64,000 nucleotides of DNA from Bacteroidales bacterium (GTDB lineage: Bacteria > Bacteroidota > Bacteroidia > Bacteroidales > FEN-979), in contig OY820914.1 of assembly GCA_963682005.1 (NCBI GenBank), forward strand, positions 4,964,979-5,028,978. The letters are read 5' to 3'. Position numbers and translations under genes: made by a program. Below the pieces are notes generated by a model that searched no databases, had not been told where the DNA came from, and worked only from the letters and a program-made list of their open reading frames with translations. Of the stretch, positions 1-64,000 are shown piece by piece. Positions within the stretch are counted from its first letter, which is position 1, and every line of letters begins with the position of its first letter.

Positions 1-93
1 TGGATGAGAGAGTATATTATTCCTGTAATTCCCGTAAAAAAAAGAATGTTAACAGGTGCCGGCCTAAGGTAAAAAAACGGTTCCGGTGAACAA

Positions 94-360
94 ATGACCC
101 CTGGGGCAACTAATACTAAGTGCAATCATACAAATATGTTACAAACCTTAAAACAAAACACAATGAAAAAGAACAGTATTGAAACCTGGTTAGATTCCGT
201 CAATGGATATTTTGAATGGACCAACAAAGAGAAGGAGATTTTTATCAAGGGTGTAAAAATCTTTAGCGGTTTGTCCCCGTTAAAAACGAAAGAAATAACA
301 GAGCAGATTTGTGCCTATATTGACGAAAACGCAATATTTGAGTATTCACCAAAATCTTAG
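94..360 (+). CDS. hypothetical protein (88 aa)
   Basis: ORF track only; no motif recognised. Confidence 0.3.
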   Translation: MTPGATNTKCNHTNMLQTLKQNTMKKNSIETWLDSVNGYFEWTNKEKEIFIKGVKIFSGLSPLKTKEITEQICAYIDENAIFEYSPKS

Positions 361-364
361 TACA

Positions 365-529
365 ATGAAAAAAAAGGAGCATGATCACAAAACGGCCAAC
401 GATTTTACTAAAATTGCAAAGGATTTGATAAAAGAACTAAATGGATTATCCTTTGTAGCTGCGAATCACGTATTAGACCTTGCGAAGGAATTGTTAACGG
501 GATCAACAATTAAAACAAGGCAAGATTAA
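365..529 (+). CDS. hypothetical small helical protein (54 aa, internal ATG of the 311..529 ORF)
   Basis: ATG at 365 just after the stop of the previous ORF; K/E-rich; no family recognised. Confidence 0.25.
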   Translation: MKKKEHDHKTANDFTKIAKDLIKELNGLSFVAANHVLDLAKELLTGSTIKTRQD

Positions 530-720
530 AAACCGCCAAATAATTGAAGAAGTAGGGAGTAGTCGGCAATAATAACAAAGGAAATAGACTTGCCGTCCTC
601 CCTAGTTTCCTTCATGGTTATTTTATAATTCCCATTACCGATGTCTTCCATTAATGCCACGGAGGTACGTGAGACAATTTTAGTGCCTTCATCTGAAGTT
701 AATGTAATAAATTCTTTCAT
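526..720 (-). CDS. hypothetical protein (64 aa)
   Basis: ORF track only. Confidence 0.3.
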   Translation of the reverse strand: MKEFITLTSDEGTKIVSRTSVALMEDIGNGNYKITMKETREDGKSISFVIIADYSLLLQLFGGF

Positions 721-879
721 GGCTGTGTGTTTTTAAGTTAATTACTTGATTTTCTTTAATATACCTACAAATGTATTAAAATTTTGTAAATATCAAATTA
801 GATTTCAGAAAATCTTACAAAGATTAACCATAAAAAACTAGAAACCCCTTGATACATCTAAATTTTAACGGTATTCCCT

Positions 880-908
880 CGCGCGCGCACGCGCACGCGC
901 GCGCATGT
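880..908. repeat. 29-nt perfectly alternating pyrimidine-purine tract (CGCGCGCGCACGCGCACGCGCGCGCATGT), Z-DNA-prone
   Basis: Read directly; a GC-only island in very AT-rich DNA, ~105 nt upstream of the ATG at 1012. Confidence 0.85.
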
Positions 909-1011
909 CCCTACTCCCCTTAGACTAAGAAGGCATTGAAAATTAATAAGGAAGTTAAAAAGATTTTTCATATTGTATTCATAAAGATATTTTATATTTG
1001 AGGAAAAAAAC

Positions 1012-1707
1012 ATGAAAAAATCTTTACTCATATTAGGATTCATATTACTTTGTGTTTTGGCTGAATCGCAAGATTTCATTTACTTTAAGGACAAATCTGT
1101 TATACCGGCTAAAGTATTAGAGGTAAAAGTTGACAGAATACTGTATAAGAGATTTGAAATGCCAAAGGGTCCGACATATGAGGTTTTAAAGAGTGATATT
1201 ATTAAGGTAAAATATTCAACGGGGATTGTTGATGTATATACAAAGTTAGAAATAACAGATTCATTGAAAAAGGCTATTGACAAGAAAAAAATTGATACAA
1301 CAAATTTTGCAACTATCTACATATTATTCAATGACAAACATGACGAGAGTCAATTGATGCCATTATATTTCAATGGTCATTATGTTATAACATTTCGGAA
1401 CCATATGAGATTGAAATATAAAATGTACTCTGAAGGTCAGTTAGTTATTCAAAGAAGGGGGAGAAATGCCTATAAAATGGGTCCAACATCAATATTTGAT
1501 ATAGAGTCCGGGAAATCATATGCCCTAAATATGATGGAACCAAATGCGGTTGCTCTCGATCCAAATACACGGTTTAAATTTGAAGTTATCAGTGATAGTT
1601 TAGAATTAGTTACTTTCCTTAAAGAAAAATTTTTTGGTTTTCAACCCTTTAAAGAATGGGACAAAGAAATGTTTGAAGAACAAAGTAATCCATTAATACA
1701 ATACTAA
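1012..1707 (+). CDS. secreted hypothetical protein (231 aa)
   Basis: N-terminal signal-like MKKSLLILGFILLCVLAESQ; no family recognised. Confidence 0.6.
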   Translation: MKKSLLILGFILLCVLAESQDFIYFKDKSVIPAKVLEVKVDRILYKRFEMPKGPTYEVLKSDIIKVKYSTGIVDVYTKLEITDSLKKAIDKKKIDTTNFATIYILFNDKHDESQLMPLYFNGHYVITFRNHMRLKYKMYSEGQLVIQRRGRNAYKMGPTSIFDIESGKSYALNMMEPNAVALDPNTRFKFEVISDSLELVTFLKEKFFGFQPFKEWDKEMFEEQSNPLIQY

Positions 1708-1721
1708 TAATAAAGAAAAAT

Positions 1722-2618
1722 ATGAGAACAAGAATTTTACTTATTCTTTTTGTTGTAATATCCTTTGGATCACGTTCCCAGGTCAATCAAGATAAAGATC
1801 TTATAATATCAGAAAATAACGACAGCATAAAATGTAAGATAATTACCACCGACAAAAAAAGTTTTACATGTAAAATAAATGGATACCTGTATTTTGGTTC
1901 CAAGAATAAATTGTCCATTGATCAAGAAAACAAATCCATAAAAGTTAAAGTTAAAAATCTTAAACTTTACGAAAATCCCGGATCCGATTTTACTACTAAG
2001 GATATATTTAATAAAATTGATTCCGTAATGAAACCAACCGTTAAATGGTCAGTAGATTATGAGAAAAATCTATATAACTATAAGAAATCTAATATATTAT
2101 ATAACAAAATATATTGGTACGGATTAGATTTTAGTCAAGTAAAAATTCAATTAGGAAAAGGCACAAGAACACAATTTTCACAGCCATTTTTTACAGACTG
2201 TAACGATTTTATCCTATCAACTAAGGAAATTCAAGAGTTTAGTAATGAGTTTAATTTTGTAATTGATACAGGTATTGTTATAAACAGAAATAATACAATG
2301 AATGTGTCAAAAATATACAATAAAGACAATAAAATACTGTCAATAGATTCAATTAGAACAATATTAAGGGATTTTCCTACCTCTAAACAGGGTATTGGGT
2401 TAATAGTGTTCCTTACAGCTATCAATAAAGAATTGGAAACGGTAACATATGTTGTTACTTTCTTTGATATAAGGTCAAAATCAGTTTTAGTTTGTTTATC
2501 AGAAACTTCAAAAACGTCCGGTATAGGAATGGCTAATCATTGGACAGCTCCAATTGCAGAATATCTTAATGACCTTTGGCATTATGATTCTTGGCGAGAA
2601 CTTTATTCAGGAAAATGA
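1722..2618 (+). CDS. secreted hypothetical protein (298 aa)
   Basis: N-terminal signal-like MRTRILLILFVVISFGSRSQ; 14 nt after the previous gene, so a likely operon. Confidence 0.6.
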   Translation: MRTRILLILFVVISFGSRSQVNQDKDLIISENNDSIKCKIITTDKKSFTCKINGYLYFGSKNKLSIDQENKSIKVKVKNLKLYENPGSDFTTKDIFNKIDSVMKPTVKWSVDYEKNLYNYKKSNILYNKIYWYGLDFSQVKIQLGKGTRTQFSQPFFTDCNDFILSTKEIQEFSNEFNFVIDTGIVINRNNTMNVSKIYNKDNKILSIDSIRTILRDFPTSKQGIGLIVFLTAINKELETVTYVVTFFDIRSKSVLVCLSETSKTSGIGMANHWTAPIAEYLNDLWHYDSWRELYSGK

Positions 2619-2734
2619 ATATTCTGACCTCAGTCAAACGATAAACACAATCAGAATCACTTTCACCTTCCCCCGGAAAAGAAAAACCCCGCTAAAACAC
2701 TTTTTAAAGTCCCCTCTACAGTCCCCCAATCAAA

Positions 2735-2765
2735 TAAAAACCCCGTAAGTCATTGACCTACGGGG
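2735..2765 (-). terminator. rho-independent terminator downstream of the displaced tRNA-Leu 3' fragment
   Basis: Stem CCCCGTA (2741-2747) / TACGGGG (2759-2765) followed on the minus strand by a T-run (plus-strand A-run 2736-2740). Confidence 0.5.
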
Positions 2766-2768
2766 AAT

Positions 2769-2831
2769 CATCGTACCCGGGGCGGGAATCGAACCCGCAC
2801 GCCCTCGACGGGCACAGGATTTTAAGTCCTG
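2769..2831 (-). repeat. displaced 3' portion of tRNA-Leu(UAA); element-distal att direct repeat
   Basis: 63 nt identical to 36831-36893 except 2808 (A vs T at 36870). Covers the anticodon stem through the 3' end; the tRNA 5' half is missing. Confidence 0.85.
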
Positions 2832-2896
2832 ACAACTTTCCAGAAATACCAATAGAATCAGCCTTTTCGTTCTTGCATTTTGATGCAAAACACGAC

Positions 2897-2922
2897 ATTT
2901 CCGCACCTCATTTCCGCACCTC
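2897..2922 (+). repeat. tandem 13-bp ATTTCCGCACCTC x2; candidate integrase arm-type sites (left end)
   Basis: Core TTCCGCACC also occurs twice at 36717-36741 near the other element end, in the same orientation. Confidence 0.5.
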
Positions 2923-3019
2923 GTCTACCCAAATTTTTTTAAAAATTATTCCTTAAAAGGATACCAATATTCTATTGCCCAAAAATTCACAAATATGTTA
3001 AACCTAAAATCGAAAAGTT

Positions 3020-3712
3020 ATGGAAACAAACAACACCAAGACTGTCTTCATTGAATACAGTTATGCCAAGAAAGGCCAGCATTTCATGACCGTGGTTCAA
3101 ACAGTAAACCACGAAAGAATAATAATCGGACGGATTTTCAGGGAATACAATCCTGAAATTAAAAAAACCTATTACGAAGCTTATGATTTTCAAGGTAACC
3201 GGATTTTCGGCGATGGCCTAGATATCAGCGAACTGAAAAATAAATTCAAGAAAAGCGGAAAGTTTCTATCTGATATGGTAATTGGAATCAGAAGAGCCAA
3301 CTTAAAAGTAAACCTCAAACCGCAAGTTAATCAGAAACCCGCCAGAGTCAATGATATAAAATCAATCCGGGATAAGAAGAATGGCAGAGATAAAGGAAAA
3401 ACAAAAGATCACGAAAAGGAAAAGGCAAGCGAAAAAACAAAACTGAATCAGATGGAAAAAGTACAGGACGAAAAAAATCATGTTCAATACAAGGATCTCG
3501 GCAATGTCATTGACAGAGAGCAGGAAAACAACAAGTCACATGAAGTACGTGAATCAACATCAAACCCGGAGAACACAAATCAAGCTGACCAGGAGGACGA
3601 GTCCCAGGAAACTGAAAAGTCTGACAGGGAAATGGAATTGGAAGAGATAAGAGCAGACAATGACGACAGGGAACAGGACATAGACGGACCAGACCAAGAT
3701 ATGGACCTCTAA
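3020..3712 (+). CDS. hypothetical protein with globular N-domain and long K/E/D-rich acidic tail (230 aa)
   Basis: ORF; the N-domain is paralogous to the next ORF (..IIGRIFREY...YYEAYDFQGN..). Confidence 0.55.
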   Translation: METNNTKTVFIEYSYAKKGQHFMTVVQTVNHERIIIGRIFREYNPEIKKTYYEAYDFQGNRIFGDGLDISELKNKFKKSGKFLSDMVIGIRRANLKVNLKPQVNQKPARVNDIKSIRDKKNGRDKGKTKDHEKEKASEKTKLNQMEKVQDEKNHVQYKDLGNVIDREQENNKSHEVRESTSNPENTNQADQEDESQETEKSDREMELEEIRADNDDREQDIDGPDQDMDL

Positions 3713-3722
3713 AAAAACTGAC

Positions 3723-4097
3723 ATGAAAAAGACAGTTGACGAAAGAACGCAGGTAAAGTTCAGCAATCCAGATCTTTCAACGAGCATTATCAAAGTATCA
3801 AGAGTACTACCTGATGGCTCCGAGGAATTCATTGGACAAGTTTATCCTGAAATTGGAAACGGGGAGGAGTCGATAATATACCGCTCTGTCGATAGGAACG
3901 GTGAAGAAACGTTGCCCCCTACTTCAGATTTTATCGAAATCGAAAAACAATATGAAAAAAACATCCAAAACGCTGTCGAAATATCTTACTTCCAAGATAT
4001 GGAATCAATTATAGATGAATATGAAAGGAGAGAAGACGAGATTAAAATCTTACGTCATGATAAACACAGAACTAAATTAAAATTACTTCACAGATAA
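3723..4097 (+). CDS. hypothetical protein, paralog of the N-domain of the 3020 ORF (124 aa)
   Basis: ..FIGQVYPEI...IYRSVDRNGE.. aligns with the upstream protein; 10-nt spacing. Confidence 0.5.
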   Translation: MKKTVDERTQVKFSNPDLSTSIIKVSRVLPDGSEEFIGQVYPEIGNGEESIIYRSVDRNGEETLPPTSDFIEIEKQYEKNIQNAVEISYFQDMESIIDEYERREDEIKILRHDKHRTKLKLLHR

Positions 4098-4123
4098 TTA
4101 TTCATTCATTAAAACCACAAATT

Positions 4124-5209
4124 ATGAAAACAAAAACCGTTACGTTACAGACCGGCAACATCTTCGATCCTGTATTGGAGGAAATGTTGCAGAAAAGAGA
4201 TGATGAAATCAAGGTCTTAGTTGAAAAGAATGCGAAAAACTTCGCTCAACGAAACCTCCCGGCTCTTAAAGGAGACAATCTTTTAAACTATATCGGCGAA
4301 CCAAAAGCCAGATATGAAAAGCTGGCGGCCGATGTATTCCATTATCTCCAACCCGAAGCGCATTTTCCAGAAGCAAAGGTAGATGCCGGCTACTTCAAAG
4401 AGAAGGTAAAAAACATAGATTTAGAGATGAATGATAAGGAGGCTAAGAACCAGCATGACGAGAATAACTTAAGAGATTTTGCAAGAAATAGTATCCCGTC
4501 ACGCATCACCTGGGCATTCGTAGCCACTCTTATCATTACCCTCGGTGAAATAACGTTCAATACCAAAGCCTTTCAGGTGACAGGGGAAAGTCTTCTTTTC
4601 GCCTTGATCCTGTCTGTCTGTATTTCTTTTGCAGTGTTTCTCTTTGCTCACATCACTCCAATGCTTTATAAAGGAGCGACAAATAAGCTTCAAAGGATAG
4701 GCATAGTATCCGGGGCGCTTGTTCTCGTAACCTGCTTATTTATCGCCTTAGCAATCTTTAGATCAAGCTACCTGGCTACCCATGATGTCCATATCAGCCC
4801 CACATATTTTGTGATAATAAATCTTTTCTTCTTCATTGTTTCCACCCTGGTTTCATTCTTTGTCCTGCCTTCCTGGCCAGAGATAAAAGAGAACGCTTTA
4901 CTACTGAAACTTCAGTATGTTGTAAAGAAACGGAAGAAGGAAATAGAAAAGTTAAAGTTAGAACGTGAGAAAATCATGTCAACAATCTTAGAGAGGACAA
5001 AAATCCGGATCAGAATAGCACATTACTCAAACTACGCCGCCGAAAGGATCAAAAAAATGTATTACGAATCAGTAGGCATGTTTAAAACCAACAACCTGAT
5101 TTTCCGTAATGACGGCACCCCTCCTGATTGTTTTTCTGACGACCCTCCCATCCCTGAAATTGACAACTTTTATTATTCGCTGATATCCACTAAAGACGAT
5201 CAACCATGA
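4124..5209 (+). CDS. multi-pass membrane protein with coiled-coil N- and C-terminal regions (361 aa)
   Basis: About 5 hydrophobic helices in the middle (ITWAFVATLIITLG.., LLFALILSVCISFAVFLFAHI.., IGIVSGALVLVTCLFIALAIF.., YFVIINLFFFIVSTLVSFFVL). Confidence 0.6.
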   Translation: MKTKTVTLQTGNIFDPVLEEMLQKRDDEIKVLVEKNAKNFAQRNLPALKGDNLLNYIGEPKARYEKLAADVFHYLQPEAHFPEAKVDAGYFKEKVKNIDLEMNDKEAKNQHDENNLRDFARNSIPSRITWAFVATLIITLGEITFNTKAFQVTGESLLFALILSVCISFAVFLFAHITPMLYKGATNKLQRIGIVSGALVLVTCLFIALAIFRSSYLATHDVHISPTYFVIINLFFFIVSTLVSFFVLPSWPEIKENALLLKLQYVVKKRKKEIEKLKLEREKIMSTILERTKIRIRIAHYSNYAAERIKKMYYESVGMFKTNNLIFRNDGTPPDCFSDDPPIPEIDNFYYSLISTKDDQP

Positions 5210-5928
5210 AAACAGCAATTTATTTAGGCTCAACCCTTCTCATAATACTTGCCGGTATAATTATTATGAGGAAATCGCCCGATCAGCATTTTACTTCTAC
5301 CGATATAACCGTTATGCGGGATATCACGGATACTCAAATCTCACAACCCAAACTGTCCGATGTTTCCACTCTTTTAGATCTCGATAATTCAAAATGGGAT
5401 GGCGCAAACTTCAAATTCGTCGATATAACTGACGTGAGCTACAATCATATTTATGAAACTAAGATTCTACCTGAAAATCAATGGCTGGGTAATGAGTTGG
5501 ATCGGGATGAGAAAGTGAAGAAGTTCTATACTGAAATCTCCCAAATCCTTACTAATGCTGACACAGAGAAGGTAGGGAAGGTCAATTCTTCGATATATAA
5601 ACCTATTGCCTCTGAATTAAACTGTCTCAGTCTAAGTGCTTCACAAAACAAATCATTATTGGTCTACAGTGATTTGGAAGAGAATACTGACAAATTTTCT
5701 TTTTATGATAAGAAAAAAATCATCCTGTTAAGAACGGAACCGGACAGCATCCGAAAATACTTTGAAGCCCTCTCTCCCTTAAAAAATCTGACAGGAATCA
5801 AAGTCTTTCTGATTTACCAACCAAAAAATAACGAAGCCGATGAACTGTATCAACTAATTGCCGGATTGTACAAAACTCTACTGGAAAGTAAAGGAGCAAA
5901 AGTTGAAATCACCGCAAACATTAACTAA
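5206..5928 (+). CDS. membrane-anchored hypothetical protein (240 aa)
   Basis: 4-nt overlap with the upstream gene; single N-terminal TM AIYLGSTLLIILAGIIIM. Confidence 0.55.
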   Translation: MKTAIYLGSTLLIILAGIIIMRKSPDQHFTSTDITVMRDITDTQISQPKLSDVSTLLDLDNSKWDGANFKFVDITDVSYNHIYETKILPENQWLGNELDRDEKVKKFYTEISQILTNADTEKVGKVNSSIYKPIASELNCLSLSASQNKSLLVYSDLEENTDKFSFYDKKKIILLRTEPDSIRKYFEALSPLKNLTGIKVFLIYQPKNNEADELYQLIAGLYKTLLESKGAKVEITANIN

Positions 5929-5956
5929 AAGATTCAAACCCATAAAATTTTTAAAA

Positions 5957-6106
5957 ATGAAAAAGCGTGTAATCTTTTGGAGAATCTTGAAATGGTTTTT
6001 AGTACTTGCCTTCAAGATATTTATCGTTCTGCTTTGGGGAACCTTGAGATTGATAGAAGTAATCCTACAAAACCTCAATCCCTATCTTAAAAAATTGATT
6101 ACCTAA
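5957..6106 (+). CDS. small membrane protein (49 aa)
   Basis: ATG at 5957 inside the 5858..6106 ORF; hydrophobic WRILKWFLVLAFKIFIVLLWG. Confidence 0.3.
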   Translation: MKKRVIFWRILKWFLVLAFKIFIVLLWGTLRLIEVILQNLNPYLKKLIT

Positions 6107-6123
6107 CCTTTAATTAAAACAAT

Positions 6124-7587
6124 ATGAAAGCAATTATCCAAATAATAACTTTAATCTTCGACCTTCTGAAAGGTATTTTTGACCTTCTATTTGAAGCGGG
6201 TGAATTTATCTTTCAAGCTTCAACTAAAAAAAAAGGATACCATTCCTCTTTTGCCTCCCAAGGGATCTTACTTTCCAGGTATAATAACGGATTCTGTTTG
6301 ACCGGCAGAAGAAACCTGAGCAAGAAAGATTGTTACCAAAATGCTTTAATAATCGGCGGAACCGGGACCGGTAAAACCAGTATTGTACTAATCCCTTCGC
6401 TATTTACCATGCAGGATAGCCTGGTGATTCATGATCCCTCTGGTGAACTCTATAACAAAAGTGCCGGCTATTTGAAACAAAGAGGCTTTGAAATCAAAGT
6501 TCTGAATTTTGCCAAACCTCAAAATTCATCTGGCTATAATCCTTTGATACGAGCACAGACTTCTTCCGACATTCAAAAAGTAGCCTCTTTGCTAATTGAT
6601 AATACATTAGGGAGTAAAGGGAAAGATCCCTTTTGGAACATCCAGGCAGTTTCGCTTCTAACCATGCTGATCACTATCTTAAAAAAACAACCCTTCGAAT
6701 ATCAAAATCTTTGCAATGTTCGCCAACTGCTCAACAGCCTTGGGGCCAATCCTGAATCAGTCGATACGCTATTCAGCGAATATGCCGATGATACTCTGTT
6801 TACAGAATACAAATCCTTTATTTCCTACGATGAAAAAGTAGTTAGCGGAGTAATCGCTACCTGCAAAGCAGCCCTTCAAATTTTCAATGATGAATATGTA
6901 GCCAAAGTGACCTCCTTCGACAATCTAGACCTGATGGAGTTCAGAAATAAGCCGACAGCTCTGTATATTCAAAATTCCATTGCCGACCAAAAATATTACA
7001 GTGTCCTGACTTCATTGTTCTTTGAGCAATTCTTTGCCTTTCTCTTAGGACGTTTTCCGGAGAAAAAGGAAAAAGACATTTTTCTCTTGATTGACGAAGC
7101 GGCTTCTTTAAACCTGCCCACTTTACCTTTGGCAGTTGCCAATGTTCGGAAACACCGTTCAGGCATTATGCTTTTGATTCAGGATTTTAATCAGTTGACA
7201 CATCATTACGGGAAATTTGATGCGGATGGCATTAAAGCGAATTGTTTTACCAAAATGTACTTCACCGGAGGATCTCTTGAAACTACCAAAGAACTTGAGC
7301 AAACCCTCGGGAAATATGAATATGAAGATAAGAAAAAAGGAATGGTGACCCGTTCATTAATGACCAATGACGAAATCCGAACTATGAAAATCAACAAAGC
7401 TTTACTCGTTTGCGGTCATCATCCACCGATCATAGCAAGATTGAAGCCTTATTATAAAAACAAGACTTATCTGCAATACAGCCAGCTCGAATCTCCGGAT
7501 ATTGAAACAGAGAAGCTTGCCTATGTCGTTCCATTATTACTCCTTGGATCTACCAAGAAATACCATGAAGAGAACCAGGAAGCATAA
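6124..7587 (+). CDS. type IV coupling protein (TraG/VirD4/MobC-type T4CP)
   Basis: N-terminal TM, Walker A GGTGTGKTS, Walker B-like IFLLIDEAASL; sits next to the relaxase. Confidence 0.85.
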   Translation: MKAIIQIITLIFDLLKGIFDLLFEAGEFIFQASTKKKGYHSSFASQGILLSRYNNGFCLTGRRNLSKKDCYQNALIIGGTGTGKTSIVLIPSLFTMQDSLVIHDPSGELYNKSAGYLKQRGFEIKVLNFAKPQNSSGYNPLIRAQTSSDIQKVASLLIDNTLGSKGKDPFWNIQAVSLLTMLITILKKQPFEYQNLCNVRQLLNSLGANPESVDTLFSEYADDTLFTEYKSFISYDEKVVSGVIATCKAALQIFNDEYVAKVTSFDNLDLMEFRNKPTALYIQNSIADQKYYSVLTSLFFEQFFAFLLGRFPEKKEKDIFLLIDEAASLNLPTLPLAVANVRKHRSGIMLLIQDFNQLTHHYGKFDADGIKANCFTKMYFTGGSLETTKELEQTLGKYEYEDKKKGMVTRSLMTNDEIRTMKINKALLVCGHHPPIIARLKPYYKNKTYLQYSQLESPDIETEKLAYVVPLLLLGSTKKYHEENQEA

Positions 7588-8074
7588 AGGGGCAATATGG
7601 GATTATCTCGAGACCTCCGGAGTACTTGAAAATGGCACAGATGAAGAGATAAAAGCGGCAAAAAAGGCATACAGAAAAGGATACTATCTAAGCTATAAAA
7701 GAAACCAACGTGCCAACAAGCCAGAGTTTATTATCAATTTTTCATCAGAGAATGGGGAGTATAGCAAGGTAAAGATGGCCGCAAAACATCATAAGATGAC
7801 CGTGACGGCCTTTATTCGATCATCAGTACTGGCATACCTGCAACAACGATTTCTCGTCCCTAATGCATTCCAAGTAGCCCATTTAGAGGAAACCCTCTCT
7901 CAATGTTTAAATGAAATACAAAAACTCGTCGGAGCTAAAGAAAAGTACTATTGGTCAAGAGAAGAAAAGTTTGAAGCAATTGAAAAAAGGATTGAAAAAC
8001 TTGAATATGACATAGATCAAGTATTTCGAAACCCTCCATTACTCCATCATGATAATCAAAATCAAATCCTTTAA
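7565..8074 (+). CDS. relaxosome accessory protein (RHH / MobA-MobC-like)
   Basis: Start taken at MKRTRKHKG. Contains a MTVTAFIRSSVLAYL ribbon-helix-helix-like segment. Overlaps the T4CP and relaxase genes. Confidence 0.55.
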   Translation: MKRTRKHKGAIWDYLETSGVLENGTDEEIKAAKKAYRKGYYLSYKRNQRANKPEFIINFSSENGEYSKVKMAAKHHKMTVTAFIRSSVLAYLQQRFLVPNAFQVAHLEETLSQCLNEIQKLVGAKEKYYWSREEKFEAIEKRIEKLEYDIDQVFRNPPLLHHDNQNQIL

Positions 8075-8891
8075 AAAGCCCGACTTCAAGAGACTGCTTG
8101 AATACATGCTCAATGATGAAAATCGCCTTTTTAACAGTAAAGACAAAAGTTTTTTTATCAGTCACAACTTAAAGGGAAGAAAGATTGATGGGCTGGTAAA
8201 GCAGTACTTGGAGAATGAAAAATTCCGTAAACGCAAAAGGAAAGACAGCGTAATTCTTACTCACGAAATTATTTCCTTTCATAAAGACGATTCAGATAAC
8301 ATTAACATCGAAAAACTGGAAGAAATCGCCAGGGAGTATATCAAACAAAGAAATAGCAGGGGAATATATGTAGCTGTCCCTCACTTTGATAAAGAACATT
8401 ACCATATTCATATCTGCGCTTCAGGCGTGGAATACCGGTTTGGGAAATCTCTGAGAATGTCCAAGGCAGGATTCCAGAAACTAAAAAAGGATATCCAAAA
8501 TTTTCAGATCGAACGGTTTCCGGAAATTTCCAAATCCTTGGTAGCTCATGATAAAAAAGGGAAGTCTCGACAAACGGAAAAGGAATACCAGCAAAAACTT
8601 AGAACCGGCAGGACTACTAAAAAAGAAAATGTCAGAGAAGCGATTGAGTCCTGTATAAAAACATCAAAATCAAAAAAAGAATTTTACACGAAGCTTAAAG
8701 AGTCTGGCTTTGAGATTTATAAAAGAAGCGGAAAGATCACCGGCGTTGTCTTGGACAAAATGAAGTTTCGCTTTGCTCGTCTCGGATTTACGGATGAAAG
8801 GTTTGAAGATCTGAATCAAGGCGATACACGAAGGAAAGACTTAAGTGAACTTAGAACGAAACGGGGAAAAACTATTATTCGCAACCGATAA
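8049..8891 (+). CDS. mobilization relaxase (MobA/VirD2 family)
   Basis: Histidine triad HFDKEHYHIHI; size and position typical of Bacteroidota mob relaxases. Confidence 0.8.
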   Translation: MIIKIKSFKKPDFKRLLEYMLNDENRLFNSKDKSFFISHNLKGRKIDGLVKQYLENEKFRKRKRKDSVILTHEIISFHKDDSDNINIEKLEEIAREYIKQRNSRGIYVAVPHFDKEHYHIHICASGVEYRFGKSLRMSKAGFQKLKKDIQNFQIERFPEISKSLVAHDKKGKSRQTEKEYQQKLRTGRTTKKENVREAIESCIKTSKSKKEFYTKLKESGFEIYKRSGKITGVVLDKMKFRFARLGFTDERFEDLNQGDTRRKDLSELRTKRGKTIIRNR

Positions 8892-8905
8892 CCTCTATTA
8901 ATCAC

Positions 8906-9889
8906 ATGCATCATATTAAAAATCAAGCTCCGCTTGATGTATACACAATTGTAACAAACAGAATAATTGAATTGCTTGAAAAAGGCGTCATTCCTTGGCA
9001 AAAACCCTGGACCGAAGCCGGAATACCCAAGAATTTGATTACCGGAAAGAATTACCGGGGAATCAATGTCTGGCTATTAAATTCCTTAAACTACGCACAA
9101 AACAGTTTTTTAACATTTAAGCAGGTGCAGGATTTAGGAGCTTCAATAAAAAAAGGTGAAAAAGCCAATTTGGTAGTTTTTTGGAAATGGCTTGAAAAAG
9201 AAAATAAAGAAACAAAGGAAGTTGAAAGAATACCTTTACTAAGGTATTACAATGTTTTCAACATTGATCAGTGTACCGGAATACCCAAAGAGAAATTACC
9301 CCAAGTTATTGAAAGTAAAATTGACCCAATTGAAGCATGCGAAAAGATTATCACAGAAATGCCTAAGCGACCTGATATTCGACATGTTGAACAAAGAGCA
9401 TATTACAATAGATTGGAAGACTACGTAAATTTACCTAGAACAGAAACCTTTAAAACCAGTGAAGCATATTATGCTACACTTTTTCATGAGCTAGTCCACA
9501 GCAGTGGACATCCCGATAGATTAAACAGAAGGGAACTGACGGATAGCAAAGGTTTTAACTCACAGGATTACGCCGTTGAAGAATTAACCGCTGAAATGGG
9601 AGCATCTTACCTCAAATCTTATGCAGGAATCCCTATCGAACAACTTGATAACAATGCAGCTTATATCCATACCTGGCTAGAAAGATTAAAAAATGACAAA
9701 CGGTTTATAGTTCATTCCAGCGCCCAGGCACAGAAGGCAACTGATTTTATCCTAAATATCAGGAATGAAGAAAAGGAATTGGATATTCCTGAGCAAGTTG
9801 AAGATCTTGATAAAAACACTGTAAGGGAAGGGGAATTGAAAGAAACAAGAGGAAAGGAAAAAGAAAAATCTTTCGGGATTCAAAAATAA
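8906..9889 (+). CDS. ardC: ArdC-like antirestriction protein (ssDNA-binding N-domain + zincin)
   Basis: N-terminal IPWQKPW / NYRGINVWLL pattern and C-terminal HELVHSSGH metalloprotease motif. Confidence 0.8.
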   Translation: MHHIKNQAPLDVYTIVTNRIIELLEKGVIPWQKPWTEAGIPKNLITGKNYRGINVWLLNSLNYAQNSFLTFKQVQDLGASIKKGEKANLVVFWKWLEKENKETKEVERIPLLRYYNVFNIDQCTGIPKEKLPQVIESKIDPIEACEKIITEMPKRPDIRHVEQRAYYNRLEDYVNLPRTETFKTSEAYYATLFHELVHSSGHPDRLNRRELTDSKGFNSQDYAVEELTAEMGASYLKSYAGIPIEQLDNNAAYIHTWLERLKNDKRFIVHSSAQAQKATDFILNIRNEEKELDIPEQVEDLDKNTVREGELKETRGKEKEKSFGIQK

Positions 9890-9926
9890 AGATCTAGCTA
9901 ACACAGAGAATTTTTAAAGACTTCTT

Positions 9927-12518
9927 TTATCCAGATTTGCATTTAGTAATAAAATCATCAAGTAATTTAAGTTCCGCCTCAAGCTTAGAATTTTTTGGTA
10001 CCGCTGGGTTTATCCCAGCTGCCATATCATGAAGCCAGTTTGAAGACTCAGTCATTCCATCATTTACGTCTTTAATTAAGGTTGGGTTTATATCAAGACT
10101 GTCTAATCTTTGAGTTTGCACACTTTTATTAAATCTTTGAACAACTCCTTTTAATAAACGCTCTTCAACAGCTCGTTCCCAAGCTTCTCTAAGGTATTCA
10201 TACCACCCTTTAACTTCTTTTCTGTATAGATCACGGTCGCCAGTCTCAAGCTTCTTTATTCTAACCAAATCGTTTCTTAAATAACCAACTCTGCTTTTTA
10301 CATTCAAAGCAAACCAAGGGAGTTCTTTTTTTGTTACGCCAATCCGGTCACCATTCTTGCTCATTGATAACGAAATTTGCTCAACGGATTGAGCTTTGGC
10401 ATAATTTTGTAATTCTAATAGAAAAACGATATCGTGGGTTAGAACGATAACTTGGCGTTCCCTTGCCTCTTTTACGAGTCTTTTTGCAATAGTACTTCTT
10501 CTTTCGTGATCAAGAGATGTGACAGGATCATCAAAAACAATTCCAGAATTATTTCTGTCCAATTTTGATTCTGTCAGGAAATCTGCCAAGGCACTAACAG
10601 TCTGTTCTCCTTCACTCAAAATATCGCTTGGATCATATCCTCGCGCAAATTCCAACTTAAGCCCTTTGACAGTAGTGGCATCCCGGCCATGAGACTCAAC
10701 TTTGAGTCCAAAATTGCAATCAAGTTCTTCCGTCTCTTTGTTAAAAATTTCGACATACCGTGATATTACCAGTTCACCCATAATTTCTGTCTTCTTTCTG
10801 GTAGTATTACCTCTTGCTGTTGCTAGATTTATGGGTACTACAGCATTTTCCCAACGCAACCATGCAATATGTTTTTTTATTTTAGAAAGTATTCTTGACG
10901 CCTGTAGTTTTTGTTCGAGACAAGTTATCTCCCCATTTAGAGACTTTATTTCAGGGGTAGGATCAACTAGCCCAGCTTCAGTTTTCTTTTTTAATTCAAT
11001 AAGTTTGTCTATCGGCTTTAAGTTTATCCCTGGATCAGAATAGCTAACTTTTTGCTCCTTCCCGACCATATCTATCCAGTTCAAAAGTTGAGTATTTAGA
11101 TCATGAAATCCTTTTATAATCTTTTCTAAATCTGTCGCAATATCTTTTTTAAGAATTTTTATGGCAATTTCAGTCTCTGAAAAGGCTGGCCAAGTCTTAT
11201 TTATTCGTTGCAGGTCTTCCACTGATGCTCTAAGTTCCTGCCTTGCTTTCGCCAGTTCGGTCTCTGCCGTACTCTTTAAAAAATCCCAGTAATTACTAAA
11301 TAATGTTTTTTCCTTCTCTTTAAGAGATTGCCTGCAAAGAAGACAATGTTCAGGCTTAACCCCAGAATTAGAAGCAGTTTCTTTTTCGTAGAGTTTTTGA
11401 GCTGCTATGATTAATGACTTCCATTCCGGACTGCCAATATTTTTAAAAGAAGCAAAATCAAAATTTTTAACGCTTAACTTATCGGCTATTTTAATTTTAT
11501 CTTGAATCTCCTTTACCAAATTATTGATCGTTTTGGCTTTTATTCCGCTCAGACATAAGCTTTTGGTAATGAGAGTCTTTTTAAATGTATCAAGATCGTT
11601 ACATTCATCAGTCAATTCCTTTTTTTGTTTTGGTACATCCTGCTTTAGTTTTTTTGCAACTAACCTTTTTTTCTCTTCAAGTACTGTTTTGTCGACCGGT
11701 GTAAATTTTAGAGCATTATCAATTTCCTTATCTGTAGTTTTATGAGACAACGAATCTAAGAATTCGGTGACAACAGATGTGCCTGTATAGAGACCTTCTA
11801 CCGGATTATCCTGCTGCCTTGCTTCTATTTCCTCAGTCAGTTTTGCCTCGATATTTACTATGCTCTTGAATACCTCATCAAAGATTTTTATCCTTGAAGG
11901 GACAAATTCAACTTTATTCTCACTATTTAGGTGGATCAAAGCACTTTCGTGATCGAAAACAGAAAAAGATTTAAGAGCCTCATGGGTCTGGCCTAGAATA
12001 TAGTTAATAATATGTGAACCTGAGTCATCGGATACATGAAAATCAGCTGTCGCCTTTTTCGCCCGATCAGAAGTGTTTCTTGCGTTTGGTAACAATTTTC
12101 TAGGTTTTCTTGAAAGACAAGCATTACTTAGAAGTCTTCCTATGCCTGATTTGCCTGTTCCATTGTCTCCGTAAATTATTGTCAAATTTTTACCAAACTC
12201 AAGAAAACAACCCTCGTCGACAGCATTTACATCTTTTAAGTTTTCAATTTTATCAAGTGAAATTTTTGCCTTTTGAGTATCGGCCCCATTTAAATCAAGA
12301 GTAGGAAAAACAATCTTAACTCTACCTGGTCCAACTTTTATCACGCCAGAATCTTCCAAGAGATACTTATAACATTTCAAAATATCTTCATCATCAAGAA
12401 TCTCTTTTGTCATGTGCAATTGCCACAAGTACTGTTCCCAATAAGGCTTGCTTTCCAGCCACATTTTAAGACTATCAACTTTTAGCCTTTTCATTTTTTT
12501 TCCAATTTCTTCACTCAT
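9927..12518 (-). CDS. AAA_13 / RloC-PrrC-like ABC-type ATPase with coiled-coil CxxC zinc hook and a C-terminal putative nuclease region
   Basis: Walker A GDNGTGKSG, CLLC hook (11334-11345) inside a long coiled coil, D-loop/H-loop VFDDPVTSLD..LTHD. C-terminal LREAWE...NWLHD resembles the PrrC R-x3-E...H arrangement. Start taken at the ATG at 12518. Confidence 0.6.
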   Translation of the reverse strand: MSEEIGKKMKRLKVDSLKMWLESKPYWEQYLWQLHMTKEILDDEDILKCYKYLLEDSGVIKVGPGRVKIVFPTLDLNGADTQKAKISLDKIENLKDVNAVDEGCFLEFGKNLTIIYGDNGTGKSGIGRLLSNACLSRKPRKLLPNARNTSDRAKKATADFHVSDDSGSHIINYILGQTHEALKSFSVFDHESALIHLNSENKVEFVPSRIKIFDEVFKSIVNIEAKLTEEIEARQQDNPVEGLYTGTSVVTEFLDSLSHKTTDKEIDNALKFTPVDKTVLEEKKRLVAKKLKQDVPKQKKELTDECNDLDTFKKTLITKSLCLSGIKAKTINNLVKEIQDKIKIADKLSVKNFDFASFKNIGSPEWKSLIIAAQKLYEKETASNSGVKPEHCLLCRQSLKEKEKTLFSNYWDFLKSTAETELAKARQELRASVEDLQRINKTWPAFSETEIAIKILKKDIATDLEKIIKGFHDLNTQLLNWIDMVGKEQKVSYSDPGINLKPIDKLIELKKKTEAGLVDPTPEIKSLNGEITCLEQKLQASRILSKIKKHIAWLRWENAVVPINLATARGNTTRKKTEIMGELVISRYVEIFNKETEELDCNFGLKVESHGRDATTVKGLKLEFARGYDPSDILSEGEQTVSALADFLTESKLDRNNSGIVFDDPVTSLDHERRSTIAKRLVKEARERQVIVLTHDIVFLLELQNYAKAQSVEQISLSMSKNGDRIGVTKKELPWFALNVKSRVGYLRNDLVRIKKLETGDRDLYRKEVKGWYEYLREAWERAVEERLLKGVVQRFNKSVQTQRLDSLDINPTLIKDVNDGMTESSNWLHDMAAGINPAVPKNSKLEAELKLLDDFITKCKSG

Positions 12519-12538
12519 AAAACTAACTTTAGAATAGA

Positions 12539-14239
12539 CTATGCCACGGCCCAAGTAGTTACGTTTTGATGAACAAGTTGTTGCCACTGTAATTCACCCT
12601 GTGAGGTTTGATTTGATTGCCATTGGTTTTCAAGCCAAGTCTTTAACAGACTTGAATTAGAAAAGTTATTTTCAACACCTACCTGTACAAACTCAATGAA
12701 TTTCTCCAAGGACAAAGGGATAATCCGAGTAGCACCACCATAAAGGTCAGTATAATTTTTATTAAGATTATAAAAGAAAGCCAACGTTCCTTGTGAAATA
12801 TTAGGAGCAATAAAAATACAATATGTATCTCTATTTACTAGGCGTTTAAAGTTTCCATAATGCCTCGGAACAGAATCTCCTTCCATTTTAAATTGAGTTT
12901 CTCCAGAGGAAAGGGTAACTTCACCCATGATAGCAAAATCATCAAATTCAATTTCTAAATCAGGTTTATTGCCCGGTGCAGTATTCAAAGGCATTCCATC
13001 CAAATCCATAATAAAATTACCATCTATGCGTCTAGCGTAATTTAGCATTACAAACGAGCGCCAAGTATTCCATTCAAGGAATAAAGATGGATCAGGAGCA
13101 TCCTTATCAATAATACTCTGGAATACATCAAGTATATCCTGAAATTCTTTGCGACTGCGTAATTCGATCTTTTTTTCCTCTATATTCTTCTTCTGGGTGG
13201 TTATCTTAAGATCATCAAAAATGTTCTTTAATTCTTCAATCCCCAAATCCAATTCTCCAGGTCCAAATTTCTTCAATCCTTCAATTTTGTGAATTAACAT
13301 AGTCTTGTCATCTGAAAGGAGGGGAATAGAATAAGGATTAAACATATATTCCTTGAATTCGCTCAAGGTTTTATATTCTGTAGGTTCTCTATTAATATTA
13401 GAAAGGATAAATTGAACCTCTTCAGTTTTATACGGTGAAATAATCAACCTTAAAGTTTTTTTCTCAAATGTAACTAATTCAGTGGCACGCACATATCTAA
13501 TAATTGCGTCAGCATAATCTTTCATATTTGACTTCTTCGTTCTGATAAATTCCTTCAAGGACGAATCTTCACTTTCCCTTGTAGCTGTATCACCTCGCTC
13601 AATTTCATTACCATAGATTTCTAGAATTTCTCTTTCAAAAACCTCATGTACATACATTTTTCTACTTCCAGGATACGATCTGCTACCTTCCCTAAAAGCT
13701 ATAATTTTTTTAATGATCACGTCATATTTGGAAATATTTACCAATTGCAAAAAGAAAATAGCTAATTCAGTCTTTGAAAGACTACCGAGATCGAGTATCA
13801 ACCTAATCAATTCCAGGTAAGGTTTAACAAAAAAGTTAGTGGTTCTTGATTGTAAATGATATGGAGATGGAAGCTGAAACTTTAACAATTGACGAGTGAA
13901 CGTTTCATCTATACGTTTCTCCGTTAGCAATAATTTTCCAGCAGAGGTGAGATTTATTACCGGTTTCAAGTCAATAAAACCTAACGCTTGTGGGGCTCTC
14001 GTAATTCTATCTCGAGCTGCAAAAGCAGGATCAGATGGGTAATTCTCACCTTCATAAAAAGAAGAGTGAAATAACTGATCAAAAAATTCAGCCTGTAATT
14101 CCTGATTTCCAGACCATACCTTGCCTTCAAAACTTGAACACAACAATCCAATCTCTGGAATGATTTTACTTATTGTCCTTGGAGAAGTAAAACCGAAAAT
14201 AGTTTTTGATTTACTTAGATTAGCCATATTTATTCCCAA
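12539..14239 (-). CDS. AlwI/PleI/MlyI/N.BstNBI-family type IIS restriction endonuclease
   Basis: SPRTISKIIPEIGLL..FEGKVW..RDRITRAPQALGFI at the N-terminus and PDLEIEFDDFAIMGEVTLSSGETQFKMEGDSVPRHY..RIIPLSLEKF at the C-terminus match my memory of this family. Confidence 0.8.
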   Translation of the reverse strand: MGINMANLSKSKTIFGFTSPRTISKIIPEIGLLCSSFEGKVWSGNQELQAEFFDQLFHSSFYEGENYPSDPAFAARDRITRAPQALGFIDLKPVINLTSAGKLLLTEKRIDETFTRQLLKFQLPSPYHLQSRTTNFFVKPYLELIRLILDLGSLSKTELAIFFLQLVNISKYDVIIKKIIAFREGSRSYPGSRKMYVHEVFEREILEIYGNEIERGDTATRESEDSSLKEFIRTKKSNMKDYADAIIRYVRATELVTFEKKTLRLIISPYKTEEVQFILSNINREPTEYKTLSEFKEYMFNPYSIPLLSDDKTMLIHKIEGLKKFGPGELDLGIEELKNIFDDLKITTQKKNIEEKKIELRSRKEFQDILDVFQSIIDKDAPDPSLFLEWNTWRSFVMLNYARRIDGNFIMDLDGMPLNTAPGNKPDLEIEFDDFAIMGEVTLSSGETQFKMEGDSVPRHYGNFKRLVNRDTYCIFIAPNISQGTLAFFYNLNKNYTDLYGGATRIIPLSLEKFIEFVQVGVENNFSNSSLLKTWLENQWQSNQTSQGELQWQQLVHQNVTTWAVA

Positions 14240-15042
14240 AATTTATTTTCATCAACGGATGCAGATTTAGGTTGCAGAATATCCTTACCAGTTAATTTGT
14301 ATTCTACTATTCGTTTTTTTGAAATTTCAAGTGCTTTTTCCGATATATCACATCCAACAAAGGTGCATTTGTTTTTTAGGGCTGCTATCGCTGAGGAAGC
14401 ACTACCTAAGAATGGATCGCAAACAGTAAAATTCTTATCTCCACTTGCAAATATCATTGCTTGGAATACTTCAACTGGTTTTTGCGTTGGATACTTGCTC
14501 GCGTGTATTCTTTTGAACCTCCAAACGTCAGGAAAGGTCCTATTTCGTATATGACGGTTATTACCATTAGTAGCAAAGATAATATATTCATGCCGTCGTC
14601 TAAAGTAATGCCCCATCCCAATATTCACCTTATCCCAAGTAATTAAATTTTTTACATCAAAGTACTCTCTTACTAGATGACCAAGGCTAAGCATGGAAAA
14701 TGAATCAAACATGATATAGATGTGTCCTGTCGAGGGTTTAAGGACCCGTTTACATTGTGTTAAAAACAATCTATAGTTCTCAGCCGAATCTTCAAACTCA
14801 CCAAACCATTTTCCGTTCTCCTTGCCTTTGTCTGAATATTGACCAACTATTCTACCTTTACCAAGCATAAGTTTATTGTTCATTCCAGAATAAGCTGGAT
14901 CAGTGACAATAATGTCTACACTTTGATCTGGTAATTTGCTTAGAAACGAGATCGCATCATCTCTAAATATCTTAACAGAGTTATCAGAGGATGAATAATA
15001 TAAGGTTTTTTTTGGGCGTACTTTTGGGCTACTCTTAGTCAT
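14230..15042 (-). CDS. beta-class N6A/N4C DNA methyltransferase
   Basis: Motif IV-like TDPAYSG lies N-terminal to motif I CDPFLGSASS; 10-nt overlap with the endonuclease gene. Confidence 0.85.
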   Translation of the reverse strand: MTKSSPKVRPKKTLYYSSSDNSVKIFRDDAISFLSKLPDQSVDIIVTDPAYSGMNNKLMLGKGRIVGQYSDKGKENGKWFGEFEDSAENYRLFLTQCKRVLKPSTGHIYIMFDSFSMLSLGHLVREYFDVKNLITWDKVNIGMGHYFRRRHEYIIFATNGNNRHIRNRTFPDVWRFKRIHASKYPTQKPVEVFQAMIFASGDKNFTVCDPFLGSASSAIAALKNKCTFVGCDISEKALEISKKRIVEYKLTGKDILQPKSASVDENKFWE

Positions 15043-15400
15043 AAAAATTTCTAATTCAACAATATATCAATGCTCGTAATAAATTCATTTGTATTCATTG
15101 TACACGATTCAAGCGTATTTTCAAGCTCCTTCGAACAAAGGTAAAAAAAAGGACTTCTGCAACGGCCTTTTATCTTATTTAAGGACCAACAAAGGATCGT
15201 TAACGAAATCAAAACTGAGTTAGATTTACAAGAAGAAACAACAATTCAAATAGAAGCGAAGAGGAACAAGATTGCCAAAATTATTGAAAAAGCAATAAAA
15301 GCGTTAGCCATCCATAGGAGATTAATGATGATTTTTGGGCTTGTTATTTTACATATTATGTATATTTACATGAGTTATTCATACCCAAATTTATTATCCC

Positions 15401-16288
15401 ATGAAAAAGCCAGCTTCTGAACCTAAATCAAAAGCTCAAAATCTAAGCTTTAACGTTTTGAATATTCGTCTTCATTCAAACTCAAGAACGGGCCCCAATG
15501 CTTATTTTGAAATTTTTGAAAAAATTGCTGATTCAAGAACAGTTGTGCAAGTTTCGATTGATAGATTTATAATCTTAAGGACAAAGTTTGTCACAGAAAT
15601 TTCAGGACAAAAGATTATTTATGGTAAAATTGCCGGATTCACAAAAATTTCAGAAACCAATTGGCTAAATATTAATAATTTAGAGGTGGAATCAGTCGTA
15701 ATTCCCGCTGATCATTTTCCTAATATTCGTGAAACAGACTATATATTCATTCCGGCTGCACATAGAATTGCTATTGTTAAATCTCCCCAATTCGGACTCT
15801 ACAATGCAATTAAATTCTTGAACGAATCATTACTAAAAGTAATTGGTAGTGATGAACAAATAGACGTTATTATTGAGCAAAGTTCTGATATTTTCAAGGA
15901 AATTATGGAGGCTCCAATTATCAGGAGTCTTGACATTGAAATATCCTATAGTAATGCTGATATTAAACATGGTGAATATTATAAATGGCTTGATGATGAA
16001 TTAAGGGAAGCCGAAGTCGGAAATATTAAGCTCTCAATCCGGCCAGATCAAAATAATGAAATAAAAATTGATAACAGCCAACTTATCAAGGGCGCATTAA
16101 GCGTTGCGCAAAGTAATGGTTCTGTGTCAGCTACTATTATTACACCTGAGAGAAAGAGAAAAAAAATAATTACAAAGTTTCACCCTGAGATATTTCGGAG
16201 AAAGATAGATCATCCCGATGAAAAAAATCCAAGTATTTTTGCAATGATAATGGAACGGTTTAGAAATAAGTCACATGAAGGAAACTGA
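15401..16288 (+). CDS. hypothetical soluble protein (295 aa), first gene of an unassigned two-gene cassette
   Basis: ORF; no catalytic motif recognised. N-terminal FNVLNIRLHSNS..YFEIFEKI pattern only vaguely reminiscent of a DUF family. Confidence 0.6.
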   Translation: MKKPASEPKSKAQNLSFNVLNIRLHSNSRTGPNAYFEIFEKIADSRTVVQVSIDRFIILRTKFVTEISGQKIIYGKIAGFTKISETNWLNINNLEVESVVIPADHFPNIRETDYIFIPAAHRIAIVKSPQFGLYNAIKFLNESLLKVIGSDEQIDVIIEQSSDIFKEIMEAPIIRSLDIEISYSNADIKHGEYYKWLDDELREAEVGNIKLSIRPDQNNEIKIDNSQLIKGALSVAQSNGSVSATIITPERKRKKIITKFHPEIFRRKIDHPDEKNPSIFAMIMERFRNKSHEGN

Positions 16289-16922
16289 CCCTGTAAAAGC
16301 TAGACATAAAAAGGGCATTATTGGAATCATCCAGTCATATGGATTAAGCAATATTATATGGAGCTTCCCCTCAATTACTAGCTTATTGCTCTCGATTTTG
16401 GTTGTGGGTTTTCTATATTTTAATCAACAGTATAATAGTCATGATATATTAATAAAATTGTCAGACTTATCACTTTTAATATATCCAAGTCTGCTGGGTT
16501 TCAGTTTAGGTGGCTATGCTTTAATTATTGGATTTGGTAATACTTCCTTACTAAAATCAATGACTCGAACCAAAACAGATAAAGATTTCACAATCTTTCA
16601 AAGGATGAACGGGATATTTGCTTTCGGACTACTATTACAAGTGCTCGAACTAATATTCGCCTTTATTATTAAATTTACGAACATTCTCGAAGGATCCAAC
16701 AGAATTTCTTTTTTCCTCACACATCCCAATATTAGCCAGATATTAAATTTAGGTGGCAACTTTCTGCTTTTATGGTGGGCTTGTTGGAGTCTAATTATGA
16801 TCCCTTTCATTGTGTCAAATGTTTTCTTATTCGGACAAATGCACCATCTATACTTGACGAAACAAAGAATGATAGAGGACAGACAAAAGGAGGCTGAGAA
16901 ACAAAAAGAGCCGAAGGCCTAG
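16275..16922 (+). CDS. 4-5 TM membrane protein (215 aa), second gene of the cassette
   Basis: 14-nt overlap with the upstream ORF; hydrophobic segments SLLLSILVVGFLYF, LGFSLGGYALIIGFG, IFAFGLLLQVLELIFAFII, LLLWWACWSLIMIPFIVSNVFLF. Confidence 0.6.
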   Translation: MKETDPVKARHKKGIIGIIQSYGLSNIIWSFPSITSLLLSILVVGFLYFNQQYNSHDILIKLSDLSLLIYPSLLGFSLGGYALIIGFGNTSLLKSMTRTKTDKDFTIFQRMNGIFAFGLLLQVLELIFAFIIKFTNILEGSNRISFFLTHPNISQILNLGGNFLLLWWACWSLIMIPFIVSNVFLFGQMHHLYLTKQRMIEDRQKEAEKQKEPKA

Positions 16923-16936
16923 CTTCTGCTCACTAC

Positions 16937-16961
16937 AGCCAACAATAACTTGTGGCTTTTT
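16937..16961 (+). terminator. weak rho-independent terminator after the membrane-protein gene
   Basis: AGCCA(A)CA ... TGTGGCT stem followed by TTTTT. Confidence 0.4.
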
Positions 16962-17053
16962 CATTCTTTTCGCTACGCTTCATTCAATAAATAATCACAA
17001 TCCACAAGCTGACAATAATATAGTAGGGTAGTAATTCCGAATTTAGGGGGTAC

Positions 17054-17165
17054 GGGGGACAACGTCCCTCGCAAGATTGCGTGTGGCGGTTTACGAAGTT
17101 TACCGTCCACACGCAATCTTGCTATTGAGCCGGCGAGCTTGAATTTAGCTGTGCCGAAGGCTCAA
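17054..17165. other. compact triple-hairpin structured element between convergent genes
   Basis: Hairpins at 17054-17070, 17071-17122 and 17125-17165. The middle one is 20 bp with one bulged T at 17106. No T-run follows. Confidence 0.6.
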
Positions 17166-17192
17166 CAATGGGTGACTATATACGAGATGGGA

Positions 17193-17498
17193 TTAGTTCT
17201 CACCCAGGAAACCCGAAAGATACTTTCTACATCGTGTACTAAGTTCATCAGCGATTATACTTAGAGTGTCTCCCATGAAACCATCTTCTTCTGCTCTTGC
17301 TAATGTACCCCTTGCTCCTTCATATAAACGTTTAGTTAAGTCTATAATGTCTCTAAGGTATGAGGTACTTAATATTCTCGCACCATCCTTTTCGGGGTTA
17401 ATAAATTTAGCCTTTTTATCAGCCATTTCATTTATAAAACCAAAATAGATGTCATCTATTTTTTCAAGTTCTTCAGATAAAAATTGAGAAAGTTCCAT
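17193..17498 (-). CDS. hypothetical protein (101 aa)
   Basis: ORF only; helical, acidic. Confidence 0.45.
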   Translation of the reverse strand: MELSQFLSEELEKIDDIYFGFINEMADKKAKFINPEKDGARILSTSYLRDIIDLTKRLYEGARGTLARAEEDGFMGDTLSIIADELSTRCRKYLSGFLGEN

Positions 17499-17902
17499 AA
17501 TCCTGTGTTTTGATGAATAACAAATATACGGAGTTCAACAGGTCGAAAAAGAAAAGAAGTTGGGAAAATATAAATTTGTTATTGTATAATGGCTTCCCCC
17601 TTAGTGACTATAATAGAAAAACCTCTTCTATAAAAGAAATTTTAAAAAGAACCAAAAACAAAGTATTTGTAATTGTATTGTGTCGATGTTAATTGGGAGA
17701 TAACCTCTTTAAAGCCTGTGTGTGAGGCGTTATCCTCAATTAATATCGAAATTATTGTCACTTTTTTGTTGACTTATATGAAAAAACTCATTAAAGACAT
17801 TGATAATAAAGTAAATAACCATAGAATTGAACTCCTCTTTTGATGATCAGAATAGTTTAACCTTTTTATGTTACCCACTCAAAATTACAAAGTGACTTTA
17901 TA

Positions 17903-17930
17903 AAAGCCCAATGCAAATGCATTAGGCTTT
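17903..17930 (-). terminator. terminator downstream of the radC-like gene
   Basis: AAAGCCCAATGCA / TGCATTAGGCTTT stem (1 mismatch) followed on the minus strand by TTTTAT. Confidence 0.55.
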
Positions 17931-17939
17931 TATTGTTAG

Positions 17940-18428
17940 CTAAAGTAACCCTTCGTCAGCAAAAGTAAAATAAGCACCGCTTGATGCGATGATTAAATGA
18001 TCGAGAACTTTTATATCCAAAAGACTCCCAGCTTCTTTCATTCTCTTTGTCAATGTTATATCCGATTCACTAGGTTGAATATTCTGTGAGGGATGATTAT
18101 GACAAAGTATCAAATTACTTGCATTTGTCTGAAGCGCAAGCATAAAAACGATTTTTACATCGACAACGGTTCCACTTGTACCTCCTGAACTTAGTCTAAA
18201 CCAGCCCAGGATGTTGTTAGCCCTATTGAGAAGGAGCAAATAAAACTCTTCCTTAAGCTCAATGGTGTTTATATCAAAAAGGGGATAGAGAGCATTAAAT
18301 GCATCTCTGGAATTCAAAATCTTCGTTTTGTTGCTCGATTTTGTTTTATAACTCACAAAAATTTCGGCAAGCCCGGGACTTTTTTCACTTGTGCTTGCCT
18401 CAATGACATTTTTCATATTCCTGTTCAT
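17940..18428 (-). CDS. radC: RadC-like JAB/MPN domain protein
   Basis: JAMM motif HNHPSQNIQPSESD; start taken at MNRNMKN (the upstream ORF extension has no ATG). Confidence 0.8.
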   Translation of the reverse strand: MNRNMKNVIEASTSEKSPGLAEIFVSYKTKSSNKTKILNSRDAFNALYPLFDINTIELKEEFYLLLLNRANNILGWFRLSSGGTSGTVVDVKIVFMLALQTNASNLILCHNHPSQNIQPSESDITLTKRMKEAGSLLDIKVLDHLIIASSGAYFTFADEGLL

Positions 18429-18557
18429 ACTTTCTTTTTTAAAATGATTACTTTTTTCTATTCGGTTTTCAAAAACCAGTTCTGTCGAGGAGTATAGCGA
18501 CTGATAATTAAAAATCAAGATTGACAAAAAAACATGGAAATGTGGAATAAAATCAGA

Positions 18558-18573
18558 GTATTGTGCGACATGG
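18558..18573 (-). repeat. left copy of the TGTCGCAYAAT motif (inverted relative to the two right copies)
   Basis: GTATTGTGCGACATGG; its reverse complement CCATGTCGCACAATAC matches 19842-19854 and 19932-19945. Confidence 0.6.
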
Positions 18574-18812
18574 GGGTATTGACATTGTGGATAACTTGGT
18601 ATATACTCTTCTCATTACAATTTAATAACAGAGTCGTTGTCCCTTTAATGGGACTCTCCTTAACCGGAGCGGAACGAAACAACGGTGTCTGTGTTTAAAA
18701 GCATTCTTACTGGCATTTTAAAGTATTCGTGTTAAGATTGCTTTTGGAGGTTTTATTTAGAAACTTCCAAAAGCCATTTTATACCATTTACCGGTAAATA
18801 ATGTGCTTACAC

Positions 18813-18842
18813 AAGACCCGCAGGTTCGTTCCGGCGGGTCTT
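18813..18842 (+). promoter_or_regulatory. 9-bp perfect hairpin ending 7 nt before the recombinase ATG
   Basis: AAGACCCGC (18813-18821) / GCGGGTCTT (18834-18842) with a 12-nt loop. Confidence 0.45.
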
Positions 18843-18849
18843 ATGTATT

Positions 18850-19728
18850 ATGAAAGAAAAAATAAAAAAGTATTTAGAGTGGAAGGGGACTTATGCCCCA
18901 CGTGCCAGTGAAAATTATAAGATCTGGTTGGATAGATTTATTGAAATATGCGGTGACAAGCCCATACAAAAATATCAGATCGGGGACTACGTGAAATATC
19001 AGAGTTGGATAGAATCTCATTTTAGCTCATATTGCGTGCAATATTCGACTGTCATTATCAAAAACTTCTTCAAATTCTACCGTGATCAGAATATTAAATG
19101 TATGTCGCCATCGTTTATAAAAATTCCTCGTGCTCACAGGAATTCACACCGGGCTATTAATGAGGAAGAGTATAGAAAAACAATATCAGGAATACCAAGT
19201 AATAACTTTCGCTCATTGCGGGACCTTTTAATAATCCGTTTTCTTTGGGATACCGGTGTGCGTGTCTCGGAACTTTGCGATCTAAACATCTCTCAGATAA
19301 ATGAGAACAGTAGCTCTTGTGCTATCTATACTAAAAAGAACGGAAACCCGCGTATTATTGTTTGGTCCGAAGAAACACACAGGTATCTGATAAAATACCT
19401 TTCCATTCGCCTTGAATTGGACAAGGTACATCATTCCTCCGCTCTTTTTCCCGGCTTAGGTATAGATCATTGTTGGAAAGGAAGGATAACATCCCGAAGT
19501 GTACAGAGAATTATAAAAATAAATGTCAGTAACGCAGGCATAAAAGAAAAAATCACCCCTCACAGTTTTCGTCATGGATGGGCACATATGCGAAGGGACC
19601 AAAACGCACCCCTGGCCTTCATTCAGAGGGGACTAGGGCACGTCAGCCCAACATCGACCTTTATTTATGAGCAGTATAACGATAATGAATTTGTAAAAAA
19701 TGCCAATGTCTATTTTAGCCCAGCTTAG
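18850..19728 (+). CDS. small tyrosine recombinase (XerC/D-like, 292 aa)
   Basis: DTGVRVSEL (Arg), HSFRHGWA (HxxR), LGHVSPTSTFIY (His/Tyr). Confidence 0.85.
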   Translation: MKEKIKKYLEWKGTYAPRASENYKIWLDRFIEICGDKPIQKYQIGDYVKYQSWIESHFSSYCVQYSTVIIKNFFKFYRDQNIKCMSPSFIKIPRAHRNSHRAINEEEYRKTISGIPSNNFRSLRDLLIIRFLWDTGVRVSELCDLNISQINENSSSCAIYTKKNGNPRIIVWSEETHRYLIKYLSIRLELDKVHHSSALFPGLGIDHCWKGRITSRSVQRIIKINVSNAGIKEKITPHSFRHGWAHMRRDQNAPLAFIQRGLGHVSPTSTFIYEQYNDNEFVKNANVYFSPA

Positions 19729-19841
19729 TGGTTTTCCACTTGCAACCGTAAATTGTCTATGCTACGCTTTTATGAGTGTTTTTTCGTTCGTTAACAACAA
19801 AGCAGAAAGTGGTGAGCAGCTTCACTTTATAGAAAACACCT

Positions 19842-19854
19842 CATGTCGCATAAT
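19842..19854 (+). repeat. right copy 1 of the TGTCGCAYAAT motif
   Basis: CATGTCGCATAAT, 114 nt after the recombinase stop. Confidence 0.6.
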
Positions 19855-19931
19855 GTTTGTTGGAAAGACAGGGAAGGGTATGTTAAAACGGCCTTAATTC
19901 ACAAGATTTTATCTTGTGCTTGAAGTATTTA

Positions 19932-19945
19932 GTGTCGCACAATAT
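19932..19945 (+). repeat. right copy 2 of the TGTCGCAYAAT motif
   Basis: GTGTCGCACAATAT. Confidence 0.6.
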
Positions 19946-20034
19946 ATCCTGTAAGGAACTCACAATTTTACCTTGTAAAACAAGGATATTTTCTCAATCA
20001 ACAAACAACATTTTCTTAATCTAAGCAACTTGTA

Positions 20035-20227
20035 CACAGTGGTCTGTGGAATTGCCAGGTCATTTTGAATTGATATTCAATCTACCGGCAAAATCAGTCT
20101 TGCCCTAGACAAGGGCCTTTCAACCTCTCTCGAAACGGAACGAACAGGACTGAAAAGAGAATTTCTGAATGGTACAAACATAGAAGTACCAGGGATTCCA
20201 TAGACCGCTGCGTGTAGGTTTACGCAG
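20035..20227 (+). other. candidate structured RNA / leader upstream of the 67-aa ORF and rep-like gene
   Basis: Long-range helix 20035-20052 / 20195-20214 (15 of 16 positions pair, 2 of them G-U on the plus strand) encloses hairpins at 20065-20080 and 20170-20191. An alternative hairpin at 20208-20227 overlaps the right arm. Confidence 0.3.
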
Positions 20228-20264
20228 TAAAAGGTCAATATTATTAATAATTAAGAAAAATAAC

Positions 20265-20468
20265 ATGAGACTATTTGATATATGCACCAGAAAGTTTTAT
20301 GAAAAAGAAGGTGAGAAAAAAGTGAAGTGGTATCGGGCAGGCATAATGAAAGAAACGGATCAGGGAACGAGATTCCTTCGTCTTTTTCACCAGCCGGAAA
20401 CCGACTTTTTCGTTTATGAAAAGGTGGAGCCGGAGAAAAAAGAGGAAGATAGGGTAATAAAATATTAA
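20265..20468 (+). CDS. hypothetical protein (67 aa)
   Basis: ORF only; 18 nt upstream of the rep-like gene start. Confidence 0.35.
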   Translation: MRLFDICTRKFYEKEGEKKVKWYRAGIMKETDQGTRFLRLFHQPETDFFVYEKVEPEKKEEDRVIKY

Positions 20469-20486
20469 AAGTCATTTTTGAATTTT

Positions 20487-20553
20487 ATGAGTCAACCACG
20501 CACCACGCCTGTTCCCAATATCATTTTTGATAGACACATGAAGGATCTTAATC
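20487..20553 (+). pseudogene. 5' fragment of the rep-like winged-helix gene, cut by IS66 insertion
   Basis: MSQPRTTPVPNIIFDRHMKDLN| joins in frame to |LAELKVLLVVIRQTLGW at 22833 once the IS and one TSD copy are removed. Confidence 0.8.
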
Positions 20554-20621
20554 GTAAGCCTTCGGCCACGAGCATCTTGTGTAGTTGATCGATCCTGACC
20601 AACTTGCTGCCAAAAACTTTT

Positions 20622-20903
20622 ATGACTCTTCATGATAAGCGTTCACAGATGATCACGATGGTTGATCTGTGGCAGCAAAGTGGTCTTAGCCAGGCAGAAT
20701 TTTCCCGGGCACAGAATGTCAAACTAGCGACCTTACGTTATTGGATCCATAAGCACCGACATGGCGATACAACCGGCTCAGGGTTTATACAACTGACCGG
20801 GATAACATCACCGGGCATCAGTATTCGTTATCCCAACGGTGTTGAACTGCTTCTACCCGTTCAGGCGCCGGCCGGGTATATAAAAATGCTGATCAGCCTT
20901 TAG
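20622..20903 (+). CDS. tnpA: IS66 accessory protein TnpA (orf1)
   Basis: HTH-like LSQAEFSRAQNVKLATLRYWI; first gene of the IS66 triad. Confidence 0.75.
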   Translation: MTLHDKRSQMITMVDLWQQSGLSQAEFSRAQNVKLATLRYWIHKHRHGDTTGSGFIQLTGITSPGISIRYPNGVELLLPVQAPAGYIKMLISL

Positions 20904-20908
20904 GTCGG

Positions 20909-21277
20909 ATGTTTTCCCTTGGCGCTGCCCGATATTACCTGTACCGGGAACCAACCGATATCCGCAGGAGTTTTGACGGTCTGTGCGGTCTGGTCACAGA
21001 ACGGTTGGGTCAGAATCCCATGAGCGGGGATGTGTTCATCTTCATCAACAAGCCACGTAACCGGATGAAATTGCTCAAATGGGAACCGGGAGGGTTCGTG
21101 CTGTTCTATAAGCGACTTGAACGAGGCACCTTTGAAATTCCCAGTACATCTTTTCAAGGGCTTTCCCATCAGATCGGCTATGGGGAACTGACCATGATGG
21201 TCACTGGTATATCAATGAAATATACAAAAAAAAGAAGGCGTTTTTTGTCACAAAATGATGTTGATAAATATCGCTGA
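20909..21277 (+). CDS. tnpB: IS66 accessory protein TnpB (orf2)
   Basis: YLYREPTDIRRSFDGLCGLV..DVFIFINKPRNRMKLLKWE matches the IS66 Orf2 signature. Confidence 0.85.
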   Translation: MFSLGAARYYLYREPTDIRRSFDGLCGLVTERLGQNPMSGDVFIFINKPRNRMKLLKWEPGGFVLFYKRLERGTFEIPSTSFQGLSHQIGYGELTMMVTGISMKYTKKRRRFLSQNDVDKYR

Positions 21278-21318
21278 AATAGTGATTTAGCAAGAGTTTT
21301 TCATGATAAATTTGAATC

Positions 21319-22779
21319 ATGGAAAGCACAGAAATGGTCACCATCAGTAAAGCAGATTTTGAGGCTCTCAAATCAGAAAATGCCTGGCTCAAACATCAGC
21401 TTTCCGAACTGAAACGTCTGATCTACGGAGCCAAAAGTGAGCGTTTCATTGCCGTCAATCCGGATCAGGCTACCTTGTTCGATCTCCCAGCAGAACAACC
21501 ATCAGAAACGCCCACAGAAGAAATCACCTATACACGCAACAAACCACAACAGGAGAAAAAGCAGCCACTTCGTCTGGAACTGCCTGCTCACCTGGAACGT
21601 CGGGAAGAAATAATCGAGCCGGAAAACCTTCCTGCCAATGCAAAGAAGATTGGTGAAACTGTTACCGAAATTTTGGAATATGAACCGGCCAGCGCTTATG
21701 TTCGTCGCATTGTCCGTCGCAAGTACATTGTGGAGCAGACCGATGAAGAGACCCGCATCGTCATTGCACCGTTACCTACCTTGCCAATACCCAAAGGCAA
21801 TGCCGGAGCCAGCATGATCGCCCATCTTCTGGTGAGCAAATTTGTCGATCATCTTCCGTTCTACCGCCAGGTCCAGATGTTCAAACGCCAGAGGCTCGAA
21901 ATCGCCGAATCGACCATTAACGGTTGGTTCAATGGAGGGTGTGATTTGATAGAGCCGCTATACCAGGCACTGAAGTCAAGAATGTTGGCATCTGATTATC
22001 TCATGGCCGATGAAACCCCGATCCCAGTGCAGACCAAGGACAAGCCCGGGGCCACACACAAAGGTTTTCACTGGGTCTATTACGATCCCGGCAACAAATT
22101 GGTGCTGTTCGATTACCGGAAAACCCGGGGGAAAGAAGGACCCGATGAACTGCTGAAGAACTACGCCGGGTATCTGCAAACCGATGGCTATACTGCCTAC
22201 AACCACCTTGAAAACACAAACAACATCACTCTTCTGGCCTGTATGGCGCATGCCCGGCGCAAGTTCGAGCATGCACAGGAGAATAATCCCACGCTAGCCG
22301 CCCAGGCATTGAAAATGTTCCAGGCCTTGTATGACATTGAACAGGACATCCGGGAAAAAGAACTGGGACCCGACGTCACCCAAATACTGCGTCAGGAAAA
22401 ATCAAAACCTACTCTCGATCGGATGGAAGCCTGGCTTAAGGAACAGATTATTGTCGTACCCCCAAAAAGCGCTATCGGAGTGGCCATTGCATACACGCTC
22501 AATCTCTGGCCTCGGCTGACCCGGTATATCGATGACGGACGCTTCCACATCGACAATAACCTAATCGAAAACAGCATCCGGCCGGTGGCGCTTGGACGCA
22601 AGAACTACCTCTTTGCCGGTTCCCATGAAGCCGCCCAACAAGCAGCTGTGATCTACTCCATCCTGGCTACATGCAAGCTACACCAGGTGGAACCCTTCGC
22701 CTATCTCACCAAAATCTTGTCCATCATCCCCGACTTCCCGGCCAATCAACTGCACACACTTCTGCCAGGGCAAAAATAG
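21319..22779 (+). CDS. tnpC: IS66-family DDE transposase TnpC
   Basis: N-terminal leucine-zipper-like region and YLMADETPIPV, YLQTDGYTAY, NNLIENSIRPVALGRKNYLFAGS motifs. Confidence 0.9.
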   Translation: MESTEMVTISKADFEALKSENAWLKHQLSELKRLIYGAKSERFIAVNPDQATLFDLPAEQPSETPTEEITYTRNKPQQEKKQPLRLELPAHLERREEIIEPENLPANAKKIGETVTEILEYEPASAYVRRIVRRKYIVEQTDEETRIVIAPLPTLPIPKGNAGASMIAHLLVSKFVDHLPFYRQVQMFKRQRLEIAESTINGWFNGGCDLIEPLYQALKSRMLASDYLMADETPIPVQTKDKPGATHKGFHWVYYDPGNKLVLFDYRKTRGKEGPDELLKNYAGYLQTDGYTAYNHLENTNNITLLACMAHARRKFEHAQENNPTLAAQALKMFQALYDIEQDIREKELGPDVTQILRQEKSKPTLDRMEAWLKEQIIVVPPKSAIGVAIAYTLNLWPRLTRYIDDGRFHIDNNLIENSIRPVALGRKNYLFAGSHEAAQQAAVIYSILATCKLHQVEPFAYLTKILSIIPDFPANQLHTLLPGQK

Positions 22780-22832
22780 CAATCATATCTCGTTGGAAAA
22801 AGATGCTCGTGGCCGAAGGGTTACTCTTAATC

Positions 22833-23230
22833 TAGCAGAGCTTAAGGTTCTTCTCGTTGTCATCCGACAAACTCTTGGCTGGGCTGACAGGCGTGGAATG
22901 TATGGAAGAAAAGAAACTGATTGGATTTCTGGTAGCCAACTAAGAGAAAAAACCGGAAGCTCTGAACGAGCTATCACTTCGGCGATAGAAACACTGGTAA
23001 TGAAAAGATTAATCGAAGTTCATGATGATAGGGGACACAAACTTTTATATTCAAAGAATAGACAAGGGAAGATCCGCCTGTATTACAGTCTGCACCCTTC
23101 TGTTTTTAATACTGTGGATAACTCCCTGAAAAGCCCTCTAACTTCTGCAAATTTTGCGGAGGACTTCCGCAAAAATTACGGAACACTTCTGCAAAAAATG
23201 CGGATAACAAAAGAAACTCTACAAAACTAA
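22833..23230 (+). pseudogene. 3' fragment of the rep-like winged-helix gene
   Basis: Continues the 20487 reading frame. The ATG of the tracked 22793 ORF lies just upstream of, and its first codons run through, the IS66 right IR, so it is chimeric. Confidence 0.8.
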
Positions 23231-23240
23231 CTCTTACAAA
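22941..23240 (+). repeat. direct repeat copy 1 (rep 3' end) flanking the Rhs cassette
   Basis: Aligns with 30531-30829; the last ~110 nt are nearly identical and the upstream part is more diverged. Confidence 0.8.
23143..23204 (+). repeat. three 18-bp imperfect palindromes TTCYGCAAAWWWTRCGGA at exact 22-bp spacing (iteron/operator-like)
   Basis: Starts at 23143, 23165 and 23187; the same triplet is conserved in copy 2 at ~30731-30794. Confidence 0.6.
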
Positions 23241-23334
23241 GAGGAAGGAGATTAAGTTTATTCAAGACATTAAATCCTATTACTAATCCCAAAAGAGGTT
23301 CTTTCCAACGTTCTGAATTCATATTTTTATTGTT

Positions 23335-23577
23335 TTACGAACTTAGAAATTTAATAGCGACAATAATCATTATTGCTCCAAATGCGATACCAAAACTTGA
23401 AATAGTTCTAAGCATAGGATTTTTTATAGAACGACTTGTGATCAATAATGATGATTCCTCTTTAATTTTCTTATCAATTTTCCAATGCAAGTAAGCAGAC
23501 AACGAAACTATTATTAAACCTATTGCTAATCCTAAGAGAGGTTGTATATGATAAGCTATGTATCCAATCATTTTCAT
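23335..23577 (-). CDS. small 2-TM membrane protein, candidate immunity protein (80 aa)
   Basis: Paralog of the 87-aa ORF (IQPLLGLAIGLIIVSL vs WQPLSGLIIGLLLVTL); downstream of the rhs toxin. Confidence 0.55.
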   Translation of the reverse strand: MKMIGYIAYHIQPLLGLAIGLIIVSLSAYLHWKIDKKIKEESSLLITSRSIKNPMLRTISSFGIAFGAIMIIVAIKFLSS

Positions 23578-23583
23578 AAATTC

Positions 23584-23847
23584 TTATAGAACTCCTAAAT
23601 AAAGAAGTGCTAAAACAATCCATAACCCACCTATCATAGGAATGAAACTAATTAAAACATTATACAAACCATTTGCGGACTTTTCACTCATAAATTGATT
23701 TCTGAAAATATGCTTTGAAATCCATTCAACTGGTTTTTTTCTCCAACGTGTATAAAGAAAGCAAAACAGAGTTACTAATAGTAGCCCAATTATTAGACCT
23801 GATAATGGTTGCCAATATTTTATTACATATAACATAAAATTATTCAT
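23584..23847 (-). CDS. small 2-TM membrane protein, candidate immunity protein (87 aa)
   Basis: See the paralog above; 6-nt spacing. Confidence 0.55.
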   Translation of the reverse strand: MNNFMLYVIKYWQPLSGLIIGLLLVTLFCFLYTRWRKKPVEWISKHIFRNQFMSEKSANGLYNVLISFIPMIGGLWIVLALLYLGVL

Positions 23848-23874
23848 GATATTTATTTTATAATATTTTATTTA

Positions 23875-24399
23875 TCATTGCCCTAGTATTTTAGTTCTAT
23901 ACGTACCTTCAAGTATCAGCCTGGCAAGATCATCCTCAACTTTTATGTTTGGGTTTATTCTCAATATCTCTTTCATAATAGCTTGTAGATCTTTAGAATT
24001 GAAGTGACCATAAGGTATAAGATACCTCACAAAAATACCCTTGGGTTCTTTGTAGTCAAATCCAAGATAGTTAGTATATGGAGTTTTCTTTTGTTTAACC
24101 GATACAAAGTCTAATATCTCTCCTGATTTTGCACCATTGAAATAACTAATTATAGTACTATCTTTAAACTCAATACGATCATAAAGAATAGTCCAAACAT
24201 CTAACATTAATTTAACCACCCATAGAACTAAAAGAACTATCCAAAATTCTTGATTCTTTAAAGTAGTCATTATTCTGAAATTATGCATTAGCAGAAGAAG
24301 ACAAATCGACATTACAATTGCCCAGGGCAATGTACTTTTGAATACTATTTTTTTATCTACTCTAAATATTTTATCTGGCAATGTTTTTTGTGTTTTCAT
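23875..24399 (-). CDS. 2-TM membrane protein with cytosolic domain, candidate cognate immunity protein (174 aa)
   Basis: Starts 9 nt after the rhs stop; hydrophobic helices WAIVMSICLLLLM and FWIVLLVLWVVKLML. Confidence 0.55.
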   Translation of the reverse strand: MKTQKTLPDKIFRVDKKIVFKSTLPWAIVMSICLLLLMHNFRIMTTLKNQEFWIVLLVLWVVKLMLDVWTILYDRIEFKDSTIISYFNGAKSGEILDFVSVKQKKTPYTNYLGFDYKEPKGIFVRYLIPYGHFNSKDLQAIMKEILRINPNIKVEDDLARLILEGTYRTKILGQ

Positions 24400-24408
24400 A
24401 TTTAATGT

Positions 24409-27400
24409 TTATTTCTTCTTGTTAGTTCCAGAACTAATAATACTCATTGGTGCTTCTACCGTCCAGCCAATTTTGCTTAATCCATATTGTTGGGCAGCGT
24501 ATGTACCAAGGTTTAATGTACTGCCAGCAAAGCTACCAACCCATGAACCAAATCCCGAACCCAATATTGAACCAGCAACTTTTACTGGATTTACACTATG
24601 ATCCCCAGTAGCTACTTGTGTAGATAAATTAGTTGCACCAGCTATTCCCATAGCGAATTTTATGCTTATATCTGGTCCTGTCATTGCTCCACCAGCATAA
24701 CTAAGACCTACAATTTTAGCATAATCACCAAACGAAGTTTGTTTATTTTGCATTTGATCTTCCAATATCTGACTACCAACATTGAATGTTGTATTTATTG
24801 TTCCTCTAACTACGGCTTGTGAATTAAATAATGTGTTAGCTACTGTACTTGCAACACTGCTCCCTGCAATCATAGCTCCACCTACTGCAGTTGCTCCACC
24901 AACCACTCCAATGGCTGCTCCCGTGGCATATGGGTGATCCATAGCCATCTGCCAACCACCTCCCATATATTGGGCCGCTTGTCCAACTTCTCCTGAAAAA
25001 TTATTCCATGATTGTGTACCAGACAAGTATTCTCCAAACCATTTTCCACTCGGATCACTTAGTATAATCGGATTGTTTCTGGCATAACTATAACTATTTA
25101 ACTGTTGTGGATCATTTAAAAATTTATCTGGATTCCAGAACACCGGATCCTCTGAAATAAACCTCCCAGCCGTGCTTTGATGATAACGGGCGTTTAGATA
25201 GTTTAAGGAAGTGTCTGGGTCATAATGTTGACCGATGTATTGTTTCTGATTCGTGTGGCTCCCAGAGGAGATTCTTTGTGAACCAAAGGGGTAGTAATCG
25301 AGTAATTCTACTTGTCCTCCATTTGAATCTGAAACGACATTGGTTGAACCAAGATGGTCTGGGTGGATATAGTATGGAGTAACGACAGAATTAGCTGTTT
25401 CAATGGTTGACACTAATTGATTACCCGCATATATGTTCTTGGTCTTTTTGGATCCTCCATAGTTGTAATACTGATTTGGATATTCTGTTGTCAGAGTGCC
25501 ATTACTAGATAATACCCTATTACCTTGTTCGTCGTAAAGGTACTCTCGAGTAAATGTTCCGTTAGTGGTTTCAGTCAGTTGATTTTTGTAATTCCAGGTG
25601 TTGGTGAGGGTACCGTCGTCAGTATTGTTACCATTGTGATCGTAGGTGTTTGTGACACTGTTAATTGAAGTGGCAGCGTGGGGGTTAGCGTAGTTGGTGC
25701 CACTGTTTCCTGCGTAAGTATAACTTCCCACTGGACCTGAAGTGATATTTCCAATTGCGTTGTAGGTAAAATTTTGAGTGTAAGGAGTCTGACCAAATGG
25801 CACATCGGTGATAGTGGCAGAAGTCAGACGATTTAGATCGTCATAGGTATAATCGGCTGTCTTGGATCCGCTTGTGCTTGAATCATCCACGATTTCAGTA
25901 ATGTTGCCATCAGCATCATACTCGTATGTGGTCTTTTGAAGACTTGTTGGTACTTGGTTGGTCGTTGATTTGTCAGTTACTCTGTATAAATTATTTGGGT
26001 CGTATGTATTCGTAGTCGTTACTCTATTGGCATAATTTATTTCTGTTGGTTGGTCAGTCGGCGCATAATCAAAATTCGAAATAACATCGGTGAAAGATCC
26101 TCCGCTTTCTTTATATTCTATTTTTTCCAGTAACCCAGCCGAATTGTAAACATAAAGAACTTGAGCATTGTCGGGATAAGTAATTACTAGCATATTACTC
26201 TGGCGATCATGAGTGTATGAAGTGGTGTAAATATTTTTGGTGACAGTTTTTTCCTCACTTGCGACATTCCCATCTGCGTCATATGTGTAATCCGTTTCCA
26301 CTCCACTTAGCATAACCGCGGAACATAGTTTTCCTATACCGTCTGAACATGAATCATAAGTATAGATAATATCTGTGCCAGTTGTTCCTGTAGAATCTTC
26401 AGTTAGTTTTCTGTTTACATCATCATAGGTATAGTCCACCGTATCGCCGTTAGGATTTATGCTTTCCGTCAAATTACCTGAATCATCATAGGTATATGCC
26501 CATGTTCCATAAGTTGCATCATTTTGCGCATGAAGATCTTCAGCCGTTAAACGATGTCCCAAATTATCATAGGTAAAATTCCGGACATTGCCAAGCGCGT
26601 CAGTTGTATTTATTAGATTGCCATTTAGATTCCAAGTGTAGTACGTGGAGTAAGTATAAGAGCCAGTTCTTTCGTCAACTCTCACCAAATTTTTATACGC
26701 ATCGTAGTAATAATTTTTGACTTTTCCACGTGGGTCACTCACGTCAATTTCCCATGGAGTGTAAGAATAAGCGGTAACACCTGACGCGTTGGTCAATGTA
26801 TGAATACGCTGCACGGGATCATAGGCGTATGTCGTATATAATGCTGTGGTTGTAGTTGGAGAAGTCTTGGATGATCCACTCCCTGTATATGGTAAAGATT
26901 CTTTTTGTACCAAACCAAGATTATTGTAAACAGTGTCTTTGACATTAAAGTTGCCAGAAGTTTCTGCCTCTTTTCTCTCTTGAATTAAACGTCCAAGCCC
27001 ATCAAAATATTGATAAGTATTAGCTGTGGTTGAAGAATTAAGATAGTTAACTTTTTGTACAGAGACTGCATTTGAAGTATCTGTATAGACATAAGCAGTT
27101 TTAGCGTCCAAAGTTGAAGGTGATGTTAGATCAGGAATTTTTTCGGTTAGCACTCGTCCAAGCCCATCGTAAGTTGTCTCTTTCGTTAACCCATTTGGAT
27201 CAGTAGTATCTATCACTTTGCCAGTTGAATAGTCATAGGTATATTCTGTGCTATTTGAAAGGGGATCGGTTATTGTGGTTGGGTAAAGGTGATATGTATC
27301 GTAAGAATAGGATGTTGTTTTTCCTCGTTCGTCAGTGGAAGTAATGGGAATACCATAGGTTGTATAGTATGATTTTTGAGTATTAACATTACGTGTCACA

Positions 27401-30400
27401 GAAGCCATTTTTTCAATTTCAGTTGGATTCCCTGCGCCGGTGGTACCAAATGTAAGTTCGTCATAATACGTTCTTGTATCCTGAATTGTTGTCGCGTTTT
27501 GGTCTTGGATAATATCATCGGAGAGTAAACCGATAACATTTTCACCGTCAGAGGCGTAAGAGAAAGACTCCGTTAACATATCATTCCCTGTGTCGGCAAA
27601 TGATCCATCACTACTTCCCGTTACTTCTCCCCAATCAATTTTTTGAGTTAAATTGCCATTAGTATCGTCATAGGTATATTCTTGTGCCGTGTCTTTGTGG
27701 TTATTAGTGCCATCGTAGGTAAGTGTAGTGGTGCGAGTAAGTTTTACAAAATCATGTCCTGTACCAATGTTGTATGAATCCCATTTATTTATTATGTCAG
27801 CATACAAATTATCAGCACCGTCATATTGTTCGACACGATATGGTTTTCCAATTTTTGCGTACGAATCGCTGTATTCACCTAGCGAAGAATTTGTACCATC
27901 TCCTTGATGAAAATATGTTTTTTTTACGTTTCCAACATCATCTGTCACAGAAGTTGAAGCAAAACCTGCAAACTTGCGAGTAAGATAATCATCAAAATAA
28001 TATTTACCTCCTTGGTAAGAATAATTATTAGTTTCCGAATTTCCTAAACCATCATTATTGGTGATCTGAGAAACAACATCTATGGACATAGGTAAATTTG
28101 GATTTAGGAGGTTACTCGATCCATCTTTGAATAACTGTGTTGCTTTGTAAGTTATTTGAGTATTACCACCTTCGGGATATGTAATTTGAGTCAAGTTATT
28201 CACTCTGGAATTTGTCGTATTATTCAAATACACGTAATGTAATCCATCACTGCCTGCTCTAACCAGGTCCACTAAATTATCTCCATTAACATCAATTAAC
28301 TGGAGGCCATGATTTTGATAGTTACTTTGGATAAAAAACTCTTTGTTTCCAGATGAATCTACCTTGTCCGGCATCGTCCAAGTGGAAGAAACATCTGTCC
28401 ATCCAGAACCATTGTTTAAGTAAATTTTAGGAGCATTGATGGAACATGGGACAGCAGTAGGATAAGCAAAATCATTGGCACACACGAAATCAGGTAATCC
28501 ATCGCCATTGATATCTGTCATTCTTACGCCATAATCTCTGTTTGGGGGACCAACCACAAATTGCATCGGAACAGATGCCGACCAAGTAGAATCATAAGTC
28601 CAACCAGAACCGTTGTTTAAATACACATAATGCAATTCGTCATTGCCAGCTCGTACAAGATCAGCTAAATTATCTCCATTGACATCGATTAACTGGAGAC
28701 CATAAACTTGATAATTGCTGATTACAAAATATTCTTTGTTCCCAGATGAATCTATCTTGTCCGGCATCGTCCAAGTGGAAGAAACATCTGTCCATCCAGA
28801 ACCATTGTTTAAGTAAATTTTGGGATCGTTAATATGACATTGAGAAGGAGCACCACCAGTTGGAATATTATTCGCACAAACGAAATCAGGTAGTCCATCC
28901 CCGTTGATGTCTGCCGTTCTAACTCCCTGATCTCTGAAATTGCTACCTGTAAGCAGGAATTGCATTGGAACAGCCGAAGACCATGTGGAATTATAAGTCC
29001 AACCAGAACCGTTGTTTAAATACACATAATGCAATCCATCATTACCGGCTCGTACGAGGTCAGTCAAATTATCTCCATTGACATCGATTAATTCAAGACC
29101 TTGGTTTTGATAGGAACTATTTATAAAATATTCCTTATTCCCCGATGAATCAACTTTGTCCGGCATCGTCCAGGTAGAAGAAACATCCGTCCAGCCAGAG
29201 CCAGTATTTAAATAAATTTTGGGAGCATTGATGGAACATGGGACAGCAGCAGGATAAGCAAAATTATTGGCACATATGAAATCAGGCAGTCCATCTCCGT
29301 TGATGTCTGCCGTTCTTGTACCATAATCCTTGGTGGGAATACCAAGTAAAAACTGCAACGGAACAGCCAAGGACCAGGTGGAGTCATAAGTCCAGTTTGC
29401 CGTTGACGTTTTATAATCAAAATCTGTAGCGGGAAGAACAGTAACATTGTTTGACCCATCCTGACCTGATTCAATTATCGTCTCCAAAAGAGAACCGGTG
29501 CCATTGTCGGCTGTGGTATAAGTAAAATCATATTTTTCTGCCCAGACACTATTTATTTTGGTATTGATTTCACTAATTACATAATTTGATTTAACCGAAA
29601 ACCCAGTAGAATAGGAAATTGGACCGCCTGTTCGACTAGCGGTCGTAAAATTAACTTCAAAAATTCCATCAGTAGTTCCATTCCCGGTATAAACTATTTG
29701 TAATGGATATATCTGACCTGCGTCTTTGTAGTAGGTATAAGAAATATAATTATCGTTAGTATCTCTCACCTCTTCCAGCATCCATTTATAAATATGAGAC
29801 GAATTATTTGGATCATCTTGCCTGGCTTGGGCATTGGCTCCAAAAATATATTGAGTGCCGTCTTTACTTGTAACTACCCAACCACTTCCTGATTTTTCGT
29901 ATTTAATAAAATCACCCAATTCATCCTTGGCTCTGTAATTTGTGGAATCAAGGGCAATTAATTCTCCTGAAAGAGATGAAGAATAATAGTCTTCGGAGAA
30001 AAGCTCTTGGCTTCCTGTTTTATTAATTCTCTCTATACTCGGAATATCTATTGACCAACCAGATCCGATAACTGAATCCAAAACAGAATTGGAACTATTG
30101 TACATTAAAGTTACATCGGGAGTCATTTTATTTCTTCCTGGTGGCACGTTAATGGAATATTTATAAATCATGGCACCAGTAGAATTATCAACATCAGTGG
30201 TAAGACGAGCTTTTTTAGTAGTATTACTATTTAAAATTGGATTTTCTTCAAAATCTTCAGTCAAGGTTTCTAGGTTTTGTTCAATTTGAGGTCCTGATTG
30301 AATATTTGTTTCACCATTATTAACAACTTGGTTGCCTTGATCTATGGTTTCTTCTTCCGCAAATACTTTGACTATAGGATAAATTATAATAAAAAAAGCC

Positions 30401-30471
30401 ACTAAAATAGATAGTGACTGAACCAATGCGCGAACCAAAAAACTTTTTGGTGGCAAAATATTGTTTTTCAT
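24409..30471 (-). CDS. SpvB/TcdB-N + FG-GAP x3 + RHS/YD-repeat polymorphic toxin with glycine-zipper C-terminal domain (2020 aa)
   Basis: N-terminal signal-anchor. GSGWSIDIPSIER (SpvB-like). DINGDGLPDF/VNGDNLxDLV FG-GAP units. Many YD repeats (YTYDxxGN). RHS core end YARNNPIILSDPSGKW, then a 209-aa Gly/Ala-rich tail (24412-25038). Confidence 0.9.
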   Translation of the reverse strand: MKNNILPPKSFLVRALVQSLSILVAFFIIIYPIVKVFAEEETIDQGNQVVNNGETNIQSGPQIEQNLETLTEDFEENPILNSNTTKKARLTTDVDNSTGAMIYKYSINVPPGRNKMTPDVTLMYNSSNSVLDSVIGSGWSIDIPSIERINKTGSQELFSEDYYSSSLSGELIALDSTNYRAKDELGDFIKYEKSGSGWVVTSKDGTQYIFGANAQARQDDPNNSSHIYKWMLEEVRDTNDNYISYTYYKDAGQIYPLQIVYTGNGTTDGIFEVNFTTASRTGGPISYSTGFSVKSNYVISEINTKINSVWAEKYDFTYTTADNGTGSLLETIIESGQDGSNNVTVLPATDFDYKTSTANWTYDSTWSLAVPLQFLLGIPTKDYGTRTADINGDGLPDFICANNFAYPAAVPCSINAPKIYLNTGSGWTDVSSTWTMPDKVDSSGNKEYFINSSYQNQGLELIDVNGDNLTDLVRAGNDGLHYVYLNNGSGWTYNSTWSSAVPMQFLLTGSNFRDQGVRTADINGDGLPDFVCANNIPTGGAPSQCHINDPKIYLNNGSGWTDVSSTWTMPDKIDSSGNKEYFVISNYQVYGLQLIDVNGDNLADLVRAGNDELHYVYLNNGSGWTYDSTWSASVPMQFVVGPPNRDYGVRMTDINGDGLPDFVCANDFAYPTAVPCSINAPKIYLNNGSGWTDVSSTWTMPDKVDSSGNKEFFIQSNYQNHGLQLIDVNGDNLVDLVRAGSDGLHYVYLNNTTNSRVNNLTQITYPEGGNTQITYKATQLFKDGSSNLLNPNLPMSIDVVSQITNNDGLGNSETNNYSYQGGKYYFDDYLTRKFAGFASTSVTDDVGNVKKTYFHQGDGTNSSLGEYSDSYAKIGKPYRVEQYDGADNLYADIINKWDSYNIGTGHDFVKLTRTTTLTYDGTNNHKDTAQEYTYDDTNGNLTQKIDWGEVTGSSDGSFADTGNDMLTESFSYASDGENVIGLLSDDIIQDQNATTIQDTRTYYDELTFGTTGAGNPTEIEKMASVTRNVNTQKSYYTTYGIPITSTDERGKTTSYSYDTYHLYPTTITDPLSNSTEYTYDYSTGKVIDTTDPNGLTKETTYDGLGRVLTEKIPDLTSPSTLDAKTAYVYTDTSNAVSVQKVNYLNSSTTANTYQYFDGLGRLIQERKEAETSGNFNVKDTVYNNLGLVQKESLPYTGSGSSKTSPTTTTALYTTYAYDPVQRIHTLTNASGVTAYSYTPWEIDVSDPRGKVKNYYYDAYKNLVRVDERTGSYTYSTYYTWNLNGNLINTTDALGNVRNFTYDNLGHRLTAEDLHAQNDATYGTWAYTYDDSGNLTESINPNGDTVDYTYDDVNRKLTEDSTGTTGTDIIYTYDSCSDGIGKLCSAVMLSGVETDYTYDADGNVASEEKTVTKNIYTTSYTHDRQSNMLVITYPDNAQVLYVYNSAGLLEKIEYKESGGSFTDVISNFDYAPTDQPTEINYANRVTTTNTYDPNNLYRVTDKSTTNQVPTSLQKTTYEYDADGNITEIVDDSSTSGSKTADYTYDDLNRLTSATITDVPFGQTPYTQNFTYNAIGNITSGPVGSYTYAGNSGTNYANPHAATSINSVTNTYDHNGNNTDDGTLTNTWNYKNQLTETTNGTFTREYLYDEQGNRVLSSNGTLTTEYPNQYYNYGGSKKTKNIYAGNQLVSTIETANSVVTPYYIHPDHLGSTNVVSDSNGGQVELLDYYPFGSQRISSGSHTNQKQYIGQHYDPDTSLNYLNARYHQSTAGRFISEDPVFWNPDKFLNDPQQLNSYSYARNNPIILSDPSGKWFGEYLSGTQSWNNFSGEVGQAAQYMGGGWQMAMDHPYATGAAIGVVGGATAVGGAMIAGSSVASTVANTLFNSQAVVRGTINTTFNVGSQILEDQMQNKQTSFGDYAKIVGLSYAGGAMTGPDISIKFAMGIAGATNLSTQVATGDHSVNPVKVAGSILGSGFGSWVGSFAGSTLNLGTYAAQQYGLSKIGWTVEAPMSIISSGTNKKK

Positions 30472-30530
30472 AATATTAGAAGTATATCACTCCAAATAAT
30501 TTTTAAAAGTAAAAAGGTGGAAAAGTCAAT

Positions 30531-30819
30531 TAGGAGAAAAGACTGGAAGCTCTAAACGTGCATCACTTCTGCAATAAAGACACTGGTAATGAAAAAATTA
30601 ATCGAAGTTAATGATGACAGGGGACACAGACTTTCATATTCCAGGGATCGACAGGGGAAATCCAGGCTCTATTTCAGCCTTACCCCTACTGTCCTAAACC
30701 CTGTGGATAACCCGCTCAAAAGCCCCTTAACTTCCGCAAATTTTGCGGAGGACTACCGCAAAAATTACGGAACACTTCTGCAAAAAATGCGGATAACAAA
30801 AGAAACTCTACAAAATTAA
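30531..30819 (+). pseudogene. truncated, frameshifted second copy of the rep-like gene 3' end (direct repeat copy 2, 30531-30829)
   Basis: 76-aa ORF 30589-30819 is homologous to the C-terminus of the 22833-23230 product. Upstream homology continues to ~30531 with a 1-nt indel. Confidence 0.75.
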
Positions 30820-30979
30820 CTCTTACAAATATAAGCATTAGGCTTATCATCCACCTGACAAATTGACATAATATAAAAACCGGTATAACATTTGAATATT
30901 AGGAGTCCTCTCCTTACCCCAAAGTGCGATGGGTCGATAGGATAGAATATAAATGTTTTATTAACGAATATTAAATACC

Positions 30980-31234
30980 ATGGAAAAAAATCTAAAAAAG
31001 GATGTGACTATAATTGTCAATGGCGAACAAAAAGTGGTCCCAAAAGATGAGATAACCTATGAAGAGGTCGCAACTTTAGCGTTCCCTGATTTCGCAAATC
31101 ATCCAGAGCGAACATACGCCATTACTTATGAACGAGGACAAGGAAATAAACCTCAGGGAATTTTGTCACCTGGGGATAGTGTTAAAGTTAAAGATGGGAT
31201 GATATTTCATGTTAGAATCACTGGCCAGTCATAA
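30980..31234 (+). CDS. ubiquitin-like beta-grasp protein ('multiubiquitin'-type single domain, 84 aa)
   Basis: VTIIVNGEQKVV..ITYEEVATLAF...YAITYERGQGNKPQGILSPGDSVKVKDGMIFHVRITGQS matches the remembered family pattern. Confidence 0.65.
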   Translation: MEKNLKKDVTIIVNGEQKVVPKDEITYEEVATLAFPDFANHPERTYAITYERGQGNKPQGILSPGDSVKVKDGMIFHVRITGQS

Positions 31235-32375
31235 TCCTGACATTGAAAGATTACGGCAAAAAGGATATGCAATATCTTTTGATAGTAACTATTTAGTTAT
31301 CCGTGATATCTCATACTTAGATAATAATAAGAATCTACAACAAGGTGCTATTGTTTCTAAGGTTGTCTTTATTGATAACGAGCATGTCAAACAAGAAGAT
31401 CATCAAATTTTCTTTTGTGGCTCTCATCCCCACCAAGCGGACGGAAATCCAATAAAAAATTTTGGTGGAGGTGAGGTTAACTTGCAATTATCATCACCCG
31501 ATCTAGTTGTTCAAAGATCATTTTCTAATAAACCTGCTGCGGGGTACGAGGATTTCTTTGATAAAATTGAGACATATGTCACAATAATTTCCGGACCGGC
31601 TATGCAACTCTTTGGAGAAGAGGCAAACCCTTTTACCTTCCGCTCAATTCTAGGAACAACTGAGTCAGTTTTTAAATGTCATGACACATTGACTTCTAGA
31701 GCAGAGATAGGTGATTTAGCGCTAAAATTCAAAGACGATGTAATTGCCATAATCGGACTTGGGGGAACAGGTTCATATCTCCTCGATTTTTTAGTTAAAA
31801 CACCTGTTAAAGAAATTCGGGCATTTGATTGCGATAAGTACCATGTACATAATGCTTTTCGTAGTCCCGGAAAACTGGAGATATCAGAACTAGGTAAACC
31901 TAAGACTAACGTCTATCAATCCAGGTATGAAAATTTCAGAAATGGCCTCAGTTTTTATAATAAATATATTCAGTCTGATTCTATGTCGGATTTAGAAGGG
32001 GTAACATTTGCTTTTGTATGTGTAGATAAGGGAACTGCACGCAAAGAGATTTTTGACCTTCTTTTTAAAATGAATATTTCTTTCATTGATGTAGGTATGG
32101 GTCTTGACAGAATGCAAGGAATTCTTTCGGGAATTTTGCGTACTACATATTTCTCAAATGAAACAGCCCAAGAACTAATCAAGAAAAACTATGTCCCGCT
32201 AACTGATATTAATGATGAGGAATATCGTAATAATATTCAGATTTCTGAACTTAATGCTTTAAATGCTTGTATAGCAGTAATCAAGTATAAGAAAATTCGT
32301 GGTTTCTATGTAGAAGATGATTCTTTCCACCAAATGCTTTTTACCATTGATACGCTATCTCACCTTGGAGAATGA
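31209..32375 (+). CDS. ThiF/E1-like adenylyltransferase with an extra ~170-aa N-terminal domain (388 aa)
   Basis: Rossmann IAIIGLGGTGSYLLDFL, FDCDKYHVHNAFRSPG, FVCVDKGTARKEI. 26-nt overlap with the Ubl gene. Confidence 0.75.
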   Translation: MLESLASHNPDIERLRQKGYAISFDSNYLVIRDISYLDNNKNLQQGAIVSKVVFIDNEHVKQEDHQIFFCGSHPHQADGNPIKNFGGGEVNLQLSSPDLVVQRSFSNKPAAGYEDFFDKIETYVTIISGPAMQLFGEEANPFTFRSILGTTESVFKCHDTLTSRAEIGDLALKFKDDVIAIIGLGGTGSYLLDFLVKTPVKEIRAFDCDKYHVHNAFRSPGKLEISELGKPKTNVYQSRYENFRNGLSFYNKYIQSDSMSDLEGVTFAFVCVDKGTARKEIFDLLFKMNISFIDVGMGLDRMQGILSGILRTTYFSNETAQELIKKNYVPLTDINDEEYRNNIQISELNALNACIAVIKYKKIRGFYVEDDSFHQMLFTIDTLSHLGE

Positions 32376-32809
32376 TAAAAAAAATTAAATTAATAAAAGT
32401 TCAATATATCCCAGGTCAACTCGAAGAAGGAACTTTATATCTTTCAGAAGAATATAAGGTTGCAGTTCATTTGTGTCCGTGTGGTTGTGGTAACAAAGTT
32501 GTAACTCCTCTTGGTCCAACTGATTGGTCATTCAAAGAGGTTGATGGTCAACCTTCACTTTATCCTTCAATTGGAAACTGGCAAATACCATGTAGATCCC
32601 ATTATTTTATCATTAACGGGATTATTGAATGGTCATATCAATGGACTAAAGAAGAAATTGAAACAGGAAGAAAAATCGAAGACTTGCAGAGAACACAGTA
32701 CTACAATGATCTGCCTCATTTCCAAAAAAAACAACACTTAATTATTAGAATTTTTAACCGATTAATGAGAATTTTTAAGAACCGAACTAACCAGAGAAAA
32801 AAAGGATGA
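32372..32809 (+). CDS. Cys-rich small protein (DUF6527-like), third gene of the Ubl operon (145 aa)
   Basis: HLCPCGCGNKV ... IPCRSHY Cys/His cluster; 4-nt overlap with the E1 gene. Confidence 0.55.
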   Translation: MIKKIKLIKVQYIPGQLEEGTLYLSEEYKVAVHLCPCGCGNKVVTPLGPTDWSFKEVDGQPSLYPSIGNWQIPCRSHYFIINGIIEWSYQWTKEEIETGRKIEDLQRTQYYNDLPHFQKKQHLIIRIFNRLMRIFKNRTNQRKKG

Positions 32810-32823
32810 TAATATTAATATTT

Positions 32824-34413
32824 TTATTTTATGTTGAACTCTTCATTAAAACTCTTCTTCCTGAGTTCAGGATTTAATTTCGCAGCTTTATTATAGTACT
32901 TTTTCGCAATTTTTCTATCTTTTAATCTTTTCTCATAAAAATACGAATACGCCCAATAAACATACCATGTATCTGGTTCAATCTCCTGGGCTTTATCATA
33001 ATGTTGCTTTGCTTTTTCGAAATCGTTTTCTGCACCTAACATGGCAGCATAATTAATATTAAATTTCGCACTATTTGGATTGATTTCCAATGCTTTCTCA
33101 TAATGTATTTTTGCTTCTTTAAAATTTTTCAACTTTGTCCATAGAAAAGACGCATAACACTCATGAAACTCTGGATTGTTAGGACTCATTTCCACGGCTT
33201 TCTCATAGTGCATCTTTGCTTCTTCATTTTTTTCTAAATCTCTTTCTAATAATTTTCCAAAATAATAATGTATTATATCTCTTGGGTTCAGATTAATCGT
33301 TTTTAAGTAGTACGTTTCAGCATCTCTATACTTTTTAAGTTCTTCAAGAACAAGGGCTGCATAAAAATATCCCTTATAATAATCAGGCCTTACCTCAATA
33401 CACCTCTGATAATATGATAATGCAGTAACATAATCTTTTCGTTGAAACAATATTAAATTTCCATATTTAAGGTTTCCCCAGAAATTATTTGGGTTTAGTT
33501 CTAACCCGGTTCTGTATAGTTCTTCACTTTTATTGAAATCTTTTAGATTGTAATAGCAGTCCCCTGCTAGTATATGAATATTTTCATTGAAATATACTTC
33601 ATTTGCTATTTTATTTATATTCTCGATTGCTTTTTTATCATCACCTTCCAAATAGAACTTATTTGCTAAAAACCAAAAAATTACATTTTCGATTTCTAAC
33701 TTGACCTCTCCTTCCGAAAGTTCTACAAGTCTTAAAATTTCTAATTTTTTTGTTTTTCCAGGTGACTTAATAAATTCTTTTGATTCATTGTTAGGGTCGA
33801 GATAATGAAAATATACTTGGTGGGATAGGTCTCTAGGTTTAGAATCAATACCCCAAATAACCATATTAGTGTTTGGAATTTGCTTCCCAATATCCTCAGC
33901 CATTTTAGAAGTGTTGTCAAAAGTACTGTAGATTAAGTATTCTATTTCTAATCCATTCTTAACTAAATCAACATTCTCAAGCAATCTTCTTTTCAATTCA
34001 AAACCTGCAAGAGTTTCAACTGGATATTCTTCAGGGTTATAAAATGGTAGAATAAGAATACTATATTTTTTAGGATCAAATAATATCTTATTGAAAGATT
34101 GTTCTTTAATACTCTCAGGCTGCTTATCTCTTACAACAATCAGTTTATTAAGATTGACTGTTTTTTTGACATCTTCGATGTATTGTAGGATTATTTTAAT
34201 GGTTCTGTCATGATGACCAACTATTTTCGGATCGAAAAAATTCAACAAAGTACCTTGTGCGAGATATTTCTTTGTTTTTAGATAAATTTCATCTCTAAGG
34301 GCGTCAAAGGATTTGCTATTCTTGCTTAGGGTGGTTATTAATTCTTTTCTCGTACTGTCCATATAAGCCTGTCGAACTTGCTCACGTAAAGATTCTAAAG
34401 AAATTCCTTCCAT
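32824..34413 (-). CDS. TPR-repeat protein with unassigned ~250-aa N-terminal domain (529 aa)
   Basis: C-terminal half is repeated A..Y...L..NP.. TPR units; stop lies 15 nt from the stop of the Ubl operon (convergent). Confidence 0.7.
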   Translation of the reverse strand: MEGISLESLREQVRQAYMDSTRKELITTLSKNSKSFDALRDEIYLKTKKYLAQGTLLNFFDPKIVGHHDRTIKIILQYIEDVKKTVNLNKLIVVRDKQPESIKEQSFNKILFDPKKYSILILPFYNPEEYPVETLAGFELKRRLLENVDLVKNGLEIEYLIYSTFDNTSKMAEDIGKQIPNTNMVIWGIDSKPRDLSHQVYFHYLDPNNESKEFIKSPGKTKKLEILRLVELSEGEVKLEIENVIFWFLANKFYLEGDDKKAIENINKIANEVYFNENIHILAGDCYYNLKDFNKSEELYRTGLELNPNNFWGNLKYGNLILFQRKDYVTALSYYQRCIEVRPDYYKGYFYAALVLEELKKYRDAETYYLKTINLNPRDIIHYYFGKLLERDLEKNEEAKMHYEKAVEMSPNNPEFHECYASFLWTKLKNFKEAKIHYEKALEINPNSAKFNINYAAMLGAENDFEKAKQHYDKAQEIEPDTWYVYWAYSYFYEKRLKDRKIAKKYYNKAAKLNPELRKKSFNEEFNIK

Positions 34414-34943
34414 ATAGTGTAAGTCTTTATTTTATTACGCTAATCTATTTTTCAGAATCTTGGTCAAATTTGGCTAAACTCTTGGTCAATTTTGGCTGCG
34501 CTTCTGGCTCAATCCTTACCTTCCCTTATTGTTTCTTTGCGCTTCTAAGAGCAAATATAGCTCAAAATAAATTGTTCTTTGAAAAAAGCCCTATTTCCGG
34601 TAAAAGCGGAAATAAGGCCAAGCCCTCAAGTAATGATTGCAGTCACTACCGAGGTAAAAGTAGTATACACCTTTGGGATACAATGTCAAGCTAACCTTCC
34701 AGGTTTCCCAATCCTTTTACTCCCTTATTCAGCTTTCATTCCTTGGGATTTCTAAAAATAATTAGAAACCTAATTCTAATGTTATGAACTTAGAACTTAA
34801 TGCGGAAAGGCGAATACAGGAGTGGTACTTGCAAAATTCACCTGATTATTTAAAAAATAAGCCGTCAAGCTATCCTGAAAAGGATTGCGAGCCTTTACCC
34901 AAGAAACCTCTTGGACCAAAACCAATCCTAAAAGCTATATTTT

Positions 34944-35258
34944 ATGTTCACGGAGAGATTATACCTTGAAGAGATACAAAAATTACTTCATTATCGTGAC
35001 CGAAGATCGATAAGACGATGGTGCAGGAATAACCACGTCCGGATTTTATCCGATAATGGCAGTAATAAGCAATTTGTATTAAGGGATGAATTTGAAAGAG
35101 AATTAAATAACCTCCATTCCAAAAGCCCAGTGGAAAAGAAATTCTACAAGAGAATGTTAAAAAGGAATCTCATAGACAAGGTGAAAAGAGCTGCGAAATA
35201 CAGGCCACAAGGGGAATACGAAAAAGATTTCTTGTCAATATTTACAAATCTATTATAA
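34944..35258 (+). CDS. excisionase-like HTH DNA-binding protein (104 aa)
   Basis: LYLEEIQKLLHYRDRRSIRRWCRNNHVRIL HTH-like segment; ends 8 nt upstream of the integrase gene. Confidence 0.5.
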   Translation: MFTERLYLEEIQKLLHYRDRRSIRRWCRNNHVRILSDNGSNKQFVLRDEFERELNNLHSKSPVEKKFYKRMLKRNLIDKVKRAAKYRPQGEYEKDFLSIFTNLL

Positions 35259-35265
35259 AGGGACT

Positions 35266-36699
35266 ATGATACCCACGATGGAATACAAACCCTTGATAAT
35301 CCCAGAATCAAAAAGATGGAAGGGGTTGAAGGTTTTCTGTTATGAATGCGGAACAAGCGTATCAGATATTTGTAAAAGTTCGGGTAACCCGATATCACAA
35401 TGCAAGCATGGAGATCAACATGTATTCAAAGTTGTTGTCCACGTGCCAGGAACTAAAAATCAGAGAAGAACAAAAAAATTAGAAACACGAGATGTAAACG
35501 AAGCGATAGCCCAGGCAATCGAATTTGAGAAAGAAGCCAAGAGCGAAGCCTACGAGAGTCCAAGGAAAAAGATTCAAAAGAAAGAAATAGAAAAGGAAGA
35601 CCTGGATGAAAGCAAGCCGTATCTCTTAATCCATGCGCTTGCCAGATATATAGGCTGGCTAAACAACGAAGGTGTACCGGCACATTTGATAAAGGTAAGG
35701 AGTAGGGAACATATAAAGGATGTAGAACGTGCCCTAAAAAGTCTCATTGAGTGCTTAAAAGATAATGACTACCATCTTCCGACTTTTACGATGGAAGACA
35801 TTAATAATAATATGGTGGGAAAGGTTTTCCTTTTTTTAGAAAAGAGAAGGTTTGCTTCCAGAACATTTAATAAGTACCTCAGTTATTACACCTCTTTCCT
35901 AAGCTGGTATGCCGAGGAATATGATTTCCCCATCCGAAATTATTTTGAAAAAGTCAAAAGGAAGAACTTGAATCCAAAGCCTCAAGCGATAACACTTCCA
36001 GAGTATCAAGCTCTATTGGAAATCATCAACCCCGAGAATGGCATTAAGGAATATAAAAATGGAGTAAAGGAGAAAAGGAATTTCTATCGACCCTGGCTTG
36101 TCGATGGTTTCCGTCTTGCTCTTGAAACAGGAAGACGAAGGGAAGAGATCATAAACTTAAAATGGAACTACATCGAGGAAAGTAATGGCATACCATATAT
36201 AAAGGTAGAGGACTTCAAAGTTAATCGGATTCAAAACCGGCTTTCTGAAGACGAAAAGAAGTTCAACTATATTCCTATCACAGAATCCTTAGCGAAGCTC
36301 CTTAAAGATTTAGGTCAGGACCAATACGCCAACACGGACAATTTTATCTTGGCTCCCGAGATTTCAATAAGTCGTAAAAGGGTGATGGCAGATACTTTGA
36401 GCCGGGGCTTCTCCCATTATTATAACCAGCTTAAAACGGGAAGGAGGCTCACTTTCAAATGTTTAAGAAAAACCTATATAACGAATCTTGAGATTTTCAT
36501 GGGTAGAGGACATACGAGGGATGTTACCGGACATACCAATGATCAAGTGATAGAAAGAAGCTACTTAGACAAGCGAGAGATAGCAAAAGCAGCTCATGGA
36601 TTTCAGGTATTCCCCGATGAACCCCAGCGTAACCAAGAATTAAAGGAGATCAGAGATGAAAGAGAAAAGAACAATGAACCAAAAAGCCTAGAGGTATAA
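35266..36699 (+). CDS. int: tyrosine integrase of the element (477 aa)
   Basis: ETGRRREEI, KCLRKTYIT, TGHTNDQVIERSY catalytic-type motifs; N-terminal Cys/His cluster CYECG..C..C.H; ends 137 nt from tRNA-Leu. Confidence 0.85.
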   Translation: MIPTMEYKPLIIPESKRWKGLKVFCYECGTSVSDICKSSGNPISQCKHGDQHVFKVVVHVPGTKNQRRTKKLETRDVNEAIAQAIEFEKEAKSEAYESPRKKIQKKEIEKEDLDESKPYLLIHALARYIGWLNNEGVPAHLIKVRSREHIKDVERALKSLIECLKDNDYHLPTFTMEDINNNMVGKVFLFLEKRRFASRTFNKYLSYYTSFLSWYAEEYDFPIRNYFEKVKRKNLNPKPQAITLPEYQALLEIINPENGIKEYKNGVKEKRNFYRPWLVDGFRLALETGRRREEIINLKWNYIEESNGIPYIKVEDFKVNRIQNRLSEDEKKFNYIPITESLAKLLKDLGQDQYANTDNFILAPEISISRKRVMADTLSRGFSHYYNQLKTGRRLTFKCLRKTYITNLEIFMGRGHTRDVTGHTNDQVIERSYLDKREIAKAAHGFQVFPDEPQRNQELKEIRDEREKNNEPKSLEV

Positions 36700-36716
36700 A
36701 ATGGAAGAATTTAAGA

Positions 36717-36741
36717 TTTTCCGCACCCAAATTCCGCACCT
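36717..36741 (+). repeat. two TTCCGCACC repeats; candidate arm-type sites (right end)
   Basis: TTTTCCGCACCC and ATTCCGCACCT; the same core as 2897-2922. Confidence 0.5.
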
Positions 36742-36792
36742 TGAACAAATTTTTCTTCTATCCTGCGGTTTCCTTGACTTCCTCTTGGATAT

Positions 36793-36833
36793 AAAAAAAT
36801 GCCGAAACGCTTATTTATCTAGCATTTCGGCAT
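36793..36833 (-). terminator. element-encoded terminator for the reconstituted tRNA-Leu
   Basis: ATGCCGAAA (36799-36807) / TTTCGGCAT (36825-36833) followed on the minus strand by T7. Confidence 0.6.
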
Positions 36834-36835
36834 CG

Positions 36836-36920
36836 TACCCGGGGCGGGAATCGAACCCGCACGCCCTCGTCGGGCACAGGATTTTAAGTCCTGCGTGTCT
36901 ACCAGTTCCACCACCCGGGC
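36836..36920 (-). tRNA. tRNA-Leu(UAA)
   Basis: Reverse complement GCCCGGGTGGTGGAACTGGTAGACACGCAGGACTTAAAATCCTGTGCCCGACGAGGGCGTGCGGGTTCGATTCCCGCCCCGGGTA. Long variable arm, anticodon loop CTTAAAA, close to E. coli leuZ. CCA not encoded. Confidence 0.95.
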
Positions 36921-36978
36921 AAAAAATGGTTTTGTTTTTTGTGTGTGTTTTCTGCGTGTGATCCGGTATTTACCAGAA

Positions 36979-37005
36979 TAAAAAACCCTCGGTAATTTGA
37001 GGGTT
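36979..37005 (-). terminator. terminator downstream of tRNA-Gly
   Basis: AACCCTC / GAGGGTT stem with an 8-nt loop, then a T-run on the minus strand. Confidence 0.6.
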
Positions 37006-37011
37006 CTTTTG

Positions 37012-37084
37012 AGCGAAAGACGGGATTCGGACCCGCGACCCTAACCTTGGCAAGGTTATGCTCTACCAGCTGAGCTACTTTCGC
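37012..37084 (-). tRNA. tRNA-Gly(GCC)
   Basis: Reverse complement GCGAAAGTAGCTCAGCTGGTAGAGCATAACCTTGCCAAGGTTAGGGTCGCGGGTCCGAATCCCGTCTTTCGCT; anticodon loop TTGCCAA. Confidence 0.95.
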
Positions 37085-37139
37085 GTGGTAATTTTGGGAT
37101 TGCAAATTTATAAAAATTTAAAAGGATATTCCAAAAAAA

Positions 37140-39812
37140 TTATTTTCCCAGTAATTTTTTTATTTCATTTAGTTTCATCAGGGCTTCTACAGGCGTTAAA
37201 GTATTTATATCCGTGTTCAGGATATCTTCCTTTATCTGCTCCAGCAGGGGATCATCAAGCTGGATGAAACTAAGCTGGAACTGATCGTCTGTAACCCCTT
37301 TTTGTGTTCCCGGATGTGAACTTCCTGTACGTCCGCGTTGCCCATGTTTGCGTGCAAACTTTGAAGGTCTTCCAAGTTCTTCCGACTTATGCGAAGCTTC
37401 AAGCTGCTGCAACATTTGTTCGGCATTCTCAATAACAGTGGAGGGCATCCCTGCCATTTTCGCGACATGGATCCCGAAGCTGTGCTCGCTTCCGCCTGGT
37501 ATGAGCTTCCGGAGGAATATGACCCTGTTATTGATTTCCTTGATCGTGATGTGGTAATTTTTTATCCGCTGGAACAGGTCGGTCATCTCATTCAACTCGT
37601 GATAATGTGTGGCAAACAACACCCGGGCCTTGAACATGGGATGCTCATGAATGAATTCGGCGATCGCCCATGCGATGGAGATCCCGTCATAAGTACTTGT
37701 ACCGCGTCCAATCTCATCGAGCAGGATCAGGCTCCTGGTTGAAATGTTGTTTAATATGCTTGCTGTCTCATTCATTTCAACCATGAAAGTCGATTCTCCG
37801 GATGAAATGTTATCGGAGGCGCCTACCCGTGTGAATATTTTATCCGTAATCCCCAGGGTGGCCGATTCAGCGGGAACAAAACACCCCATCTGAGCGATGA
37901 GCGTAATTAATGCTGTTTGCCTCAATAAAGCCGATTTCCCTGACATATTCGGTCCTGTAATGATCAGTATCTGTTGCGTGGCATCATCGAGATATACATC
38001 ATTAGCGATATACTGCTCCCCGGGTTTCATCTGTTGTTCGATGACCGGATGCCGGCCTCCCCGGATATCAAGGCAGTAAGAGTCATTCAGAACAGGTCGG
38101 ACATACTGGTGCTTTTTCGTGATGAGAGCGAAGGAGGTCAGTACATCAAGCCTGGCGACCATCGCCGCGTCCAGCTGGACAGGACCAATGAAATCCGAAA
38201 GAAAAAGGAGCAGGTCATTGTAACTCCTTAGTTCAATCTCAAGGATCTTCTCCTCTGCCCCAAGGATTTTCTCCTCATATGTCTTCAGCTCTTCGGTGAT
38301 ATACCGCTCGGCATTGACCAGTGTCTGTTTTCGTGTCCAGTCTCCGGGGACTTTATCTTTGTGTGCATTGGTAACTTCCAGATAATACCCGAATACATTG
38401 GTATAGCCAATCTTCAGCGAAGTAATGCCGGTATTCTCAATTTCACGCTGCTGTATCTTTACCAGGTAATCTTTCCCTGAATAGGCCATTTGCCGGAGTT
38501 CGTCAAGTTCAGGATTGACACCTTGCTTAATAATGTTCCCCTTATTGGCCAATGCTGGGGGATCAGGATTAACCTCATTTCCGATCCGCTCCCTGGCCAG
38601 GTTACAAAAGTTCAACTGTTCGCCGATCTTCTGCAATCCCTGGCTTCCGGACCTTTCACAAGCCTGTTTCAGTACTTCAATTGAATCCAGGCCTTTTTTC
38701 AGATGAATGATCTCACGGGGATTTACCTTTCCTACAGAAACTTTGGAAATCAGTCTTTCAAGGTCACCTATCAATTGAACCTGGTGACGGATCAGCTCCA
38801 TTTCCTCAGCATGTTCAAGGAAATACTCCACCATGTCAAGACGCTCCTCAATGGGTTGACGGTTCTTCAGAGGTAGAATGATCCACCTTCGGAGGAGCCG
38901 TGATCCCATCGGCGTGACAGTCTGATCCATGATACTTAGGAGCGTAGCGCCATTGCTGTTGGCAGACTGTATCAATTCCAGGTTCCGGATGGTGAACCGG
39001 TCAAGCCAGACATAATGATCCTCTTCGATCCTTGTCAGTTTGGAGATATGACGTACTTTATCATGCTGGGTTTCCGCAAGGTAGTGAATCGCTGCACCGG
39101 CCGCAATAACAGCCTGATCCAGTCCCTCCACCCCGAAACCTTTCAGGGATGTTGTTCCAAAATGCTGTAAAAGGACACTGTTTGCAAAATCACTTGAAAA
39201 TACCCAATCGTCAAATGTGTTGATGTAGAATTTCTGTCCGAAAAGTTCCGAAAATTTCTGACGTTTGTTTTTCTGGATAATGACCTCTGTTGGATGAAAA
39301 CTCTGGATCAGCTTGTCGATATATTCTGTTGTTCCCTGGGCAAGGTAAAATTCCCCGGTGGAGATATCGAGAAATGATAAGCCGGATATTTTTGGCTCAA
39401 GATGTATGCTTGCAAGAAAATTGTTTTCTTTTTGTTCCAGGATCTTATCGTTGTAAGAAACACCGGGAGTTACAAGTTCCGTGACTCCCCGTTTTACGAT
39501 GGTCTTGGTAAGTTTCGGATCTTCCAACTGGTCGCAGATAGCCACCCTGAGGCCCGACCTGACCAATTTAGGGAGGTAGGTATCAAGCGAATGATGAGGA
39601 AATCCGGCCAGTTCAATATACGTAGCGACACCATTGGCCCTCCGTGTAAGTACGATACCCAGAATGTTTGACGCCCTGATCGCATCATCCCCAAAGGTTT
39701 CATAAAAGTCACCCACCCTGAACAGCAGCAATGCATCAGGATATTTAGCCTTGATGGCATTGTACTGTTTCATTAAAGGAGTTTCTGCTGCCGGTGTTTT
39801 TTCTTTCCCCAC
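37140..39812 (-). CDS. mutS: DNA mismatch repair protein MutS
   Basis: [31 protein letters not shown]-terminus, Walker [20 protein letters not shown]. Probable GTG start. Confidence 0.95.
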
Positions 39813-39931
39813 GGAAGATTCTTTGGTGATTAATGATGTTAACCGTTCGACTGTACCTTTGATTTGCTAATTTTGCCACCCTTTCTGTACAGTTTTACAA
39901 AAGTAAAAATCTTTTGTTCTCCATTGCCATC

Positions 39932-40468
39932 ATGAGAAAACTTAAAACATCCGAATTGAACCGCCTGACAGTCGTGGAATTCAAAGCAGCATCGAAGTTA
40001 CCTGTTGTTGTTGTCCTCGATAACATCCGAAGCCAGAATAACGTAGGCTCAATCTTCAGGACAGCAGATGCATTCCGTTGTGAAGCCGTTTTTTTATGTG
40101 GTATAACGGCAGTTCCTCCCCACAGAGAGATCCACAAATCAGCACTCGGGGCTACTGAATCCGTTGACTGGTCCTATTTCCCTTCGACAGCGGAAGCCCT
40201 GGAAGAACTCCGGAAACAGCATTTCCTTGTGTATGCCCTTGAGCAAACCGACAGGAGTATTTCGCTGGAATCCTTCGATTTCCCATCCAAGGAAAAAGTA
40301 GCTTTTATCCTTGGTAATGAAGTTTCTGGGATTGACGACCAACTGCTTGACAAAGTTGACGGATGCCTGGAAATCCCCCAGTTCGGAACAAAGCATTCAC
40401 TGAACGTTTCAGTCGCTGCAGGTATACTGTTGTGGAATGTTTTCCAGCAAGCCAGATTATTTTCCTGA
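39932..40468 (+). CDS. SpoU/TrmH-family RNA 2'-O-methyltransferase
   Basis: NVGSIFRTADAF, LGNEVSGI, IPQFGTKHSLNVSVAAGILLW motifs; ATG at 39932. Confidence 0.8.
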   Translation: MRKLKTSELNRLTVVEFKAASKLPVVVVLDNIRSQNNVGSIFRTADAFRCEAVFLCGITAVPPHREIHKSALGATESVDWSYFPSTAEALEELRKQHFLVYALEQTDRSISLESFDFPSKEKVAFILGNEVSGIDDQLLDKVDGCLEIPQFGTKHSLNVSVAAGILLWNVFQQARLFS

Positions 40469-40703
40469 AAAATGCAACCAATCCGAAAATGACGCGTAAA
40501 ACTTGAAAATCATTGACTGGACGCAGAAAATTTCTTAAACAATAAAAGATTTTGTAATTTTACCGGCAAAATTTAGGATATATTCGCATAATATTTTATC
40601 AATCAGATTATTATAATTAGCGGTATATTTAAATACGGTCTTAATAACAAGGAAATGGTGAAAAAAACTTGGGTTTCCGTGTTGTTTTTTGTGTTTTAAT
40701 AAA

Positions 40704-40711
40704 TATATTTG
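40704..40711 (+). promoter_or_regulatory. Bacteroidota -7 box TATATTTG (TAnnTTTG)
   Basis: Consensus match 54 nt upstream of the ATG at 40765. Confidence 0.4.
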
Positions 40712-40764
40712 TAAAATCAGTAAACAAAATTATAATTCATAACACATAACTAAAATTCAGAAGT

Positions 40765-43350
40765 ATGGAAAAGTTGTATAAATTGTTGTCGAAGGCATTG
40801 ATAGTCATCCTTGTGACGCTCATACCCTTTGTTTCTTTCGCGCAGTCTAATCAAACGAAATCGTCCACTCCCGCCACCACGGATAAAAAGACTGAGCAAA
40901 CCAAAAAAGAAGAACCAAAAGGGAAGAAAAATCCAGCCCCATCACATTGTTACTGGTCAGTGACAGCATGGGGTGCCGCCAACCAGTTCAACGGTGACCT
41001 TTCCAAAAACCTGTTGTGGAATGATAAATGGACCATTGGCGCTGGCGCAATGCTCACCAGGCAATTCACAAGAGTTATTGGTGCAAGAGGCAGGATAGGA
41101 TGGGTCCCTATGGCAAGCTCTGTTGAGAATAAATTCATTGAAGGAAACTATGTCAGTGATGGTTTTAAATCATGGGTGATTGAAGCTGACCTGCATGCCA
41201 CCATCAATTTTGTCAACTGGATCATGGGATATAAGCCGGACCGCTTTTTCTCTTCATATCTTATTGCAGGTGTTGGTATGGACCATACACAAGGTGTTAA
41301 ATATAATCTTGATAATCCCGATGTGATTACAGGATACCTGGGTTACAAAACCCACAAAGGCAATGAAAATCTGGGATTCGGCAACAACAGCGGAATCGGT
41401 GGCTGGAACCTCGAGTTCAAAGGTGTTGCCGGTATCGGTTTTGATTTCAACCTGAACAAGCATTGGTCGATCAATCCTGAAATTTTATGGAGAATGCGGG
41501 ATGGTGATGTCCTCGACCTTACACACGGCGGTGCAAAAGCAGTGAAACCTGACATGTACAGTTCCGGTTCAATTGGTCTTACCTATAAGTTTGCCTATTG
41601 CGGCTGCAACCTTAAAGACATGGAAAAGAATTACAGCCTTGTAACTTATGAAGTAACGCCAAAAGTACTTGAGGAAAAAGGTGACTCTGTCATGGTTACC
41701 GTTAAAGGATCTGTTCCTCCGAAATATTTCTGCCCGAATGCAGTCATGTATTTTGAACCAAAAATCACCTATGCTGGCGGTTCATATACACTGAAACCAA
41801 TGAATATCCATGGAGAAAACGTCCAGGGCGACGGCACCATGATCAAATACAAAGAAGGCGGAACATTCACTTACGTCACTGTATTCCCGTACAAACCCGA
41901 AATGAATACATCTGAACTTGTTGTTGCCCCGATAATTTATGAAGCAAAAGACAAGAAAGTTCTTACCAAAGACGAGATCAAGAATGCCAAGAACATCCAG
42001 CTGCCTTCAAGGGATCTTGCACCTGGAATCATCTATACAGCAACAAGAGCTATCATGGATCAGGCTCCGTTACTGGCAGATCATGGATATCAGAAAGAAG
42101 TTATCCAGTCAAAATCAGGCATCATTTATTTCAAGATCAATTTATTCAACCTCGATCTTAAGTTTGGCCTGAACAAAACACCTGCTGCACAGGATCAACT
42201 TGGCCAGCTTGCTACTTTCTTACAACAAGGATGGAAGATAAAAGACATCACCATCAATGGCTATGCTTCACCCGACGGGGAAGAAACATTCAATGTCGGA
42301 CTTTCCGAAAACCGTGCAAAGACCGGGAATACATATATGATCGACCAGTTCCAAAAATGGGTCAAGGAAAAGGAAAAAGCCAACAAGGACAAGAAAGCTG
42401 TTAAAACAATGGTTGATGCTGCAGGAAAAGATGTCAATTTTGTGATCGATCATCATGGTCCGGACTGGAATGGATTCCTGAAGGAAGTACAGGGCAGTTC
42501 AGTAAAAGATAAAGACAAGATCCTGAATGTTATCAACTCATCCGGTGACAATAAAAAGAAAGAACAGGAAATCCGCAATATGATCCTGATCTACCCGGAA
42601 CTCGAAAAAGACCTCCTTCCTCCGTTAAGAAGGGCTGAGATCACTGCCAATGTTTATGAGCCAAGAAAAACCGATGCTGAACTGAGTCAACTTGCGATAT
42701 CAAATCCTGACCAGTTAAAGGTTGAAGAACTTCTTTATGCAGGCACACTGACGAATGACAATGATGCCAAACTGACAATCTATGATAATGCTGCAAAACT
42801 CTTCCCGAACAACTGGAAAGCACTTAACAATGCTGCTTATATCAACATCCTGAAAGGCAATAATGACAAAGCTGGCAACTACCTGCAGAAAGCTGCCGGA
42901 ATTGCCGCAAATAACGGCATTATTGAGCACAACATCGGTGTTGTCGCAGCCAGAACAGGCGATCTGAAGAAAGCCGAATCCCAGTTCAAGAAAGCACAGC
43001 AGCTTGGCGAAAAAGAAGACTATAACCTTGGCGTCCTTATGATAAAGAAGGGTGACTACCAAAAAGCCCAGACCAGCATGGCAAATGCAAAATGTACATA
43101 CAACCTTGGGTTAGCTCAGCTGGTAGGCGGAAATGTCACCGCAGCACAAACTACCCTGCAGTGTGCACCGCAAACTCCGGAAACTTTTTACCTGCTTGCA
43201 ATTTGCGGAGCCCGCACCAACAATGCTAAAAATCTTTATGATAACCTCACCAAAGCCGTGACCGATCCTAAACTGAAAGAACAGGCAAGGGGCGACAGGG
43301 AATTCTACAATTTCATGAATACACAGGATTTTAAAAATATCGTGAAATAA
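40765..43350 (+). CDS. OmpA-family outer-membrane protein with C-terminal TPR-like region (861 aa)
   Basis: Signal peptide, beta-barrel-like N-domain, OmpA-like INGYASPDGEETFNVGLSENRA. Confidence 0.7.
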   Translation: MEKLYKLLSKALIVILVTLIPFVSFAQSNQTKSSTPATTDKKTEQTKKEEPKGKKNPAPSHCYWSVTAWGAANQFNGDLSKNLLWNDKWTIGAGAMLTRQFTRVIGARGRIGWVPMASSVENKFIEGNYVSDGFKSWVIEADLHATINFVNWIMGYKPDRFFSSYLIAGVGMDHTQGVKYNLDNPDVITGYLGYKTHKGNENLGFGNNSGIGGWNLEFKGVAGIGFDFNLNKHWSINPEILWRMRDGDVLDLTHGGAKAVKPDMYSSGSIGLTYKFAYCGCNLKDMEKNYSLVTYEVTPKVLEEKGDSVMVTVKGSVPPKYFCPNAVMYFEPKITYAGGSYTLKPMNIHGENVQGDGTMIKYKEGGTFTYVTVFPYKPEMNTSELVVAPIIYEAKDKKVLTKDEIKNAKNIQLPSRDLAPGIIYTATRAIMDQAPLLADHGYQKEVIQSKSGIIYFKINLFNLDLKFGLNKTPAAQDQLGQLATFLQQGWKIKDITINGYASPDGEETFNVGLSENRAKTGNTYMIDQFQKWVKEKEKANKDKKAVKTMVDAAGKDVNFVIDHHGPDWNGFLKEVQGSSVKDKDKILNVINSSGDNKKKEQEIRNMILIYPELEKDLLPPLRRAEITANVYEPRKTDAELSQLAISNPDQLKVEELLYAGTLTNDNDAKLTIYDNAAKLFPNNWKALNNAAYINILKGNNDKAGNYLQKAAGIAANNGIIEHNIGVVAARTGDLKKAESQFKKAQQLGEKEDYNLGVLMIKKGDYQKAQTSMANAKCTYNLGLAQLVGGNVTAAQTTLQCAPQTPETFYLLAICGARTNNAKNLYDNLTKAVTDPKLKEQARGDREFYNFMNTQDFKNIVK

Positions 43351-43365
43351 TAAATTTGAACTTCA

Positions 43366-43401
43366 TAAAAAAACCCTGGCAGTTTGCCGGGGTTTTTTTT
43401 T
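43366..43401. terminator. bidirectional terminator between convergent genes
   Basis: CCCTGGCA / TGCCGGGG stem flanked by an A-run and T9. Confidence 0.7.
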
Positions 43402-43416
43402 CACTTTCAGACCAGT

Positions 43417-44049
43417 TCAAACCTCGATCCGGTGAATCCCTATATCATATTCTGCATTCACGACTGCGACCATCTTGTCATAATCATCACTATTATGAAC
43501 AAAATCAAGATGGTTTGAATCTACGATCACGATCCTCATTTGCTGCTGTTGCTTAAGGTAGTCAAGGTAACCAGTCTGAATCTTCTCCAGGTATGCAAAA
43601 TCGATATTCTGCTCATAGGAACGGCCTCTCTTTTGAATATTACGCTTCAGGTTTTCCAGGTTCACATAAAGATAGACGACCAGTTCGGGCCGCGGAATCT
43701 TTGATTCTATAATATTAAACAGTCGGGCATATAAGCTGAACTCATCCGGCTCCAGGTTTTTACTTGCAAAGATCAGCGACTTGTGCAGGAAGTAATCTGC
43801 AATGGTAAAATCTGTAAAAAGGTCCTGCTTCGACAAGGGATCTTTCAATTGCTGATATCGTTCGGCAAGGAATGACAGTTCCAGCGGAAATGCATATTTG
43901 GAAGGGTCTTTATAGAATTTCGGGAGGAAGGAGTTCTCTTCAAACTGCTCCAGGATAAGTTTTGCATTGAATTGGGCAGCAATTTTGGTGGCAAGCGACG
44001 TCTTGCCTGCGCCTATATTCCCTTCAATGGCTATATAATTATAATGCAT
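43417..44049 (-). CDS. deoxynucleoside kinase
   Basis: IAIEGNIGAGKTSLA P-loop, ERS-like FLAERY, size 210 aa. Confidence 0.8.
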   Translation of the reverse strand: MHYNYIAIEGNIGAGKTSLATKIAAQFNAKLILEQFEENSFLPKFYKDPSKYAFPLELSFLAERYQQLKDPLSKQDLFTDFTIADYFLHKSLIFASKNLEPDEFSLYARLFNIIESKIPRPELVVYLYVNLENLKRNIQKRGRSYEQNIDFAYLEKIQTGYLDYLKQQQQMRIVIVDSNHLDFVHNSDDYDKMVAVVNAEYDIGIHRIEV

Positions 44050-44131
44050 TTGCTAATTAGACTGATCAGGGAGTAAAGATAAAAAGTAAAAAATCGCTTC
44101 AAAGAAAAATAATCTCAGATTTTATCCCAAG

Positions 44132-44638
44132 TTATTGACCATTCCGGTTACCTGTTCTCCAAACGGCGGTTTTGTCAGAACATTCAAGCAGTAACGCTCC
44201 TACCGTTTTTTTCAGAACGGGATGAATGAAAAAACCGGCAATTTCAGCCAGGGGCTCCAAAACAAACTTTCGCTGGTGCATCAGCGGATGGGGAATTTTC
44301 AGTGATTCCGTTTCGATGATCTCATTGTTGAAGAAAAGGATATCGATGTCGATGGTCCGGGATTCATACTTATTCCCTGTTCTTTTTCTGCCAAGCCATT
44401 CCTCAACTGCATTCAATGTCTTTAATAACTCTTCAGGTGACTGTTCCGTCCGGATCTCAATAGCCTGGTTAAGGAAATTTTGTTCATCAGAAAAACCCCA
44501 TGGTTCGGTTTCATACACTGATGATTGCTGAAACACGTTCCCCGCATGAAGCGACACCAGTTCGATGGCCTTTGCAAGGTATTCCCAACTATTGCCACGA
44601 TTGCTGCCCAGCAGAATGTAAACCTGATTATATTCCAT
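44132..44638 (-). CDS. folK: 2-amino-4-hydroxy-6-hydroxymethyldihydropteridine diphosphokinase
   Basis: LGSNRGN, SSVYETEPWG, RTIDIDILFF, IPHPLMHQRKFVLEPL. Confidence 0.9.
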   Translation of the reverse strand: MEYNQVYILLGSNRGNSWEYLAKAIELVSLHAGNVFQQSSVYETEPWGFSDEQNFLNQAIEIRTEQSPEELLKTLNAVEEWLGRKRTGNKYESRTIDIDILFFNNEIIETESLKIPHPLMHQRKFVLEPLAEIAGFFIHPVLKKTVGALLLECSDKTAVWRTGNRNGQ

Positions 44639-44748
44639 GTGATTTGAATAAACAACAAAGATATTCAGAGTTTTAATGGGATTTCAGAACTCCAGGGCAA
44701 TTTATCAGTTCTGAAAAATAATTTAAACCATAGATCATTCATAATAAC

Positions 44749-44756
44749 TAATTTTG
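44749..44756 (+). promoter_or_regulatory. Bacteroidota -7 box TAATTTTG
   Basis: TAnnTTTG match 24 nt upstream of the ATG at 44780. Confidence 0.45.
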
Positions 44757-44779
44757 CATGAAAATAAATTCCATTTGTT

Positions 44780-46537
44780 ATGAAAGGTTTCTTTAAATTC
44801 ATGTTTGCGTCGATGCTCGGCACATTCCTGACCATTGTCATCCTTCTTTTCATCATGTTCATGGTAATTGTTTCCGTTGTTTCTTTCAACCTGAGCAAGG
44901 AAGTAACTGTATCAGACAATTCACTTTTGCATGTGACACTTGACAAACCCATCTTTGACAGGTCCCCCAAACTTCCTTTCTTTGTTGATGAATCTTCCCG
45001 GATGGGCCTGAATGACATAATAAAGAATATCAGGAAAGCCAAGAATGATCCATCGATCAAAGGAATATACCTTGACATTAGCTATATTCCTGCAGGACTT
45101 GCTACCCTTGAGGAGATACGTGACGTATTGACCGACTTTAAAACGTCAGGCAAACCGGTTGTTTGTTACAGTGAATATTATGCGCAATCAGCTTATTATT
45201 TAGCGTCGGTAGCGGATAAAATCTATATTCAGCCCGAAGGTGCCATCCTGTTCAAGGGAATTAATGCAGAGATGTTCTTCCTGAAAGGTGCACTGGACAA
45301 GCTCGGGATCAAAATGCAGGTGATCCGTCATGGCAAGTTCAAAGCAGCAACCGAACCATTCTTCCTCGACAGGATGAGCCCTGAGAACAGAATCCAGGTG
45401 ACCGCGCTGATTAAAAATGAATGGAATAAAGTGCTGGAAGATATTTCCGTTTCCAGAAAGATCTCAGTATCCAGGCTTAACGAAATTGCTGACAGTCTTA
45501 ATGCCCAGGATCCGCAGGCTGCATTAAAGAATGGCCTGGTTGACCATATTGCATACAAAGATCAGTTTCTTTCAGATGTCAAGAAAATGATGAACCTGGC
45601 CGAGGATCAGGAAATAAGCATGGTGAGCCTGGAAAAATATTCAAGTGTCGTAACCAAACAGAAGACCAAAGCACTGGCTGCCGATCGAATTGCCATTATC
45701 TATGCCTCAGGGAATATTGTAGACGGGAATGGCAATGATCAATCCGTAGGTTCTGAGAAATTTGCTAAAGCCATTCGGAAGGCCAGGAAAGACAGCAAGA
45801 TCAAAGCAATTGTCCTGCGGGTAAATTCCCCCGGAGGAAGCGCCCTCGCCTCGGATGTGATCTGGAGGGAGGTGTCATTGACCGCAAAAGAGAAACCAGT
45901 CGTTGCTTCTTTCGGAGATGTAGCGGCATCGGGGGGGTATTACATTTCATGTCCTTCCACGAAAATCATTGCAGAACCAACGACTATTACAGGATCAATA
46001 GGGGTATTCGGGGTTATTCCCGACATGAAAGGATTTTTTAATTCGAAACTTGGGATAACCTTCGATAATGCAAAAACGAATGCCAATTCCGATTACATTT
46101 CAATCACAGGGCCACTTTCAACATACCAGTCAATGAAACTGCAGGCTGAAATTGAGAAGATCTATTCTTCCTTTGTCTCCAAAGTCGCTGAAGGCAGGCA
46201 TTTATCAAAAGAAAAAGTCGACAGTATTGGCCAGGGGCGTGTCTGGAATGCAAAAGATGCAAAATCTATCGGACTTATCGATGATTTCGGAGGTCTTGAC
46301 AAAGCAGTAGAGATCGCTGCGGAACTCGCAAAAATCAAGGACTACAGGATCATCAACCTTCCCGAACAGAAAGATCCTTTTGAAGAATTCATCGATCAGG
46401 TCACAGGCAATGAAAGTTTTTCAAAAGTCCTTGAAAAGGAACTCGGTGAAGATTACCGTTATATAAGGTTATTACAGGAGCTTCGTGAAATGAAAGGCGT
46501 TCAGGCAAGAATGCCGTTTGAATTAATCCTTAATTAG
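44780..46537 (+). CDS. sppA: signal peptide peptidase SppA (67K type)
   Basis: N-terminal TM, duplicated ClpP-like domains, VNSPGGSALASD, AASGGYYIS. Confidence 0.9.
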   Translation: MKGFFKFMFASMLGTFLTIVILLFIMFMVIVSVVSFNLSKEVTVSDNSLLHVTLDKPIFDRSPKLPFFVDESSRMGLNDIIKNIRKAKNDPSIKGIYLDISYIPAGLATLEEIRDVLTDFKTSGKPVVCYSEYYAQSAYYLASVADKIYIQPEGAILFKGINAEMFFLKGALDKLGIKMQVIRHGKFKAATEPFFLDRMSPENRIQVTALIKNEWNKVLEDISVSRKISVSRLNEIADSLNAQDPQAALKNGLVDHIAYKDQFLSDVKKMMNLAEDQEISMVSLEKYSSVVTKQKTKALAADRIAIIYASGNIVDGNGNDQSVGSEKFAKAIRKARKDSKIKAIVLRVNSPGGSALASDVIWREVSLTAKEKPVVASFGDVAASGGYYISCPSTKIIAEPTTITGSIGVFGVIPDMKGFFNSKLGITFDNAKTNANSDYISITGPLSTYQSMKLQAEIEKIYSSFVSKVAEGRHLSKEKVDSIGQGRVWNAKDAKSIGLIDDFGGLDKAVEIAAELAKIKDYRIINLPEQKDPFEEFIDQVTGNESFSKVLEKELGEDYRYIRLLQELREMKGVQARMPFELILN

Positions 46538-46542
46538 GAAAA

Positions 46543-46583
46543 TAAAAAATGGCCTATCCGGGAACCCGAATAGGCCATTTTTG
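46543..46583. terminator. bidirectional terminator
   Basis: AATGGCCTAT (46548-46557) / ATAGGCCATT (46570-46579) flanked by A- and T-runs. Confidence 0.7.
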
Positions 46584-46631
46584 TAAGTTTCTTGGATTTA
46601 TTATCTCGCTCAGTATCTCAGCATCTAATTC

Positions 46632-47645
46632 CTACCGGATGGGGTATCTCTTGAAGATCTCTTCTGACTTCATCAGGATATCAACGTACTGCGCTCTTTT
46701 GTAAACAAAAGGATCTTTAAGCTGCTTTTTAGACAGTTTCCCCCGGAATTCATCAATAGTCTTATAGTTTTTGCTTTCCATCCATTGATCCAGATCATTC
46801 AGCATTTTCCCGATCTGGTCAGGTCCATGTTTATAAATGGTACTTACAACCTGTACACAATCGGCTCCGGCCAACAACATTTTCACCACATCTTCCCCTG
46901 TAAATATGCCGGTATTTGTACAAATGGATCCGCGGATCTCTCCATAGAGCAAACCGGCGAAACGCAATGCCAGCCTGTTATCCTCTTCGTTGCTCAGGTG
47001 ATATGGAAAATGATGTTCCTCCTTGTCAATATCAATATCAGGCTGGAAAAGGCGGTTAAATAATACGAATCCGTCTACTCCTTCATAATACATCACCTGG
47101 ATCAGGTTCAGTACATTTGTATAGAAGGGGCTCAGTTTGACACTTACAGGTATCTTCAGATTTTTCTTCACATGGTTGATCACGTCGAGCTGCTCATTGA
47201 TGATGCTTTTCTCTTCCTTCTTGAAATCGCCCGGCACTGCATAAAAATTAAGCTCAATGGCATTGACACCGGTTTGCTCGATTGCTTTGGCATATTCAAG
47301 CCAGGTTTCTTCAAAAATACAATTCAGACTGGCGATCACGGGGATATGAACGCTTTCAACAATTTTTCTCAGCCTCATCAAATGTTCCGTCGGACCTGCA
47401 TGTTCAATATCCGGGAAAAGGCTTATCATTTCAGCATGTCGTTCATTATACTGATTCAGTTCTTCTGATAACTGAAGCCGTTCCAATTCGATCTGCTCCT
47501 CAAAAAGTGTTTTGTAAACAATAGCCGCAGCGCCTGAATCCTCAAGCTTCTTTATTACATCCTGTTCCTTAACAAGATTACTTGCACCGACGATAATGGG
47601 GTTCTTCAGATTGAGTCCCATGTACTTTGTTGAAAGATCTGCCAT
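46632..47645 (-). CDS. dihydroorotate dehydrogenase-like protein (class 1 DHOD/PreA fold)
   Basis: YMGLNLKNPIIVGASNL, TIM-barrel flavoprotein pattern; sits next to PFOR. Confidence 0.65.
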   Translation of the reverse strand: MADLSTKYMGLNLKNPIIVGASNLVKEQDVIKKLEDSGAAAIVYKTLFEEQIELERLQLSEELNQYNERHAEMISLFPDIEHAGPTEHLMRLRKIVESVHIPVIASLNCIFEETWLEYAKAIEQTGVNAIELNFYAVPGDFKKEEKSIINEQLDVINHVKKNLKIPVSVKLSPFYTNVLNLIQVMYYEGVDGFVLFNRLFQPDIDIDKEEHHFPYHLSNEEDNRLALRFAGLLYGEIRGSICTNTGIFTGEDVVKMLLAGADCVQVVSTIYKHGPDQIGKMLNDLDQWMESKNYKTIDEFRGKLSKKQLKDPFVYKRAQYVDILMKSEEIFKRYPIR

Positions 47646-47696
47646 GTTGTTTTACTTTTTATGATATTACTTGGGTTAACAAAGTTATTCTTTTTT

Positions 47697-47768
47697 GATG
47701 CTGGATCCTGGATGCCGGATGCCGGATATTTTATCAATATTTTTATCTAGCATCCAGCATCCGGTATC
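47697..47768. repeat. oligomer-repeat hairpin: (CTGGATS)n arm, AT loop, (CATCCRG)n arm
   Basis: GATGCTGGATCCTGGATGCCGGATGCCGGATA ... TAGCATCCAGCATCCGGTATC; lies between the PFOR stop and the DHOD-like start. Confidence 0.8.
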
Positions 47769-47773
47769 TGAAA

Positions 47774-50700
47774 TCATTTCGAAAAATCCATCTCTGACAT
47801 CCGTTTGTAATTTTTCCATCTGTTGATAGCATTTACCTCCGCTGCTTTAAAAAGGATCTCAGCCTCCGCCGGGAACATTTTCTGCAGGGAAGTATAACGG
47901 ATCTCGCTGTTCAGGAATTCCTGGAATTTTGTCCAGTCGGGTTCTTTTGAATCGAGGAGGAACGGGTTCTTTCCTTCATGCATCAGCAGCGGATTGTAGC
48001 GGTATAATTGCCAGTAACCAGCCTGCACGGCACGATCCATTTCATCCTGGGTTTTACCCATTCCAAGCCTGATACCATGGTTAATACATGGAGCATAAGC
48101 GATGATCAGGGATGGACCATGATATGCTTCAGCTTCTTTCATTGCACGGAACAGCTGGCTGTTATTGGCTCCCATTGCAACCTGTGCGACATACACGTAT
48201 CCGTATGTCATGGCCATGGCACCAAGATCTTTCTTTCCAACTTTTTTCCCTGAAGCAGCAAATTTTGCTACTGCTCCTGCCGGAGTTGATTTAGAGGACT
48301 GTCCTCCTGTATTGGAATAAACTTCTGTATCAAGAACGAGAAGGTTGATATCTTCACCAGATGCAAGGACATGGTCAAGACCGCCATAGCCAATATCGTA
48401 GGCCCAACCGTCTCCGCCAATCACCCATACCGATTTCTTTACAAAATATTGCTTCAATAGGAGGAGTTCCTTTGCCAGGTCATTCTTTTCCTTTTCAAGC
48501 AAGGGGATCATCTTATCGGTTGCGAGCTTTGATTTCTCAGCATCATCCACTCCTTCGATCCATTCCTTGAAGGCGTCCAGGACTGCACTTGACATCAGGT
48601 TTTCCTTGATGGCTACCCGCATTTTCTGAACCATTCTTTTCCGAAGAACGTTAACGCCGGTGACCATTCCAAAGCCATATTCGGCATTGTCTTCAAAAAG
48701 TGAATTCGCCCAGGCCGGTCCTTGTCCATGCTCATTTGTGGTATACGGACTGTAAGGAGCTGTTCCTCCATAAATCGAAGAGCAACCGGTTGCATTGGCG
48801 ATCATCATCCGTTCACCAAATAATTGAGTAATGAGTTTGATATAAGGTGTTTCACCACAACCTCCGCAGGCACCCGAAAACTCAAACAAAGGCTTTACGA
48901 ACTGTGAATTTTTAAAAGTCTTTGAACGCGGGGCAACATCTGGTTTATATGTCACTTTATTGATAACGTAATCCCAATTTTTTGTTTCAACCATCTGTGT
49001 ACCCAGCGGTTTCATTTCAAGCGCTTTCACTTTTGCAGGGCAAACATCCACACAGTTTCCACAACCGGTGCAGTCAAGCACGCTTACCTGGATCCTGAAT
49101 TCAAGACCGGTAAGTTCTTTGCCGATTGCTTTCAGGGTAATCATATCTCCGGCAGCACTGGCTTTTTCTTTCTCATTAAGCAGGAATGGTCTGATCACTG
49201 CGTGAGGACAAACATAAGCACATTGATTGCACTGGATACAATTGCCCGGGATCCATTCTGGCACATTGACAGCAATTCCTCTCTTTTCAAGGACAGTAGT
49301 TCCGGCAGGAAATGTTCCATCTTCTCTACCCAGGAAGGCACTTACAGGGATGTCATCTCCTTTCATGTGGTTGACCTGGTCGAAGATCTGTTTGACAAAA
49401 TCCGATTTTGACGGATCATCAGCCTGAGGCTTTAGCTTGATCTTCGCCCATTCAGCTGGCACATCAATCTTTTCGGCCTCTCCTCCTCGGTCAATGGCCT
49501 GGTAATTCATCGTGACGATATCCTCGCCTTTACGGCCGTAAGTCTTATATACGGCATGTTTCATTTCCTTAACCGCGAGGTCAAATGGAATCACCTCTGA
49601 AACTTTAAAGAATGTTGATTGCATAATGCTGTTGGTCCTGTTCCCAAGGCCTATCTCTTCTGCAATCTTGGTCGCATCAATGATGTAGAAGTTGATCTTG
49701 TGCTCTGCCATGTACTTTTTCATGTGATCTGGCAGCCTCTTAACGGTTTCTTCCGCATTCCATATGCTGTTCAACAGGAAGGTTCCTCCATCTTTAAGCC
49801 CCTTCAACATATCATATTTCTCAAGGTAAGCCGGCACGTGACATGCAACAAAGTCAGGCGTATTGACAAGGTACGGAGAACGGATCGGCATATCTCCAAA
49901 ACGGAGGTGCGACACTGTAATCCCTCCTGATTTCTTTGAATCGTATGCAAAATAAGCCTGTGCATATTTATCGGTAGATTCGCCTATGATCTTGATCGAA
50001 TTCTTGTTTGCCCCAACCGTACCGTCAGATCCGATGCCATAGAATTTCCCCGAGAACGTTCCTTTTGGGTCGGTAACTATTTCCGGGATCAGCGGGAGTG
50101 AATGGAAAGTTACATCATCGATGATGCCAACCGTGAAATGATCTTTCGGCTCCTTCGCCTTCAGGTTGTTATAAACAGAAAGGATCTGTGCCGGAGTGGT
50201 ATCCTTTGAGCTAAGGCCGTATCTTCCGGCCAGGATCATTGGCCTTGAAGACCTGTCGTAGAAAATATCGCGGATATCGAGATAGAGGGGATCATTTGCT
50301 CCCGGCTCTTTTGTCCTGTCAAGAACAGCAATCCTTTTTACAGTGGCAGGAAGGACATTAAAGAAATATTTTGCGGAGAAAGGTCTGTAGAGGTGTACCG
50401 AGATCAAACCAACTTTTTCACCTTTTTCCTTGAGGTAATCGATCACTTCTTTGGTAGTATCAGTGATGGACCCCATGGCAACAATGATATTTTCAGCATC
50501 CGGTTCACCATAATATGTAAAGGGATGGTACTCTCTTCCCGTCAGTTTGGTGATTTCATTCATATATGCTTCAACAATATCAGGGATCGGTTCGTAAAAC
50601 CGGTTCACTGCTTCCTTTGCCTGGAAAAAGATATCGGGGTTCTGGGCTGTTCCGCGGGTCACGGGATGCTCAGGATTGAGCGCCCTGTCGCGGAATTCCT

Positions 50701-51307
50701 GCAAAGCCTTATAATCGATCAGCTTCTCCATATCCTCATTTTTAAAAGCTTCGATCTTTTGTATTTCATGAGAGGAACGGAACCCGTCGAAGAAATGCAG
50801 GAATGGAACTCTTGATTTTATTGCGCTGAGGTGAGCAATGCCTGCAAGGTCCATAATTTCCTGGATGCTTCCACTGGCCAGCATAGCGAAGCCGGTCTGA
50901 CGGGTTGCATAAACATCAGAATGGTCTCCGAAGATCGAAAGAGCATGCGCAGCGACAGTCCTGGCACTAACATGGAATACGGCAGGCAGAAGTTCACCGG
51001 CCATTTTGTACATATTGGGGATCATCAGCAAAAGACCCTGGGAAGCCGTAAACGTCGTTGTGAGCACACCCGCTTGCAGTGAACCATGAACAGCACCTGC
51101 GGCACCGGCTTCTGATTGCATCTCAACAACTTTCACTTCATCACCGAAAATATTTTTCCTGCCATGGGCAGCCCATTCATCAACATTTTCGGCCATATTT
51201 GAGGAAGGAGTGATCGGGTAAATAGCAGCTACTTCACTGAACATATAAGCCATATGTGAAGCTGCCTGGTTACCGTCGCATGTAAGAAAATTTACATTTT
51301 TTTTCAT
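47774..51307 (-). CDS. nifJ: pyruvate:ferredoxin (flavodoxin) oxidoreductase
   Basis: 1177 aa; two 4Fe-4S motifs CIQCNQCAYVCP and CTGCGNCVDVCP; TPP-domain GGDGWAYDIG. Confidence 0.95.
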   Translation of the reverse strand: MKKNVNFLTCDGNQAASHMAYMFSEVAAIYPITPSSNMAENVDEWAAHGRKNIFGDEVKVVEMQSEAGAAGAVHGSLQAGVLTTTFTASQGLLLMIPNMYKMAGELLPAVFHVSARTVAAHALSIFGDHSDVYATRQTGFAMLASGSIQEIMDLAGIAHLSAIKSRVPFLHFFDGFRSSHEIQKIEAFKNEDMEKLIDYKALQEFRDRALNPEHPVTRGTAQNPDIFFQAKEAVNRFYEPIPDIVEAYMNEITKLTGREYHPFTYYGEPDAENIIVAMGSITDTTKEVIDYLKEKGEKVGLISVHLYRPFSAKYFFNVLPATVKRIAVLDRTKEPGANDPLYLDIRDIFYDRSSRPMILAGRYGLSSKDTTPAQILSVYNNLKAKEPKDHFTVGIIDDVTFHSLPLIPEIVTDPKGTFSGKFYGIGSDGTVGANKNSIKIIGESTDKYAQAYFAYDSKKSGGITVSHLRFGDMPIRSPYLVNTPDFVACHVPAYLEKYDMLKGLKDGGTFLLNSIWNAEETVKRLPDHMKKYMAEHKINFYIIDATKIAEEIGLGNRTNSIMQSTFFKVSEVIPFDLAVKEMKHAVYKTYGRKGEDIVTMNYQAIDRGGEAEKIDVPAEWAKIKLKPQADDPSKSDFVKQIFDQVNHMKGDDIPVSAFLGREDGTFPAGTTVLEKRGIAVNVPEWIPGNCIQCNQCAYVCPHAVIRPFLLNEKEKASAAGDMITLKAIGKELTGLEFRIQVSVLDCTGCGNCVDVCPAKVKALEMKPLGTQMVETKNWDYVINKVTYKPDVAPRSKTFKNSQFVKPLFEFSGACGGCGETPYIKLITQLFGERMMIANATGCSSIYGGTAPYSPYTTNEHGQGPAWANSLFEDNAEYGFGMVTGVNVLRKRMVQKMRVAIKENLMSSAVLDAFKEWIEGVDDAEKSKLATDKMIPLLEKEKNDLAKELLLLKQYFVKKSVWVIGGDGWAYDIGYGGLDHVLASGEDINLLVLDTEVYSNTGGQSSKSTPAGAVAKFAASGKKVGKKDLGAMAMTYGYVYVAQVAMGANNSQLFRAMKEAEAYHGPSLIIAYAPCINHGIRLGMGKTQDEMDRAVQAGYWQLYRYNPLLMHEGKNPFLLDSKEPDWTKFQEFLNSEIRYTSLQKMFPAEAEILFKAAEVNAINRWKNYKRMSEMDFSK

Positions 51308-51600
51308 GTGTTATTATTTTAATTTTTAAGGACATATGTCTGCCGGTTGGCAGGCACGGAATATCCCAATGCAAATTATTCAGTTTGAGTGAAAAATTTA
51401 CACTGGATATTTCATAATATACTGATAGTTAAATACCTAAATATCTTTTTGTGAATCGGTTAACAAGCCGCAAAGGTACGATTTCTTTTCATAGCAGAAT
51501 AATTTTTTGCCATTAATTTATCTCGGAAGAGGCCTTGTTATCCAACTGACAAGGACAAGGGACTGGCATTCTTTAACGAACGGTGCTTCCTGTGAATTCA

Positions 51601-51608
51601 TACCTTTG
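51601..51608 (+). promoter_or_regulatory. Bacteroidota -7 box TACCTTTG
   Basis: TAnnTTTG(CA) 15 nt upstream of the mutS2 ATG. Confidence 0.5.
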
Positions 51609-51622
51609 CAAAAATATTCAAT

Positions 51623-53944
51623 ATGGTTTTTCCACCCAATTTTGAACAAAAACTCGGCTTTGACTCCATCCGCCACATCCTGACCGAAAATTGTCTTTGT
51701 CAGCTAGGCAGACAGTATATAAGCGAAATCAGTTTTTCCTCCGATAAAGAGTCCATTTCCTCATCGCTTTTGTTTACCGAGGAATTCCGCAAGGTTTTGT
51801 TGTTTGACGAAGGATTTCCATCGCAGGATTACTATGATATGGTGCAGGAGATCCTGCATATCCGTATTGAGGGAACCTATATGGAACCGGAACGTCTTTC
51901 GGAGCTGAAGCTTTCGCTAGCATCCATCTTTCAGATCATCTCATTCTTCAGGACAAGGTCTGCAGATAAGTATCCTGCATTATTTGCAAAAACTGAAAAC
52001 ATCATCATCGACCCTGCAATCCTGAAGAAGATCGAGAAGATCATTGATGACCGTTCCAATATAAGGGATGACGCATCTCCTGTCCTGAAAAAGATCAGGA
52101 AAGAAAAGGCATCCAAACTGGCCTCTGTGGAAAAAAAGATCGCACAGAGCCTCAAGGCTGCAAGCAAAGCCGGATGGACTCCGGACGATGCAGGAGTCAC
52201 CGTAAGGAACGGAAGGCTTGTGATTCCGTTGTTGGCAAAATTCAAGCGTCAGTTAAGTGGCTTTATTCATGACGAATCCTCAACGGGACAAACCGTATAT
52301 ATGGAACCAGCCGACGTCCTGGAAACGAACAATGAGATAAGAGAACTTGAATATGCAGAAAGACGGGAGATCATCCGGATTCTCATTGAGTTTGCAGACT
52401 TCCTGCGGCCTTTCTGCGATGATCTTCTGCATGCGTACCAGTTTCTTGGATTCATTGATTTTGTGCGTGCAAAAGCATTGTTCGCCATCAGTATTAATGG
52501 CTGCTACCCTTCAAAACTCCTGGATGCACCTTATATCTCCTGGAATGATGCCATCCATCCGTTATTGTACCTCTCCCATTCAAAACAGAACAAGCAGGTT
52601 GTTCCGATGACCTTGTCGCTGAACAGTGGAAACAGGATTCTTGTCATTTCCGGACCGAATGCCGGGGGGAAATCTGTTTGCCTGAAAACGGCGGGGTTGC
52701 TCCAGTATATGCTGCAGTGCGGACTACTCCCGTCCGCCAGGGAAGATTCCGAGTTCGGCATTTTTCATCATCTATTCGTAGATATCGGTGATGAACAGTC
52801 GCTGGAGAATGACCTCAGCACTTACACATCAAAGCTTTTGAACATGAAGTATTTCCTTGAAAACATGGATGCCCGGTCTTTATTCCTTATCGATGAATTC
52901 GGAACTGGTACTGATCCCGGCTTAGGCGGAGCCATGGCTGAAGCTGCACTTATCCGGTTTAATGAAATGAGAGGGTTTGGTGTTGTCACAACACATTATT
53001 CGAACCTGAAGCTCTTAGGAGGAAATGTTGAAGGGATCATAAATGGTGCGATGCTTTTCGATACCCGGAAGATGAAACCCCTCTACCAGCTTAAAACCGG
53101 AAAACCGGGAAGTTCATTTGCCTTTGAGATCGCAAACCAGATAGGCTTTCCGAAAGATGTTCTGAAAAAAGCTTCGGAGCTGACAGGCACCAGGCAGTTG
53201 GATTTTGACCGGCAGATCCAGGAAGTCGAGGTGGAAAAAAATGAATTGGCAAAAAAAACAATGGAAATGAAAGTGGCGGATGAATTCCTCGATGAGATTA
53301 TTAAAAAATACCAGAAGCAGACCGAAGAGCTGGAACGATCCAGGAAGGAGATCCTTGTGAAAGCCCGCGAAGATGCCATGAAATTATTCAATGACACCAA
53401 CCGTCTGATTGAAAAGACCATCAAGGAGATCAGGGAAAGTCAGGCAGATAAAGAAAAGACAAAAAAGCTCAGGGAAGAATTGAATGCTGAGAAGGAAAAG
53501 TTGCAGTTGATGACCGGAGGTCAGAAGTCAGAGGTCAGAAGTCAGCAGTCAACAAACTTAATCCCTTCGACTTCCGACCCCCGACCTCTGATCTCTGAGG
53601 CTAACAGCCAGCATCCAGCATCCGACATCCAGCATCCGGTATCCCGTCCTCCGACTCCCTACCAGGGTTATATAGACGACCTTCACCGTAAGCTGGCCGC
53701 ATTTGAAATGACCCTCGACCTGAGAGGCAACCGTGTGGATGAAGCATTATCCTTATTACAAAGGTATATTGATGATGCGATCATCCTTAACATTTCTGAG
53801 GTCCGGATACTTCATGGCAAGGGTAACGGAGTGCTCCGGCAGGTGACAAAAGATTATCTCAGGTCAGTAAAAGAAGTAAAAAGCCATCACGACGAGGCAC
53901 TGGAACGCGGCGGTCCGGGTGTGACCGTGGTTTCTTTTAAGTAG
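51623..53944 (+). CDS. mutS2: endonuclease MutS2 (Smr domain)
   Basis: Walker A GPNAGGKS, DEFGTGTDP, coiled-coil, C-terminal Smr LDLRGNRVDEAL..ILHGKGNGVLR. Confidence 0.93.
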   Translation: MVFPPNFEQKLGFDSIRHILTENCLCQLGRQYISEISFSSDKESISSSLLFTEEFRKVLLFDEGFPSQDYYDMVQEILHIRIEGTYMEPERLSELKLSLASIFQIISFFRTRSADKYPALFAKTENIIIDPAILKKIEKIIDDRSNIRDDASPVLKKIRKEKASKLASVEKKIAQSLKAASKAGWTPDDAGVTVRNGRLVIPLLAKFKRQLSGFIHDESSTGQTVYMEPADVLETNNEIRELEYAERREIIRILIEFADFLRPFCDDLLHAYQFLGFIDFVRAKALFAISINGCYPSKLLDAPYISWNDAIHPLLYLSHSKQNKQVVPMTLSLNSGNRILVISGPNAGGKSVCLKTAGLLQYMLQCGLLPSAREDSEFGIFHHLFVDIGDEQSLENDLSTYTSKLLNMKYFLENMDARSLFLIDEFGTGTDPGLGGAMAEAALIRFNEMRGFGVVTTHYSNLKLLGGNVEGIINGAMLFDTRKMKPLYQLKTGKPGSSFAFEIANQIGFPKDVLKKASELTGTRQLDFDRQIQEVEVEKNELAKKTMEMKVADEFLDEIIKKYQKQTEELERSRKEILVKAREDAMKLFNDTNRLIEKTIKEIRESQADKEKTKKLREELNAEKEKLQLMTGGQKSEVRSQQSTNLIPSTSDPRPLISEANSQHPASDIQHPVSRPPTPYQGYIDDLHRKLAAFEMTLDLRGNRVDEALSLLQRYIDDAIILNISEVRILHGKGNGVLRQVTKDYLRSVKEVKSHHDEALERGGPGVTVVSFK
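53517..53645 (+). repeat. oligomer-repeat element embedded in frame in mutS2
   Basis: GGTCAGAAGTCAGAGGTCAGAAGTCAG arm, GACTTCCGACCCCCGACCTCTGATC arm, then CAGCATCCAGCATCCGACATCCAGCATCCGGTATC. Encodes GGQKSEVRSQQS...HPASDIQHPVS. Confidence 0.8.
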
Positions 53945-53950
53945 TCCTTT

Positions 53951-54112
53951 AGCTATTGGGTTTTGGCCTTTGGCTTCTTTCATTGGAATCTTGATAACTG
54001 GAAATTTTCATTCCATCACTATCTACATTCAAGGAAACCAACACTAAAATCTACCAGGCTAAAAGCTAACAGCCAAAAGCCAATAGCCAAAAGCCAATAG
54101 CCAATAGCCAAT
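53951..54112. repeat. oligomer-repeat inverted arms (TTGGSYTT / AGCCAAW) with an ~80-nt spacer
   Basis: AGCTATTGGGTTTTGGCCTTTGGCTTC (53951-53977) vs GGCTAAAAGCTAACAGCCAAAAGCCAATAGCCAAAAGCCAATAGCCAATAGCCAAT (54057-54112). Confidence 0.8.
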
Positions 54113-54140
54113 TTAGTTTGTATTTTAATAATTTGAATTG

Positions 54141-54148
54141 TACCTTTG
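54141..54148 (+). promoter_or_regulatory. Bacteroidota -7 box TACCTTTG
   Basis: TAnnTTTG(CA) 23 nt upstream of the ATG at 54171. Confidence 0.5.
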
Positions 54149-54170
54149 CACGTTTTTGAAAAATTGATTT

Positions 54171-55718
54171 ATGAGTTTACGACAAAAATCGAATGAACTG
54201 AAAAGAAGGATGCAGGAAGCCTTCAAAGGTGGTGGCGAACAAGCGACCGAGAAGCAGAAAGCATCGGGTAAAATGACGGCCAGGGAAAGGATCCTTGCGC
54301 TCCTTGATCCCAACACTTTTCATGAGTATGATCTTTTTGTCAAGCATGCAGGCGTTGATTTTGAGATGGATAAGAAATACCTTCCGGGGGATGGTGTAAT
54401 TACAGGGACCGGTTCAATAAACGGATGGCCTGTTTGCATTTTCGCCCAGGATTTCACTGTCGCAGGTGGTTCTTTAGGGTATATGCATGCGAAGAAAATT
54501 TCGAAGATCATGGACCATGCCATGAAAATGAAGGTTCCTTTGATCGGTATCAATGATTCAGGTGGCGCCCGTATCCAGGAAGGGGTTAATTCACTGGCCG
54601 GATATGGAGAAATATTTTATAGAAACACCCAGGCTTCCGGTGTGATCCCGCAAATTTCGGTGATCCTTGGCCCCTGTGCAGGCGGGGCAGTGTATTCCCC
54701 TGCTTTGACGGATTTTGTATTTGTGGTGGACAAAATATCCAAGATGTTCATTACAGGCCCTGAAGTGATAAAGACAGTTCTCGGCGAAGAGATATCCATG
54801 GAAGACCTTGGAGGTGCGCGCGTACATGCCGAAATTACCGGGAATGCCCACTTCTTTGCTGAAAGCGAGGCTGAATGTTTTGAGCAGATCAAACAGCTTG
54901 TCAGTTTCATTCCATGGAACAATGAGAAGAAAGCCGAAACGTTCCCGAAAAAGGCACCAAAGTCGAGAAATTTCAAGATCGATCAGATCTTCCCTACAAA
55001 TCATATGGAGTCTTATGATGTCAGGGGAGTCATTAAAGCCATCGTGGATGATTCGGAATTCTTTGAAGTGCATGAACACTGGGCACAAAATATTATCATA
55101 GGTTTTGCAAGGCTTGACGGGCAAACCGTAGGTTTTGTTGCAAATCAGCCCATGGTGCTTGCTGGCGTACTGGATGTGGACTCCTCCGACAAGGCCGCCC
55201 GTTTTATCCGTTACTGCGACGCCTTCAATATTCCGCTTGTTACCCTCGTTGACCTTCCGGGATACCTCCCTGGCGTGGACCAGGAGCATGCCGGTGTTAT
55301 CCGTCATGGTGCTAAAGTACTTTATGCCTATTCAGAGGCCACCGTTCCAAAACTGACGGTTATCCTGAGAAAAGCTTATGGCGGAGGATACATTGCCATG
55401 TGCTCGCATCATCTGAGGGCTGATTTTGTCTTTGCCTGGCCAACTGCTGAAATTGCAGTCATGGGACCCGAAGGCGCAGCGAACATTATTTTCAGGAATG
55501 AGATCAAATCCTCTGAAAATCCTGAAGAGACCCGTAAGAAACTTATCGAGGACTACCGTACAAAATTTGCGAACCCTTATGTTGCTGCCGCATACGGTTA
55601 CGTCGATGCTGTTATAGAACCGAATGAAACCAGGAATTTTCTGATCCATTCCCTCAATATTGCCACCCATAAACGCGAACCAGTCCCATTCAAAAAACAC
55701 GGTATTCCCCCATTCTGA
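54171..55718 (+). CDS. acyl-CoA carboxyltransferase (methylmalonyl-CoA decarboxylase alpha / propionyl-CoA carboxylase beta type)
   Basis: KMTARERILALLDPNTFHEYD, GGARIQEG, typical 515-aa carboxyl transferase. Confidence 0.9.
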   Translation: MSLRQKSNELKRRMQEAFKGGGEQATEKQKASGKMTARERILALLDPNTFHEYDLFVKHAGVDFEMDKKYLPGDGVITGTGSINGWPVCIFAQDFTVAGGSLGYMHAKKISKIMDHAMKMKVPLIGINDSGGARIQEGVNSLAGYGEIFYRNTQASGVIPQISVILGPCAGGAVYSPALTDFVFVVDKISKMFITGPEVIKTVLGEEISMEDLGGARVHAEITGNAHFFAESEAECFEQIKQLVSFIPWNNEKKAETFPKKAPKSRNFKIDQIFPTNHMESYDVRGVIKAIVDDSEFFEVHEHWAQNIIIGFARLDGQTVGFVANQPMVLAGVLDVDSSDKAARFIRYCDAFNIPLVTLVDLPGYLPGVDQEHAGVIRHGAKVLYAYSEATVPKLTVILRKAYGGGYIAMCSHHLRADFVFAWPTAEIAVMGPEGAANIIFRNEIKSSENPEETRKKLIEDYRTKFANPYVAAAYGYVDAVIEPNETRNFLIHSLNIATHKREPVPFKKHGIPPF

Positions 55719-55782
55719 TCAGAAACAGCCTGAATAAACATCCGAAAATTATTAACCAGGAAGATCCATAAATACAATTTCC

Positions 55783-56109
55783 ATGGAGAATGAAGAACCC
55801 AAGCCTGAATTGCACATATTCAACTTTGAAAATGTTGAATACAAGACGCGGTACACGAAAAAATTTGAAAACAGAAAACCCTATACTATCCCGGATCCCA
55901 AAAAGATCTATGCTTTTATCCCTGGCCAGATCCTGAAAGTTTTCGTCAAAGAGGGACATAAGGTTAAGAAAGGCGACCCATTACTCATTCTTCAGGCGAT
56001 GAAAATGAACAATATCCTGTTAGCACCCATTAATGGTGTCATAAAAACAATCTATGTAAAAGTCGGGGAAACCGTTCCAAAATCTCAAATGCTTGTGGAA
56101 CTGAAGTAG
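55783..56109 (+). CDS. biotin carboxyl carrier (biotinyl-lipoyl domain) protein
   Basis: Biotinylation motif LQAMKMNN. Confidence 0.85.
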   Translation: MENEEPKPELHIFNFENVEYKTRYTKKFENRKPYTIPDPKKIYAFIPGQILKVFVKEGHKVKKGDPLLILQAMKMNNILLAPINGVIKTIYVKVGETVPKSQMLVELK

Positions 56110-56137
56110 AAAATATTTCAGGATTCAATTAATATGT

Positions 56138-56145
56138 ATATCTTT
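56138..56145 (+). promoter_or_regulatory. Bacteroidota -7 box TATCTTTG
   Basis: TAnnTTTG(CA) upstream of rpsT. Confidence 0.45.
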
Positions 56146-56211
56146 GCACACTTTTTTGAAATTCCTGCATTAAAATAAAACATATAACACAGTTAAGAAA
56201 AAATCAGAGAA

Positions 56212-56475
56212 ATGGCAAACCATAAATCATCAGAAAAACGCATCCGTTCTACCAAAACAAAACAAAAACTGAATAAATATCAGGGAAAAACCGTTCGTAA
56301 TGCGATTAAAACGATACGGGCAACAGACGACAAGGCAGAATTTGTAAAGAATCTCCCTGCAGTCATTTCCAAAGTTGACAAATTAGCCAAGAAGAGCGTT
56401 ATTCATAAGAACAAAGCGTCAAACCTCAAGTCAAAGCTGATGAAAAAAGCCAATGCTGAAAAGGCTCAGGCTTAA
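56212..56475 (+). CDS. rpsT: 30S ribosomal protein S20
   Basis: [25 protein letters not shown]-terminus, 87 aa, basic. Confidence 0.93.
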
Positions 56476-56626
56476 TCTTTAGTTAAAGGTATTTCATTTT
56501 CAGGCACCACTGGTCCTGCAGCAGTTCATAAGAATGCTGTATGTCCGGTGGTGTTCTTTTTTGTAATTTTGTTTCGGCTCCAATCTTTGTACTGCGGGTC
56601 CCTGGCTAAAAGTTTATGAATGTAGG

Positions 56627-56668
56627 TTTTTTACTTTTGATTTTTCACTTTTGACTTTTGACTTTTTC
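56627..56668. repeat. tandem CTTTTGA-type oligomer array
   Basis: TTTTTACTTTTGATTTTTCACTTTTGACTTTTGACTTTTTC directly upstream of the ATG at 56670. Confidence 0.7.
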
Positions 56669-56669
56669 A

Positions 56670-57551
56670 ATGACTGAATCCCGGGAAATATCCGAACACT
56701 TCATCGACACGGAAAAATTATTCCGGGATAAAAATCCCAGGCTGCACAGGCTAATCCCGGGCTTTCTGTTTCGTATGCTCCGAAGGCTCATTCATGAGGA
56801 TTTTATTAATACGATGATCTATAAGCACCGGGATAAAACAGGGTTGGCTTTTGTATCATCAGTTATTGAGGATTTTGGAGTTAAAATAGAGGTCTTCCGT
56901 TCATCATCACAAAAATTTTCAGCCGGTAATCCTCATCATAGTGTGACAAATGATCTTTTCCCTTCATCGGGAAGATACATTATTGCAGCCAACCATCCTC
57001 TCGGAGGACTCGACGGACTGGCTCTTATCGAAACAGCTGGCAAGATCAGGCCCGATATCATCTTTCCGGTCAATGACCTTCTTATGTATGTTCCCGGACT
57101 CAAACCTTTGTTCATTCCCATAAACAAGCACGGGAGAAACACTGAAAACGTACAGATCATTGATGAAACATTTGCCGGGGAAAAGCTGATCCTTTTCTTT
57201 CCTGCAGGACTTGTATCCCGCAAGCAAGGGAAAAATATCAAAGATCTTGAATGGAAGAAAACCTTCATCACCAGGGCAAAAAAATATCAGAGGGACATTA
57301 TTCCGGTCTATATCTCCGGACAGAATTCCGGGTTCTTTTACAACCTCTCAAACTGGAGAAGAAGATTGAGAATAAAAGCAAATATCGAAATGCTTTTCCT
57401 TCCTGATGAAATGGTTAAACAAAAAGATAAAACGATCACCATTGTTTTTGGCGATCCGATCCCGTATACCCTGTTCGACAAAACAAAAACGGATCAACAA
57501 TGGGCTGAAGTGATTAAAAAGAAGGTATATAAAATGGGAAAACTTGTATGA
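56670..57551 (+). CDS. lysophospholipid/1-acyl-glycerol-3-phosphate acyltransferase-family protein (GlsA/OlsA-like)
   Basis: HX4D motif NHPLGGLDG; ATG at 56670 preferred over the tracked non-ATG start. Confidence 0.7.
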   Translation: MTESREISEHFIDTEKLFRDKNPRLHRLIPGFLFRMLRRLIHEDFINTMIYKHRDKTGLAFVSSVIEDFGVKIEVFRSSSQKFSAGNPHHSVTNDLFPSSGRYIIAANHPLGGLDGLALIETAGKIRPDIIFPVNDLLMYVPGLKPLFIPINKHGRNTENVQIIDETFAGEKLILFFPAGLVSRKQGKNIKDLEWKKTFITRAKKYQRDIIPVYISGQNSGFFYNLSNWRRRLRIKANIEMLFLPDEMVKQKDKTITIVFGDPIPYTLFDKTKTDQQWAEVIKKKVYKMGKLV

Positions 57552-57574
57552 GGATTTTATTGTAATTTTGGGCT

Positions 57575-57668
57575 CATTGATGAGGTGATGAGGTGATGAG
57601 GTGAAAGATAATTGGCTATGTGACTTGATCACTCCATCACTTCATCACTTCATCACTCCATCACTTGA
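57575..57668. repeat. oligomer-repeat hairpin (GATGAGGT)x3 / (TCACTYCA)n
   Basis: TCATTGATGAGGTGATGAGGTGATGAGGTGA ... TCACTCCATCACTTCATCACTTCATCACTCCATCACTTGA. Confidence 0.85.
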
Positions 57669-57708
57669 AAATCATCAAGCAAAATATGAATAGTGCGTTT
57701 TGAGAAGT

Positions 57709-58680
57709 ATGGAGACCATTATACCACCGGTAGACACGAGATTGCTGGAAAATGAGCTTGGCGATCATAAGTTCGTCCGTAATACGAATAATGGGAACAA
57801 TAAGATCTATATGTTCACCGCACACGAATCTCCGAACCTCATGCGGGAAGTCGGCCGGTTACGGGAGATCACGTTCCGGGATGCCGGTGGCGGAACAGGC
57901 AAGGCTGTGGATATTGACGAATTTGACCTTGCTTCCAAGCCATTCCATCAACTTATAGTCTGGAATCCGAAGGAAAAAGAAATTGTCGGAGGATACCGCT
58001 TTATCCTGGGGAAAGATATTCCCTGCGACCAGAAAGGCTGTCTTAACAGCGCAACAGCCGAACTTTTCAGTTTCTCTGAAAAATTCGTTCGCGATTACCT
58101 GCTGAATTCAATAGAACTTGGACGATCCTTTGTCCAGCCCGAATACCAGCCAACCGTCAACCTGAAAAAAGGGCTCTATTCACTCGATAACCTTTGGGAT
58201 GGCCTCGGAGCAATGATCATCGATTATTCTGAAGTAAAGTATTTTTTCGGAAAAATGACCATGTTCCCGGATTATAATAAAACCGCCCGGGATATCATCC
58301 TGTTTTTCCTTGCAAAATACTTTCCTGACCGCGAAAATCTCCTCACCCCGATATACCCGATATTAGCAGAAACCGACAGAGAAGTACTTTCAGGTATTTT
58401 TTCCGGCCTGACTTATGAAGAGAATTATAAGATCCTGATCCACGAGATCAGAAAGCACAATGAGCACATTCCTCCGCTTGTAAATGCGTACATGAATTTA
58501 TCACCGACGATGAGGACATTTGGCACCTCGTTAAACGCCGAGTTTGGTAATGTGGAAGAAACCGGCATCATGATCAATATTGAAGACATCTACCAGCGAA
58601 AAAAAGAACGGCACCTCGCTTCCTATATTCGAAGGATCTCTTCACTGACCAACCTGAAACTAAGAAGAAAAAGAGGATGA
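57709..58680 (+). CDS. GNAT-family N-acyltransferase ('hemolysin'-like; GlsB/OlsB-like lipoamino-acid synthase)
   Basis: REVGRLREITFRDAGGGTGK..DIDEFD pattern typical of OlsB/GlsB-type proteins; next to the acyltransferase. Confidence 0.65.
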   Translation: METIIPPVDTRLLENELGDHKFVRNTNNGNNKIYMFTAHESPNLMREVGRLREITFRDAGGGTGKAVDIDEFDLASKPFHQLIVWNPKEKEIVGGYRFILGKDIPCDQKGCLNSATAELFSFSEKFVRDYLLNSIELGRSFVQPEYQPTVNLKKGLYSLDNLWDGLGAMIIDYSEVKYFFGKMTMFPDYNKTARDIILFFLAKYFPDRENLLTPIYPILAETDREVLSGIFSGLTYEENYKILIHEIRKHNEHIPPLVNAYMNLSPTMRTFGTSLNAEFGNVEETGIMINIEDIYQRKKERHLASYIRRISSLTNLKLRRKRG

Positions 58681-59279
58681 ACCTGATAAAAGCAGAATTT
58701 ATTACCAGCTCCGCAAACCTGAAATCTTGCCCGCCGATGAATACACCGGAATTTGCTTTCATCGGTCGCTCCAATGTTGGAAAATCATCCCTGATCAACT
58801 TCATCACCAACCGGAAAAAGCTGGCCAAAGTTTCTCAAACTCCTGGCAAGACCAGGCTCATCAATCATTTCCTTATCAATGATCAGTGGTACCTTGTCGA
58901 TCTGCCCGGCTATGGATTTGCAAGATTATCCAGATCTGAAAGAGAAAGCCTTGAAAAACTGATCTACAGCTATTTTTCCGAAAGGAAGAATATCGAACAC
59001 ACCTTTGTTCTTGTCGATTCAAGACTGGAACCACAGGTAAATGACATTTCATTCATGGCCTGGCTGGCTTCCAGGAAGATCGGGTTCACTATCGTTTTTA
59101 CGAAATCTGACAAGCTCTCCAAAGGGAAGCTTGCAAAAAACATGACCCATTATATGACTTATCTTACAGAATTCCGGCCATATGCAACAGAGATCATTCC
59201 ATCCTCTATCCTCGATCATTCAGGGAAAGAGGAGATACTGGAAGTCATTGCAAACTATCTTGATGAGCCATCTTCTTAA
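58677..59279 (+). CDS. engB: ribosome biogenesis GTPase YsxC/EngB
   Basis: GRSNVGKSSLIN, DLPGYG, TKSDK. Confidence 0.9.
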   Translation: MNLIKAEFITSSANLKSCPPMNTPEFAFIGRSNVGKSSLINFITNRKKLAKVSQTPGKTRLINHFLINDQWYLVDLPGYGFARLSRSERESLEKLIYSYFSERKNIEHTFVLVDSRLEPQVNDISFMAWLASRKIGFTIVFTKSDKLSKGKLAKNMTHYMTYLTEFRPYATEIIPSSILDHSGKEEILEVIANYLDEPSS

Positions 59280-59301
59280 CGAATAAATCCTATTCCTGAT
59301 T

Positions 59302-60354
59302 ATGAAAATTGTTTCAATAGTCGGTGCACGCCCCCAGTTCATCAAAGCCGCCACCGTCTCCCGTTTCTTTCGGTCAAACCCTGACATCCGGGATATCCTG
59401 GTTCATACAGGGCAACACTATGATAAAAACATGTCTGATGTTTTTTTTTCAGAGCTTGATATTCCGGAACCGGATTATAATCTTGGTGTCGGTTCCGGTA
59501 GTCATGCGGATCAGACAGGCAAAATGATGGTAAAGATCGAGGATCTCCTTCTAAAGGAAAAACCGGACTGGACTCTTGTTTACGGCGATACGAATTCGAC
59601 CATTGCCGGAAGCCTGACGGCTGTAAAACTTCATATACCCGTTGCCCACATAGAATCAGGCCTGCGCAGCTTCAACCGCAGGATGCCCGAGGAGATCAAC
59701 CGGATCATCACCGACAGGATCTCCGACCTGCTCTTTGCTCCTACCCTGACGGCCATGAAGAACCTTGAAACTGATGGTTTGAAAAACATTTCAGTATTCA
59801 CCGGCGATGTTATGTATGATTCCATTCTATTCTACCAGAAGCTGATCGCTGAACATGAAGAAAAATACAGGACACCGGGCATTCCGGCACAGTACCTGCT
59901 GGCCACGGTCCATCGTGCAGAAAACACCGATAACCCCGGAAATATAAGCCAGATCTTTGAAGCCTTCTCGGGAGCGGGATATCCTGTTGTATTCCCTGTT
60001 CATCCGCGAACAAGGAAGATCCTTAAAACTATGCGGGCATTCCCGAAAAATGTAATCGTGATCGATCCTGTGGGGTACCTCGAAATGTTGAAGCTTATCA
60101 TGGATTCAACGAAAGTGCTCACCGATTCAGGCGGACTCCAGAAAGAGGCGTATTTCCTGGGAAAGCAATGCATTACCTTGCGCACTGAAACGGAATGGAT
60201 TGAAACTGTCCATGATGGATGGAATACCATTACAGGTACCGACAAGGAACAAATCCTGGCTGCGATCCGGTCTCCCCTTCCTTCTGCACCGCGCAAAAAT
60301 GAATTCGGGGATGGAAAAGCAACTGAAATTATCGTGAACAACCTTTTAAAATAA
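59302..60354 (+). CDS. wecB: UDP-N-acetylglucosamine 2-epimerase (non-hydrolysing)
   Basis: GARPQFIK, HTGQHYD, GDTNST, EEINR, SDSGGLQKEA. Confidence 0.9.
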   Translation: MKIVSIVGARPQFIKAATVSRFFRSNPDIRDILVHTGQHYDKNMSDVFFSELDIPEPDYNLGVGSGSHADQTGKMMVKIEDLLLKEKPDWTLVYGDTNSTIAGSLTAVKLHIPVAHIESGLRSFNRRMPEEINRIITDRISDLLFAPTLTAMKNLETDGLKNISVFTGDVMYDSILFYQKLIAEHEEKYRTPGIPAQYLLATVHRAENTDNPGNISQIFEAFSGAGYPVVFPVHPRTRKILKTMRAFPKNVIVIDPVGYLEMLKLIMDSTKVLTDSGGLQKEAYFLGKQCITLRTETEWIETVHDGWNTITGTDKEQILAAIRSPLPSAPRKNEFGDGKATEIIVNNLLK

Positions 60355-60465
60355 CCACCAGGATGCCAATACGCAAAAAAATTTGCGAATCAATTTCTTA
60401 GCATCTTTGCAGTGGAAAAGAGGATATCAAAAATCTAAACATACTTTCTTTGAATCACCTGTTTA

Positions 60466-60999
60466 ATGGATCATTCGAAAAAAAAAATCCCCATTAAAAG
60501 TTGGTATCCCGTTTATACCACCCCTCGGGCTGAAAAGAAAGTTCATGCCCGGTTGCAGGAGAAAGGGATCGAATCCTATTTGCCCCTGCAACGGGTTTTG
60601 AAGCAATGGACCGATCGCAAAAAATGGGTGGAAGAACCTTTTTTCCGTTCATATGTATTCGTCCATATCAATATTCTGGACCAGGCCAGCATCCTCCAGG
60701 TCCCGGGCGTCGTGCGTTTCATCTATTTCTCAGGAAAACCTGCAGCCATCAGGGACGACCAGGTAAGATTGCTGAAAATACTGACAACATCCAATGAACA
60801 TTTTATCGCTACACAAGAGGCATTCGGGGTTGGGGAATCTGTTGAAATCACAGGCGGTCCTTTTGCAGGTTTTACCGGCGAACTCATTGCATGTAAAGGA
60901 CAACGGTTGCTGATCATCAGGCTTACCGAGATCAATTATAACCTCCTGCTTGAGATCGACCCTGCATTGGTGAAAAAGAAAACTACTGGTGAGAGATAA
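60466..60999 (+). CDS. UpxY-family (NusG-like) transcription antiterminator
   Basis: WYPVYTTPRAEKKV..LQEKGIESYLPL, KOW-like GESVEITGGPFAGFTGEL; heads a polysaccharide locus. Confidence 0.85.
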   Translation: MDHSKKKIPIKSWYPVYTTPRAEKKVHARLQEKGIESYLPLQRVLKQWTDRKKWVEEPFFRSYVFVHINILDQASILQVPGVVRFIYFSGKPAAIRDDQVRLLKILTTSNEHFIATQEAFGVGESVEITGGPFAGFTGELIACKGQRLLIIRLTEINYNLLLEIDPALVKKKTTGER

Positions 61000-61022
61000 G
61001 AAGTGAGATATGAAGGGTCTAA

Positions 61023-61090
61023 TGACCCTGTGACCCTGTGACCCTGTGACCTTGTGACTTGGTGACCAGGTGACTTTGTGACCTTGTGGC
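61023..61090. repeat. tandem 8-mer array TGACCYTG x ~8.5
   Basis: TGACCCTG x3, TGACCTTG, TGACTTGG, TGACCAGG, TGACTTTG, TGACCTTG. Flanked by GTGAGATATG / CATCATCTCAC. Confidence 0.9.
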
Positions 61091-61158
61091 CCAATCACCA
61101 TCATCTCACAAATTTTTCCTAAATTGCGCCACGATTTTAAGCTTCATTTACCATTAAT

Positions 61159-61188
61159 TGTTCACTATTCACTTTTCACTATTCACTG
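61159..61188. repeat. tandem TTCACTATTCACT x2
   Basis: Ends 6 nt upstream of the ATG at 61194. Confidence 0.75.
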
Positions 61189-61193
61189 ATAAC

Positions 61194-62489
61194 ATGAGTA
61201 TTTACGAAAAATTATTAAAGAAAGAAACCAAATTATCCGTGATCGGATTAGGTTATGTCGGGTTACCGATTGCATTGGAATTCGCACGGAAGATCTCCGT
61301 TGTTGGGTTTGATATTAAAGAAGACCGCGTTCAGCTGATGCGGAAAAAGATTGACCCCAGTGAAGAACTGCCAACGGAGGCCTTTGAAGGCTGTGACATT
61401 GTTTATACAAGCAATCCGGCTGATTTGAAGGATTGTACCTTTCACATTGTGGCTGTTCCGACTCCGGTTGATAAGCACAACCTTCCTGACCTGAGTCCTT
61501 TGATCGCGGCAACCCGGACTGTCGGAAAGATCCTGAAGAAGGGCGACTATGTCGTTTATGAGTCAACGGTTTATCCCGGAGCTACAGAAGAAGATTGTGT
61601 TCCGGTGCTTGAAGAATTATCAGGATTGAAGTTCAATGCCGATTTTAAAGTCGGATTCTCACCGGAAAGGATCAATCCTGGTGACAGGGAACATACCCTG
61701 ACTACCGTAGTAAAGATTGTTTCCGGCTCCGATGCAGAGTCGCTCGAACAGGTAGCCAAAACATATGAACTTGTTGTTAAAGCCGGGGTTCACAGGGCAC
61801 CGACGATCAAGGTGGCTGAAGCCGCTAAAATCATCGAGAATTCGCAGCGTGATATCAATATTGCCTTCATGAACGAGCTTTCCCTTATTTTTGGAAGAAT
61901 GGGGATCAATATTTATGATGTAATCGATGCTGCAGCCACGAAATGGAACTTTCTGAAATTCTATCCCGGTTTGGTTGGAGGCCATTGCATTGGTGTCGAT
62001 CCATATTACCTGACCTATAAAGCGGAAGAATACCGGTATCACGCAAGGGTGATCAATGCAGGTCGTTATGTAAATGATTCAATGGGGTTTTATGTGGCGA
62101 AACAAACGGTAAAAAAGCTGATATTTGCAGAAAAGAACGTACTGAAGGCCAAGGTGCTGGTCATGGGTGCAACCTTTAAGGAAAATGTAAGCGATATCCG
62201 TAATTCGCGGGTTGCAGATCTCATTAATGAGCTGAAATCTTATGGCATTCAAGTCGATATAGTTGACCCCTACGCCGATAGCAAGGAACTGATGCATGAA
62301 TACGGATTCGGACTGACAACCAAACTCCGCAATGATTATGATGCCGTTGTCGTTGCTGTAAGTCATAAGCCATACCTTGACCTGGATGAAACCTATTTCA
62401 CATCAATAACCAAAGATAAAGGCATCCTGATCGATGTCAAAGGACTTTACAGGAAGAAGGTGAAAAGTATGATCTATTGGAGCCTTTAG
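61194..62489 (+). CDS. nucleotide-sugar dehydrogenase (UDP-ManNAc / UDP-GlcNAc 6-dehydrogenase type)
   Basis: VIGLGYVGLP Rossmann, catalytic GGHCIGVDPYY. Confidence 0.85.
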   Translation: MSIYEKLLKKETKLSVIGLGYVGLPIALEFARKISVVGFDIKEDRVQLMRKKIDPSEELPTEAFEGCDIVYTSNPADLKDCTFHIVAVPTPVDKHNLPDLSPLIAATRTVGKILKKGDYVVYESTVYPGATEEDCVPVLEELSGLKFNADFKVGFSPERINPGDREHTLTTVVKIVSGSDAESLEQVAKTYELVVKAGVHRAPTIKVAEAAKIIENSQRDINIAFMNELSLIFGRMGINIYDVIDAAATKWNFLKFYPGLVGGHCIGVDPYYLTYKAEEYRYHARVINAGRYVNDSMGFYVAKQTVKKLIFAEKNVLKAKVLVMGATFKENVSDIRNSRVADLINELKSYGIQVDIVDPYADSKELMHEYGFGLTTKLRNDYDAVVVAVSHKPYLDLDETYFTSITKDKGILIDVKGLYRKKVKSMIYWSL

Positions 62490-62490
62490 G

Positions 62491-62584
62491 AGGTGGTGAA
62501 CTGGTGAACTGGTGAGTTGGTGAGTGATTAAAGGTCAAAGGTCAGATTATCATAATTCATAATTCAAACTCATAATTCATAATT
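62491..62584. repeat. three adjacent oligomer arrays: (GGTGARYT)x4, (AAGGTCA)x2, (CATAATT)n
   Basis: GGTGGTGAACTGGTGAACTGGTGAGTTGGTGAGTG; AAGGTCAAAGGTCA; CATAATTCATAATTCAAACTCATAATTCATAATT. Confidence 0.85.
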
Positions 62585-62586
62585 AA

Positions 62587-63579
62587 ATGAATTTATTGAA
62601 TAAAAGCGTCCTTATAACAGGAGCAGATGGTTTCATCGGATCTCACCTGACTGAAGCACTGGTAAATAAGGGATGCCGTGTCAGAGCGCTGTCATATTAC
62701 AACTCCTTCAATTACCAGGGTTGGCTGGAAGATATACCATGCAGGACTGATGTGGAAATCTTGTCGGGGGATGTCCGTGATCCTGAATATTGCAGGAAGA
62801 TCACGAAGGATATTGACATTGTATTCCACCTGGCAGCACTGATCGCTATCCCCTATTCATACCATGCTCCCAACTCATATATTGATACGAATGTCAAGGG
62901 AACCCTCCACATATGCCAGGCTGCCATGGACAATGGAGTTGCCCGTGTCATTTCCACATCCACCAGCGAGGTATACGGAACCGCGAAATATGTTCCGATT
63001 GATGAGAACCACCCGTTGCAGCCTCAATCGCCATACAGTGCCAGCAAGATCGGCGCAGATGCGATTGCCATGAGCTTTTTCAATGCATTCAGCCTGCCCG
63101 TCACGATTGTCAGGCCGTTCAATACCTTTGGCCCGCGCCAGTCGGCCAGGGCCGTGATACCAAACATCATTTCACAGATCGCGGCCGGCAAAAATTCCAT
63201 CGATCTCGGGGACACATCCCCGACACGTGATTTTTCCTTCGTAAAAGATACCTGTAAAGGTTTTATCCTTGCAGCCGAATCAGACAAAACCAACGGTGAG
63301 ATCCTGAACATCGGCACAGGCACAGAATTCAGCATTGAAGAAACATTCAACCTGATCCGGAAACTGATGAGTTCCGACGTGTCGCTCCATGTTGATGAGC
63401 AAAGACTGAGACCCCGGAAATCAGAGGTATTCCGGCTTTTATGCAACAATGAGAAAAGTCGGAAACTCATCGGCTTTAACCCTGACTACACCTTTGAACA
63501 AGGACTTATCAAAACCATTGCCTGGTTTGAGAACCCGGAGAATCTTAAGAAATATAAAACCAATATTTATAATCTTTAG
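62587..63579 (+). CDS. NAD-dependent sugar-nucleotide epimerase/dehydratase (extended SDR)
   Basis: GADGFIGSH, YxxxK as YSASK. Confidence 0.85.
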   Translation: MNLLNKSVLITGADGFIGSHLTEALVNKGCRVRALSYYNSFNYQGWLEDIPCRTDVEILSGDVRDPEYCRKITKDIDIVFHLAALIAIPYSYHAPNSYIDTNVKGTLHICQAAMDNGVARVISTSTSEVYGTAKYVPIDENHPLQPQSPYSASKIGADAIAMSFFNAFSLPVTIVRPFNTFGPRQSARAVIPNIISQIAAGKNSIDLGDTSPTRDFSFVKDTCKGFILAAESDKTNGEILNIGTGTEFSIEETFNLIRKLMSSDVSLHVDEQRLRPRKSEVFRLLCNNEKSRKLIGFNPDYTFEQGLIKTIAWFENPENLKKYKTNIYNL

Positions 63580-63581
63580 TG

Positions 63582-64000: not shown

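What the first reader, a model, noticed from the sequence alone, without database searches (positions are those of the whole stretch)
2769..36920. 34-kb mobilizable island integrated in tRNA-Leu(UAA), bounded by a 63-bp direct repeat
Evidence for the boundaries:
- Positions 36831-36893 (anticodon stem to the 3' end of the intact tRNA, plus 5 nt) recur at 2769-2831 with a single mismatch (2808 A vs 36870 T, in the variable-arm loop).
- A 477-aa tyrosine integrase and an Xis-like HTH gene abut the intact tRNA.

The interior has a T4CP, an RHH accessory protein, a relaxase, ArdC and RadC. I recognise no mating-pore genes, so it probably depends on a co-resident conjugative element. By eye it is more AT-rich than 37-64 kb, and I noticed none of the core's oligomer repeats inside it.
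Basis: partly seen in the sequence, partly recalled or inferred. Interest (0 to 1): 0.55.

Follow-up and report, generated by a model that had tools for sequence, protein, structure and literature searches.

The report
Mobilizable defence island in tRNA-Leu
A 34-kb piece of mobile DNA sits in a leucine tRNA gene of an uncultured Bacteroidales bacterium; it can probably cut itself out and ride another element's mating pore, which is an ordinary kind of element, but it belongs to a widespread, undescribed family.

Summary
A 63-nt direct repeat (62/63 identical) lies at 2769-2831 and 36831-36893. The second copy is the 3' part of the intact tRNA-Leu(UAA) at 36835-36920. Only two tRNAs exist in the window, so the left copy is a fragment.

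Relatives from metagenomes fix the left boundary. In seven distinct attR junction sequences, different host tRNA-Leu sequences all end at ...AAGTCCTG and then join a recognisably similar element arm. Two relatives have both ends on one contig, one of them beside mutS, as here.

The element has an intact tyrosine integrase, an Xis-like gene and paired arm repeats (TTCCGCAC) at both ends. It carries a conserved nine-gene transfer operon: five unknown proteins, a VirD4-type coupling protein, an RHH accessory protein, a relaxase and ArdC. No VirB4 or other pore gene was found, so it is best read as an integrative mobilizable element.

Cargo is mostly defence (PDC-S06, an AlwI-type restriction-modification system, a type II Bub operon) plus an Rhs toxin and an IS66 insertion.

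One correction: the DNA to the left is not plain chromosome. It is a second integrase-bearing element of about 7.5 kb. Excision and transfer are inferred, not shown. This is a new member of a known kind.

The parts
2769..2831 (-). attR: displaced copy of the 3' part of tRNA-Leu. 2773-2831 derives from the tRNA; 2769-2772 (CATC) is also shared with the other copy.
   Evidence: 63-nt direct repeat, 62/63 identical. Not a tRNA by ARAGORN or Rfam. Relatives carry a host-specific tRNA-Leu 3' part that ends at the same ...AAGTCCTG junction.
2832..3019 (+). Element arm next to attR. It holds the conserved junction block ACAACTTTCCAG..., the inverted repeat TTGCATTTTGATGCAA (2874-2889), and two 13-nt direct repeats CATTTCCGCACCT (2896-2922), read as arm-type integrase sites. 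It is the only sizeable non-coding DNA of the transfer operon, so it is also the candidate region for the promoter and oriT.
   Evidence: Alignment of seven elements. TRF repeat at 2896-2922. Exact TTCCGCAC occurs only four times in 64 kb, all at the two island ends. The oriT assignment is inference only.
3020..6106 (+). Five conserved proteins of unknown function: 230 aa with an acidic tail (3020-3712); 124 aa (3723-4097); 361 aa, all-helical with about four hydrophobic membrane-type helices (4124-5209); 240 aa, membrane-anchored and VWA-like (5206-5928); about 49 aa with one hydrophobic segment (5957-6106).
   Evidence: Colinear with the T4CP in most of the 32 metagenome loci that reach far enough upstream, at 38-93% identity; L105 shows no match to them. 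No Pfam, NCBIfam or PHROG match. Models: pLDDT 84 with no fold match; pLDDT 89 with weak VWA-like matches, TM 0.3-0.4. Membrane segments are read from the sequences.
6124..7587 (+). VirD4-type coupling protein (T4CP), 487 aa.
   Evidence: PF02534, E 5e-57. NCBIfam CD1115-family VirD4-like, 238 bits, just under the 250-bit cutoff. Walker A GGTGTGKT and Walker B FLLIDE. At most 28% identical to any PLSDB plasmid T4CP.
7565..8074 (+). Putative ribbon-helix-helix relaxosome accessory protein (169 aa from the ATG at 7565).
   Evidence: Weak NikA-like match, E 0.011. Conserved between the T4CP and relaxase genes in relatives.
8049..8891 (+). Relaxase of the MobA/VirD2 (MOB_P/Q-like) type, 280 aa.
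   Evidence: PF03432, E 1e-14. Weak TraI/MobA(P) NCBIfam match. Histidine motif HFDKEHYHIH at residue 112.
8906..9889 (+). ArdC-type anti-restriction protein (ssDNA-binding N domain plus zincin peptidase). Last gene of the conserved operon.
   Evidence: PF08401 and PF18818. Conserved in relatives; gene content diverges after it.
9927..15042 (-). Defence cargo: PDC-S06 AAA_13/SMC-like ATPase (9927-12587), AlwI-family type II endonuclease (12539-14239) and N6/N4 DNA methyltransferase (14230-15042).
   Evidence: Pfam. PADLOC: PDC-S06 E 4e-175, REase_II E 9e-64, MTase_II E 5e-132.
15401..16922 (+). Two-gene cassette of unknown role: DUF4747 protein plus a 215-aa partner.
   Evidence: PF15931, E 3e-31. 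Both match PHROGs of unknown function. No PADLOC match.
17940..19728 (.). RadC-like JAB protein (17940-18527, -) and a second, Xer-like tyrosine recombinase (18850-19728, +).
   Evidence: Pfam. Both are conserved at about 70% identity in the complete relative L120.
20487..23230 (+). RepO-like initiator gene (20487-20553 plus 22833-23230, 154 aa when joined) with 22-nt x3 iteron-like repeats at 23141-23204. It is split by an IS66-family element (20554-22824) that has 31-nt terminal inverted repeats and an 8-bp target duplication, TCTTAATC.
   Evidence: IS66 Pfam domains. Inverted repeats. Duplication read directly from the sequence. 68% identity to the intact 154-aa gene in L120. Rep_O Pfam and PHROG matches. 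Iterons.
23335..30471 (-). Rhs/YD-repeat toxin of 2020 aa (SpvB, FG-GAP and RHS domains) followed by three small ORFs that may encode immunity proteins.
   Evidence: Pfam. Internal repeats of about 399 nt. The immunity role is inference.
30562..30829 (+). Second, partial copy (85% identical) of the 3' part of the RepO-like gene, including the iterons. Together with 22973-23240 it brackets the Rhs block.
30980..32809 (+). Type II Bub (bacterial ubiquitination-like, '6E.2') operon: BubA Ubl (84 aa), BubBD E2-E1 fusion (388 aa) and BubE (145 aa).
   Evidence: PF14452, PF20590 plus PF00899, and PF20137. The gene set matches the type II definition in PMC11601596.
32824..34413 (-). TPR-repeat protein, 529 aa.
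   Evidence: Pfam. A TPR protein holds the same position in relatives L120 and L132.
34784..36699 (+). Recombination module: 61-aa ORF (34784-34969), 104-aa Xis-like HTH protein (34944-35258) and 477-aa tyrosine integrase (35266-36699).
   Evidence: The same trio sits next to tRNA-Leu in relatives.
36700..36834 (.). Element arm next to attL. It holds two TTCCGCAC repeats (36719-36739) and an element-borne hairpin (36798-34, - strand) with a U-run, which terminates the restored tRNA-Leu.
   Evidence: Fold: -20.3 kcal/mol, z = -6.0. Relatives have hairpins of the same structure but different sequence.
36831..36920 (-). attL (36831-36893) inside the intact tRNA-Leu(UAA) gene (36835-36920).
   Evidence: The mutS - tRNA-Gly - tRNA-Leu order is conserved in Bacteroidales genomes.

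Best explanation
This is an integrative mobilizable element (IME) of 34,062 bp, counting one repeat copy plus the interior. It is integrated in the tRNA-Leu(UAA) gene downstream of mutS in an uncultured Bacteroidales bacterium.

Proposed mechanism (steps are marked shown or inferred):
1. The element's attP carries a copy of the tRNA from the anticodon loop to the 3' end. The integrase recombined this copy with the chromosomal tRNA gene. Shown: the resulting 63-nt direct repeats, and a tRNA rebuilt from a chromosomal 5' part, an element-derived 3' part and an element-borne terminator.
2. The integrase, helped by the Xis-like protein and bound at paired arm sites (TTCCGCAC x2 on each arm), excises the element as a circle. 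This places the integrase gene next to the transfer operon. Inferred. Relatives L131 and L132, in which int is directly followed by that operon, show that this circular gene order is conserved.
3. The relaxase and the RHH accessory protein nick an oriT that has not been located. The best candidate is the conserved non-coding arm at 2832-3019. The element's own VirD4-type coupling protein then delivers the DNA to the mating pore of a co-resident conjugative element, because the island has no VirB4 or other pore genes. Inferred.
4. ArdC would protect the incoming DNA in the recipient, and the element integrates into that cell's tRNA-Leu. A RepO-like initiator with iterons, and an Xer-like recombinase, may maintain the circular form. 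Here the RepO-like gene is split by IS66. Inferred.

The variable part is cargo: PDC-S06, an AlwI-type restriction-modification system, a DUF4747 pair, a type II Bub operon and an Rhs toxin.
For: Repeat and tRNA:
- 63-nt direct repeat, one copy inside the intact tRNA.

Boundary:
- In seven distinct attR junction sequences (11 loci), host-specific tRNA-Leu 3' parts end at the same base and join a homologous element arm.

Target specificity:
- Integrase relatives at 55-65% identity abut tRNA-Leu(UAA) in L005, L116/L117 and L120-L122; in L042 a 44%-identical hit lies next to a tRNA-Leu-like match.

Complete relatives:
- Ga0268283_1000003 (L090 plus L120) holds an element of about 27.8 kb between a tRNA fragment and tRNA-Leu/tRNA-Gly/mutS.
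- Ga0172369_10001285 (36.3 kb; L093 plus L117) carries both ends.

Intact machinery:
- Integrase catalytic residues, T4CP Walker motifs and the relaxase histidine motif are present.
- Arm repeats occur at the two ends only.
- The nine-gene operon is conserved and colinear, while cargo differs between relatives.

No pore genes:
- No T4SS or VirB4 match in any island ORF of 70 aa or more. Structure searches gave none either.

Other:
- Element-borne terminators show the same structure with different sequences.
- GC is 0.363 against 0.436 in the core.
Against: - No excision product, empty site in the same species, or transfer was observed. Exact-protein look-ups returned only the occupied arrangement.
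- oriT is not identified.
- A helper element was not sought, because the rest of the genome was not available.
- The RepO-like gene is disrupted by IS66.
- Five conserved operon proteins, three with predicted membrane segments, have no assigned role. A non-canonical contribution to the pore cannot be formally excluded.
- The 268-nt internal duplication suggests that the present element is a recombinant of two relatives.
Confidence: 0.85

Rival explanations
1. It is a fixed, decaying genomic island. It arrived by the same route but can no longer excise or transfer, so it now acts only as a chromosomal defence and toxin locus.
For: There is one mismatch in the repeat. IS66 sits inside the RepO-like gene. 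A 268-nt internal duplication is present. A second element abuts attR. No empty site or circular junction was found.
Against: All backbone ORFs are full length and 40-93% identical to relatives. Integrase, T4CP and relaxase motifs are intact. Arm repeats are intact at both ends. The repeat is 62/63 identical. The IS66 duplication is perfect, which points to a recent insertion.
Confidence: 0.1
2. It is self-transmissible. The five conserved unknown proteins upstream of the T4CP (three with membrane segments, one VWA-like) would form or replace a mating pore of a so far unknown, VirB4-less kind.
For: These genes are as conserved and as strictly colinear with the T4CP as the relaxase is. The 361-aa family has about 1000 cluster representatives and no annotation. 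The T4CP is at most 28% identical to any plasmid T4CP.
Against: Every known ssDNA conjugation system that uses a VirD4-type coupling protein also has a VirB4 ATPase (established knowledge; the review PMC5704250 describes the T4SS as CP plus MPF). None is present here. Five small proteins are far fewer than any known pore. Neither model matches a solved T4SS component.
Confidence: 0.04
3. The 34 kb are not one unit but two related elements fused. In this reading 2832 to about 23240 comes from one relative and about 30562 to 36830 from another, joined by recombination in the RepO/iteron region, with the Rhs block captured in between.
For: The 268-nt direct repeat, 85% identical, covers the 3' part of the RepO-like gene and its iterons and brackets the Rhs block. 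In relative L120 the RepO-like gene is directly followed by the TPR gene.
Against: No internal att-like tRNA fragment exists. There is only one family-type integrase and one transfer operon. The outer ends match those of single relatives. This account concerns the element's history and is compatible with the main explanation.
Confidence: 0.3

Closest known systems
NBU1 / NBU2 (Bacteroides mobilizable insertion elements)
   Same: They are integrated, non-self-transmissible elements of Bacteroidota with a tyrosine integrase and a MobP-type relaxase. They depend on a conjugative helper. NBU1 targets a Leu-tRNA gene (PMC10865867; PMC5704250).
   Different: NBU1's core lies at the 3' end of the tRNA, not at the anticodon loop. 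Here the identity block runs from the anticodon loop to the 3' end (59 nt of tRNA). The review table lists no coupling protein for NBU1 or NBU2; this island has its own VirD4-type T4CP, an RHH accessory protein and ArdC. The integrase has a Cys4 N-terminus and no significant Arm-DNA-bind_5 match. From my own knowledge, NBU1 is about 10 kb; this island is 34 kb.
Streptococcal IMEs that encode their own VirD4 coupling protein and a canonical relaxase (e.g. IME_SsalCCHSS3_ND)
   Same: The IME brings both relaxase and coupling protein and is thought to replace the helper's coupling protein at the helper's pore (PMC5704250).
   Different: Those are from Firmicutes and pair VirD4 with a MobC relaxase. 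Here the host is Bacteroidota and the relaxase is of the MobA/VirD2 (MOB_P/Q-like) type. Five extra conserved proteins also sit upstream of the T4CP.
tRNA-gene islands with tyrosine integrases that cross over in the anticodon loop (classic phage/island attP-tRNA arrangement)
   Same: attP carries the tRNA from the anticodon loop to the 3' end. The gene is restored on integration, the integrase lies next to the intact tRNA, and a displaced 3' fragment marks the far end. The paper read notes that anticodon-loop attP/attB sites are common in mycobacteriophages; the wider pattern is my own knowledge.
   Different: Nothing differs in principle. The specific features here are the paired TTCCGCAC arm repeats on both arms and an element-borne terminator for the restored tRNA.
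Tandem accretion of integrated elements at one tRNA gene (e.g. the IME_Sag2603_tRNAlys composite)
   Same: Two unrelated integrase-bearing elements lie side by side at one tRNA gene and share a hybrid att site (PMC5704250).
   Different: Whether the left neighbour uses the tRNA 3' end (15-nt repeat) or a 25-nt site just beyond the tRNA terminator is unresolved.

Membership tests
Integrative mobilizable element (IME) | Site-specific recombinase with att repeats that bound the element | tested here: met
   Tyrosine integrase with its catalytic residues. 63-nt direct repeats. The same junction is found in relatives.
Integrative mobilizable element (IME) | Own relaxase and/or oriT | tested here: inconclusive
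   The relaxase is present, with its histidine motif. oriT was not located. The conserved arm at 2832-3019 is only a candidate.
Integrative mobilizable element (IME) | No complete mating-pair formation system (no VirB4 or pore proteins) | tested here: met
   No T4SS family other than the T4CP matched in Pfam or NCBIfam for any island ORF of 70 aa or more. Fold searches of two unknown proteins were negative.
Integrative mobilizable element (IME) | Excision and mobilization in trans by a helper element | not testable with these tools
   This needs junction PCR, long reads and mating assays. No empty site or circular junction was found in the assemblies reached.
Integrative conjugative element (ICE; Bacteroidota MPF_B / CTnDOT type) | VirB4-family ATPase (TraG of CTnDOT) and Tra pore proteins encoded in the element | tested here: not met
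   None was detected. The only large ORFs are a PDC-S06 ATPase and an Rhs protein.
NBU1-like elements | Short common core at the very 3' end of the Leu-tRNA gene | tested here: not met
   For the 34-kb island the identity block spans the anticodon loop to the 3' end. NBU1's core is at the 3' end, not the anticodon loop. The left neighbour, not the island, has a 15-nt repeat of the tRNA 3' end.
NBU1-like elements | Relaxase only, with the coupling protein supplied by the helper | tested here: not met
   The island encodes its own VirD4-type T4CP. The review table lists no coupling protein for NBU1 or NBU2.
tRNA-targeting island, anticodon-loop type | The element copy of the tRNA runs from the anticodon loop to the 3' end, and the tRNA gene is restored | tested here: met
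   The repeat ends at ...TTTTAAGTCCTG in the anticodon loop/stem. The intact tRNA scores 59 bits in Rfam.
Type II Bub operon (cargo) | Ubl (BubA) plus E2-E1 fusion (BubBD) plus DUF6527 protein (BubE), with no JAB peptidase | tested here: met
   PF14452; PF20590 plus PF00899; PF20137, in that order at 30980-32809. Definition taken from PMC11601596. The catalytic Ser and Tyr residues were not checked.
IS66-family insertion sequence (cargo) | TnpB and DDE transposase of the IS66 type, terminal inverted repeats and an 8-bp target duplication | tested here: met
   PF05717 and PF03050. 31-nt inverted repeats. TCTTAATC lies on both sides.

The most novel reading that the evidence does not exclude
The five conserved unknown genes upstream of the T4CP (3020-6106) are a new functional module of conjugative mobilization. 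These are a 230-aa protein with an acidic tail, a 124-aa protein, a 361-aa four-helix membrane protein, a 240-aa membrane-anchored VWA-like protein and a 49-aa membrane peptide. They could be an adaptor that lets a foreign VirD4-type coupling protein dock on the Bacteroidota-type pore of a helper. At the extreme, they could be a VirB4-less minimal translocon that makes the element self-transmissible. Either way, the element would define a widespread IME family of environmental Bacteroidota that had gone unrecognised. The scale is 347 integrase homologues at E <= 1e-20 and about 1000 cluster representatives of the 361-aa protein.
Probability: 0.12. Interest if true: 0.7.

Novelty: new member of a known kind. 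Interest (0 to 1): 0.38.

Why it matters
The element shows how defence systems (PDC-S06, restriction-modification, Bub) and an Rhs toxin travel between environmental Bacteroidota. The vehicle is a mobilizable island with a fixed two-part backbone and freely exchanged cargo.

The family seems common in freshwater, peat and digester metagenomes but has no described member. Its exact att architecture is defined here: the core, the arm repeats and the element-borne terminator. That makes its members easy to delimit in genomes.

Among the Bacteroidota IMEs listed in the 2017 review, none carries its own coupling protein. The conserved unknown membrane proteins next to this one are therefore a concrete target for experiments on how IMEs plug into a helper's pore.

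Tried and rejected
Searches that found nothing useful:
- Same-species empty site or circular junction. Exact-protein look-ups for MutS, the two left-flank proteins and the integrase returned only the occupied arrangement. They also show Logan contigs that break inside the repeat, which says nothing about excision.
- IMG/VR scan with the integrase: no relative.
- Pfam, NCBIfam and PHROG searches of ORFs 3020-6106: nothing.
- Profile search of the 361-aa family: about 1000 representatives, but ten distant members have no meaningful Pfam domain.

Leads that were followed and dropped:
- Best plasmid T4CP hit (small plasmid of Desulfotalea psychrophila, 27.5% identity): its neighbouring genes are unrelated to the operon.
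- A MOB_P-like nick motif, ATCCTGC near 36764 in the attL arm, was considered as oriT. It is not conserved in relatives, so it was rejected.
- ARAGORN called a 'complete tRNA-Leu' next to the operon in L093 and L095. Its 5' half is the element arm, and it fails the Rfam tRNA model. It was rejected as a second tRNA.
- I first read the hairpin at 2741-2765 as the original chromosomal tRNA terminator, and later as part of the left element. The closest relative L004 has a homologous flank with no integrase nearby, so the question is left open.
- Prophage or satellite reading: no capsid, terminase or other virion genes appear in any Pfam or PHROG scan. Rejected.

Tools or papers that were unavailable:
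- The original NBU1 paper.

Full report
**1. The observation**

ARAGORN finds two tRNA genes in the window, both on the - strand: tRNA-Leu(taa) at 36835-36920 and tRNA-Gly(gcc) at 37011-37084. Rfam agrees and finds nothing else. The repeat finder returns a 63-nt direct repeat at 2769-2831 and 36831-36893, with one mismatch at 2808/36870. The right copy covers the tRNA from its anticodon loop to its 3' end, plus four or five bases. The left copy is not part of any tRNA gene.

- integrase at 35266-36699;
- a 104-aa Xis-like gene at 34944-35258 (excisionase PHROG, E 0.002);
- T4CP at 6124-7587;
- relaxase at 8049-8891;
- ArdC at 8906-9889;
- RadC at 17940-18527.

The RHH accessory protein has only a weak NikA-like match (E 0.011). 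GC is 0.363 in the island without IS66 and 0.436 in 36921-64000. The short tandem oligomer arrays of the core (53.5-62.6 kb) do not occur inside the island.

**2. Host and site**

The MutS protein next to the tRNAs is at most 77% identical to any species-representative genome. The best hits are Bacteroidales and Draconibacterium MAGs. The order mutS - tRNA-Gly - tRNA-Leu(UAA) recurs in many of these genomes, so the tRNA is a core gene. The identical integrase sits on a 5.27-Mb NCBI contig (P0001).

**3. Comparative proof of the boundaries**

A metagenome scan with the T4CP returned 32 loci. In most of those that reach far enough upstream, the nine genes 3020-9889 are colinear with the window. 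They are mostly 40-93% identical (38% at the lowest, for the small ~49-aa ORF); L105 shows no match to the upstream genes.

Loci that extend further left show a host-specific terminator hairpin, then a host-specific tRNA-Leu 3' part. That part ends at exactly ...TTTTAAGTCCTG and joins an element arm that begins ACAACTTTCCAG in most loci and is more diverged in L093 and L094. Because the tRNA sequences differ between hosts while the arm is conserved, 2831/2832 is the true left end.

On the right side, integrase relatives of 55-65% identity lie next to tRNA-Leu(UAA) in L005, L116/L117 and L120-L122. In L042 a 44%-identical integrase hit lies next to a tRNA-Leu-like match.

Two relatives are complete:
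- On Ga0268283_1000003 the tRNA fragment (L090) and the integrase, tRNA-Leu, tRNA-Gly and mutS (L120) are about 27.8 kb apart. This is the same chromosomal site as in the window.
- Ga0172369_10001285 (36.3 kb; L093 plus L117) carries both ends with a 59-nt repeat.

An ARAGORN 'tRNA' next to the operon in L093 is an artefact. Its 5' half is the element arm, and it fails the Rfam tRNA model.

**4. Architecture of the att site**

The exact octamer TTCCGCAC occurs four times in 64 kb. It appears twice at 2899-2919 on the arm next to attR, and twice at 36719-36739 on the arm next to attL, just after the integrase stop. The same paired motif flanks relatives. I read these as arm-type integrase sites; that is an inference.

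Between the attL-side repeats and the tRNA 3' end lies a strong hairpin followed by a U-run on the tRNA strand (-20.3 kcal/mol, z = -6). L117, L120 and L005 have hairpins of the same shape but different sequence. The element therefore supplies a terminator for the tRNA it rebuilds.

The integrase has the catalytic set R291, K318, R401, H423 and Y433, with K398 where the usual histidine sits. It also has four invariant N-terminal cysteines.

**5. Transfer functions**

The T4CP has Walker A and B motifs, and the relaxase has the motif HFDKEHYHIH. The T4CP scores just under the NCBIfam cutoff for the CD1115 family of VirD4-like proteins. It is at most 28% identical to any plasmid T4CP in PLSDB.

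These ORFs have no Pfam, NCBIfam or PHROG match.
- The 361-aa protein is all-helical, and its sequence shows about four hydrophobic membrane-type segments. Its model (pLDDT 84) matches no solved structure meaningfully. Its family has about 1000 cluster representatives without annotation.
- The 240-aa protein (pLDDT 89) has an N-terminal helix that reads as a membrane anchor and a weakly VWA-like domain.

No VirB4-type ATPase or other pore protein is found among the island ORFs. The element therefore fits an IME that brings its own relaxosome and coupling protein and borrows a pore.

Among the Bacteroidota IMEs listed in the 2017 review (NBU1, NBU2, Tn4399, Tn4555, cLV25, Tn5520), none carries a coupling protein. 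The listed IMEs with their own VirD4 are streptococcal and pair it with a MobC relaxase (PMC5704250).

**6. Backbone and cargo**

The left operon (3020-9889) and the right module (61 aa, Xis-like, Int) are common to all relatives examined. The closest complete relative (L120) also shares RadC, the second Xer-like recombinase, the RepO-like gene and a TPR protein. The other complete relative does not.

Cargo in the window:
- a PDC-S06 ATPase with an AlwI-type endonuclease and its methyltransferase;
- a DUF4747 pair;
- a 2020-aa Rhs protein;
- a type II Bub operon (PMC11601596).

An IS66-family element (20554-22824) has 31-nt inverted repeats and a perfect 8-bp duplication, TCTTAATC. It splits the RepO-like gene, which would otherwise encode 154 aa, as in L120. 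The 3' part of that gene carries three 22-nt iteron-like repeats. This part is duplicated at 85% identity at 30562-30829, so the two copies bracket the Rhs block. L120 has a 22-nt repeat at the same place. This suggests a replication origin and a past recombination between two relatives.

**7. Correction: the left flank**

The sequence 1-2768 has a GC of 0.316. A Logan contig (L002) extends it 4.8 kb further left. It shows a 421-aa integrase (Arm-DNA-bind_5, SAM_5 and catalytic domains), an HTH_17 protein and several unknown genes.

This segment is flanked by two nested direct repeats:
- 15 nt identical to the tRNA-Leu 3' end (L002:50-64 and window 2773-2787);
- 25 nt (L002:190-214 and window 2703-2727).

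There are two possibilities. It may be an NBU1-like element inserted at the tRNA 3' end, with the 25-mers as arm sites. Or it may have inserted into the 25-nt site just beyond the tRNA terminator. I cannot decide between them.

The second reading has some support. Hosts with no such integrase nearby also carry two 7-8-nt direct repeats, 12 nt apart, right after the tRNA-Leu terminator. The repeat sequence differs by lineage (L004, L124/L085, L104, L090). What these paired repeats are remains unexplained. Either way, the 34-kb island is one member of a tandem array at this tRNA. Such arrays are a known pattern for IMEs.

**8. Other relatives**

In L131 and L132 the Xis-like and integrase genes are followed directly by the transfer operon, with no tRNA-like core between them. 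This is the gene order expected for the circular form of the window's element. It supports the view that the two ends belong together. It also means that these variants keep their att site elsewhere or have lost it.

**9. Verdict**

The element is a typical tRNA-integrated mobilizable island in mechanism. It is a new, uncharacterised family in membership. Excision, transfer, oriT and the helper element remain inferred. Its conserved unknown membrane proteins next to its own coupling protein are the only part that could hold a real surprise.

Noticed in passing
window 1-2768 plus L002:1-7621: A second integrase-bearing element of about 7.3-7.5 kb abuts attR. It encodes a 421-aa integrase with an Arm-DNA-bind_5 domain, an HTH_17 protein and two secreted-looking proteins. 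It is flanked by nested direct repeats: 15 nt of the tRNA-Leu 3' end, and a 25-mer TTTA[C/A]AGTCCCCTCTACAGTCCCCC. Which pair is its att site is unresolved.
   Followed up: partly
window 2709-2727; L004:12964-12982; L124:8581-8600; L104:6615-6633; L090:6595-6613: Right after the tRNA-Leu terminator, several hosts carry two 7-8-nt direct repeats exactly 12 nt apart. The sequence differs by lineage (GTCCCC, GGGCACCC, GGGTACA/GGATACA, GGGTATT/GGATACT). Two of these hosts (L004, L124) have no integrase gene in the flank that could be read. Their function is unknown.
   Followed up: partly
window 36798-36834 (- strand); L117:11510-11558; L120:11520-11566; L005 near 3058-3100: Each element of the family carries its own hairpin plus U-run immediately after the tRNA 3' end that it restores. 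The structure is the same but the stem sequences differ.
   Followed up: yes
window 30980-32809: A complete type II Bub (bacterial ubiquitination-like, 6E.2) operon is carried as cargo: BubA, the BubBD E2-E1 fusion and BubE.
   Followed up: partly
window 9927-15042: A PDC-S06 candidate defence ATPase (E 4e-175) lies directly beside, and on the same strand as, an AlwI-family endonuclease and its methyltransferase. They may act as one unit.
   Followed up: no
window 20487-23230: An IS66-family element (2271 bp, GC 0.49) has a perfect 8-bp target duplication and splits a RepO-like initiator gene. The insertion looks recent.
   Followed up: yes
window 22973-23240 and 30562-30829: A 268-nt duplication (85% identical) of the 3' end of the RepO-like gene, with three 22-nt palindromic iteron-like repeats, brackets the Rhs block. 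It hints at an origin of replication and at recombination between two related elements.
   Followed up: partly
window 24409-30471: A 2020-aa Rhs/SpvB/FG-GAP protein has roughly 399-nt internal repeats (28226-29316) and three small downstream ORFs. Its C-terminal toxin domain is unidentified.
   Followed up: no
window 35266-35410 (integrase residues 25-46): The integrase family has four invariant N-terminal cysteines (C25, C28, C36, C46), which suggests a zinc-binding domain. Lysine replaces the usual histidine of the HxxR box (K398).
   Followed up: partly
L131:3917-10334; L132:4599-13132: In these relatives the Xis-like and integrase genes are followed directly by the transfer operon, with no tRNA-like core between them. 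In L131 the integrase stop codon abuts the next start codon. Their att site must lie elsewhere or has been lost.
   Followed up: partly
L093:65-150; L095:65-150: ARAGORN calls a complete tRNA-Leu here, but its 5' half is the element arm, which vaguely resembles the real tRNA 5' half. It fails the Rfam tRNA model.
   Followed up: yes
window 53517-62584: The core region holds many short tandem arrays of 7-8-nt units (GTCAGAA, AGCCAAT, TTTTGAC, TGATGAGG, ATCACTCC, TGACCCTG x8.8, TCATAAT). None occurs in the island.
   Followed up: no
window 4124-5209: The 361-aa membrane protein belongs to a large unannotated family: 1002 cluster representatives at E <= 0.001, nearly all 340-370 aa.
   Followed up: partly

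Follow-up and report, generated by a model that had tools for sequence, protein, structure and literature searches.

A zinc-hook ATPase gene of probable RloC kinship next to a type IIS restriction-modification pair in a Bacteroidales mobile element

Gene order and the restriction-modification pair

The window, that is, the whole 64,000-nt stretch of Bacteroidales contig OY820914.1 that was analysed, carries three tightly packed, co-directional genes on its minus strand which, according to the list of open reading frames, follow the order methyltransferase, restriction endonuclease and ATPase (Table 1). The stop codon of the methyltransferase gene and the ATG of the endonuclease gene (14227) are 2 nt apart, and the endonuclease stop codon (TAG, 12541-12539) lies 20 nt before the ATG of the ATPase gene at 12518, a start that agrees with public gene calls and at whose Met the homologue alignments also open. 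The initial annotation had placed the ATPase 20 nt downstream of an AlwI-family endonuclease and its methylase in the same orientation, and both the coordinates and the Pfam assignments agree with it. No terminator-like site was predicted in the 2-nt or the 20-nt gap, and the ATPase gene is probably co-transcribed with the restriction-modification (R-M) cassette.

The methyltransferase matched Pfam N6_N4_Mtase (3.3e-26) and the PADLOC type II methyltransferase model PDLC03379 (4.6e-132). In part it also resembled the NCBIfam model of CcrM-type adenine methylases (3.4e-21), at a score under the cutoff of that model; it is likely the cognate methylase of the downstream endonuclease. The endonuclease matched Pfam RE_AlwI (3.7e-54) over positions 3-440 of the 441 in the model, its top PADLOC models were named 'Type II nicking endonuclease', and its nearest solved relative was the large subunit of N.BspD6I (PDB 2ewf, 4.3e-63). 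The likeness to the R.BspD6I, N.BstNBI, PleI and MlyI group lies in this N.BspD6I match, which covers the recognition and the catalytic parts, and in the single adjacent N6/N4 methylase. The window differs from the R.BspD6I group in that no BspD6I-type small-subunit paralogue was found within it. The cassette is a complete BspD6I/PleI-like type IIS R-M system of the AlwI family, whose endonuclease may either nick or cleave.

Table 1. Positions, within the window, of the genes and motifs discussed in the text.
Feature	Position	Strand	Remarks
DNA methyltransferase, 270 aa, beta-class N6/N4 type	14230..15042	-	
AlwI-family type IIS restriction (or nicking) endonuclease, 562 aa	12539..14227	-	
RloC-family zinc-hook ABC ATPase, 863 aa	9927..12518	-	PADLOC PDC-S06, sub-model PDLC04891
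N-terminal helical extension, ~85 residues	12264..12518	-	Absent from canonical RloC
Walker A/P-loop GDNGTGKS, residues 117-124	12147..12170	-	Checked in translation
Coiled-coil insert, ~390 aa, residues ~208-598, splitting the ABC head	10725..11897	-	AlphaFold, Foldseek
CLLC zinc-hook motif, residues 392-395 (C392, C395)	11334..11345	-	Coordinates verified
ABC signature LSEGEQ (634-639), Walker B/D-loop FDDPVTSLD (662-670), H-loop H695	10434..10619	-	Translation
C-terminal helical domain, residues 735-863; putative RloC/PrrC-like, HEPN-like anticodon-nuclease effector	9930..10316	-	
R777-x3-E781	10176-10190	-	C-terminal domain
R795	10134-10136	-	C-terminal domain
H830	10029-10031	-	C-terminal domain
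ArdC-type anti-restriction protein	8906..9889	+	Context, outside operon; Pfam ArdcN 1.1e-31, MPTase-PolyVal 3.5e-34

Architecture and family membership of the ATPase

The 863-aa protein matched Pfam AAA_13 (1e-14), SMC_N, AAA_21 and AAA_23. In its AlphaFold model (pLDDT 86.5), the ABC head is interrupted by long helices (pLDDT mostly 80-92), and the CxxC motif sits near the midpoint of this insert, in the loop that separates helix 364-383 from helix 401-414; the split head, the coiled coil and the CLLC hook were all found where the initial annotation had located them. Conservation was followed in 87 database homologues and in 79 genome-derived homologues, the latter from many phyla and most of them only 26-37% identical to the query. 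Residues G117, G122 and K123 of Walker A, both hook cysteines and G727 were invariant in the two sets. Likewise, S635, G637, D663, D664, P665, S668 and H695 were invariant among the database homologues, and the genome-derived set retained S635, G637, E638, D663, D664 and P665 in 79/79 and H695 in 78/79. Such conservation of the motifs, those of the C-terminal domain included, exceeds chance. The N-terminal extension, modelled as helices H12-22, H26-37 and H43-56, carries a Trp at position 20 in 62 and at position 27 in 71 of the 79 homologues, and a Phe otherwise.

According to PADLOC, the ATPase matches the PDC-S06 sub-model PDLC04891 over its full length (3.8e-175), along with the PDC-S06 models PDLC04893, PDLC04888 and PDLC04892. 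PDC-S06 is a phage-defence candidate proposed by computation only, and the papers found do no more than mention it in genome surveys. Since canonical RloC proteins, which carry the JGI/NCBI name 'wobble nucleotide-excising tRNase', match other PDC-S06 models (PDLC04895 at 1e-69 and PDLC04886 at 1e-254), PDC-S06 corresponds to the RloC superfamily. One canonical RloC also matches the PADLOC PrrC model via its nuclease domain. The profile search suggested in the initial annotation yielded a full-length PDC-S06 match, but the alignments to AAA_13 and to the PADLOC PrrC model (residues 657-722, the Walker B region) were limited to the ATPase part. An hhalign comparison of the ATPase family with canonical RloC (probability 99.9, E 1.7e-33) began at query column 98, past the N-terminal extension, was colinear to the C-terminus and placed R777/E781 on RloC R685/E689. 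Davidov and Kaufmann (2008; PMC2610378) gave RloC a broad definition, as proteins of 658-897 aa with ABC motifs, a coiled-coil/CXXC insert and R-x3-E-x36-52-H, and our protein has all of these features, including R777-x3-E781-x48-H830. The latter residues belong to the sequences LREAWE (776-781) and NWLHD (827-831), whose reported spacing of 49 residues was recovered as the distance from E781 to H830.

Residues 705-863 were modelled with a pLDDT of 92.9 as a beta-hairpin followed by five helices. In this region, R777, E781 and H830 were present in 79/79 and R795 in 78/79 of the genome-derived homologues, while among the 87 database homologues H830 was invariant and R777, E781 and R795 were at least 90% conserved. 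When the C-terminal domain was compared to the PDB with Foldseek, HEPN domains were enriched in the top list, although the matches were weak (E >= 0.05, TM 0.37-0.47); the many matches with a HEPN RNase fold included 2hsb, 1o3u, HepT (7bxo/6m6u), sacsin (3o10), HI0074 (1jog) and Las1 (7y16); four-helix bundles are promiscuous in fold matching. The HEPN motif Rx4-6H is absent upstream of H830, which is preceded by Leu, whereas in RloC a Ser often precedes the catalytic His (PMC2610378). Taken alone, the domain gave no matches in HMM searches or against Pfam, and hhalign against canonical RloC C-domains gave E values of 0.11, with R, E and H co-aligned, and 0.25, which are not significant. The parallel with the anticodon-nuclease triad drawn in the initial annotation holds for the RloC motif spacing, but homology of the isolated domain to the RloC/PrrC nuclease is statistically not proven. 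The domain was represented by 1255 clusters, and in all of the 150 representatives listed it formed the C-terminal end of the protein, with full-length proteins of ~830-900 aa. Members of this subclass never receive the RloC label in the JGI annotation, and no experiments on them were found in the literature searched.

When compared to RloC, our protein shares the ABC head split by a coiled-coil insert bearing a CXXC zinc hook, the C-terminal R-x3-E-x(36-52)-H (R692/E696/H737 in GkaRloC) and the habit of a single-gene mobile module that is occasionally linked to R-M or ArdC genes. In contrast, it is ~60-90 residues longer and has the conserved N-terminal helical extension, it lacks both Rx4-6H and Ser-His (compare RYINRESH in one clade of canonical RloC), its C-domain similarity is below significance, and automated annotation gives it another name. 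E. coli PrrC (EcoPrrC, 396 aa) has the same plan of an ABC-type NTPase with a C-terminal RNase (triad R320/E324/H356), the RNase being putative in our protein. However, PrrC is half the size, has no coiled-coil/zinc-hook insert, and is invariably linked to and silenced by type Ic R-M. The head, coiled coil and zinc hook are also shared with Rad50/SbcC, JetC (Wadjet), AriA (PARIS), LmuB (Lamassu) and the retron I-A ATPase. In the PDB, Foldseek matched the whole ATPase best to heads of SMC and Rad50 proteins that include coiled coil, and of the solved structures, those of Rad50/SbcC and SMC-like defence ATPases scored best in both Foldseek and HMM comparisons. These ATPases lack the conserved C-terminal R/E/H domain, and the partner genes Mre11/SbcD, JetABD, AriB and LmuA are not present at this locus. 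The protein is RloC-like, as the initial annotation proposed, rather than OLD- or Wadjet-like, and it has the zinc hook and an R-x3-E...H that fits the published RloC motif. By sequence and profile we assign it to the broadly defined RloC family of Rad50-like 'suicide' ATPases, within the large (~830-900 aa) PDC-S06 subclass.

Neighbourhoods of relatives and mobile-element context

The link between the ATPase and R-M genes is modular. The commonest neighbour families across 80 related loci were R-M Pfams, and in at least five of the nine close relatives whose upstream flank was intact, R-M genes lay directly upstream and co-directional. The nearest ATPase relatives were embedded in or adjacent to type I loci (P0035, P0002 and P0045; so too was a relative on a Moellerella plasmid), located in one other type II-like locus (P0009), or alone, and several showed the order hsdM-hsdS-ATPase-hsdR, which is the slot of prrC. 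Other family members were situated among unrelated defence genes (QatABCD, TIR, GmrSD, HD-CE). An AlwI enzyme was found in 0/80 related loci, the nearest relatives of the endonuclease (62-64% identity) were plain methyltransferase-endonuclease cassettes without the ATPase, and the R-M pair and the ATPase did not occur together in any comparator locus. Of the three-gene operon proposed initially, the co-directional, terminator-free layout stands, but these neighbourhoods lend no support to a dedicated three-gene system. Additionally, a PD-(D/E)xK nuclease gene (PDDEXK_1) was located 4-5 nt downstream of the ATPase gene in P0002, P0009 and P0045, where it co-diverges with it (59-82% identity). 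Its presence in these three relatives hints at a DNA-directed partner missing here. Within the close ATPase clade its occurrence was scattered across the NJ tree, and neither the window nor any of the 80 more distant loci contained it.

The R-M pair and the ATPase gene are part of the cargo of an integrative mobilizable element, a stretch bounded on one side by genes for mobilisation (TraG/VirD4, relaxase, ArdC) and on the other by RadC/integrase. The ArdC gene is convergent with the ATPase gene, with 37 nt between the two stops, and ArdC occurred within 10 kb in 3/80 related loci. The linkage of RloC to ArdC had already been noted by the RloC authors, who read it as a hint of PrrC-like activation (PMC2610378). 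Table S1 of the same paper gives 'Type IIS restriction system' as the flank of Petrotoga mobilis RloC (ZP_01777264, 757 aa), an Eco57I-related enzyme as that of another RloC, and 'DNA repair RadC, integrase, ArdC' or 'Type III R-M, ArdC' for others; the RloCs of Bradyrhizobium sp. BTAi1 (YP_001243161, 874 aa) and Rhodobacterales HTCC2150 (870 aa) have ArdC/RadC/integrase neighbours. These proteins come from different organisms and resemble the window in their kinds of neighbour (type IIS R-M, ArdC, RadC, integrase), a likeness that concerns the tabulated flanks. Because similar arrangements have been on record since 2008, the present one is fairly ordinary. The novelty implied by a type IIS pair instead of a type I system is not upheld, and MmeI-, Eco57I- and Type ISP-type enzymes also adjoin some relatives of the ATPase.

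Proposed mechanism and alternative readings

Our best explanation, which as a whole has a somewhat better than even chance of being right, combines RloC-family identity with a mechanism modelled on characterised RloC, in which a DNA-dependent ATPase and the zinc hook govern the anticodon nuclease and which is activated by inducers of double-strand breaks (PMC3458546, PMC3874168). By this analogy, the Rad50-like ABC head, the coiled coil and the zinc hook would form an internal switch that hydrolyses ATP, senses DNA, probably its ends or breaks, and releases a C-terminal metal-independent RNase with R777, E781 and H830 as catalytic residues, R795 probably assisting. The putative RNase would cut tRNA anticodon loops and shut down translation, resulting in abortive infection. 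The ATPase would be an autonomous, mobile module that landed behind a complete type IIS cassette, with the R-M pair as the first line of defence and the ATPase as a facultative second line. Cross-talk between them could consist of a trigger by DNA ends made by restriction, or of action when restriction is blocked.

It is possible, if on the unlikely side, that two independent defence cargos simply came to lie side by side in a hotspot, with no functional interaction beyond possible read-through transcription. The separate occurrence of cassette and ATPase in all comparators, the cargo setting and the family members among unrelated defence genes are consistent with this. However, R-M genes outnumber every other class of neighbour in the family, and their upstream, co-directional position in most of the nine close relatives suggests selection for pairing, not chance alone. 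Such a coincidence is compatible with the RloC identity of the favoured explanation and differs only on synergy.

Rather less probable is a Rad50/SbcC-like DNA-directed system, in which the ATPase would sense or clamp foreign DNA with a separate nuclease and the C-terminal domain would be an adaptor or regulatory part instead of a tRNase. The nuclease would be the PD-(D/E)xK protein in close relatives, and here perhaps the neighbouring endonuclease, or nothing. The close spacing and parallel divergence of the PD-(D/E)xK gene argue for this, its scatter over the tree suggests an ancestral partner lost in the window, the nearest solved folds (Rad50, SMC, JetC and AriA heads) each work together with a partner nuclease or effector, and the homology of the C-terminal domain to anticodon nucleases is unproven. 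On the other side, the PD-(D/E)xK gene is missing from the 80 more distant loci and from the window, the order and spacing of the C-terminal motif match the mutationally validated RloC triad, and homologues with and without that gene alike keep R777, E781 and H830 without exception and R795 almost always, which fits an intrinsic catalytic site.

A PrrC-style guard, in which the ATPase would be bound and silenced by the AlwI-family endonuclease and methyltransferase and unleashed by a phage or plasmid anti-restriction factor as part of an obligate three-gene system, would suit the tight packing, the prrC slot held by several relatives and the adjacent ArdC gene, but is the most improbable of the three, since the same ATPase clade (>=50% identity) stands behind type I, different type II-like or no R-M genes, which makes a specific protein-protein fit to the AlwI-family enzyme unlikely, the nearest endonuclease relatives do without the ATPase, and characterised RloC has an internal switch that needs no external silencer (PMC3458546).

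Organization of the three-gene cluster and of the ATPase

The ATPase gene is the last of three co-directional genes, following a methylase gene and an endonuclease gene, with 2 nt between the methylase stop and the endonuclease start and 20 nt between the endonuclease stop and the ATPase start. No terminator-like hairpin was found in either gap, in promoter and terminator scans that performed at chance level overall. An in-frame GTG start at 12587, which would give an 886-aa protein overlapping the 3′ end of the endonuclease gene by 49 nt, was rejected in favor of the ATG at 12518, which encodes the methionine where the alignments of the homologues start and which public gene calls likewise favor. 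The positions assigned to the CLLC, LREAWE and NWLHD motifs in the initial annotation were exact, and its observation as a whole was confirmed.

Features of the window and of related loci (window coordinates unless a locus, Lnnn, is named)
Feature	Position	Strand	Details
TraG/VirD4 coupling protein	6124-7587		
Relaxase	8049-8891		
ArdC-type anti-restriction gene	8906-9889	+	ArdcN + zincin peptidase; convergent with the ATPase gene, 37 nt between stops
ATPase, 863 aa	ATG 12518 to stop 9927	-	Pfam AAA_13/SMC_N/AAA_21/AAA_23
ATPase, N-terminal helical extension	12264-12518	-	~85 residues
ATPase, Walker A			GDNGTGKS; N-lobe of ABC head; translation checked
ATPase, signature, Walker B/D-loop, His			LSEGEQ, FDDPVTSLD, H695; C-lobe of ABC head; translation checked
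ATPase, predicted zinc hook	11334-11345	-	CLLC, residues 392-395
Endonuclease, 562 aa	ATG 14227 to stop 12539	-	Pfam RE_AlwI 3.7e-54, nearly whole model
Methylase, 270 aa	15042-14230	-	Pfam N6_N4_Mtase 3.3e-26
DUF4747 protein (295 aa) and overlapping multi-pass membrane protein (215 aa)	15401-16922	+	divergent from the methylase gene
RadC	17940-18527		
Tyrosine integrase	18850-19728		
2020-aa ORF	24409-30471	-	chromosomal part of the window
PD-(D/E)xK gene	L083:10597-11346		
PD-(D/E)xK gene	L087:9597-10379		
PD-(D/E)xK gene	L097:8603-9358		
TraG/VirD4 in element copy	L081:11569-12858		429 aa
TraG/VirD4 in element copy	L082:12995-14458		487 aa

The Pfam matches of the endonuclease and of its immediately adjacent methylase are those of an AlwI-family type IIS restriction-modification (R-M) system, and from sequence the pair constitutes a complete-looking type IIS cassette. 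The endonuclease resembled the large subunit of R.BspD6I, i.e., the nickase N.BspD6I, across both halves (4.3e-63), and its best PADLOC models were those named 'nicking endonuclease'; a BspD6I-type small subunit was absent from the 64-kb window. The enzyme may nick only, or may homodimerise like PleI and MlyI. Recognition sites were counted against a crude expectation from mononucleotide frequencies, uncorrected for codon or dinucleotide bias. In the higher-GC chromosomal part of the window (positions 20001-64000), the BspD6I/PleI site GAGTC/GACTC was rarer than expected (32 observed vs. 67 expected) and the AlwI site GGATC/GATCC was commoner (141 observed vs. 67 expected), with neither site deviating in the low-GC element at positions 1-20000.

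The AlphaFold model of the full ATPase, built on 87 database homologues (pLDDT 86.5), predicted five parts, namely an N-terminal extension, the ABC N-lobe, a helical insert, the ABC C-lobe, and a C-terminal domain. The extension bears the conserved residues W20 and W27 and is lacking in canonical RloC proteins; it might serve DNA or partner binding. The predicted helical insert of about 390 residues (~208-598) splits the head and carries the CxxC motif in a loop near its midpoint, and C392 and C395 are the sole invariant residues of the whole insert among the 87 homologues. Among PDB structures, the full-length model came closest to coiled-coil-bearing heads of SMC and Rad50, then to SbcC, JetC, RecN, AriA, and a retron ATPase, and the nearest solved proteins by sequence profile were Rad50 heads and AriA; the sequence-profile search of the PDB returned no RloC or PrrC structure. 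When residues 705-863 were modelled alone (pLDDT 92.9), a beta-hairpin followed by five helices was predicted. This domain contains LREAWE (residues 776-781) and NWLHD (residues 827-831), with E781 and H830 lying 49 residues apart.

Conservation was evaluated in two sets of homologues. Among the 87 database homologues, C392, C395, G727, and H830 were invariant and R777, E781, and R795 were conserved in at least 90%. The second set comprised 79 full-length homologues taken from one-genome-per-species loci across many phyla, mostly 26-37% identical to the window protein; C392, C395, G727, R777, E781, and H830 were present in all 79 and R795 in 78. The ABC motifs were likewise nearly or fully invariant in both sets. 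Conservation of this kind goes far beyond chance and indicates that the predicted hook and the cluster of polar residues in the C-terminal domain are both functional. When residues 705-863 were searched with phmmer against 1.84 billion cluster representatives (50% identity; E <= 1e-3), 1255 representatives matched. Among the 150 matches listed, the domain was always situated at the C-terminal end of the protein, full-length proteins had lengths of some 830-900 aa, and shorter matches resembled gene fragments.

RloC family membership and the nature of the C-terminal domain

RloC proteins have been defined by ABC motifs, a coiled-coil/CXXC insert, and a C-proximal Arg-X3-Glu-X36-52-His motif in a protein of 658-897 aa, the His often being preceded by Ser (Davidov & Kaufmann 2008, PMC2610378). 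The window protein possesses all of the defining sequence features, with 863 aa, the CLLC motif, the ABC motifs, and R777-x3-E781-x48-H830; the optional Ser is absent, the residue before the His being L829, and a conserved S/C is found at position 826. Many members tabulated in the same work have 844-895 aa, and mutation of R692, E696, or H737 abolishes the anticodon nuclease (ACNase) activity of GkaRloC (PMC2610378). A full-length match to the PADLOC phage-defence candidate PDC-S06 was also obtained, through its sub-model PDLC04891 (3.8e-175; residues 15-860, model positions 5-853/858). For comparison we used two canonical RloC clades, represented by P0098 and P0177, whose members are named 'wobble nucleotide-excising tRNase' by JGI or NCBI. 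Both clades were matched by further sub-models of PDC-S06 (PDLC04895, 1e-69; PDLC04886, 1e-254), and the nuclease domain of P0177 additionally matches the PADLOC PrrC model (positions 130-348 of 372); PDC-S06 can therefore be equated with the RloC superfamily, and the window protein belongs to its large subclass, PDC-S06/PDLC04891. When the window family was compared with the P0098 clade by hhalign (probability 99.9, E 1.7e-33), the two aligned colinearly over the head and on through the C-terminus, with R777/E781 placed on R685/E689 of RloC. Membership in the RloC family by the published definition is thus well supported, and the RloC-type assignment made in the initial annotation was essentially right. 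In the literature found, PDC-S06 appears in genome surveys only, with no functional test, and the literature searched contained no experimental report on the large RloC subclass.

The C-terminal domain is a putative RNase, most likely an anticodon nuclease. Taken alone and compared by sequence with the C-terminal domains of canonical RloC, it showed similarity that is not significant (hhalign E 0.11 for the P0098 clade, with the Arg, the Glu, and H830/H746 co-aligned, and E 0.25 for the P0177 clade), and HMM searches with the domain against the two clades gave no match. Two observations soften this score. The two canonical clades reach only E 4e-4 against each other in this domain, indicating that such domains diverge fast, and an intermediate protein, P0096, has weak links to both sides (P 0.0097 and 0.0033) with the R-x3-E helix always in register. 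The domain had no match in Pfam, searches of Pfam and PDB sequences returned noise only (GCN4 coiled coils, PHTF1), and Foldseek found no match among viral structures. The RloC and PrrC nucleases have been classed as HEPN domains (PMC3710099). In contrast to the P0177 clade, which has RYINRESH, the HEPN Rx4-6H motif is missing from the window family: GMTESSNWL precedes H830 with no Arg 4-6 residues upstream, the family has no conserved Arg at the corresponding position, and the conserved arginines are found instead at 777 and 795. Foldseek comparison of the domain model with the PDB gave weak matches (E 0.05-1, TM 0.3-0.47), the top 50 of which included about 10 HEPN proteins (2hsb, 1o3u, HepT 7bxo_F/6m6u_H, sacsin 3o10, HI0074 1jog, 7ae6, and Las1 7y16) mixed with unrelated four-helix bundles.

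A competing reading, which we keep alive, is that this ATPase subclass is DNA-directed and works with a PD-(D/E)xK partner. Among the close relatives, taken as those of at least 50% identity, three (P0002, P0009, and P0045) have a PD-(D/E)xK gene (PDDEXK_1) starting 4-5 nt after the ATPase gene, and these nucleases are 59-82% identical to one another, so that their divergence parallels that of the ATPases. Their hosts are scattered over the neighbor-joining tree of the close clade, in which the window protein is sister to P0002. No PD-(D/E)xK gene was found in any of 80 more distantly related genomic loci or in the window, where the ArdC gene abuts the ATPase stop (positions 9890-9926 between the two genes). 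Most simply read, the ATPase and the nuclease formed an ancestral pair that was broken up by several losses, one of them in the window. However, R777, E781, and H830 never vary, and R795 hardly does, in proteins with or without the PD-(D/E)xK gene. It seems quite improbable to us that the ~860-aa subclass is not an ACNase at all but a distinct Rad50-like defence ATPase, ancestrally working with a PD-(D/E)xK partner, which in the window has lost that partner and been rewired to a place after a type IIS endonuclease that may be a nickase. Were it true, an ATPase using or regulating the endonuclease as its effector would represent a new mode of cooperation between R-M systems and ATPases.

PrrC is an ABC NTPase of about 340-420 aa, lacking a coiled-coil insert, carrying a PrrC-type nuclease domain, and invariably located inside a type Ic R-M locus; the window protein has 863 aa, a coiled-coil/zinc-hook insert, and a type IIS neighbor pair, and the PADLOC PrrC model matches its residues 657-722 only (E 3.4e-5). 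The initial annotation had named grouping with OLD-family or Wadjet/SMC-like ATPases as an outcome that would contradict it, and neither grouping was found. OLD-family proteins combine an ABC ATPase with a C-terminal Toprim nuclease domain, and the window protein had no Toprim or OLD match in Pfam or PADLOC, its C-terminal domain being predicted as all-helical after the beta-hairpin. Wadjet operons encode a JetC-type SMC, its kleisin/KITE partners JetA and JetB, and a nuclease, JetD; here the neighbors are the methylase, the endonuclease, and ArdC, PADLOC gave no Jet match, and the likeness to JetC is at fold level only. Identity as OLD, Wadjet, Lamassu, Septu, PARIS, or Gabija was rejected, the PADLOC matches being weak and confined to the P-loop or Walker B level.

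Genomic neighborhoods and linkage to restriction-modification systems

The neighborhoods of the ATPase family were highly variable when the two genes closest to the ATPase on either flank were counted in the 80 related loci. R-M domains were the most frequent class of neighbor, comprising N6_Mtase (5), Eco57I (5), MmeI_Mtase (4), ResIII (4), EcoEI_R_C (3), HSDR_N (3), and Methylase_S (2) upstream, and N6_Mtase (3), ResIII (3), N6_N4_Mtase (3), Methylase_S (2), GmrSD (2), and Type ISP (1) downstream; TIR, HD-CE, and AAA_21 defence genes were also found near the ATPase relatives. The close relatives presented a similar diversity. The gene of P0035 is embedded in an hsdM-x-hsdS-ATPase-hsdR arrangement, that of P0002, the closest relative (79% identity), lies 5 nt after hsdR, and that of P0045 follows hsdR-hsdM-hsdS-UvrD. 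The P0009 gene is located after two N6_N4 methylases and two unknown ORFs, and the P0042 gene beside divergent methylases. P0027, P0025, and P0020 have no R-M neighbor, and the loci of P0026 and P0048 are cut upstream. On plasmids, for which 199 records with the ATPase family were retrieved, the arrangement was hsdM-hsdS-ATPase-hsdR in one from Moellerella, and the ATPase gene stood alone in one from Staphylococcus epidermidis.

An AlwI-family enzyme was present in none of the 80 loci. The closest endonuclease relatives found (62-64% identity; two, from one metagenome scan) belong to plain methylase-endonuclease cassettes that lack the ATPase and are surrounded by housekeeping or transposase genes. 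A conserved AlwI-ATPase trio was rejected on these two grounds: the ATPase is an autonomous module that has repeatedly landed next to R-M systems of several types, and the AlwI pairing in the window is one such combination and not a conserved three-gene system.

Precedents for such neighbors exist among the 73 RloC orthologues compiled in 2008 (PMC2610378, Table S1). RloC of Petrotoga mobilis is flanked by a 'Type IIS restriction system', that of Leeuwenhoekiella by an Eco57I-related enzyme, that of Bradyrhizobium BTAi1 (874 aa) by 'RadC, integrase, ArdC', and that of Rhodobacterales HTCC2150 (870 aa) by 'Type III R-M, ArdC' (PMC2610378, Table S1). The neighbors in the window are of the same kinds (ArdC, RadC, integrase, and type IIS R-M), and so both the link to a type IIS system and the setting on a mobile element have precedents. 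The novel, dedicated type IIS-tRNase operon implied in the initial annotation was accordingly not borne out, given the 2008 precedent, the lack of AlwI enzymes in the 80 loci, and the endonuclease relatives without an ATPase.

Mobile element context and proposed mode of action

The ATPase gene belongs to the cargo of an integrative mobilizable element spanning approximately positions 1-19800 of the window, with a GC content of about 0.32-0.39 compared with 0.41-0.47 beyond ~36 kb. The linkage of RloC with ArdC was already remarked on in 2008 (PMC2610378); in the 80 distant loci, ArdC was found within 10 kb in three and RadC within ~1 kb upstream in four.

In GkaRloC and AbaRloC, release of the ACNase is controlled by an internal switch made up of the zinc hook and a DNA-dependent ATPase, and double-strand-break inducers activate this switch even without an R-M system (PMC3458546, PMC3874168). 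By analogy with these proteins, from which all functional steps proposed here are inferred, the head and hook of the window ATPase would sense DNA ends, ATP hydrolysis would unlock the C-terminal RNase, and the RNase would cut tRNA anticodon loops and thereby stop translation. Restriction of incoming DNA yields ends that could trigger the switch, and a failure of restriction would be a second occasion for the RNase to act. If this holds, the locus, at which only the architecture, conservation, and neighborhoods were observed directly, would be a further case of layered immunity carried as mobile-element cargo, in which an autonomous module that shuts off translation stands behind the restriction system. 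RloC-type modules can be placed after a restriction enzyme of any class (type I, IIS/IIG, or III), which fits a generic trigger such as DNA ends and not a specific protein partner. The finding overturns no current view. Plasmids of Staphylococcus, Klebsiella, and Pseudomonas commonly carry members of the large RloC subclass, and the absolutely conserved R/E/R/H set eases the design of mutational tests.

Other features of the window were also recorded. The DUF4747 protein and its overlapping membrane protein could be other cargo or a defence pair, and a DUF4747 homologue also occurs near an ATPase family member in another locus (L040); PADLOC gave no matches for this pair, ArdC, or RadC. Near-identical copies of the element were found in two metagenome contigs, L081 and L082. 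The TraG/VirD4 gene is shorter in L081, where small ORFs follow it, than in L082, which suggests a frameshift or an assembly difference. The chromosomal part of the window also contains one exceptionally long ORF of 2020 aa.

Follow-up and report, generated by a model that had tools for sequence, protein, structure and literature searches.

What is the function of two overlapping genes, here called A and B, that encode a soluble protein and a small membrane protein and lie between a restriction-modification (R-M) block and a RadC/recombinase block in a Bacteroidales genome? The window, meaning the whole stretch of 64,000 nucleotides that was analysed, contains the following features at and around the pair.

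9927-12587, minus strand: AAA_13/SMC_N ATPase (upstream block)
12539-14239, minus strand: AlwI-type endonuclease (upstream block)
14230-15042, minus strand: N6_N4 methylase gene (upstream block)
15043-15400: AT-rich intergenic spacer of 358 bp, from the methylase gene to gene A (coordinates and sequence)
15401-16288, plus strand: gene A, ATG-start ORF of 295 aa, a soluble member of DUF4747 whose model shows a fold of the RexA/RdgC type
16275-16922, plus strand: gene B, ATG-start ORF of 215 aa, a 4-TM membrane protein
16275-16288, plus strand: the 14-nt overlap of A and B (ORF coordinates)
17071-17122: perfect inverted repeat of 16 bp with a 20-nt spacer, between gene B and the 101-aa ORF convergent with it
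17193-17498, convergent with gene B: 101-aa ORF, considered as a third component
17940-18527, minus strand: RadC (downstream block)
18850-19728, plus strand: tyrosine recombinase (downstream block)

The first-pass annotation had described the two ORFs as overlapping by 14 nt, which the coordinates confirm, and as lying between the R-M and the RadC/recombinase blocks, which agrees with the annotation of the flanking genes. It had also placed them divergently from the methylase gene, and this is correct, the methylase gene being encoded on the opposite strand to A. That both ORFs are real genes is shown by their homologues, which number in the dozens for each (E down to 1e-66 for A and 1e-82 for B), and the start codons of both are consistent with the N-termini of those homologues. 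The overlap suggests translational coupling within a single operon, and the 358-bp spacer is presumed to be its promoter region. A scan of this spacer with the sigma-70 consensus, which excludes promoters of the Bacteroidota type, gave sites no commoner than in shuffled sequence.

On one side the pair is flanked by T4CP, relaxase, ArdC and R-M genes, and on the other by RadC and integrase genes. Most likely a mobilisable or integrative element carries it as cargo, beside an R-M system. The earlier placing of the pair inside a defence cluster is supported, the region being one of defence and mobile-element cargo.

Family, fold and topology of the two proteins

Protein A belongs to the Pfam family DUF4747 (PF15931), which it matches at E 2.9e-31 (109.3 bits, cut-off 27). 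The match is full-length, residues 21-262 aligning with positions 1-250 of the 257 in the profile, and the same family is present in all 41 of 41 homologues of A. Protein A also matches phrog_10040 (E 2e-29). The family is large, with 895 cluster representatives (50% identity) at E≤1e-3 in a representative library of 1.84 billion proteins. DUF4747 had been one of the families suggested for testing in the first-pass annotation, and the suggestion was a good one; DUF4868, suggested alongside it, gave no Pfam match to A or B at E≤1, DUF4747 being the only Pfam match. The label 'unassigned' therefore has to be given up, since A is in a named family already linked in the literature to RexA, Sbash and CarolAnn. 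Specifically, HHpred has linked DUF4747 to lambda RexA and to Sbash gp30/31, CarolAnn gp44/43 and Butters gp30/31, which are validated exclusion pairs, each consisting of a soluble and a 4-TM protein; for the soluble proteins of these actinobacteriophage pairs the HHpred match to DUF4747 is weak. The literature searched contained no experimental test of a protein from the DUF4747 Pfam family proper. The PADLOC run that had been proposed returned no model for A or B at E≤1, and an NCBIfam scan likewise gave no match for either.

In protein A the hydropathy (KD19) peaks at 0.92, and no segment is hydrophobic. Its structure was predicted by AlphaFold with good scores (pLDDT 84.3, pTM 0.81), and the model has the two-domain fold of the RexA/RdgC superfamily. 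When Foldseek was used to compare the model with 350,542 PDB chains, the best match was lambda RexA (8twq_B, E 3.5e-6, probability 1.00), followed by RdgC (2owl, E 5.8e-4) and then by the kinetochore proteins Chl4/Iml3. It is worth adding that RdgC and Chl4/Iml3 are the same fold neighbours that were reported for RexA itself in the paper describing its structure. The TM-score between A and RexA is only 0.33, meaning that there is no rigid superposition, and this low value could be due to hinged domains. Among viral predicted structures, the best matches were siphovirus proteins (E 1.6e-20) and then phage RdgC. Searches of PDB sequences using phmmer and profile hmmsearch found nothing meaningful for protein A.

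Across 168 members of the A family, positions H121, N185 and G240 do not vary, and conservation is 90% or more at R122, D187, D198, N239 and T258. The conserved polar residues, which lack an equivalent in RexA, may belong to a site for catalysis or ligand binding.

Protein B had been described as having four or five TM segments. The number is four: hydropathy analysis finds four hydrophobic segments, and the AlphaFold model (pLDDT 85.6) has four long helices, at residues 31-49, 55-87, 107-139 and 151-211. Lysine and arginine are concentrated at the N-terminus (5), in loop 2 (4) and at the C-terminus (7), with 0-1 in loops 1 and 3; by this positive-inside charge distribution, the N-terminus, the central loop and the C-terminal helix are predicted to be cytoplasmic. 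The conserved features of B are a motif, P71-x2-LGFxLGGYALIxGFGN, together with Q109, Q122, N158, N182 and FGQ188, and the conserved polar residues fall in the TM helices. B has no Pfam, NCBIfam or PADLOC family, and it matches phrog_20580 (E 2.4e-10).

A fixed pair in Bacteroidota

Of 17 genome loci, 16 have gene B directly 3' of gene A, with identities in A as low as 25%, and the B homologues at these loci score between E 1e-34 and 1e-82 against the B profile. In the opposite direction, A was found upstream of B in all four loci reached from distant relatives of B. On a Hymenobacter plasmid, the only record returned by a plasmid search, B follows A with an identical 14-nt overlap in the RefSeq annotation; at other loci the two genes are separated by a gap of a few nucleotides or share a similarly short overlap. 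The identities of A and B co-vary (Mantel r 0.78, 0 of 5000 permutations), and among the loci compared no third gene is conserved with them. A and B are a fixed two-gene module whose members diverge together, and the cassette of a soluble and a small multi-pass membrane protein, as originally perceived, is a genuine unit.

The hosts of the pair are Bacteroidota. Searching 50,697 phage genomes (INPHARED) by tblastn with A and B gave no match, and a scan of IMG/VR gave no relatives; PHROG and BFVD, the latter consisting of viral predicted structures, do hold relatives.

A restriction or modification component directly adjoins the pair in about 8 of 19 loci, and in at least five independent loci a methylase, specificity or restriction gene precedes the pair by 18-77 nt in the same orientation. 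On the Hymenobacter plasmid the gap from the methylase gene to A is 18 nt. Other loci have TIR/SEFIR, CAP12-TIR, HicA or HipA-like genes nearby. Integrases, Mob/T4CP and conjugation genes recur near the pairs, and one locus (L026) resembles the window in having the pair between T4CP/relaxase and integrase genes. Many copies are chromosomal, located beside R-M or housekeeping genes with no mobility genes, and some have housekeeping neighbours only.

Comparison with RexAB and other two-gene systems

Few phage-exclusion systems have been known for as long as RexAB, and classical Rex systems are prophage-borne. The resemblance of A-B to lambda RexAB goes beyond RexA (PDB 8TWQ) being the best solved-structure match of protein A. 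In both, a soluble protein of approximately 280-295 aa is encoded first and is directly followed on the same strand by a 4-TM protein, and both are carried on mobile DNA. The soluble-first order and the overlapping stop and start are as in rexA-rexB and in CarolAnn 44-43, where the overlap is 26 nt rather than 14 nt. The topology predicted for B, with the N-terminus, the central loop and the C-terminus in the cytoplasm, is the one reported for RexB, and cytoplasmic N- and C-termini have also been reported for the 4-TM protein Sbash gp31. There are differences too. B has 215 aa and RexB has 144, the model of B having an additional long cytoplasmic C-terminal helix; the host phylum is Bacteroidota, unlike that of lambda RexAB; and the window copy is not in a prophage beside an immunity repressor, as is typical of Rex-like systems, but outside any prophage immunity region, with no cI co-transcription, its setting beside R-M genes being either a defence island or the cargo of an ICE.

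None of this resemblance extends to sequence. Protein A has no match to Pfam RexA (PF15969) at E≤1, and lambda RexA itself matches PF15969 at 1.4e-96 and does not match PF15931. Alignment of the A profile with lambda RexA by hhalign gave probabilities of 0.15-0.3%, even with a 168-sequence profile (Neff 6.3); RexA was represented by a single sequence and then by a 20-sequence alignment, and the deep A profile was run in local, global and low-mact modes. The link between A and RexA is thus at the level of predicted structure only, profile-profile comparison giving nothing. For protein B, there was no match to Pfam RexB (PF15968) at E≤1, and hhalign against RexB gave a probability of 0.09%. When the B model was compared with BFVD, a library that may lack RexB, nothing reached E≤0.001 and none of the top 50 proteins was named RexB, small helical bundles being poorly suited to such comparison. 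No sequence or fold similarity to RexB having been found for B in these searches, its analogy to an effector is drawn from topology and position only.

Of the actinobacteriophage pairs, CarolAnn gp44 and gp43 likewise gave no sequence-level link. A Pfam scan of the two returned no family at E≤10, and when the A and B profiles were aligned with them by hhalign the probabilities were 0.06% and 0.09%. The sensors of the actinobacteriophage pairs are longer, at 337-372 aa, compared to the 295 aa of protein A, which is a full-length member of DUF4747 proper, and the Sbash, CarolAnn and Butters pairs are prophage-encoded in Actinobacteria, unlike A-B. Purified RexA homologues of actinobacteriophages are dimers that bind DNA non-specifically. 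A 2026 paper names 'DUF4747/CarolAnn' as an immune operon and describes some loci as sandwiched behind an upstream R-M operon. A search of the literature on RexAB in Bacteroides found nothing relevant.

On this basis we propose that A-B is probably (with a probability of roughly 0.6) an abortive-infection phage-defence module of the RexAB/CarolAnn type, a Bacteroidota relative carried as mobile-element cargo. The proposed defence function, and the phage-exclusion phenotype that would go with it, are suggested by fold, architecture and neighbourhood. Protein A would be the cytoplasmic sensor and DNA-binding component, using its two-domain RexA/RdgC fold to gate a membrane effector, and once activated it would act on its dedicated partner. 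Protein B would be that effector. It would span the inner membrane with its four TM helices and offer its cytoplasmic loop and its C-terminal helix for contact with A, and its putative channel activity would dissipate the membrane potential, so that the infected cell is arrested and phage growth aborted. Even in lambda, DNA binding by RexA is reported not to be strictly needed for exclusion. The abortive-infection interpretation offered in the first-pass annotation remains the best available, with the proviso that lambda RexAB, identified by Foldseek as 8TWQ, is the correct analogue and Kiwa, the example given there, is not.

The proximity to R-M genes has led us to consider whether the module might be functionally coupled to the adjacent system as a second-line abortive-infection stage. 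Protein A would then read DNA ends, fragments or protein-DNA complexes while the R-M system engages the phage or fails against it, and would fire the membrane effector B. Such coupling would explain both the location of the pair 18-77 nt downstream of R-M genes and its divergence from the R-M operon of the window; we nevertheless consider it unlikely.

Three further readings need to be set against an abortive-infection module. Protein B, being small and having conserved polar residues in its four TM helices, might be a membrane-damaging toxin, with A as its cytoplasmic inhibitor, the two forming an addiction or TA-like module that stabilises a mobile element and is not triggered by phage. This would suit two overlapping genes that form an operon on mobile elements and that, both in the window and at L026, have T4CP/relaxase genes on one side and integrase genes on the other; the HicA and HipA-like toxins among the neighbours of other copies would suit it as well. 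However, 295 aa and a two-domain RexA/RdgC fold are unlike a typical small antitoxin, and many copies are chromosomal, by R-M or housekeeping genes with no mobility genes, so that we regard this reading as quite unlikely; it is in part a sub-case of the RexAB-type model, because one module could show both abortive infection and TA behaviour. In another reading, protein A is a recombination or replication modulator similar to RdgC, tethered to the membrane by B and concerned with DNA processing of the conjugative element (for example control of RecA on DNA that enters or has been excised) rather than with defence. RdgC (PDB 2OWL/2OWY) shares its fold superfamily with RexA and is the second-best structural match of A, phage RdgC is among the viral matches, the window copy is amid relaxase, ArdC, RadC and recombinase genes, and lambda RexA is reported also to have a regulatory role independent of RexB. 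Against this, A has no Pfam RdgC match at E≤1 and its structural score to RdgC is weaker than to RexA; RdgC is a housekeeping protein that stands alone, nothing in its biology corresponding to the obligatory 4-TM partner; and many loci lack conjugation genes, being typically beside restriction and TIR-type defence genes. The RdgC-like role is accordingly very unlikely.

The third is Kiwa, which is also a pair of genes for a membrane and a soluble protein (the sensor KwaA and the effector KwaB) found in defence islands. This superficial likeness of architecture is all that favours it. The Pfam family of KwaB is DUF4868 and that of A is DUF4747, the best structure is RexA, and there was no match at E≤1 to the PADLOC models, which presumably include KwaA and KwaB. 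The gene order in Kiwa, kwaA and then kwaB, is the reverse of that in A-B, where the soluble protein comes first. A literature search for KwaB together with RexA found nothing relevant. Membership of Kiwa was rejected, and a Kiwa-like system is extremely improbable.

If A-B is a relative of RexAB, the Rex architecture extends beyond lambdoid and actinobacterial prophages, to Bacteroidota chromosomes, plasmids and conjugative elements. DUF4747 proper is a large family with an obligatory, co-evolving 4-TM partner, and with B there would be a second effector family, unrelated in sequence to RexB, with which RexB could be compared. The conserved residues of the two proteins form a set of mutation targets. 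For annotation of the two genes we suggest 'candidate defence pair, Rex-like (DUF4747)' in place of 'hypothetical'. PADLOC v2 returns nothing for them, so that defence annotation relying on PADLOC will miss the family.

The region downstream of gene B

The 101-aa ORF was rejected as a third component, a homologue being found in none of the other loci. A terminator scan near the pair, of a type unsuited to Bacteroidota, gave nothing above chance, and an Rfam search of 14900-17600, the hairpin included, gave no match. The inverted repeat at 17071-17122 has no T-run. As RNA it folds with -41.2 kcal/mol (z = -7.9) and is the only such hairpin in the window; it is possibly a bidirectional terminator, and we tentatively consider that it belongs to the A-B system.

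Gene pair, its conservation and its neighbours

The pair consists of a gene for a soluble protein, A, and a gene for its membrane partner, B:

15401-16288, plus strand, gene A, 295 aa
16275-16922, plus strand, gene B, 215 aa

They share 14 nt, and these positions match exactly the two ORFs and the overlap described in the first-pass annotation. Both are real genes. Metagenomic contigs and a 5.27-Mb contig from NCBI also carry the exact pair, with the same neighbours. A word-indexed search returned 41 relatives of A and 21 of B, and an exhaustive profile search put 895 cluster representatives in the A family at E ≤ 1e-3 (162 of them at E ≤ 1e-30); almost all are single-domain proteins of 280-300 residues.

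A homologue of B lies directly 3' of the A relative in 16 of 17 reference-genome loci, all of these being from Bacteroidota except for one Gracilimonas MAG, with identities to A from 42% down to 25%. These B homologues match the B profile at E-values of 1e-34 to 1e-82, and at the junctions the genes overlap or stand apart by a few nucleotides. The sole exception is an orphan A in Segatella oulorum (NZ_FUXK01000012.1), in which the DUF4747 gene (1863-2732) stands alone, with no B homologue across the whole 10.6-kb locus. Its similarity to A ends at residue 262, which suggests loss or replacement of the B gene together with the 3' end of A. A DUF4747 gene is likewise directly upstream in all four of the most distant B relatives, and no conserved third gene stands beside the pair across the loci compared. 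The pairwise identities of A and B co-vary over 18 loci (Mantel r 0.78, reached by 0 of 5000 permutations); a correlation by rank drops to rho 0.24, so part of the co-variation comes from the closest pairs. A paper on Salmonella lists a strain-specific 894-bp DUF4747 gene followed by a 606-bp hypothetical gene, suggesting that Proteobacteria share this layout.

The module is inserted at many different sites, and a restriction or modification component directly adjoins it in about 8 of 19 loci.

Restriction or modification components beside the pair, in the window and in other loci (L numbers) carrying relatives of A and/or B
Window: AlwI-type R-M pair, divergent, 358 nt
L009: C5 methylase, same strand, 77 nt
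L011: SNF2/ResIII helicase, divergent
L016: methylase fused to Mrr-like nuclease, downstream of B, opposite strand
L018: type I specificity subunit, same strand, 45 nt
L019: Eco57I/MmeI-like type IIG enzyme, same strand, 43 nt
L020: GmrSD-HNH, same strand, 31 nt
L022: methyltransferase, same strand, 18 nt from DUF4747

L022 lies on a mobilisable plasmid of Hymenobacter canadensis (NZ_CP114769.1, 3-13494) and is annotated as a defence island. The order there is HNH endonuclease, BPTD_3080-family restriction endonuclease, methyltransferase, DUF4747, B homologue and two DUF2075 proteins, and the pair on this mobilisable Hymenobacter plasmid has the same 14-nt overlap as in the window. Other neighbours include SEFIR/TIR and CAP12-type TIR proteins, HicA and a HipA-like kinase. 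Distant copies directly adjoin a SEFIR/TIR_2 protein (L023, 1365-2360) and a CAP12-PCTIR_TIR protein (L024, 1667-2509), and these TIR neighbours add to the defence-island signal. Integrases make up 4 of 118 neighbouring genes, and in some loci the flanks are housekeeping only (such as TrmE, phosphoglucomutase or an ABC transporter).

Structure predictions for proteins A and B

Protein A has no hydrophobic segment and B has four, so that the soluble-plus-membrane architecture first proposed holds, with the range of 4-5 transmembrane (TM) helices narrowed to four. The first reading could assign no family. A in fact falls unambiguously within Pfam DUF4747 (PF15931; E 2.9e-31, 109 bits where the cut-off is 27), a family which that reading had put forward for checking, and it also belongs to phrog_10040; PADLOC and NCBIfam have no matching model. 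Lambda RexA falls in its own Pfam family, PF15969, and profile-profile alignment with the A family gives a probability of only 0.15-0.3%, even with a 168-sequence A profile (Neff 6.3). Profile comparison and Pfam equally detect no link between A and CarolAnn gp44.

AlphaFold models A with confidence (pLDDT 84.3, pTM 0.81). The best matches of this model among 350,542 PDB chains are both chains of RexA (8TWQ; E 3.5e-6 and 4.5e-5, probability 1.00, about 305 aligned columns), followed by E. coli RdgC and the kinetochore proteins Chl4/Iml3. The same set, RdgC and Chl4/Iml3, was reported as the fold neighbours of RexA itself (PMC11077077). The connection between DUF4747 and RexA therefore fails on sequence but holds on structure, as judged from the predicted model. 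In a comparison with structures predicted for viruses, A comes closest to uncharacterised siphovirus proteins from the gut virome (E 1.6e-20, TM 0.76), with phage RdgC proteins next. Phage-borne relatives therefore exist, although none turned up in tblastn of phage genomes or in a scan of IMG/VR.

H121, N185 and G240 are invariant in the 168 family members, and N21, Y35, G75, F116, P118, R122, I168, D187, D198, N239, A244, T258 and P262 are at least 90% conserved. The polar constellation (H121, N185 and G240 with R122, D187, D198, N239 and T258), for which RexA has no equivalent, could form an interaction, ligand-binding or catalytic site. This constellation and the recurrent tight linkage to R-M genes are the least ordinary features of the pair.

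Protein B belongs to an unnamed family: Pfam, NCBIfam and PADLOC give no match, and the PHROGs that it does hit (phrog_20580, E 2.4e-10) have no assigned function. In its model (pLDDT 85.6) the four TM helices are long, as is the C-terminal helix. Lysine and arginine are concentrated at the N-terminus (5), central loop (4) and C-terminus (7), with 0-1 in the other two loops, which places these three regions in the cytoplasm. RexB and Sbash gp31 are described with the same topology, and in gp31 the central cytoplasmic loop is required for defence. TM2 carries a conserved glycine-rich motif, P-x2-LGFxLGGYALIxGFGN, and conserved polar residues lie in or beside the helices (Q109, Q122, N158, N182 and the FGQ188 motif). 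Profile comparison detects no similarity to RexB or CarolAnn gp43, and a fold search of viral predicted structures gives no match to RexB, so the analogy with RexB is one of architecture, with no demonstrated homology.

Possible mode of action

A link between DUF4747 and Rex is already in the literature, in which HHpred connects DUF4747 to lambda RexA and to the soluble protein of Sbash gp30/31, CarolAnn gp44/43 and Butters gp30/31. These are three actinophage exclusion systems that have been validated, and in each the soluble protein has a four-TM partner. A 2026 paper counts 'DUF4747/CarolAnn' among the immune operons located downstream of CapK/CapS regulators; some loci also have an R-M operon upstream, behind which it is sandwiched. 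The literature searched contains no experimentally tested member of the DUF4747 family proper.

The fold, pairing, topology and context of A and B are shown here, and the model with the best support is an abortive-infection pair of the Rex type (probability roughly 0.6). The abortive-infection architecture suggested in the first-pass annotation is retained in this model, without its Kiwa example. We infer DNA binding by A, contact between A and B, channel activity of B and the resulting phenotype: A would be a cytoplasmic sensor, probably dimeric and binding DNA non-specifically, as do RexA and the purified actinophage homologues; during infection it would activate B, which would then collapse the membrane potential. 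In its proposed working the pair probably resembles RexAB, CarolAnn and Sbash. A and B lie outside the RexA and RexB sequence families, and A belongs to DUF4747.

An addiction or toxin-antitoxin-like module is an unlikely alternative; HicA and the HipA-like kinase are among the neighbours of the pair, and the fold of A points to RexA. Slightly less likely still is that A is an RdgC-like factor for DNA processing that is anchored at the membrane, RdgC being ranked behind RexA in the PDB. The pair is very improbable as Kiwa, an identity we rejected: Pfam gives DUF4747 only, PADLOC gives no match, and the best structure match is RexA.

Setting of the pair in the window

6124-7587, type IV coupling protein
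8049-8891, relaxase
8906-9889, ArdC-type anti-restriction protein
9927-12587, minus strand, AAA_13/SMC_N/AAA_21 ATPase, 886 aa
12539-14239, minus strand, AlwI-type restriction endonuclease
14230-15042, minus strand, N6/N4 methylase
17193-17498, minus strand, 101-aa ORF without Pfam family
17940-18527, RadC
18850-19728, tyrosine recombinase
20909-22779, plus strand, IS66-family element (TnpB-like Orf2 and DDE transposase)
23875-24399, minus strand, 174-aa ORF without Pfam family
24409-30471, minus strand, RHS-repeat/FG-GAP/SpvB/DUF6443 polymorphic toxin, 2020 aa

The methylase gene is on the strand opposite A, across a 358-bp AT-rich spacer, so the two are divergent, as originally claimed. Because of the flanking genes (coupling protein, relaxase and ArdC upstream, RadC and recombinase downstream), the pair is cargo of a mobilisable or integrative element, which bears out the earlier proposal. 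A second Mob/T4CP/integrase element holds the pair at the same cargo position.

The ATPase gene runs in the same direction as the endonuclease gene and overlaps it on its 3' side; the ATPase, earlier labelled RloC-like, may be R-M-linked. At the IS66 element, right after the recombinase, GC content jumps from about 0.36 to 0.46-0.51. A 145-aa ORF (22793-23230) weakly matches phage replication protein O. The 174-aa ORF, which follows the RHS toxin gene, could encode its immunity protein.

The 101-aa ORF is kept in the other copies of the window element, but none of the 17 related loci contains a homologue of it; it is outside the conserved pair. It is convergent with gene B, from which it is separated by an inverted repeat (17071-17122) with perfect 16-bp arms, GCAAGATTGCGTGTGG and CCACACGCAATCTTGC, and a 20-nt spacer. 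The corresponding RNA hairpin (-41.2 kcal/mol, z = -7.9) is unique within the window, lacks a T-run and has no Rfam match. The repeat may act as a terminator in both directions or bind a protein.
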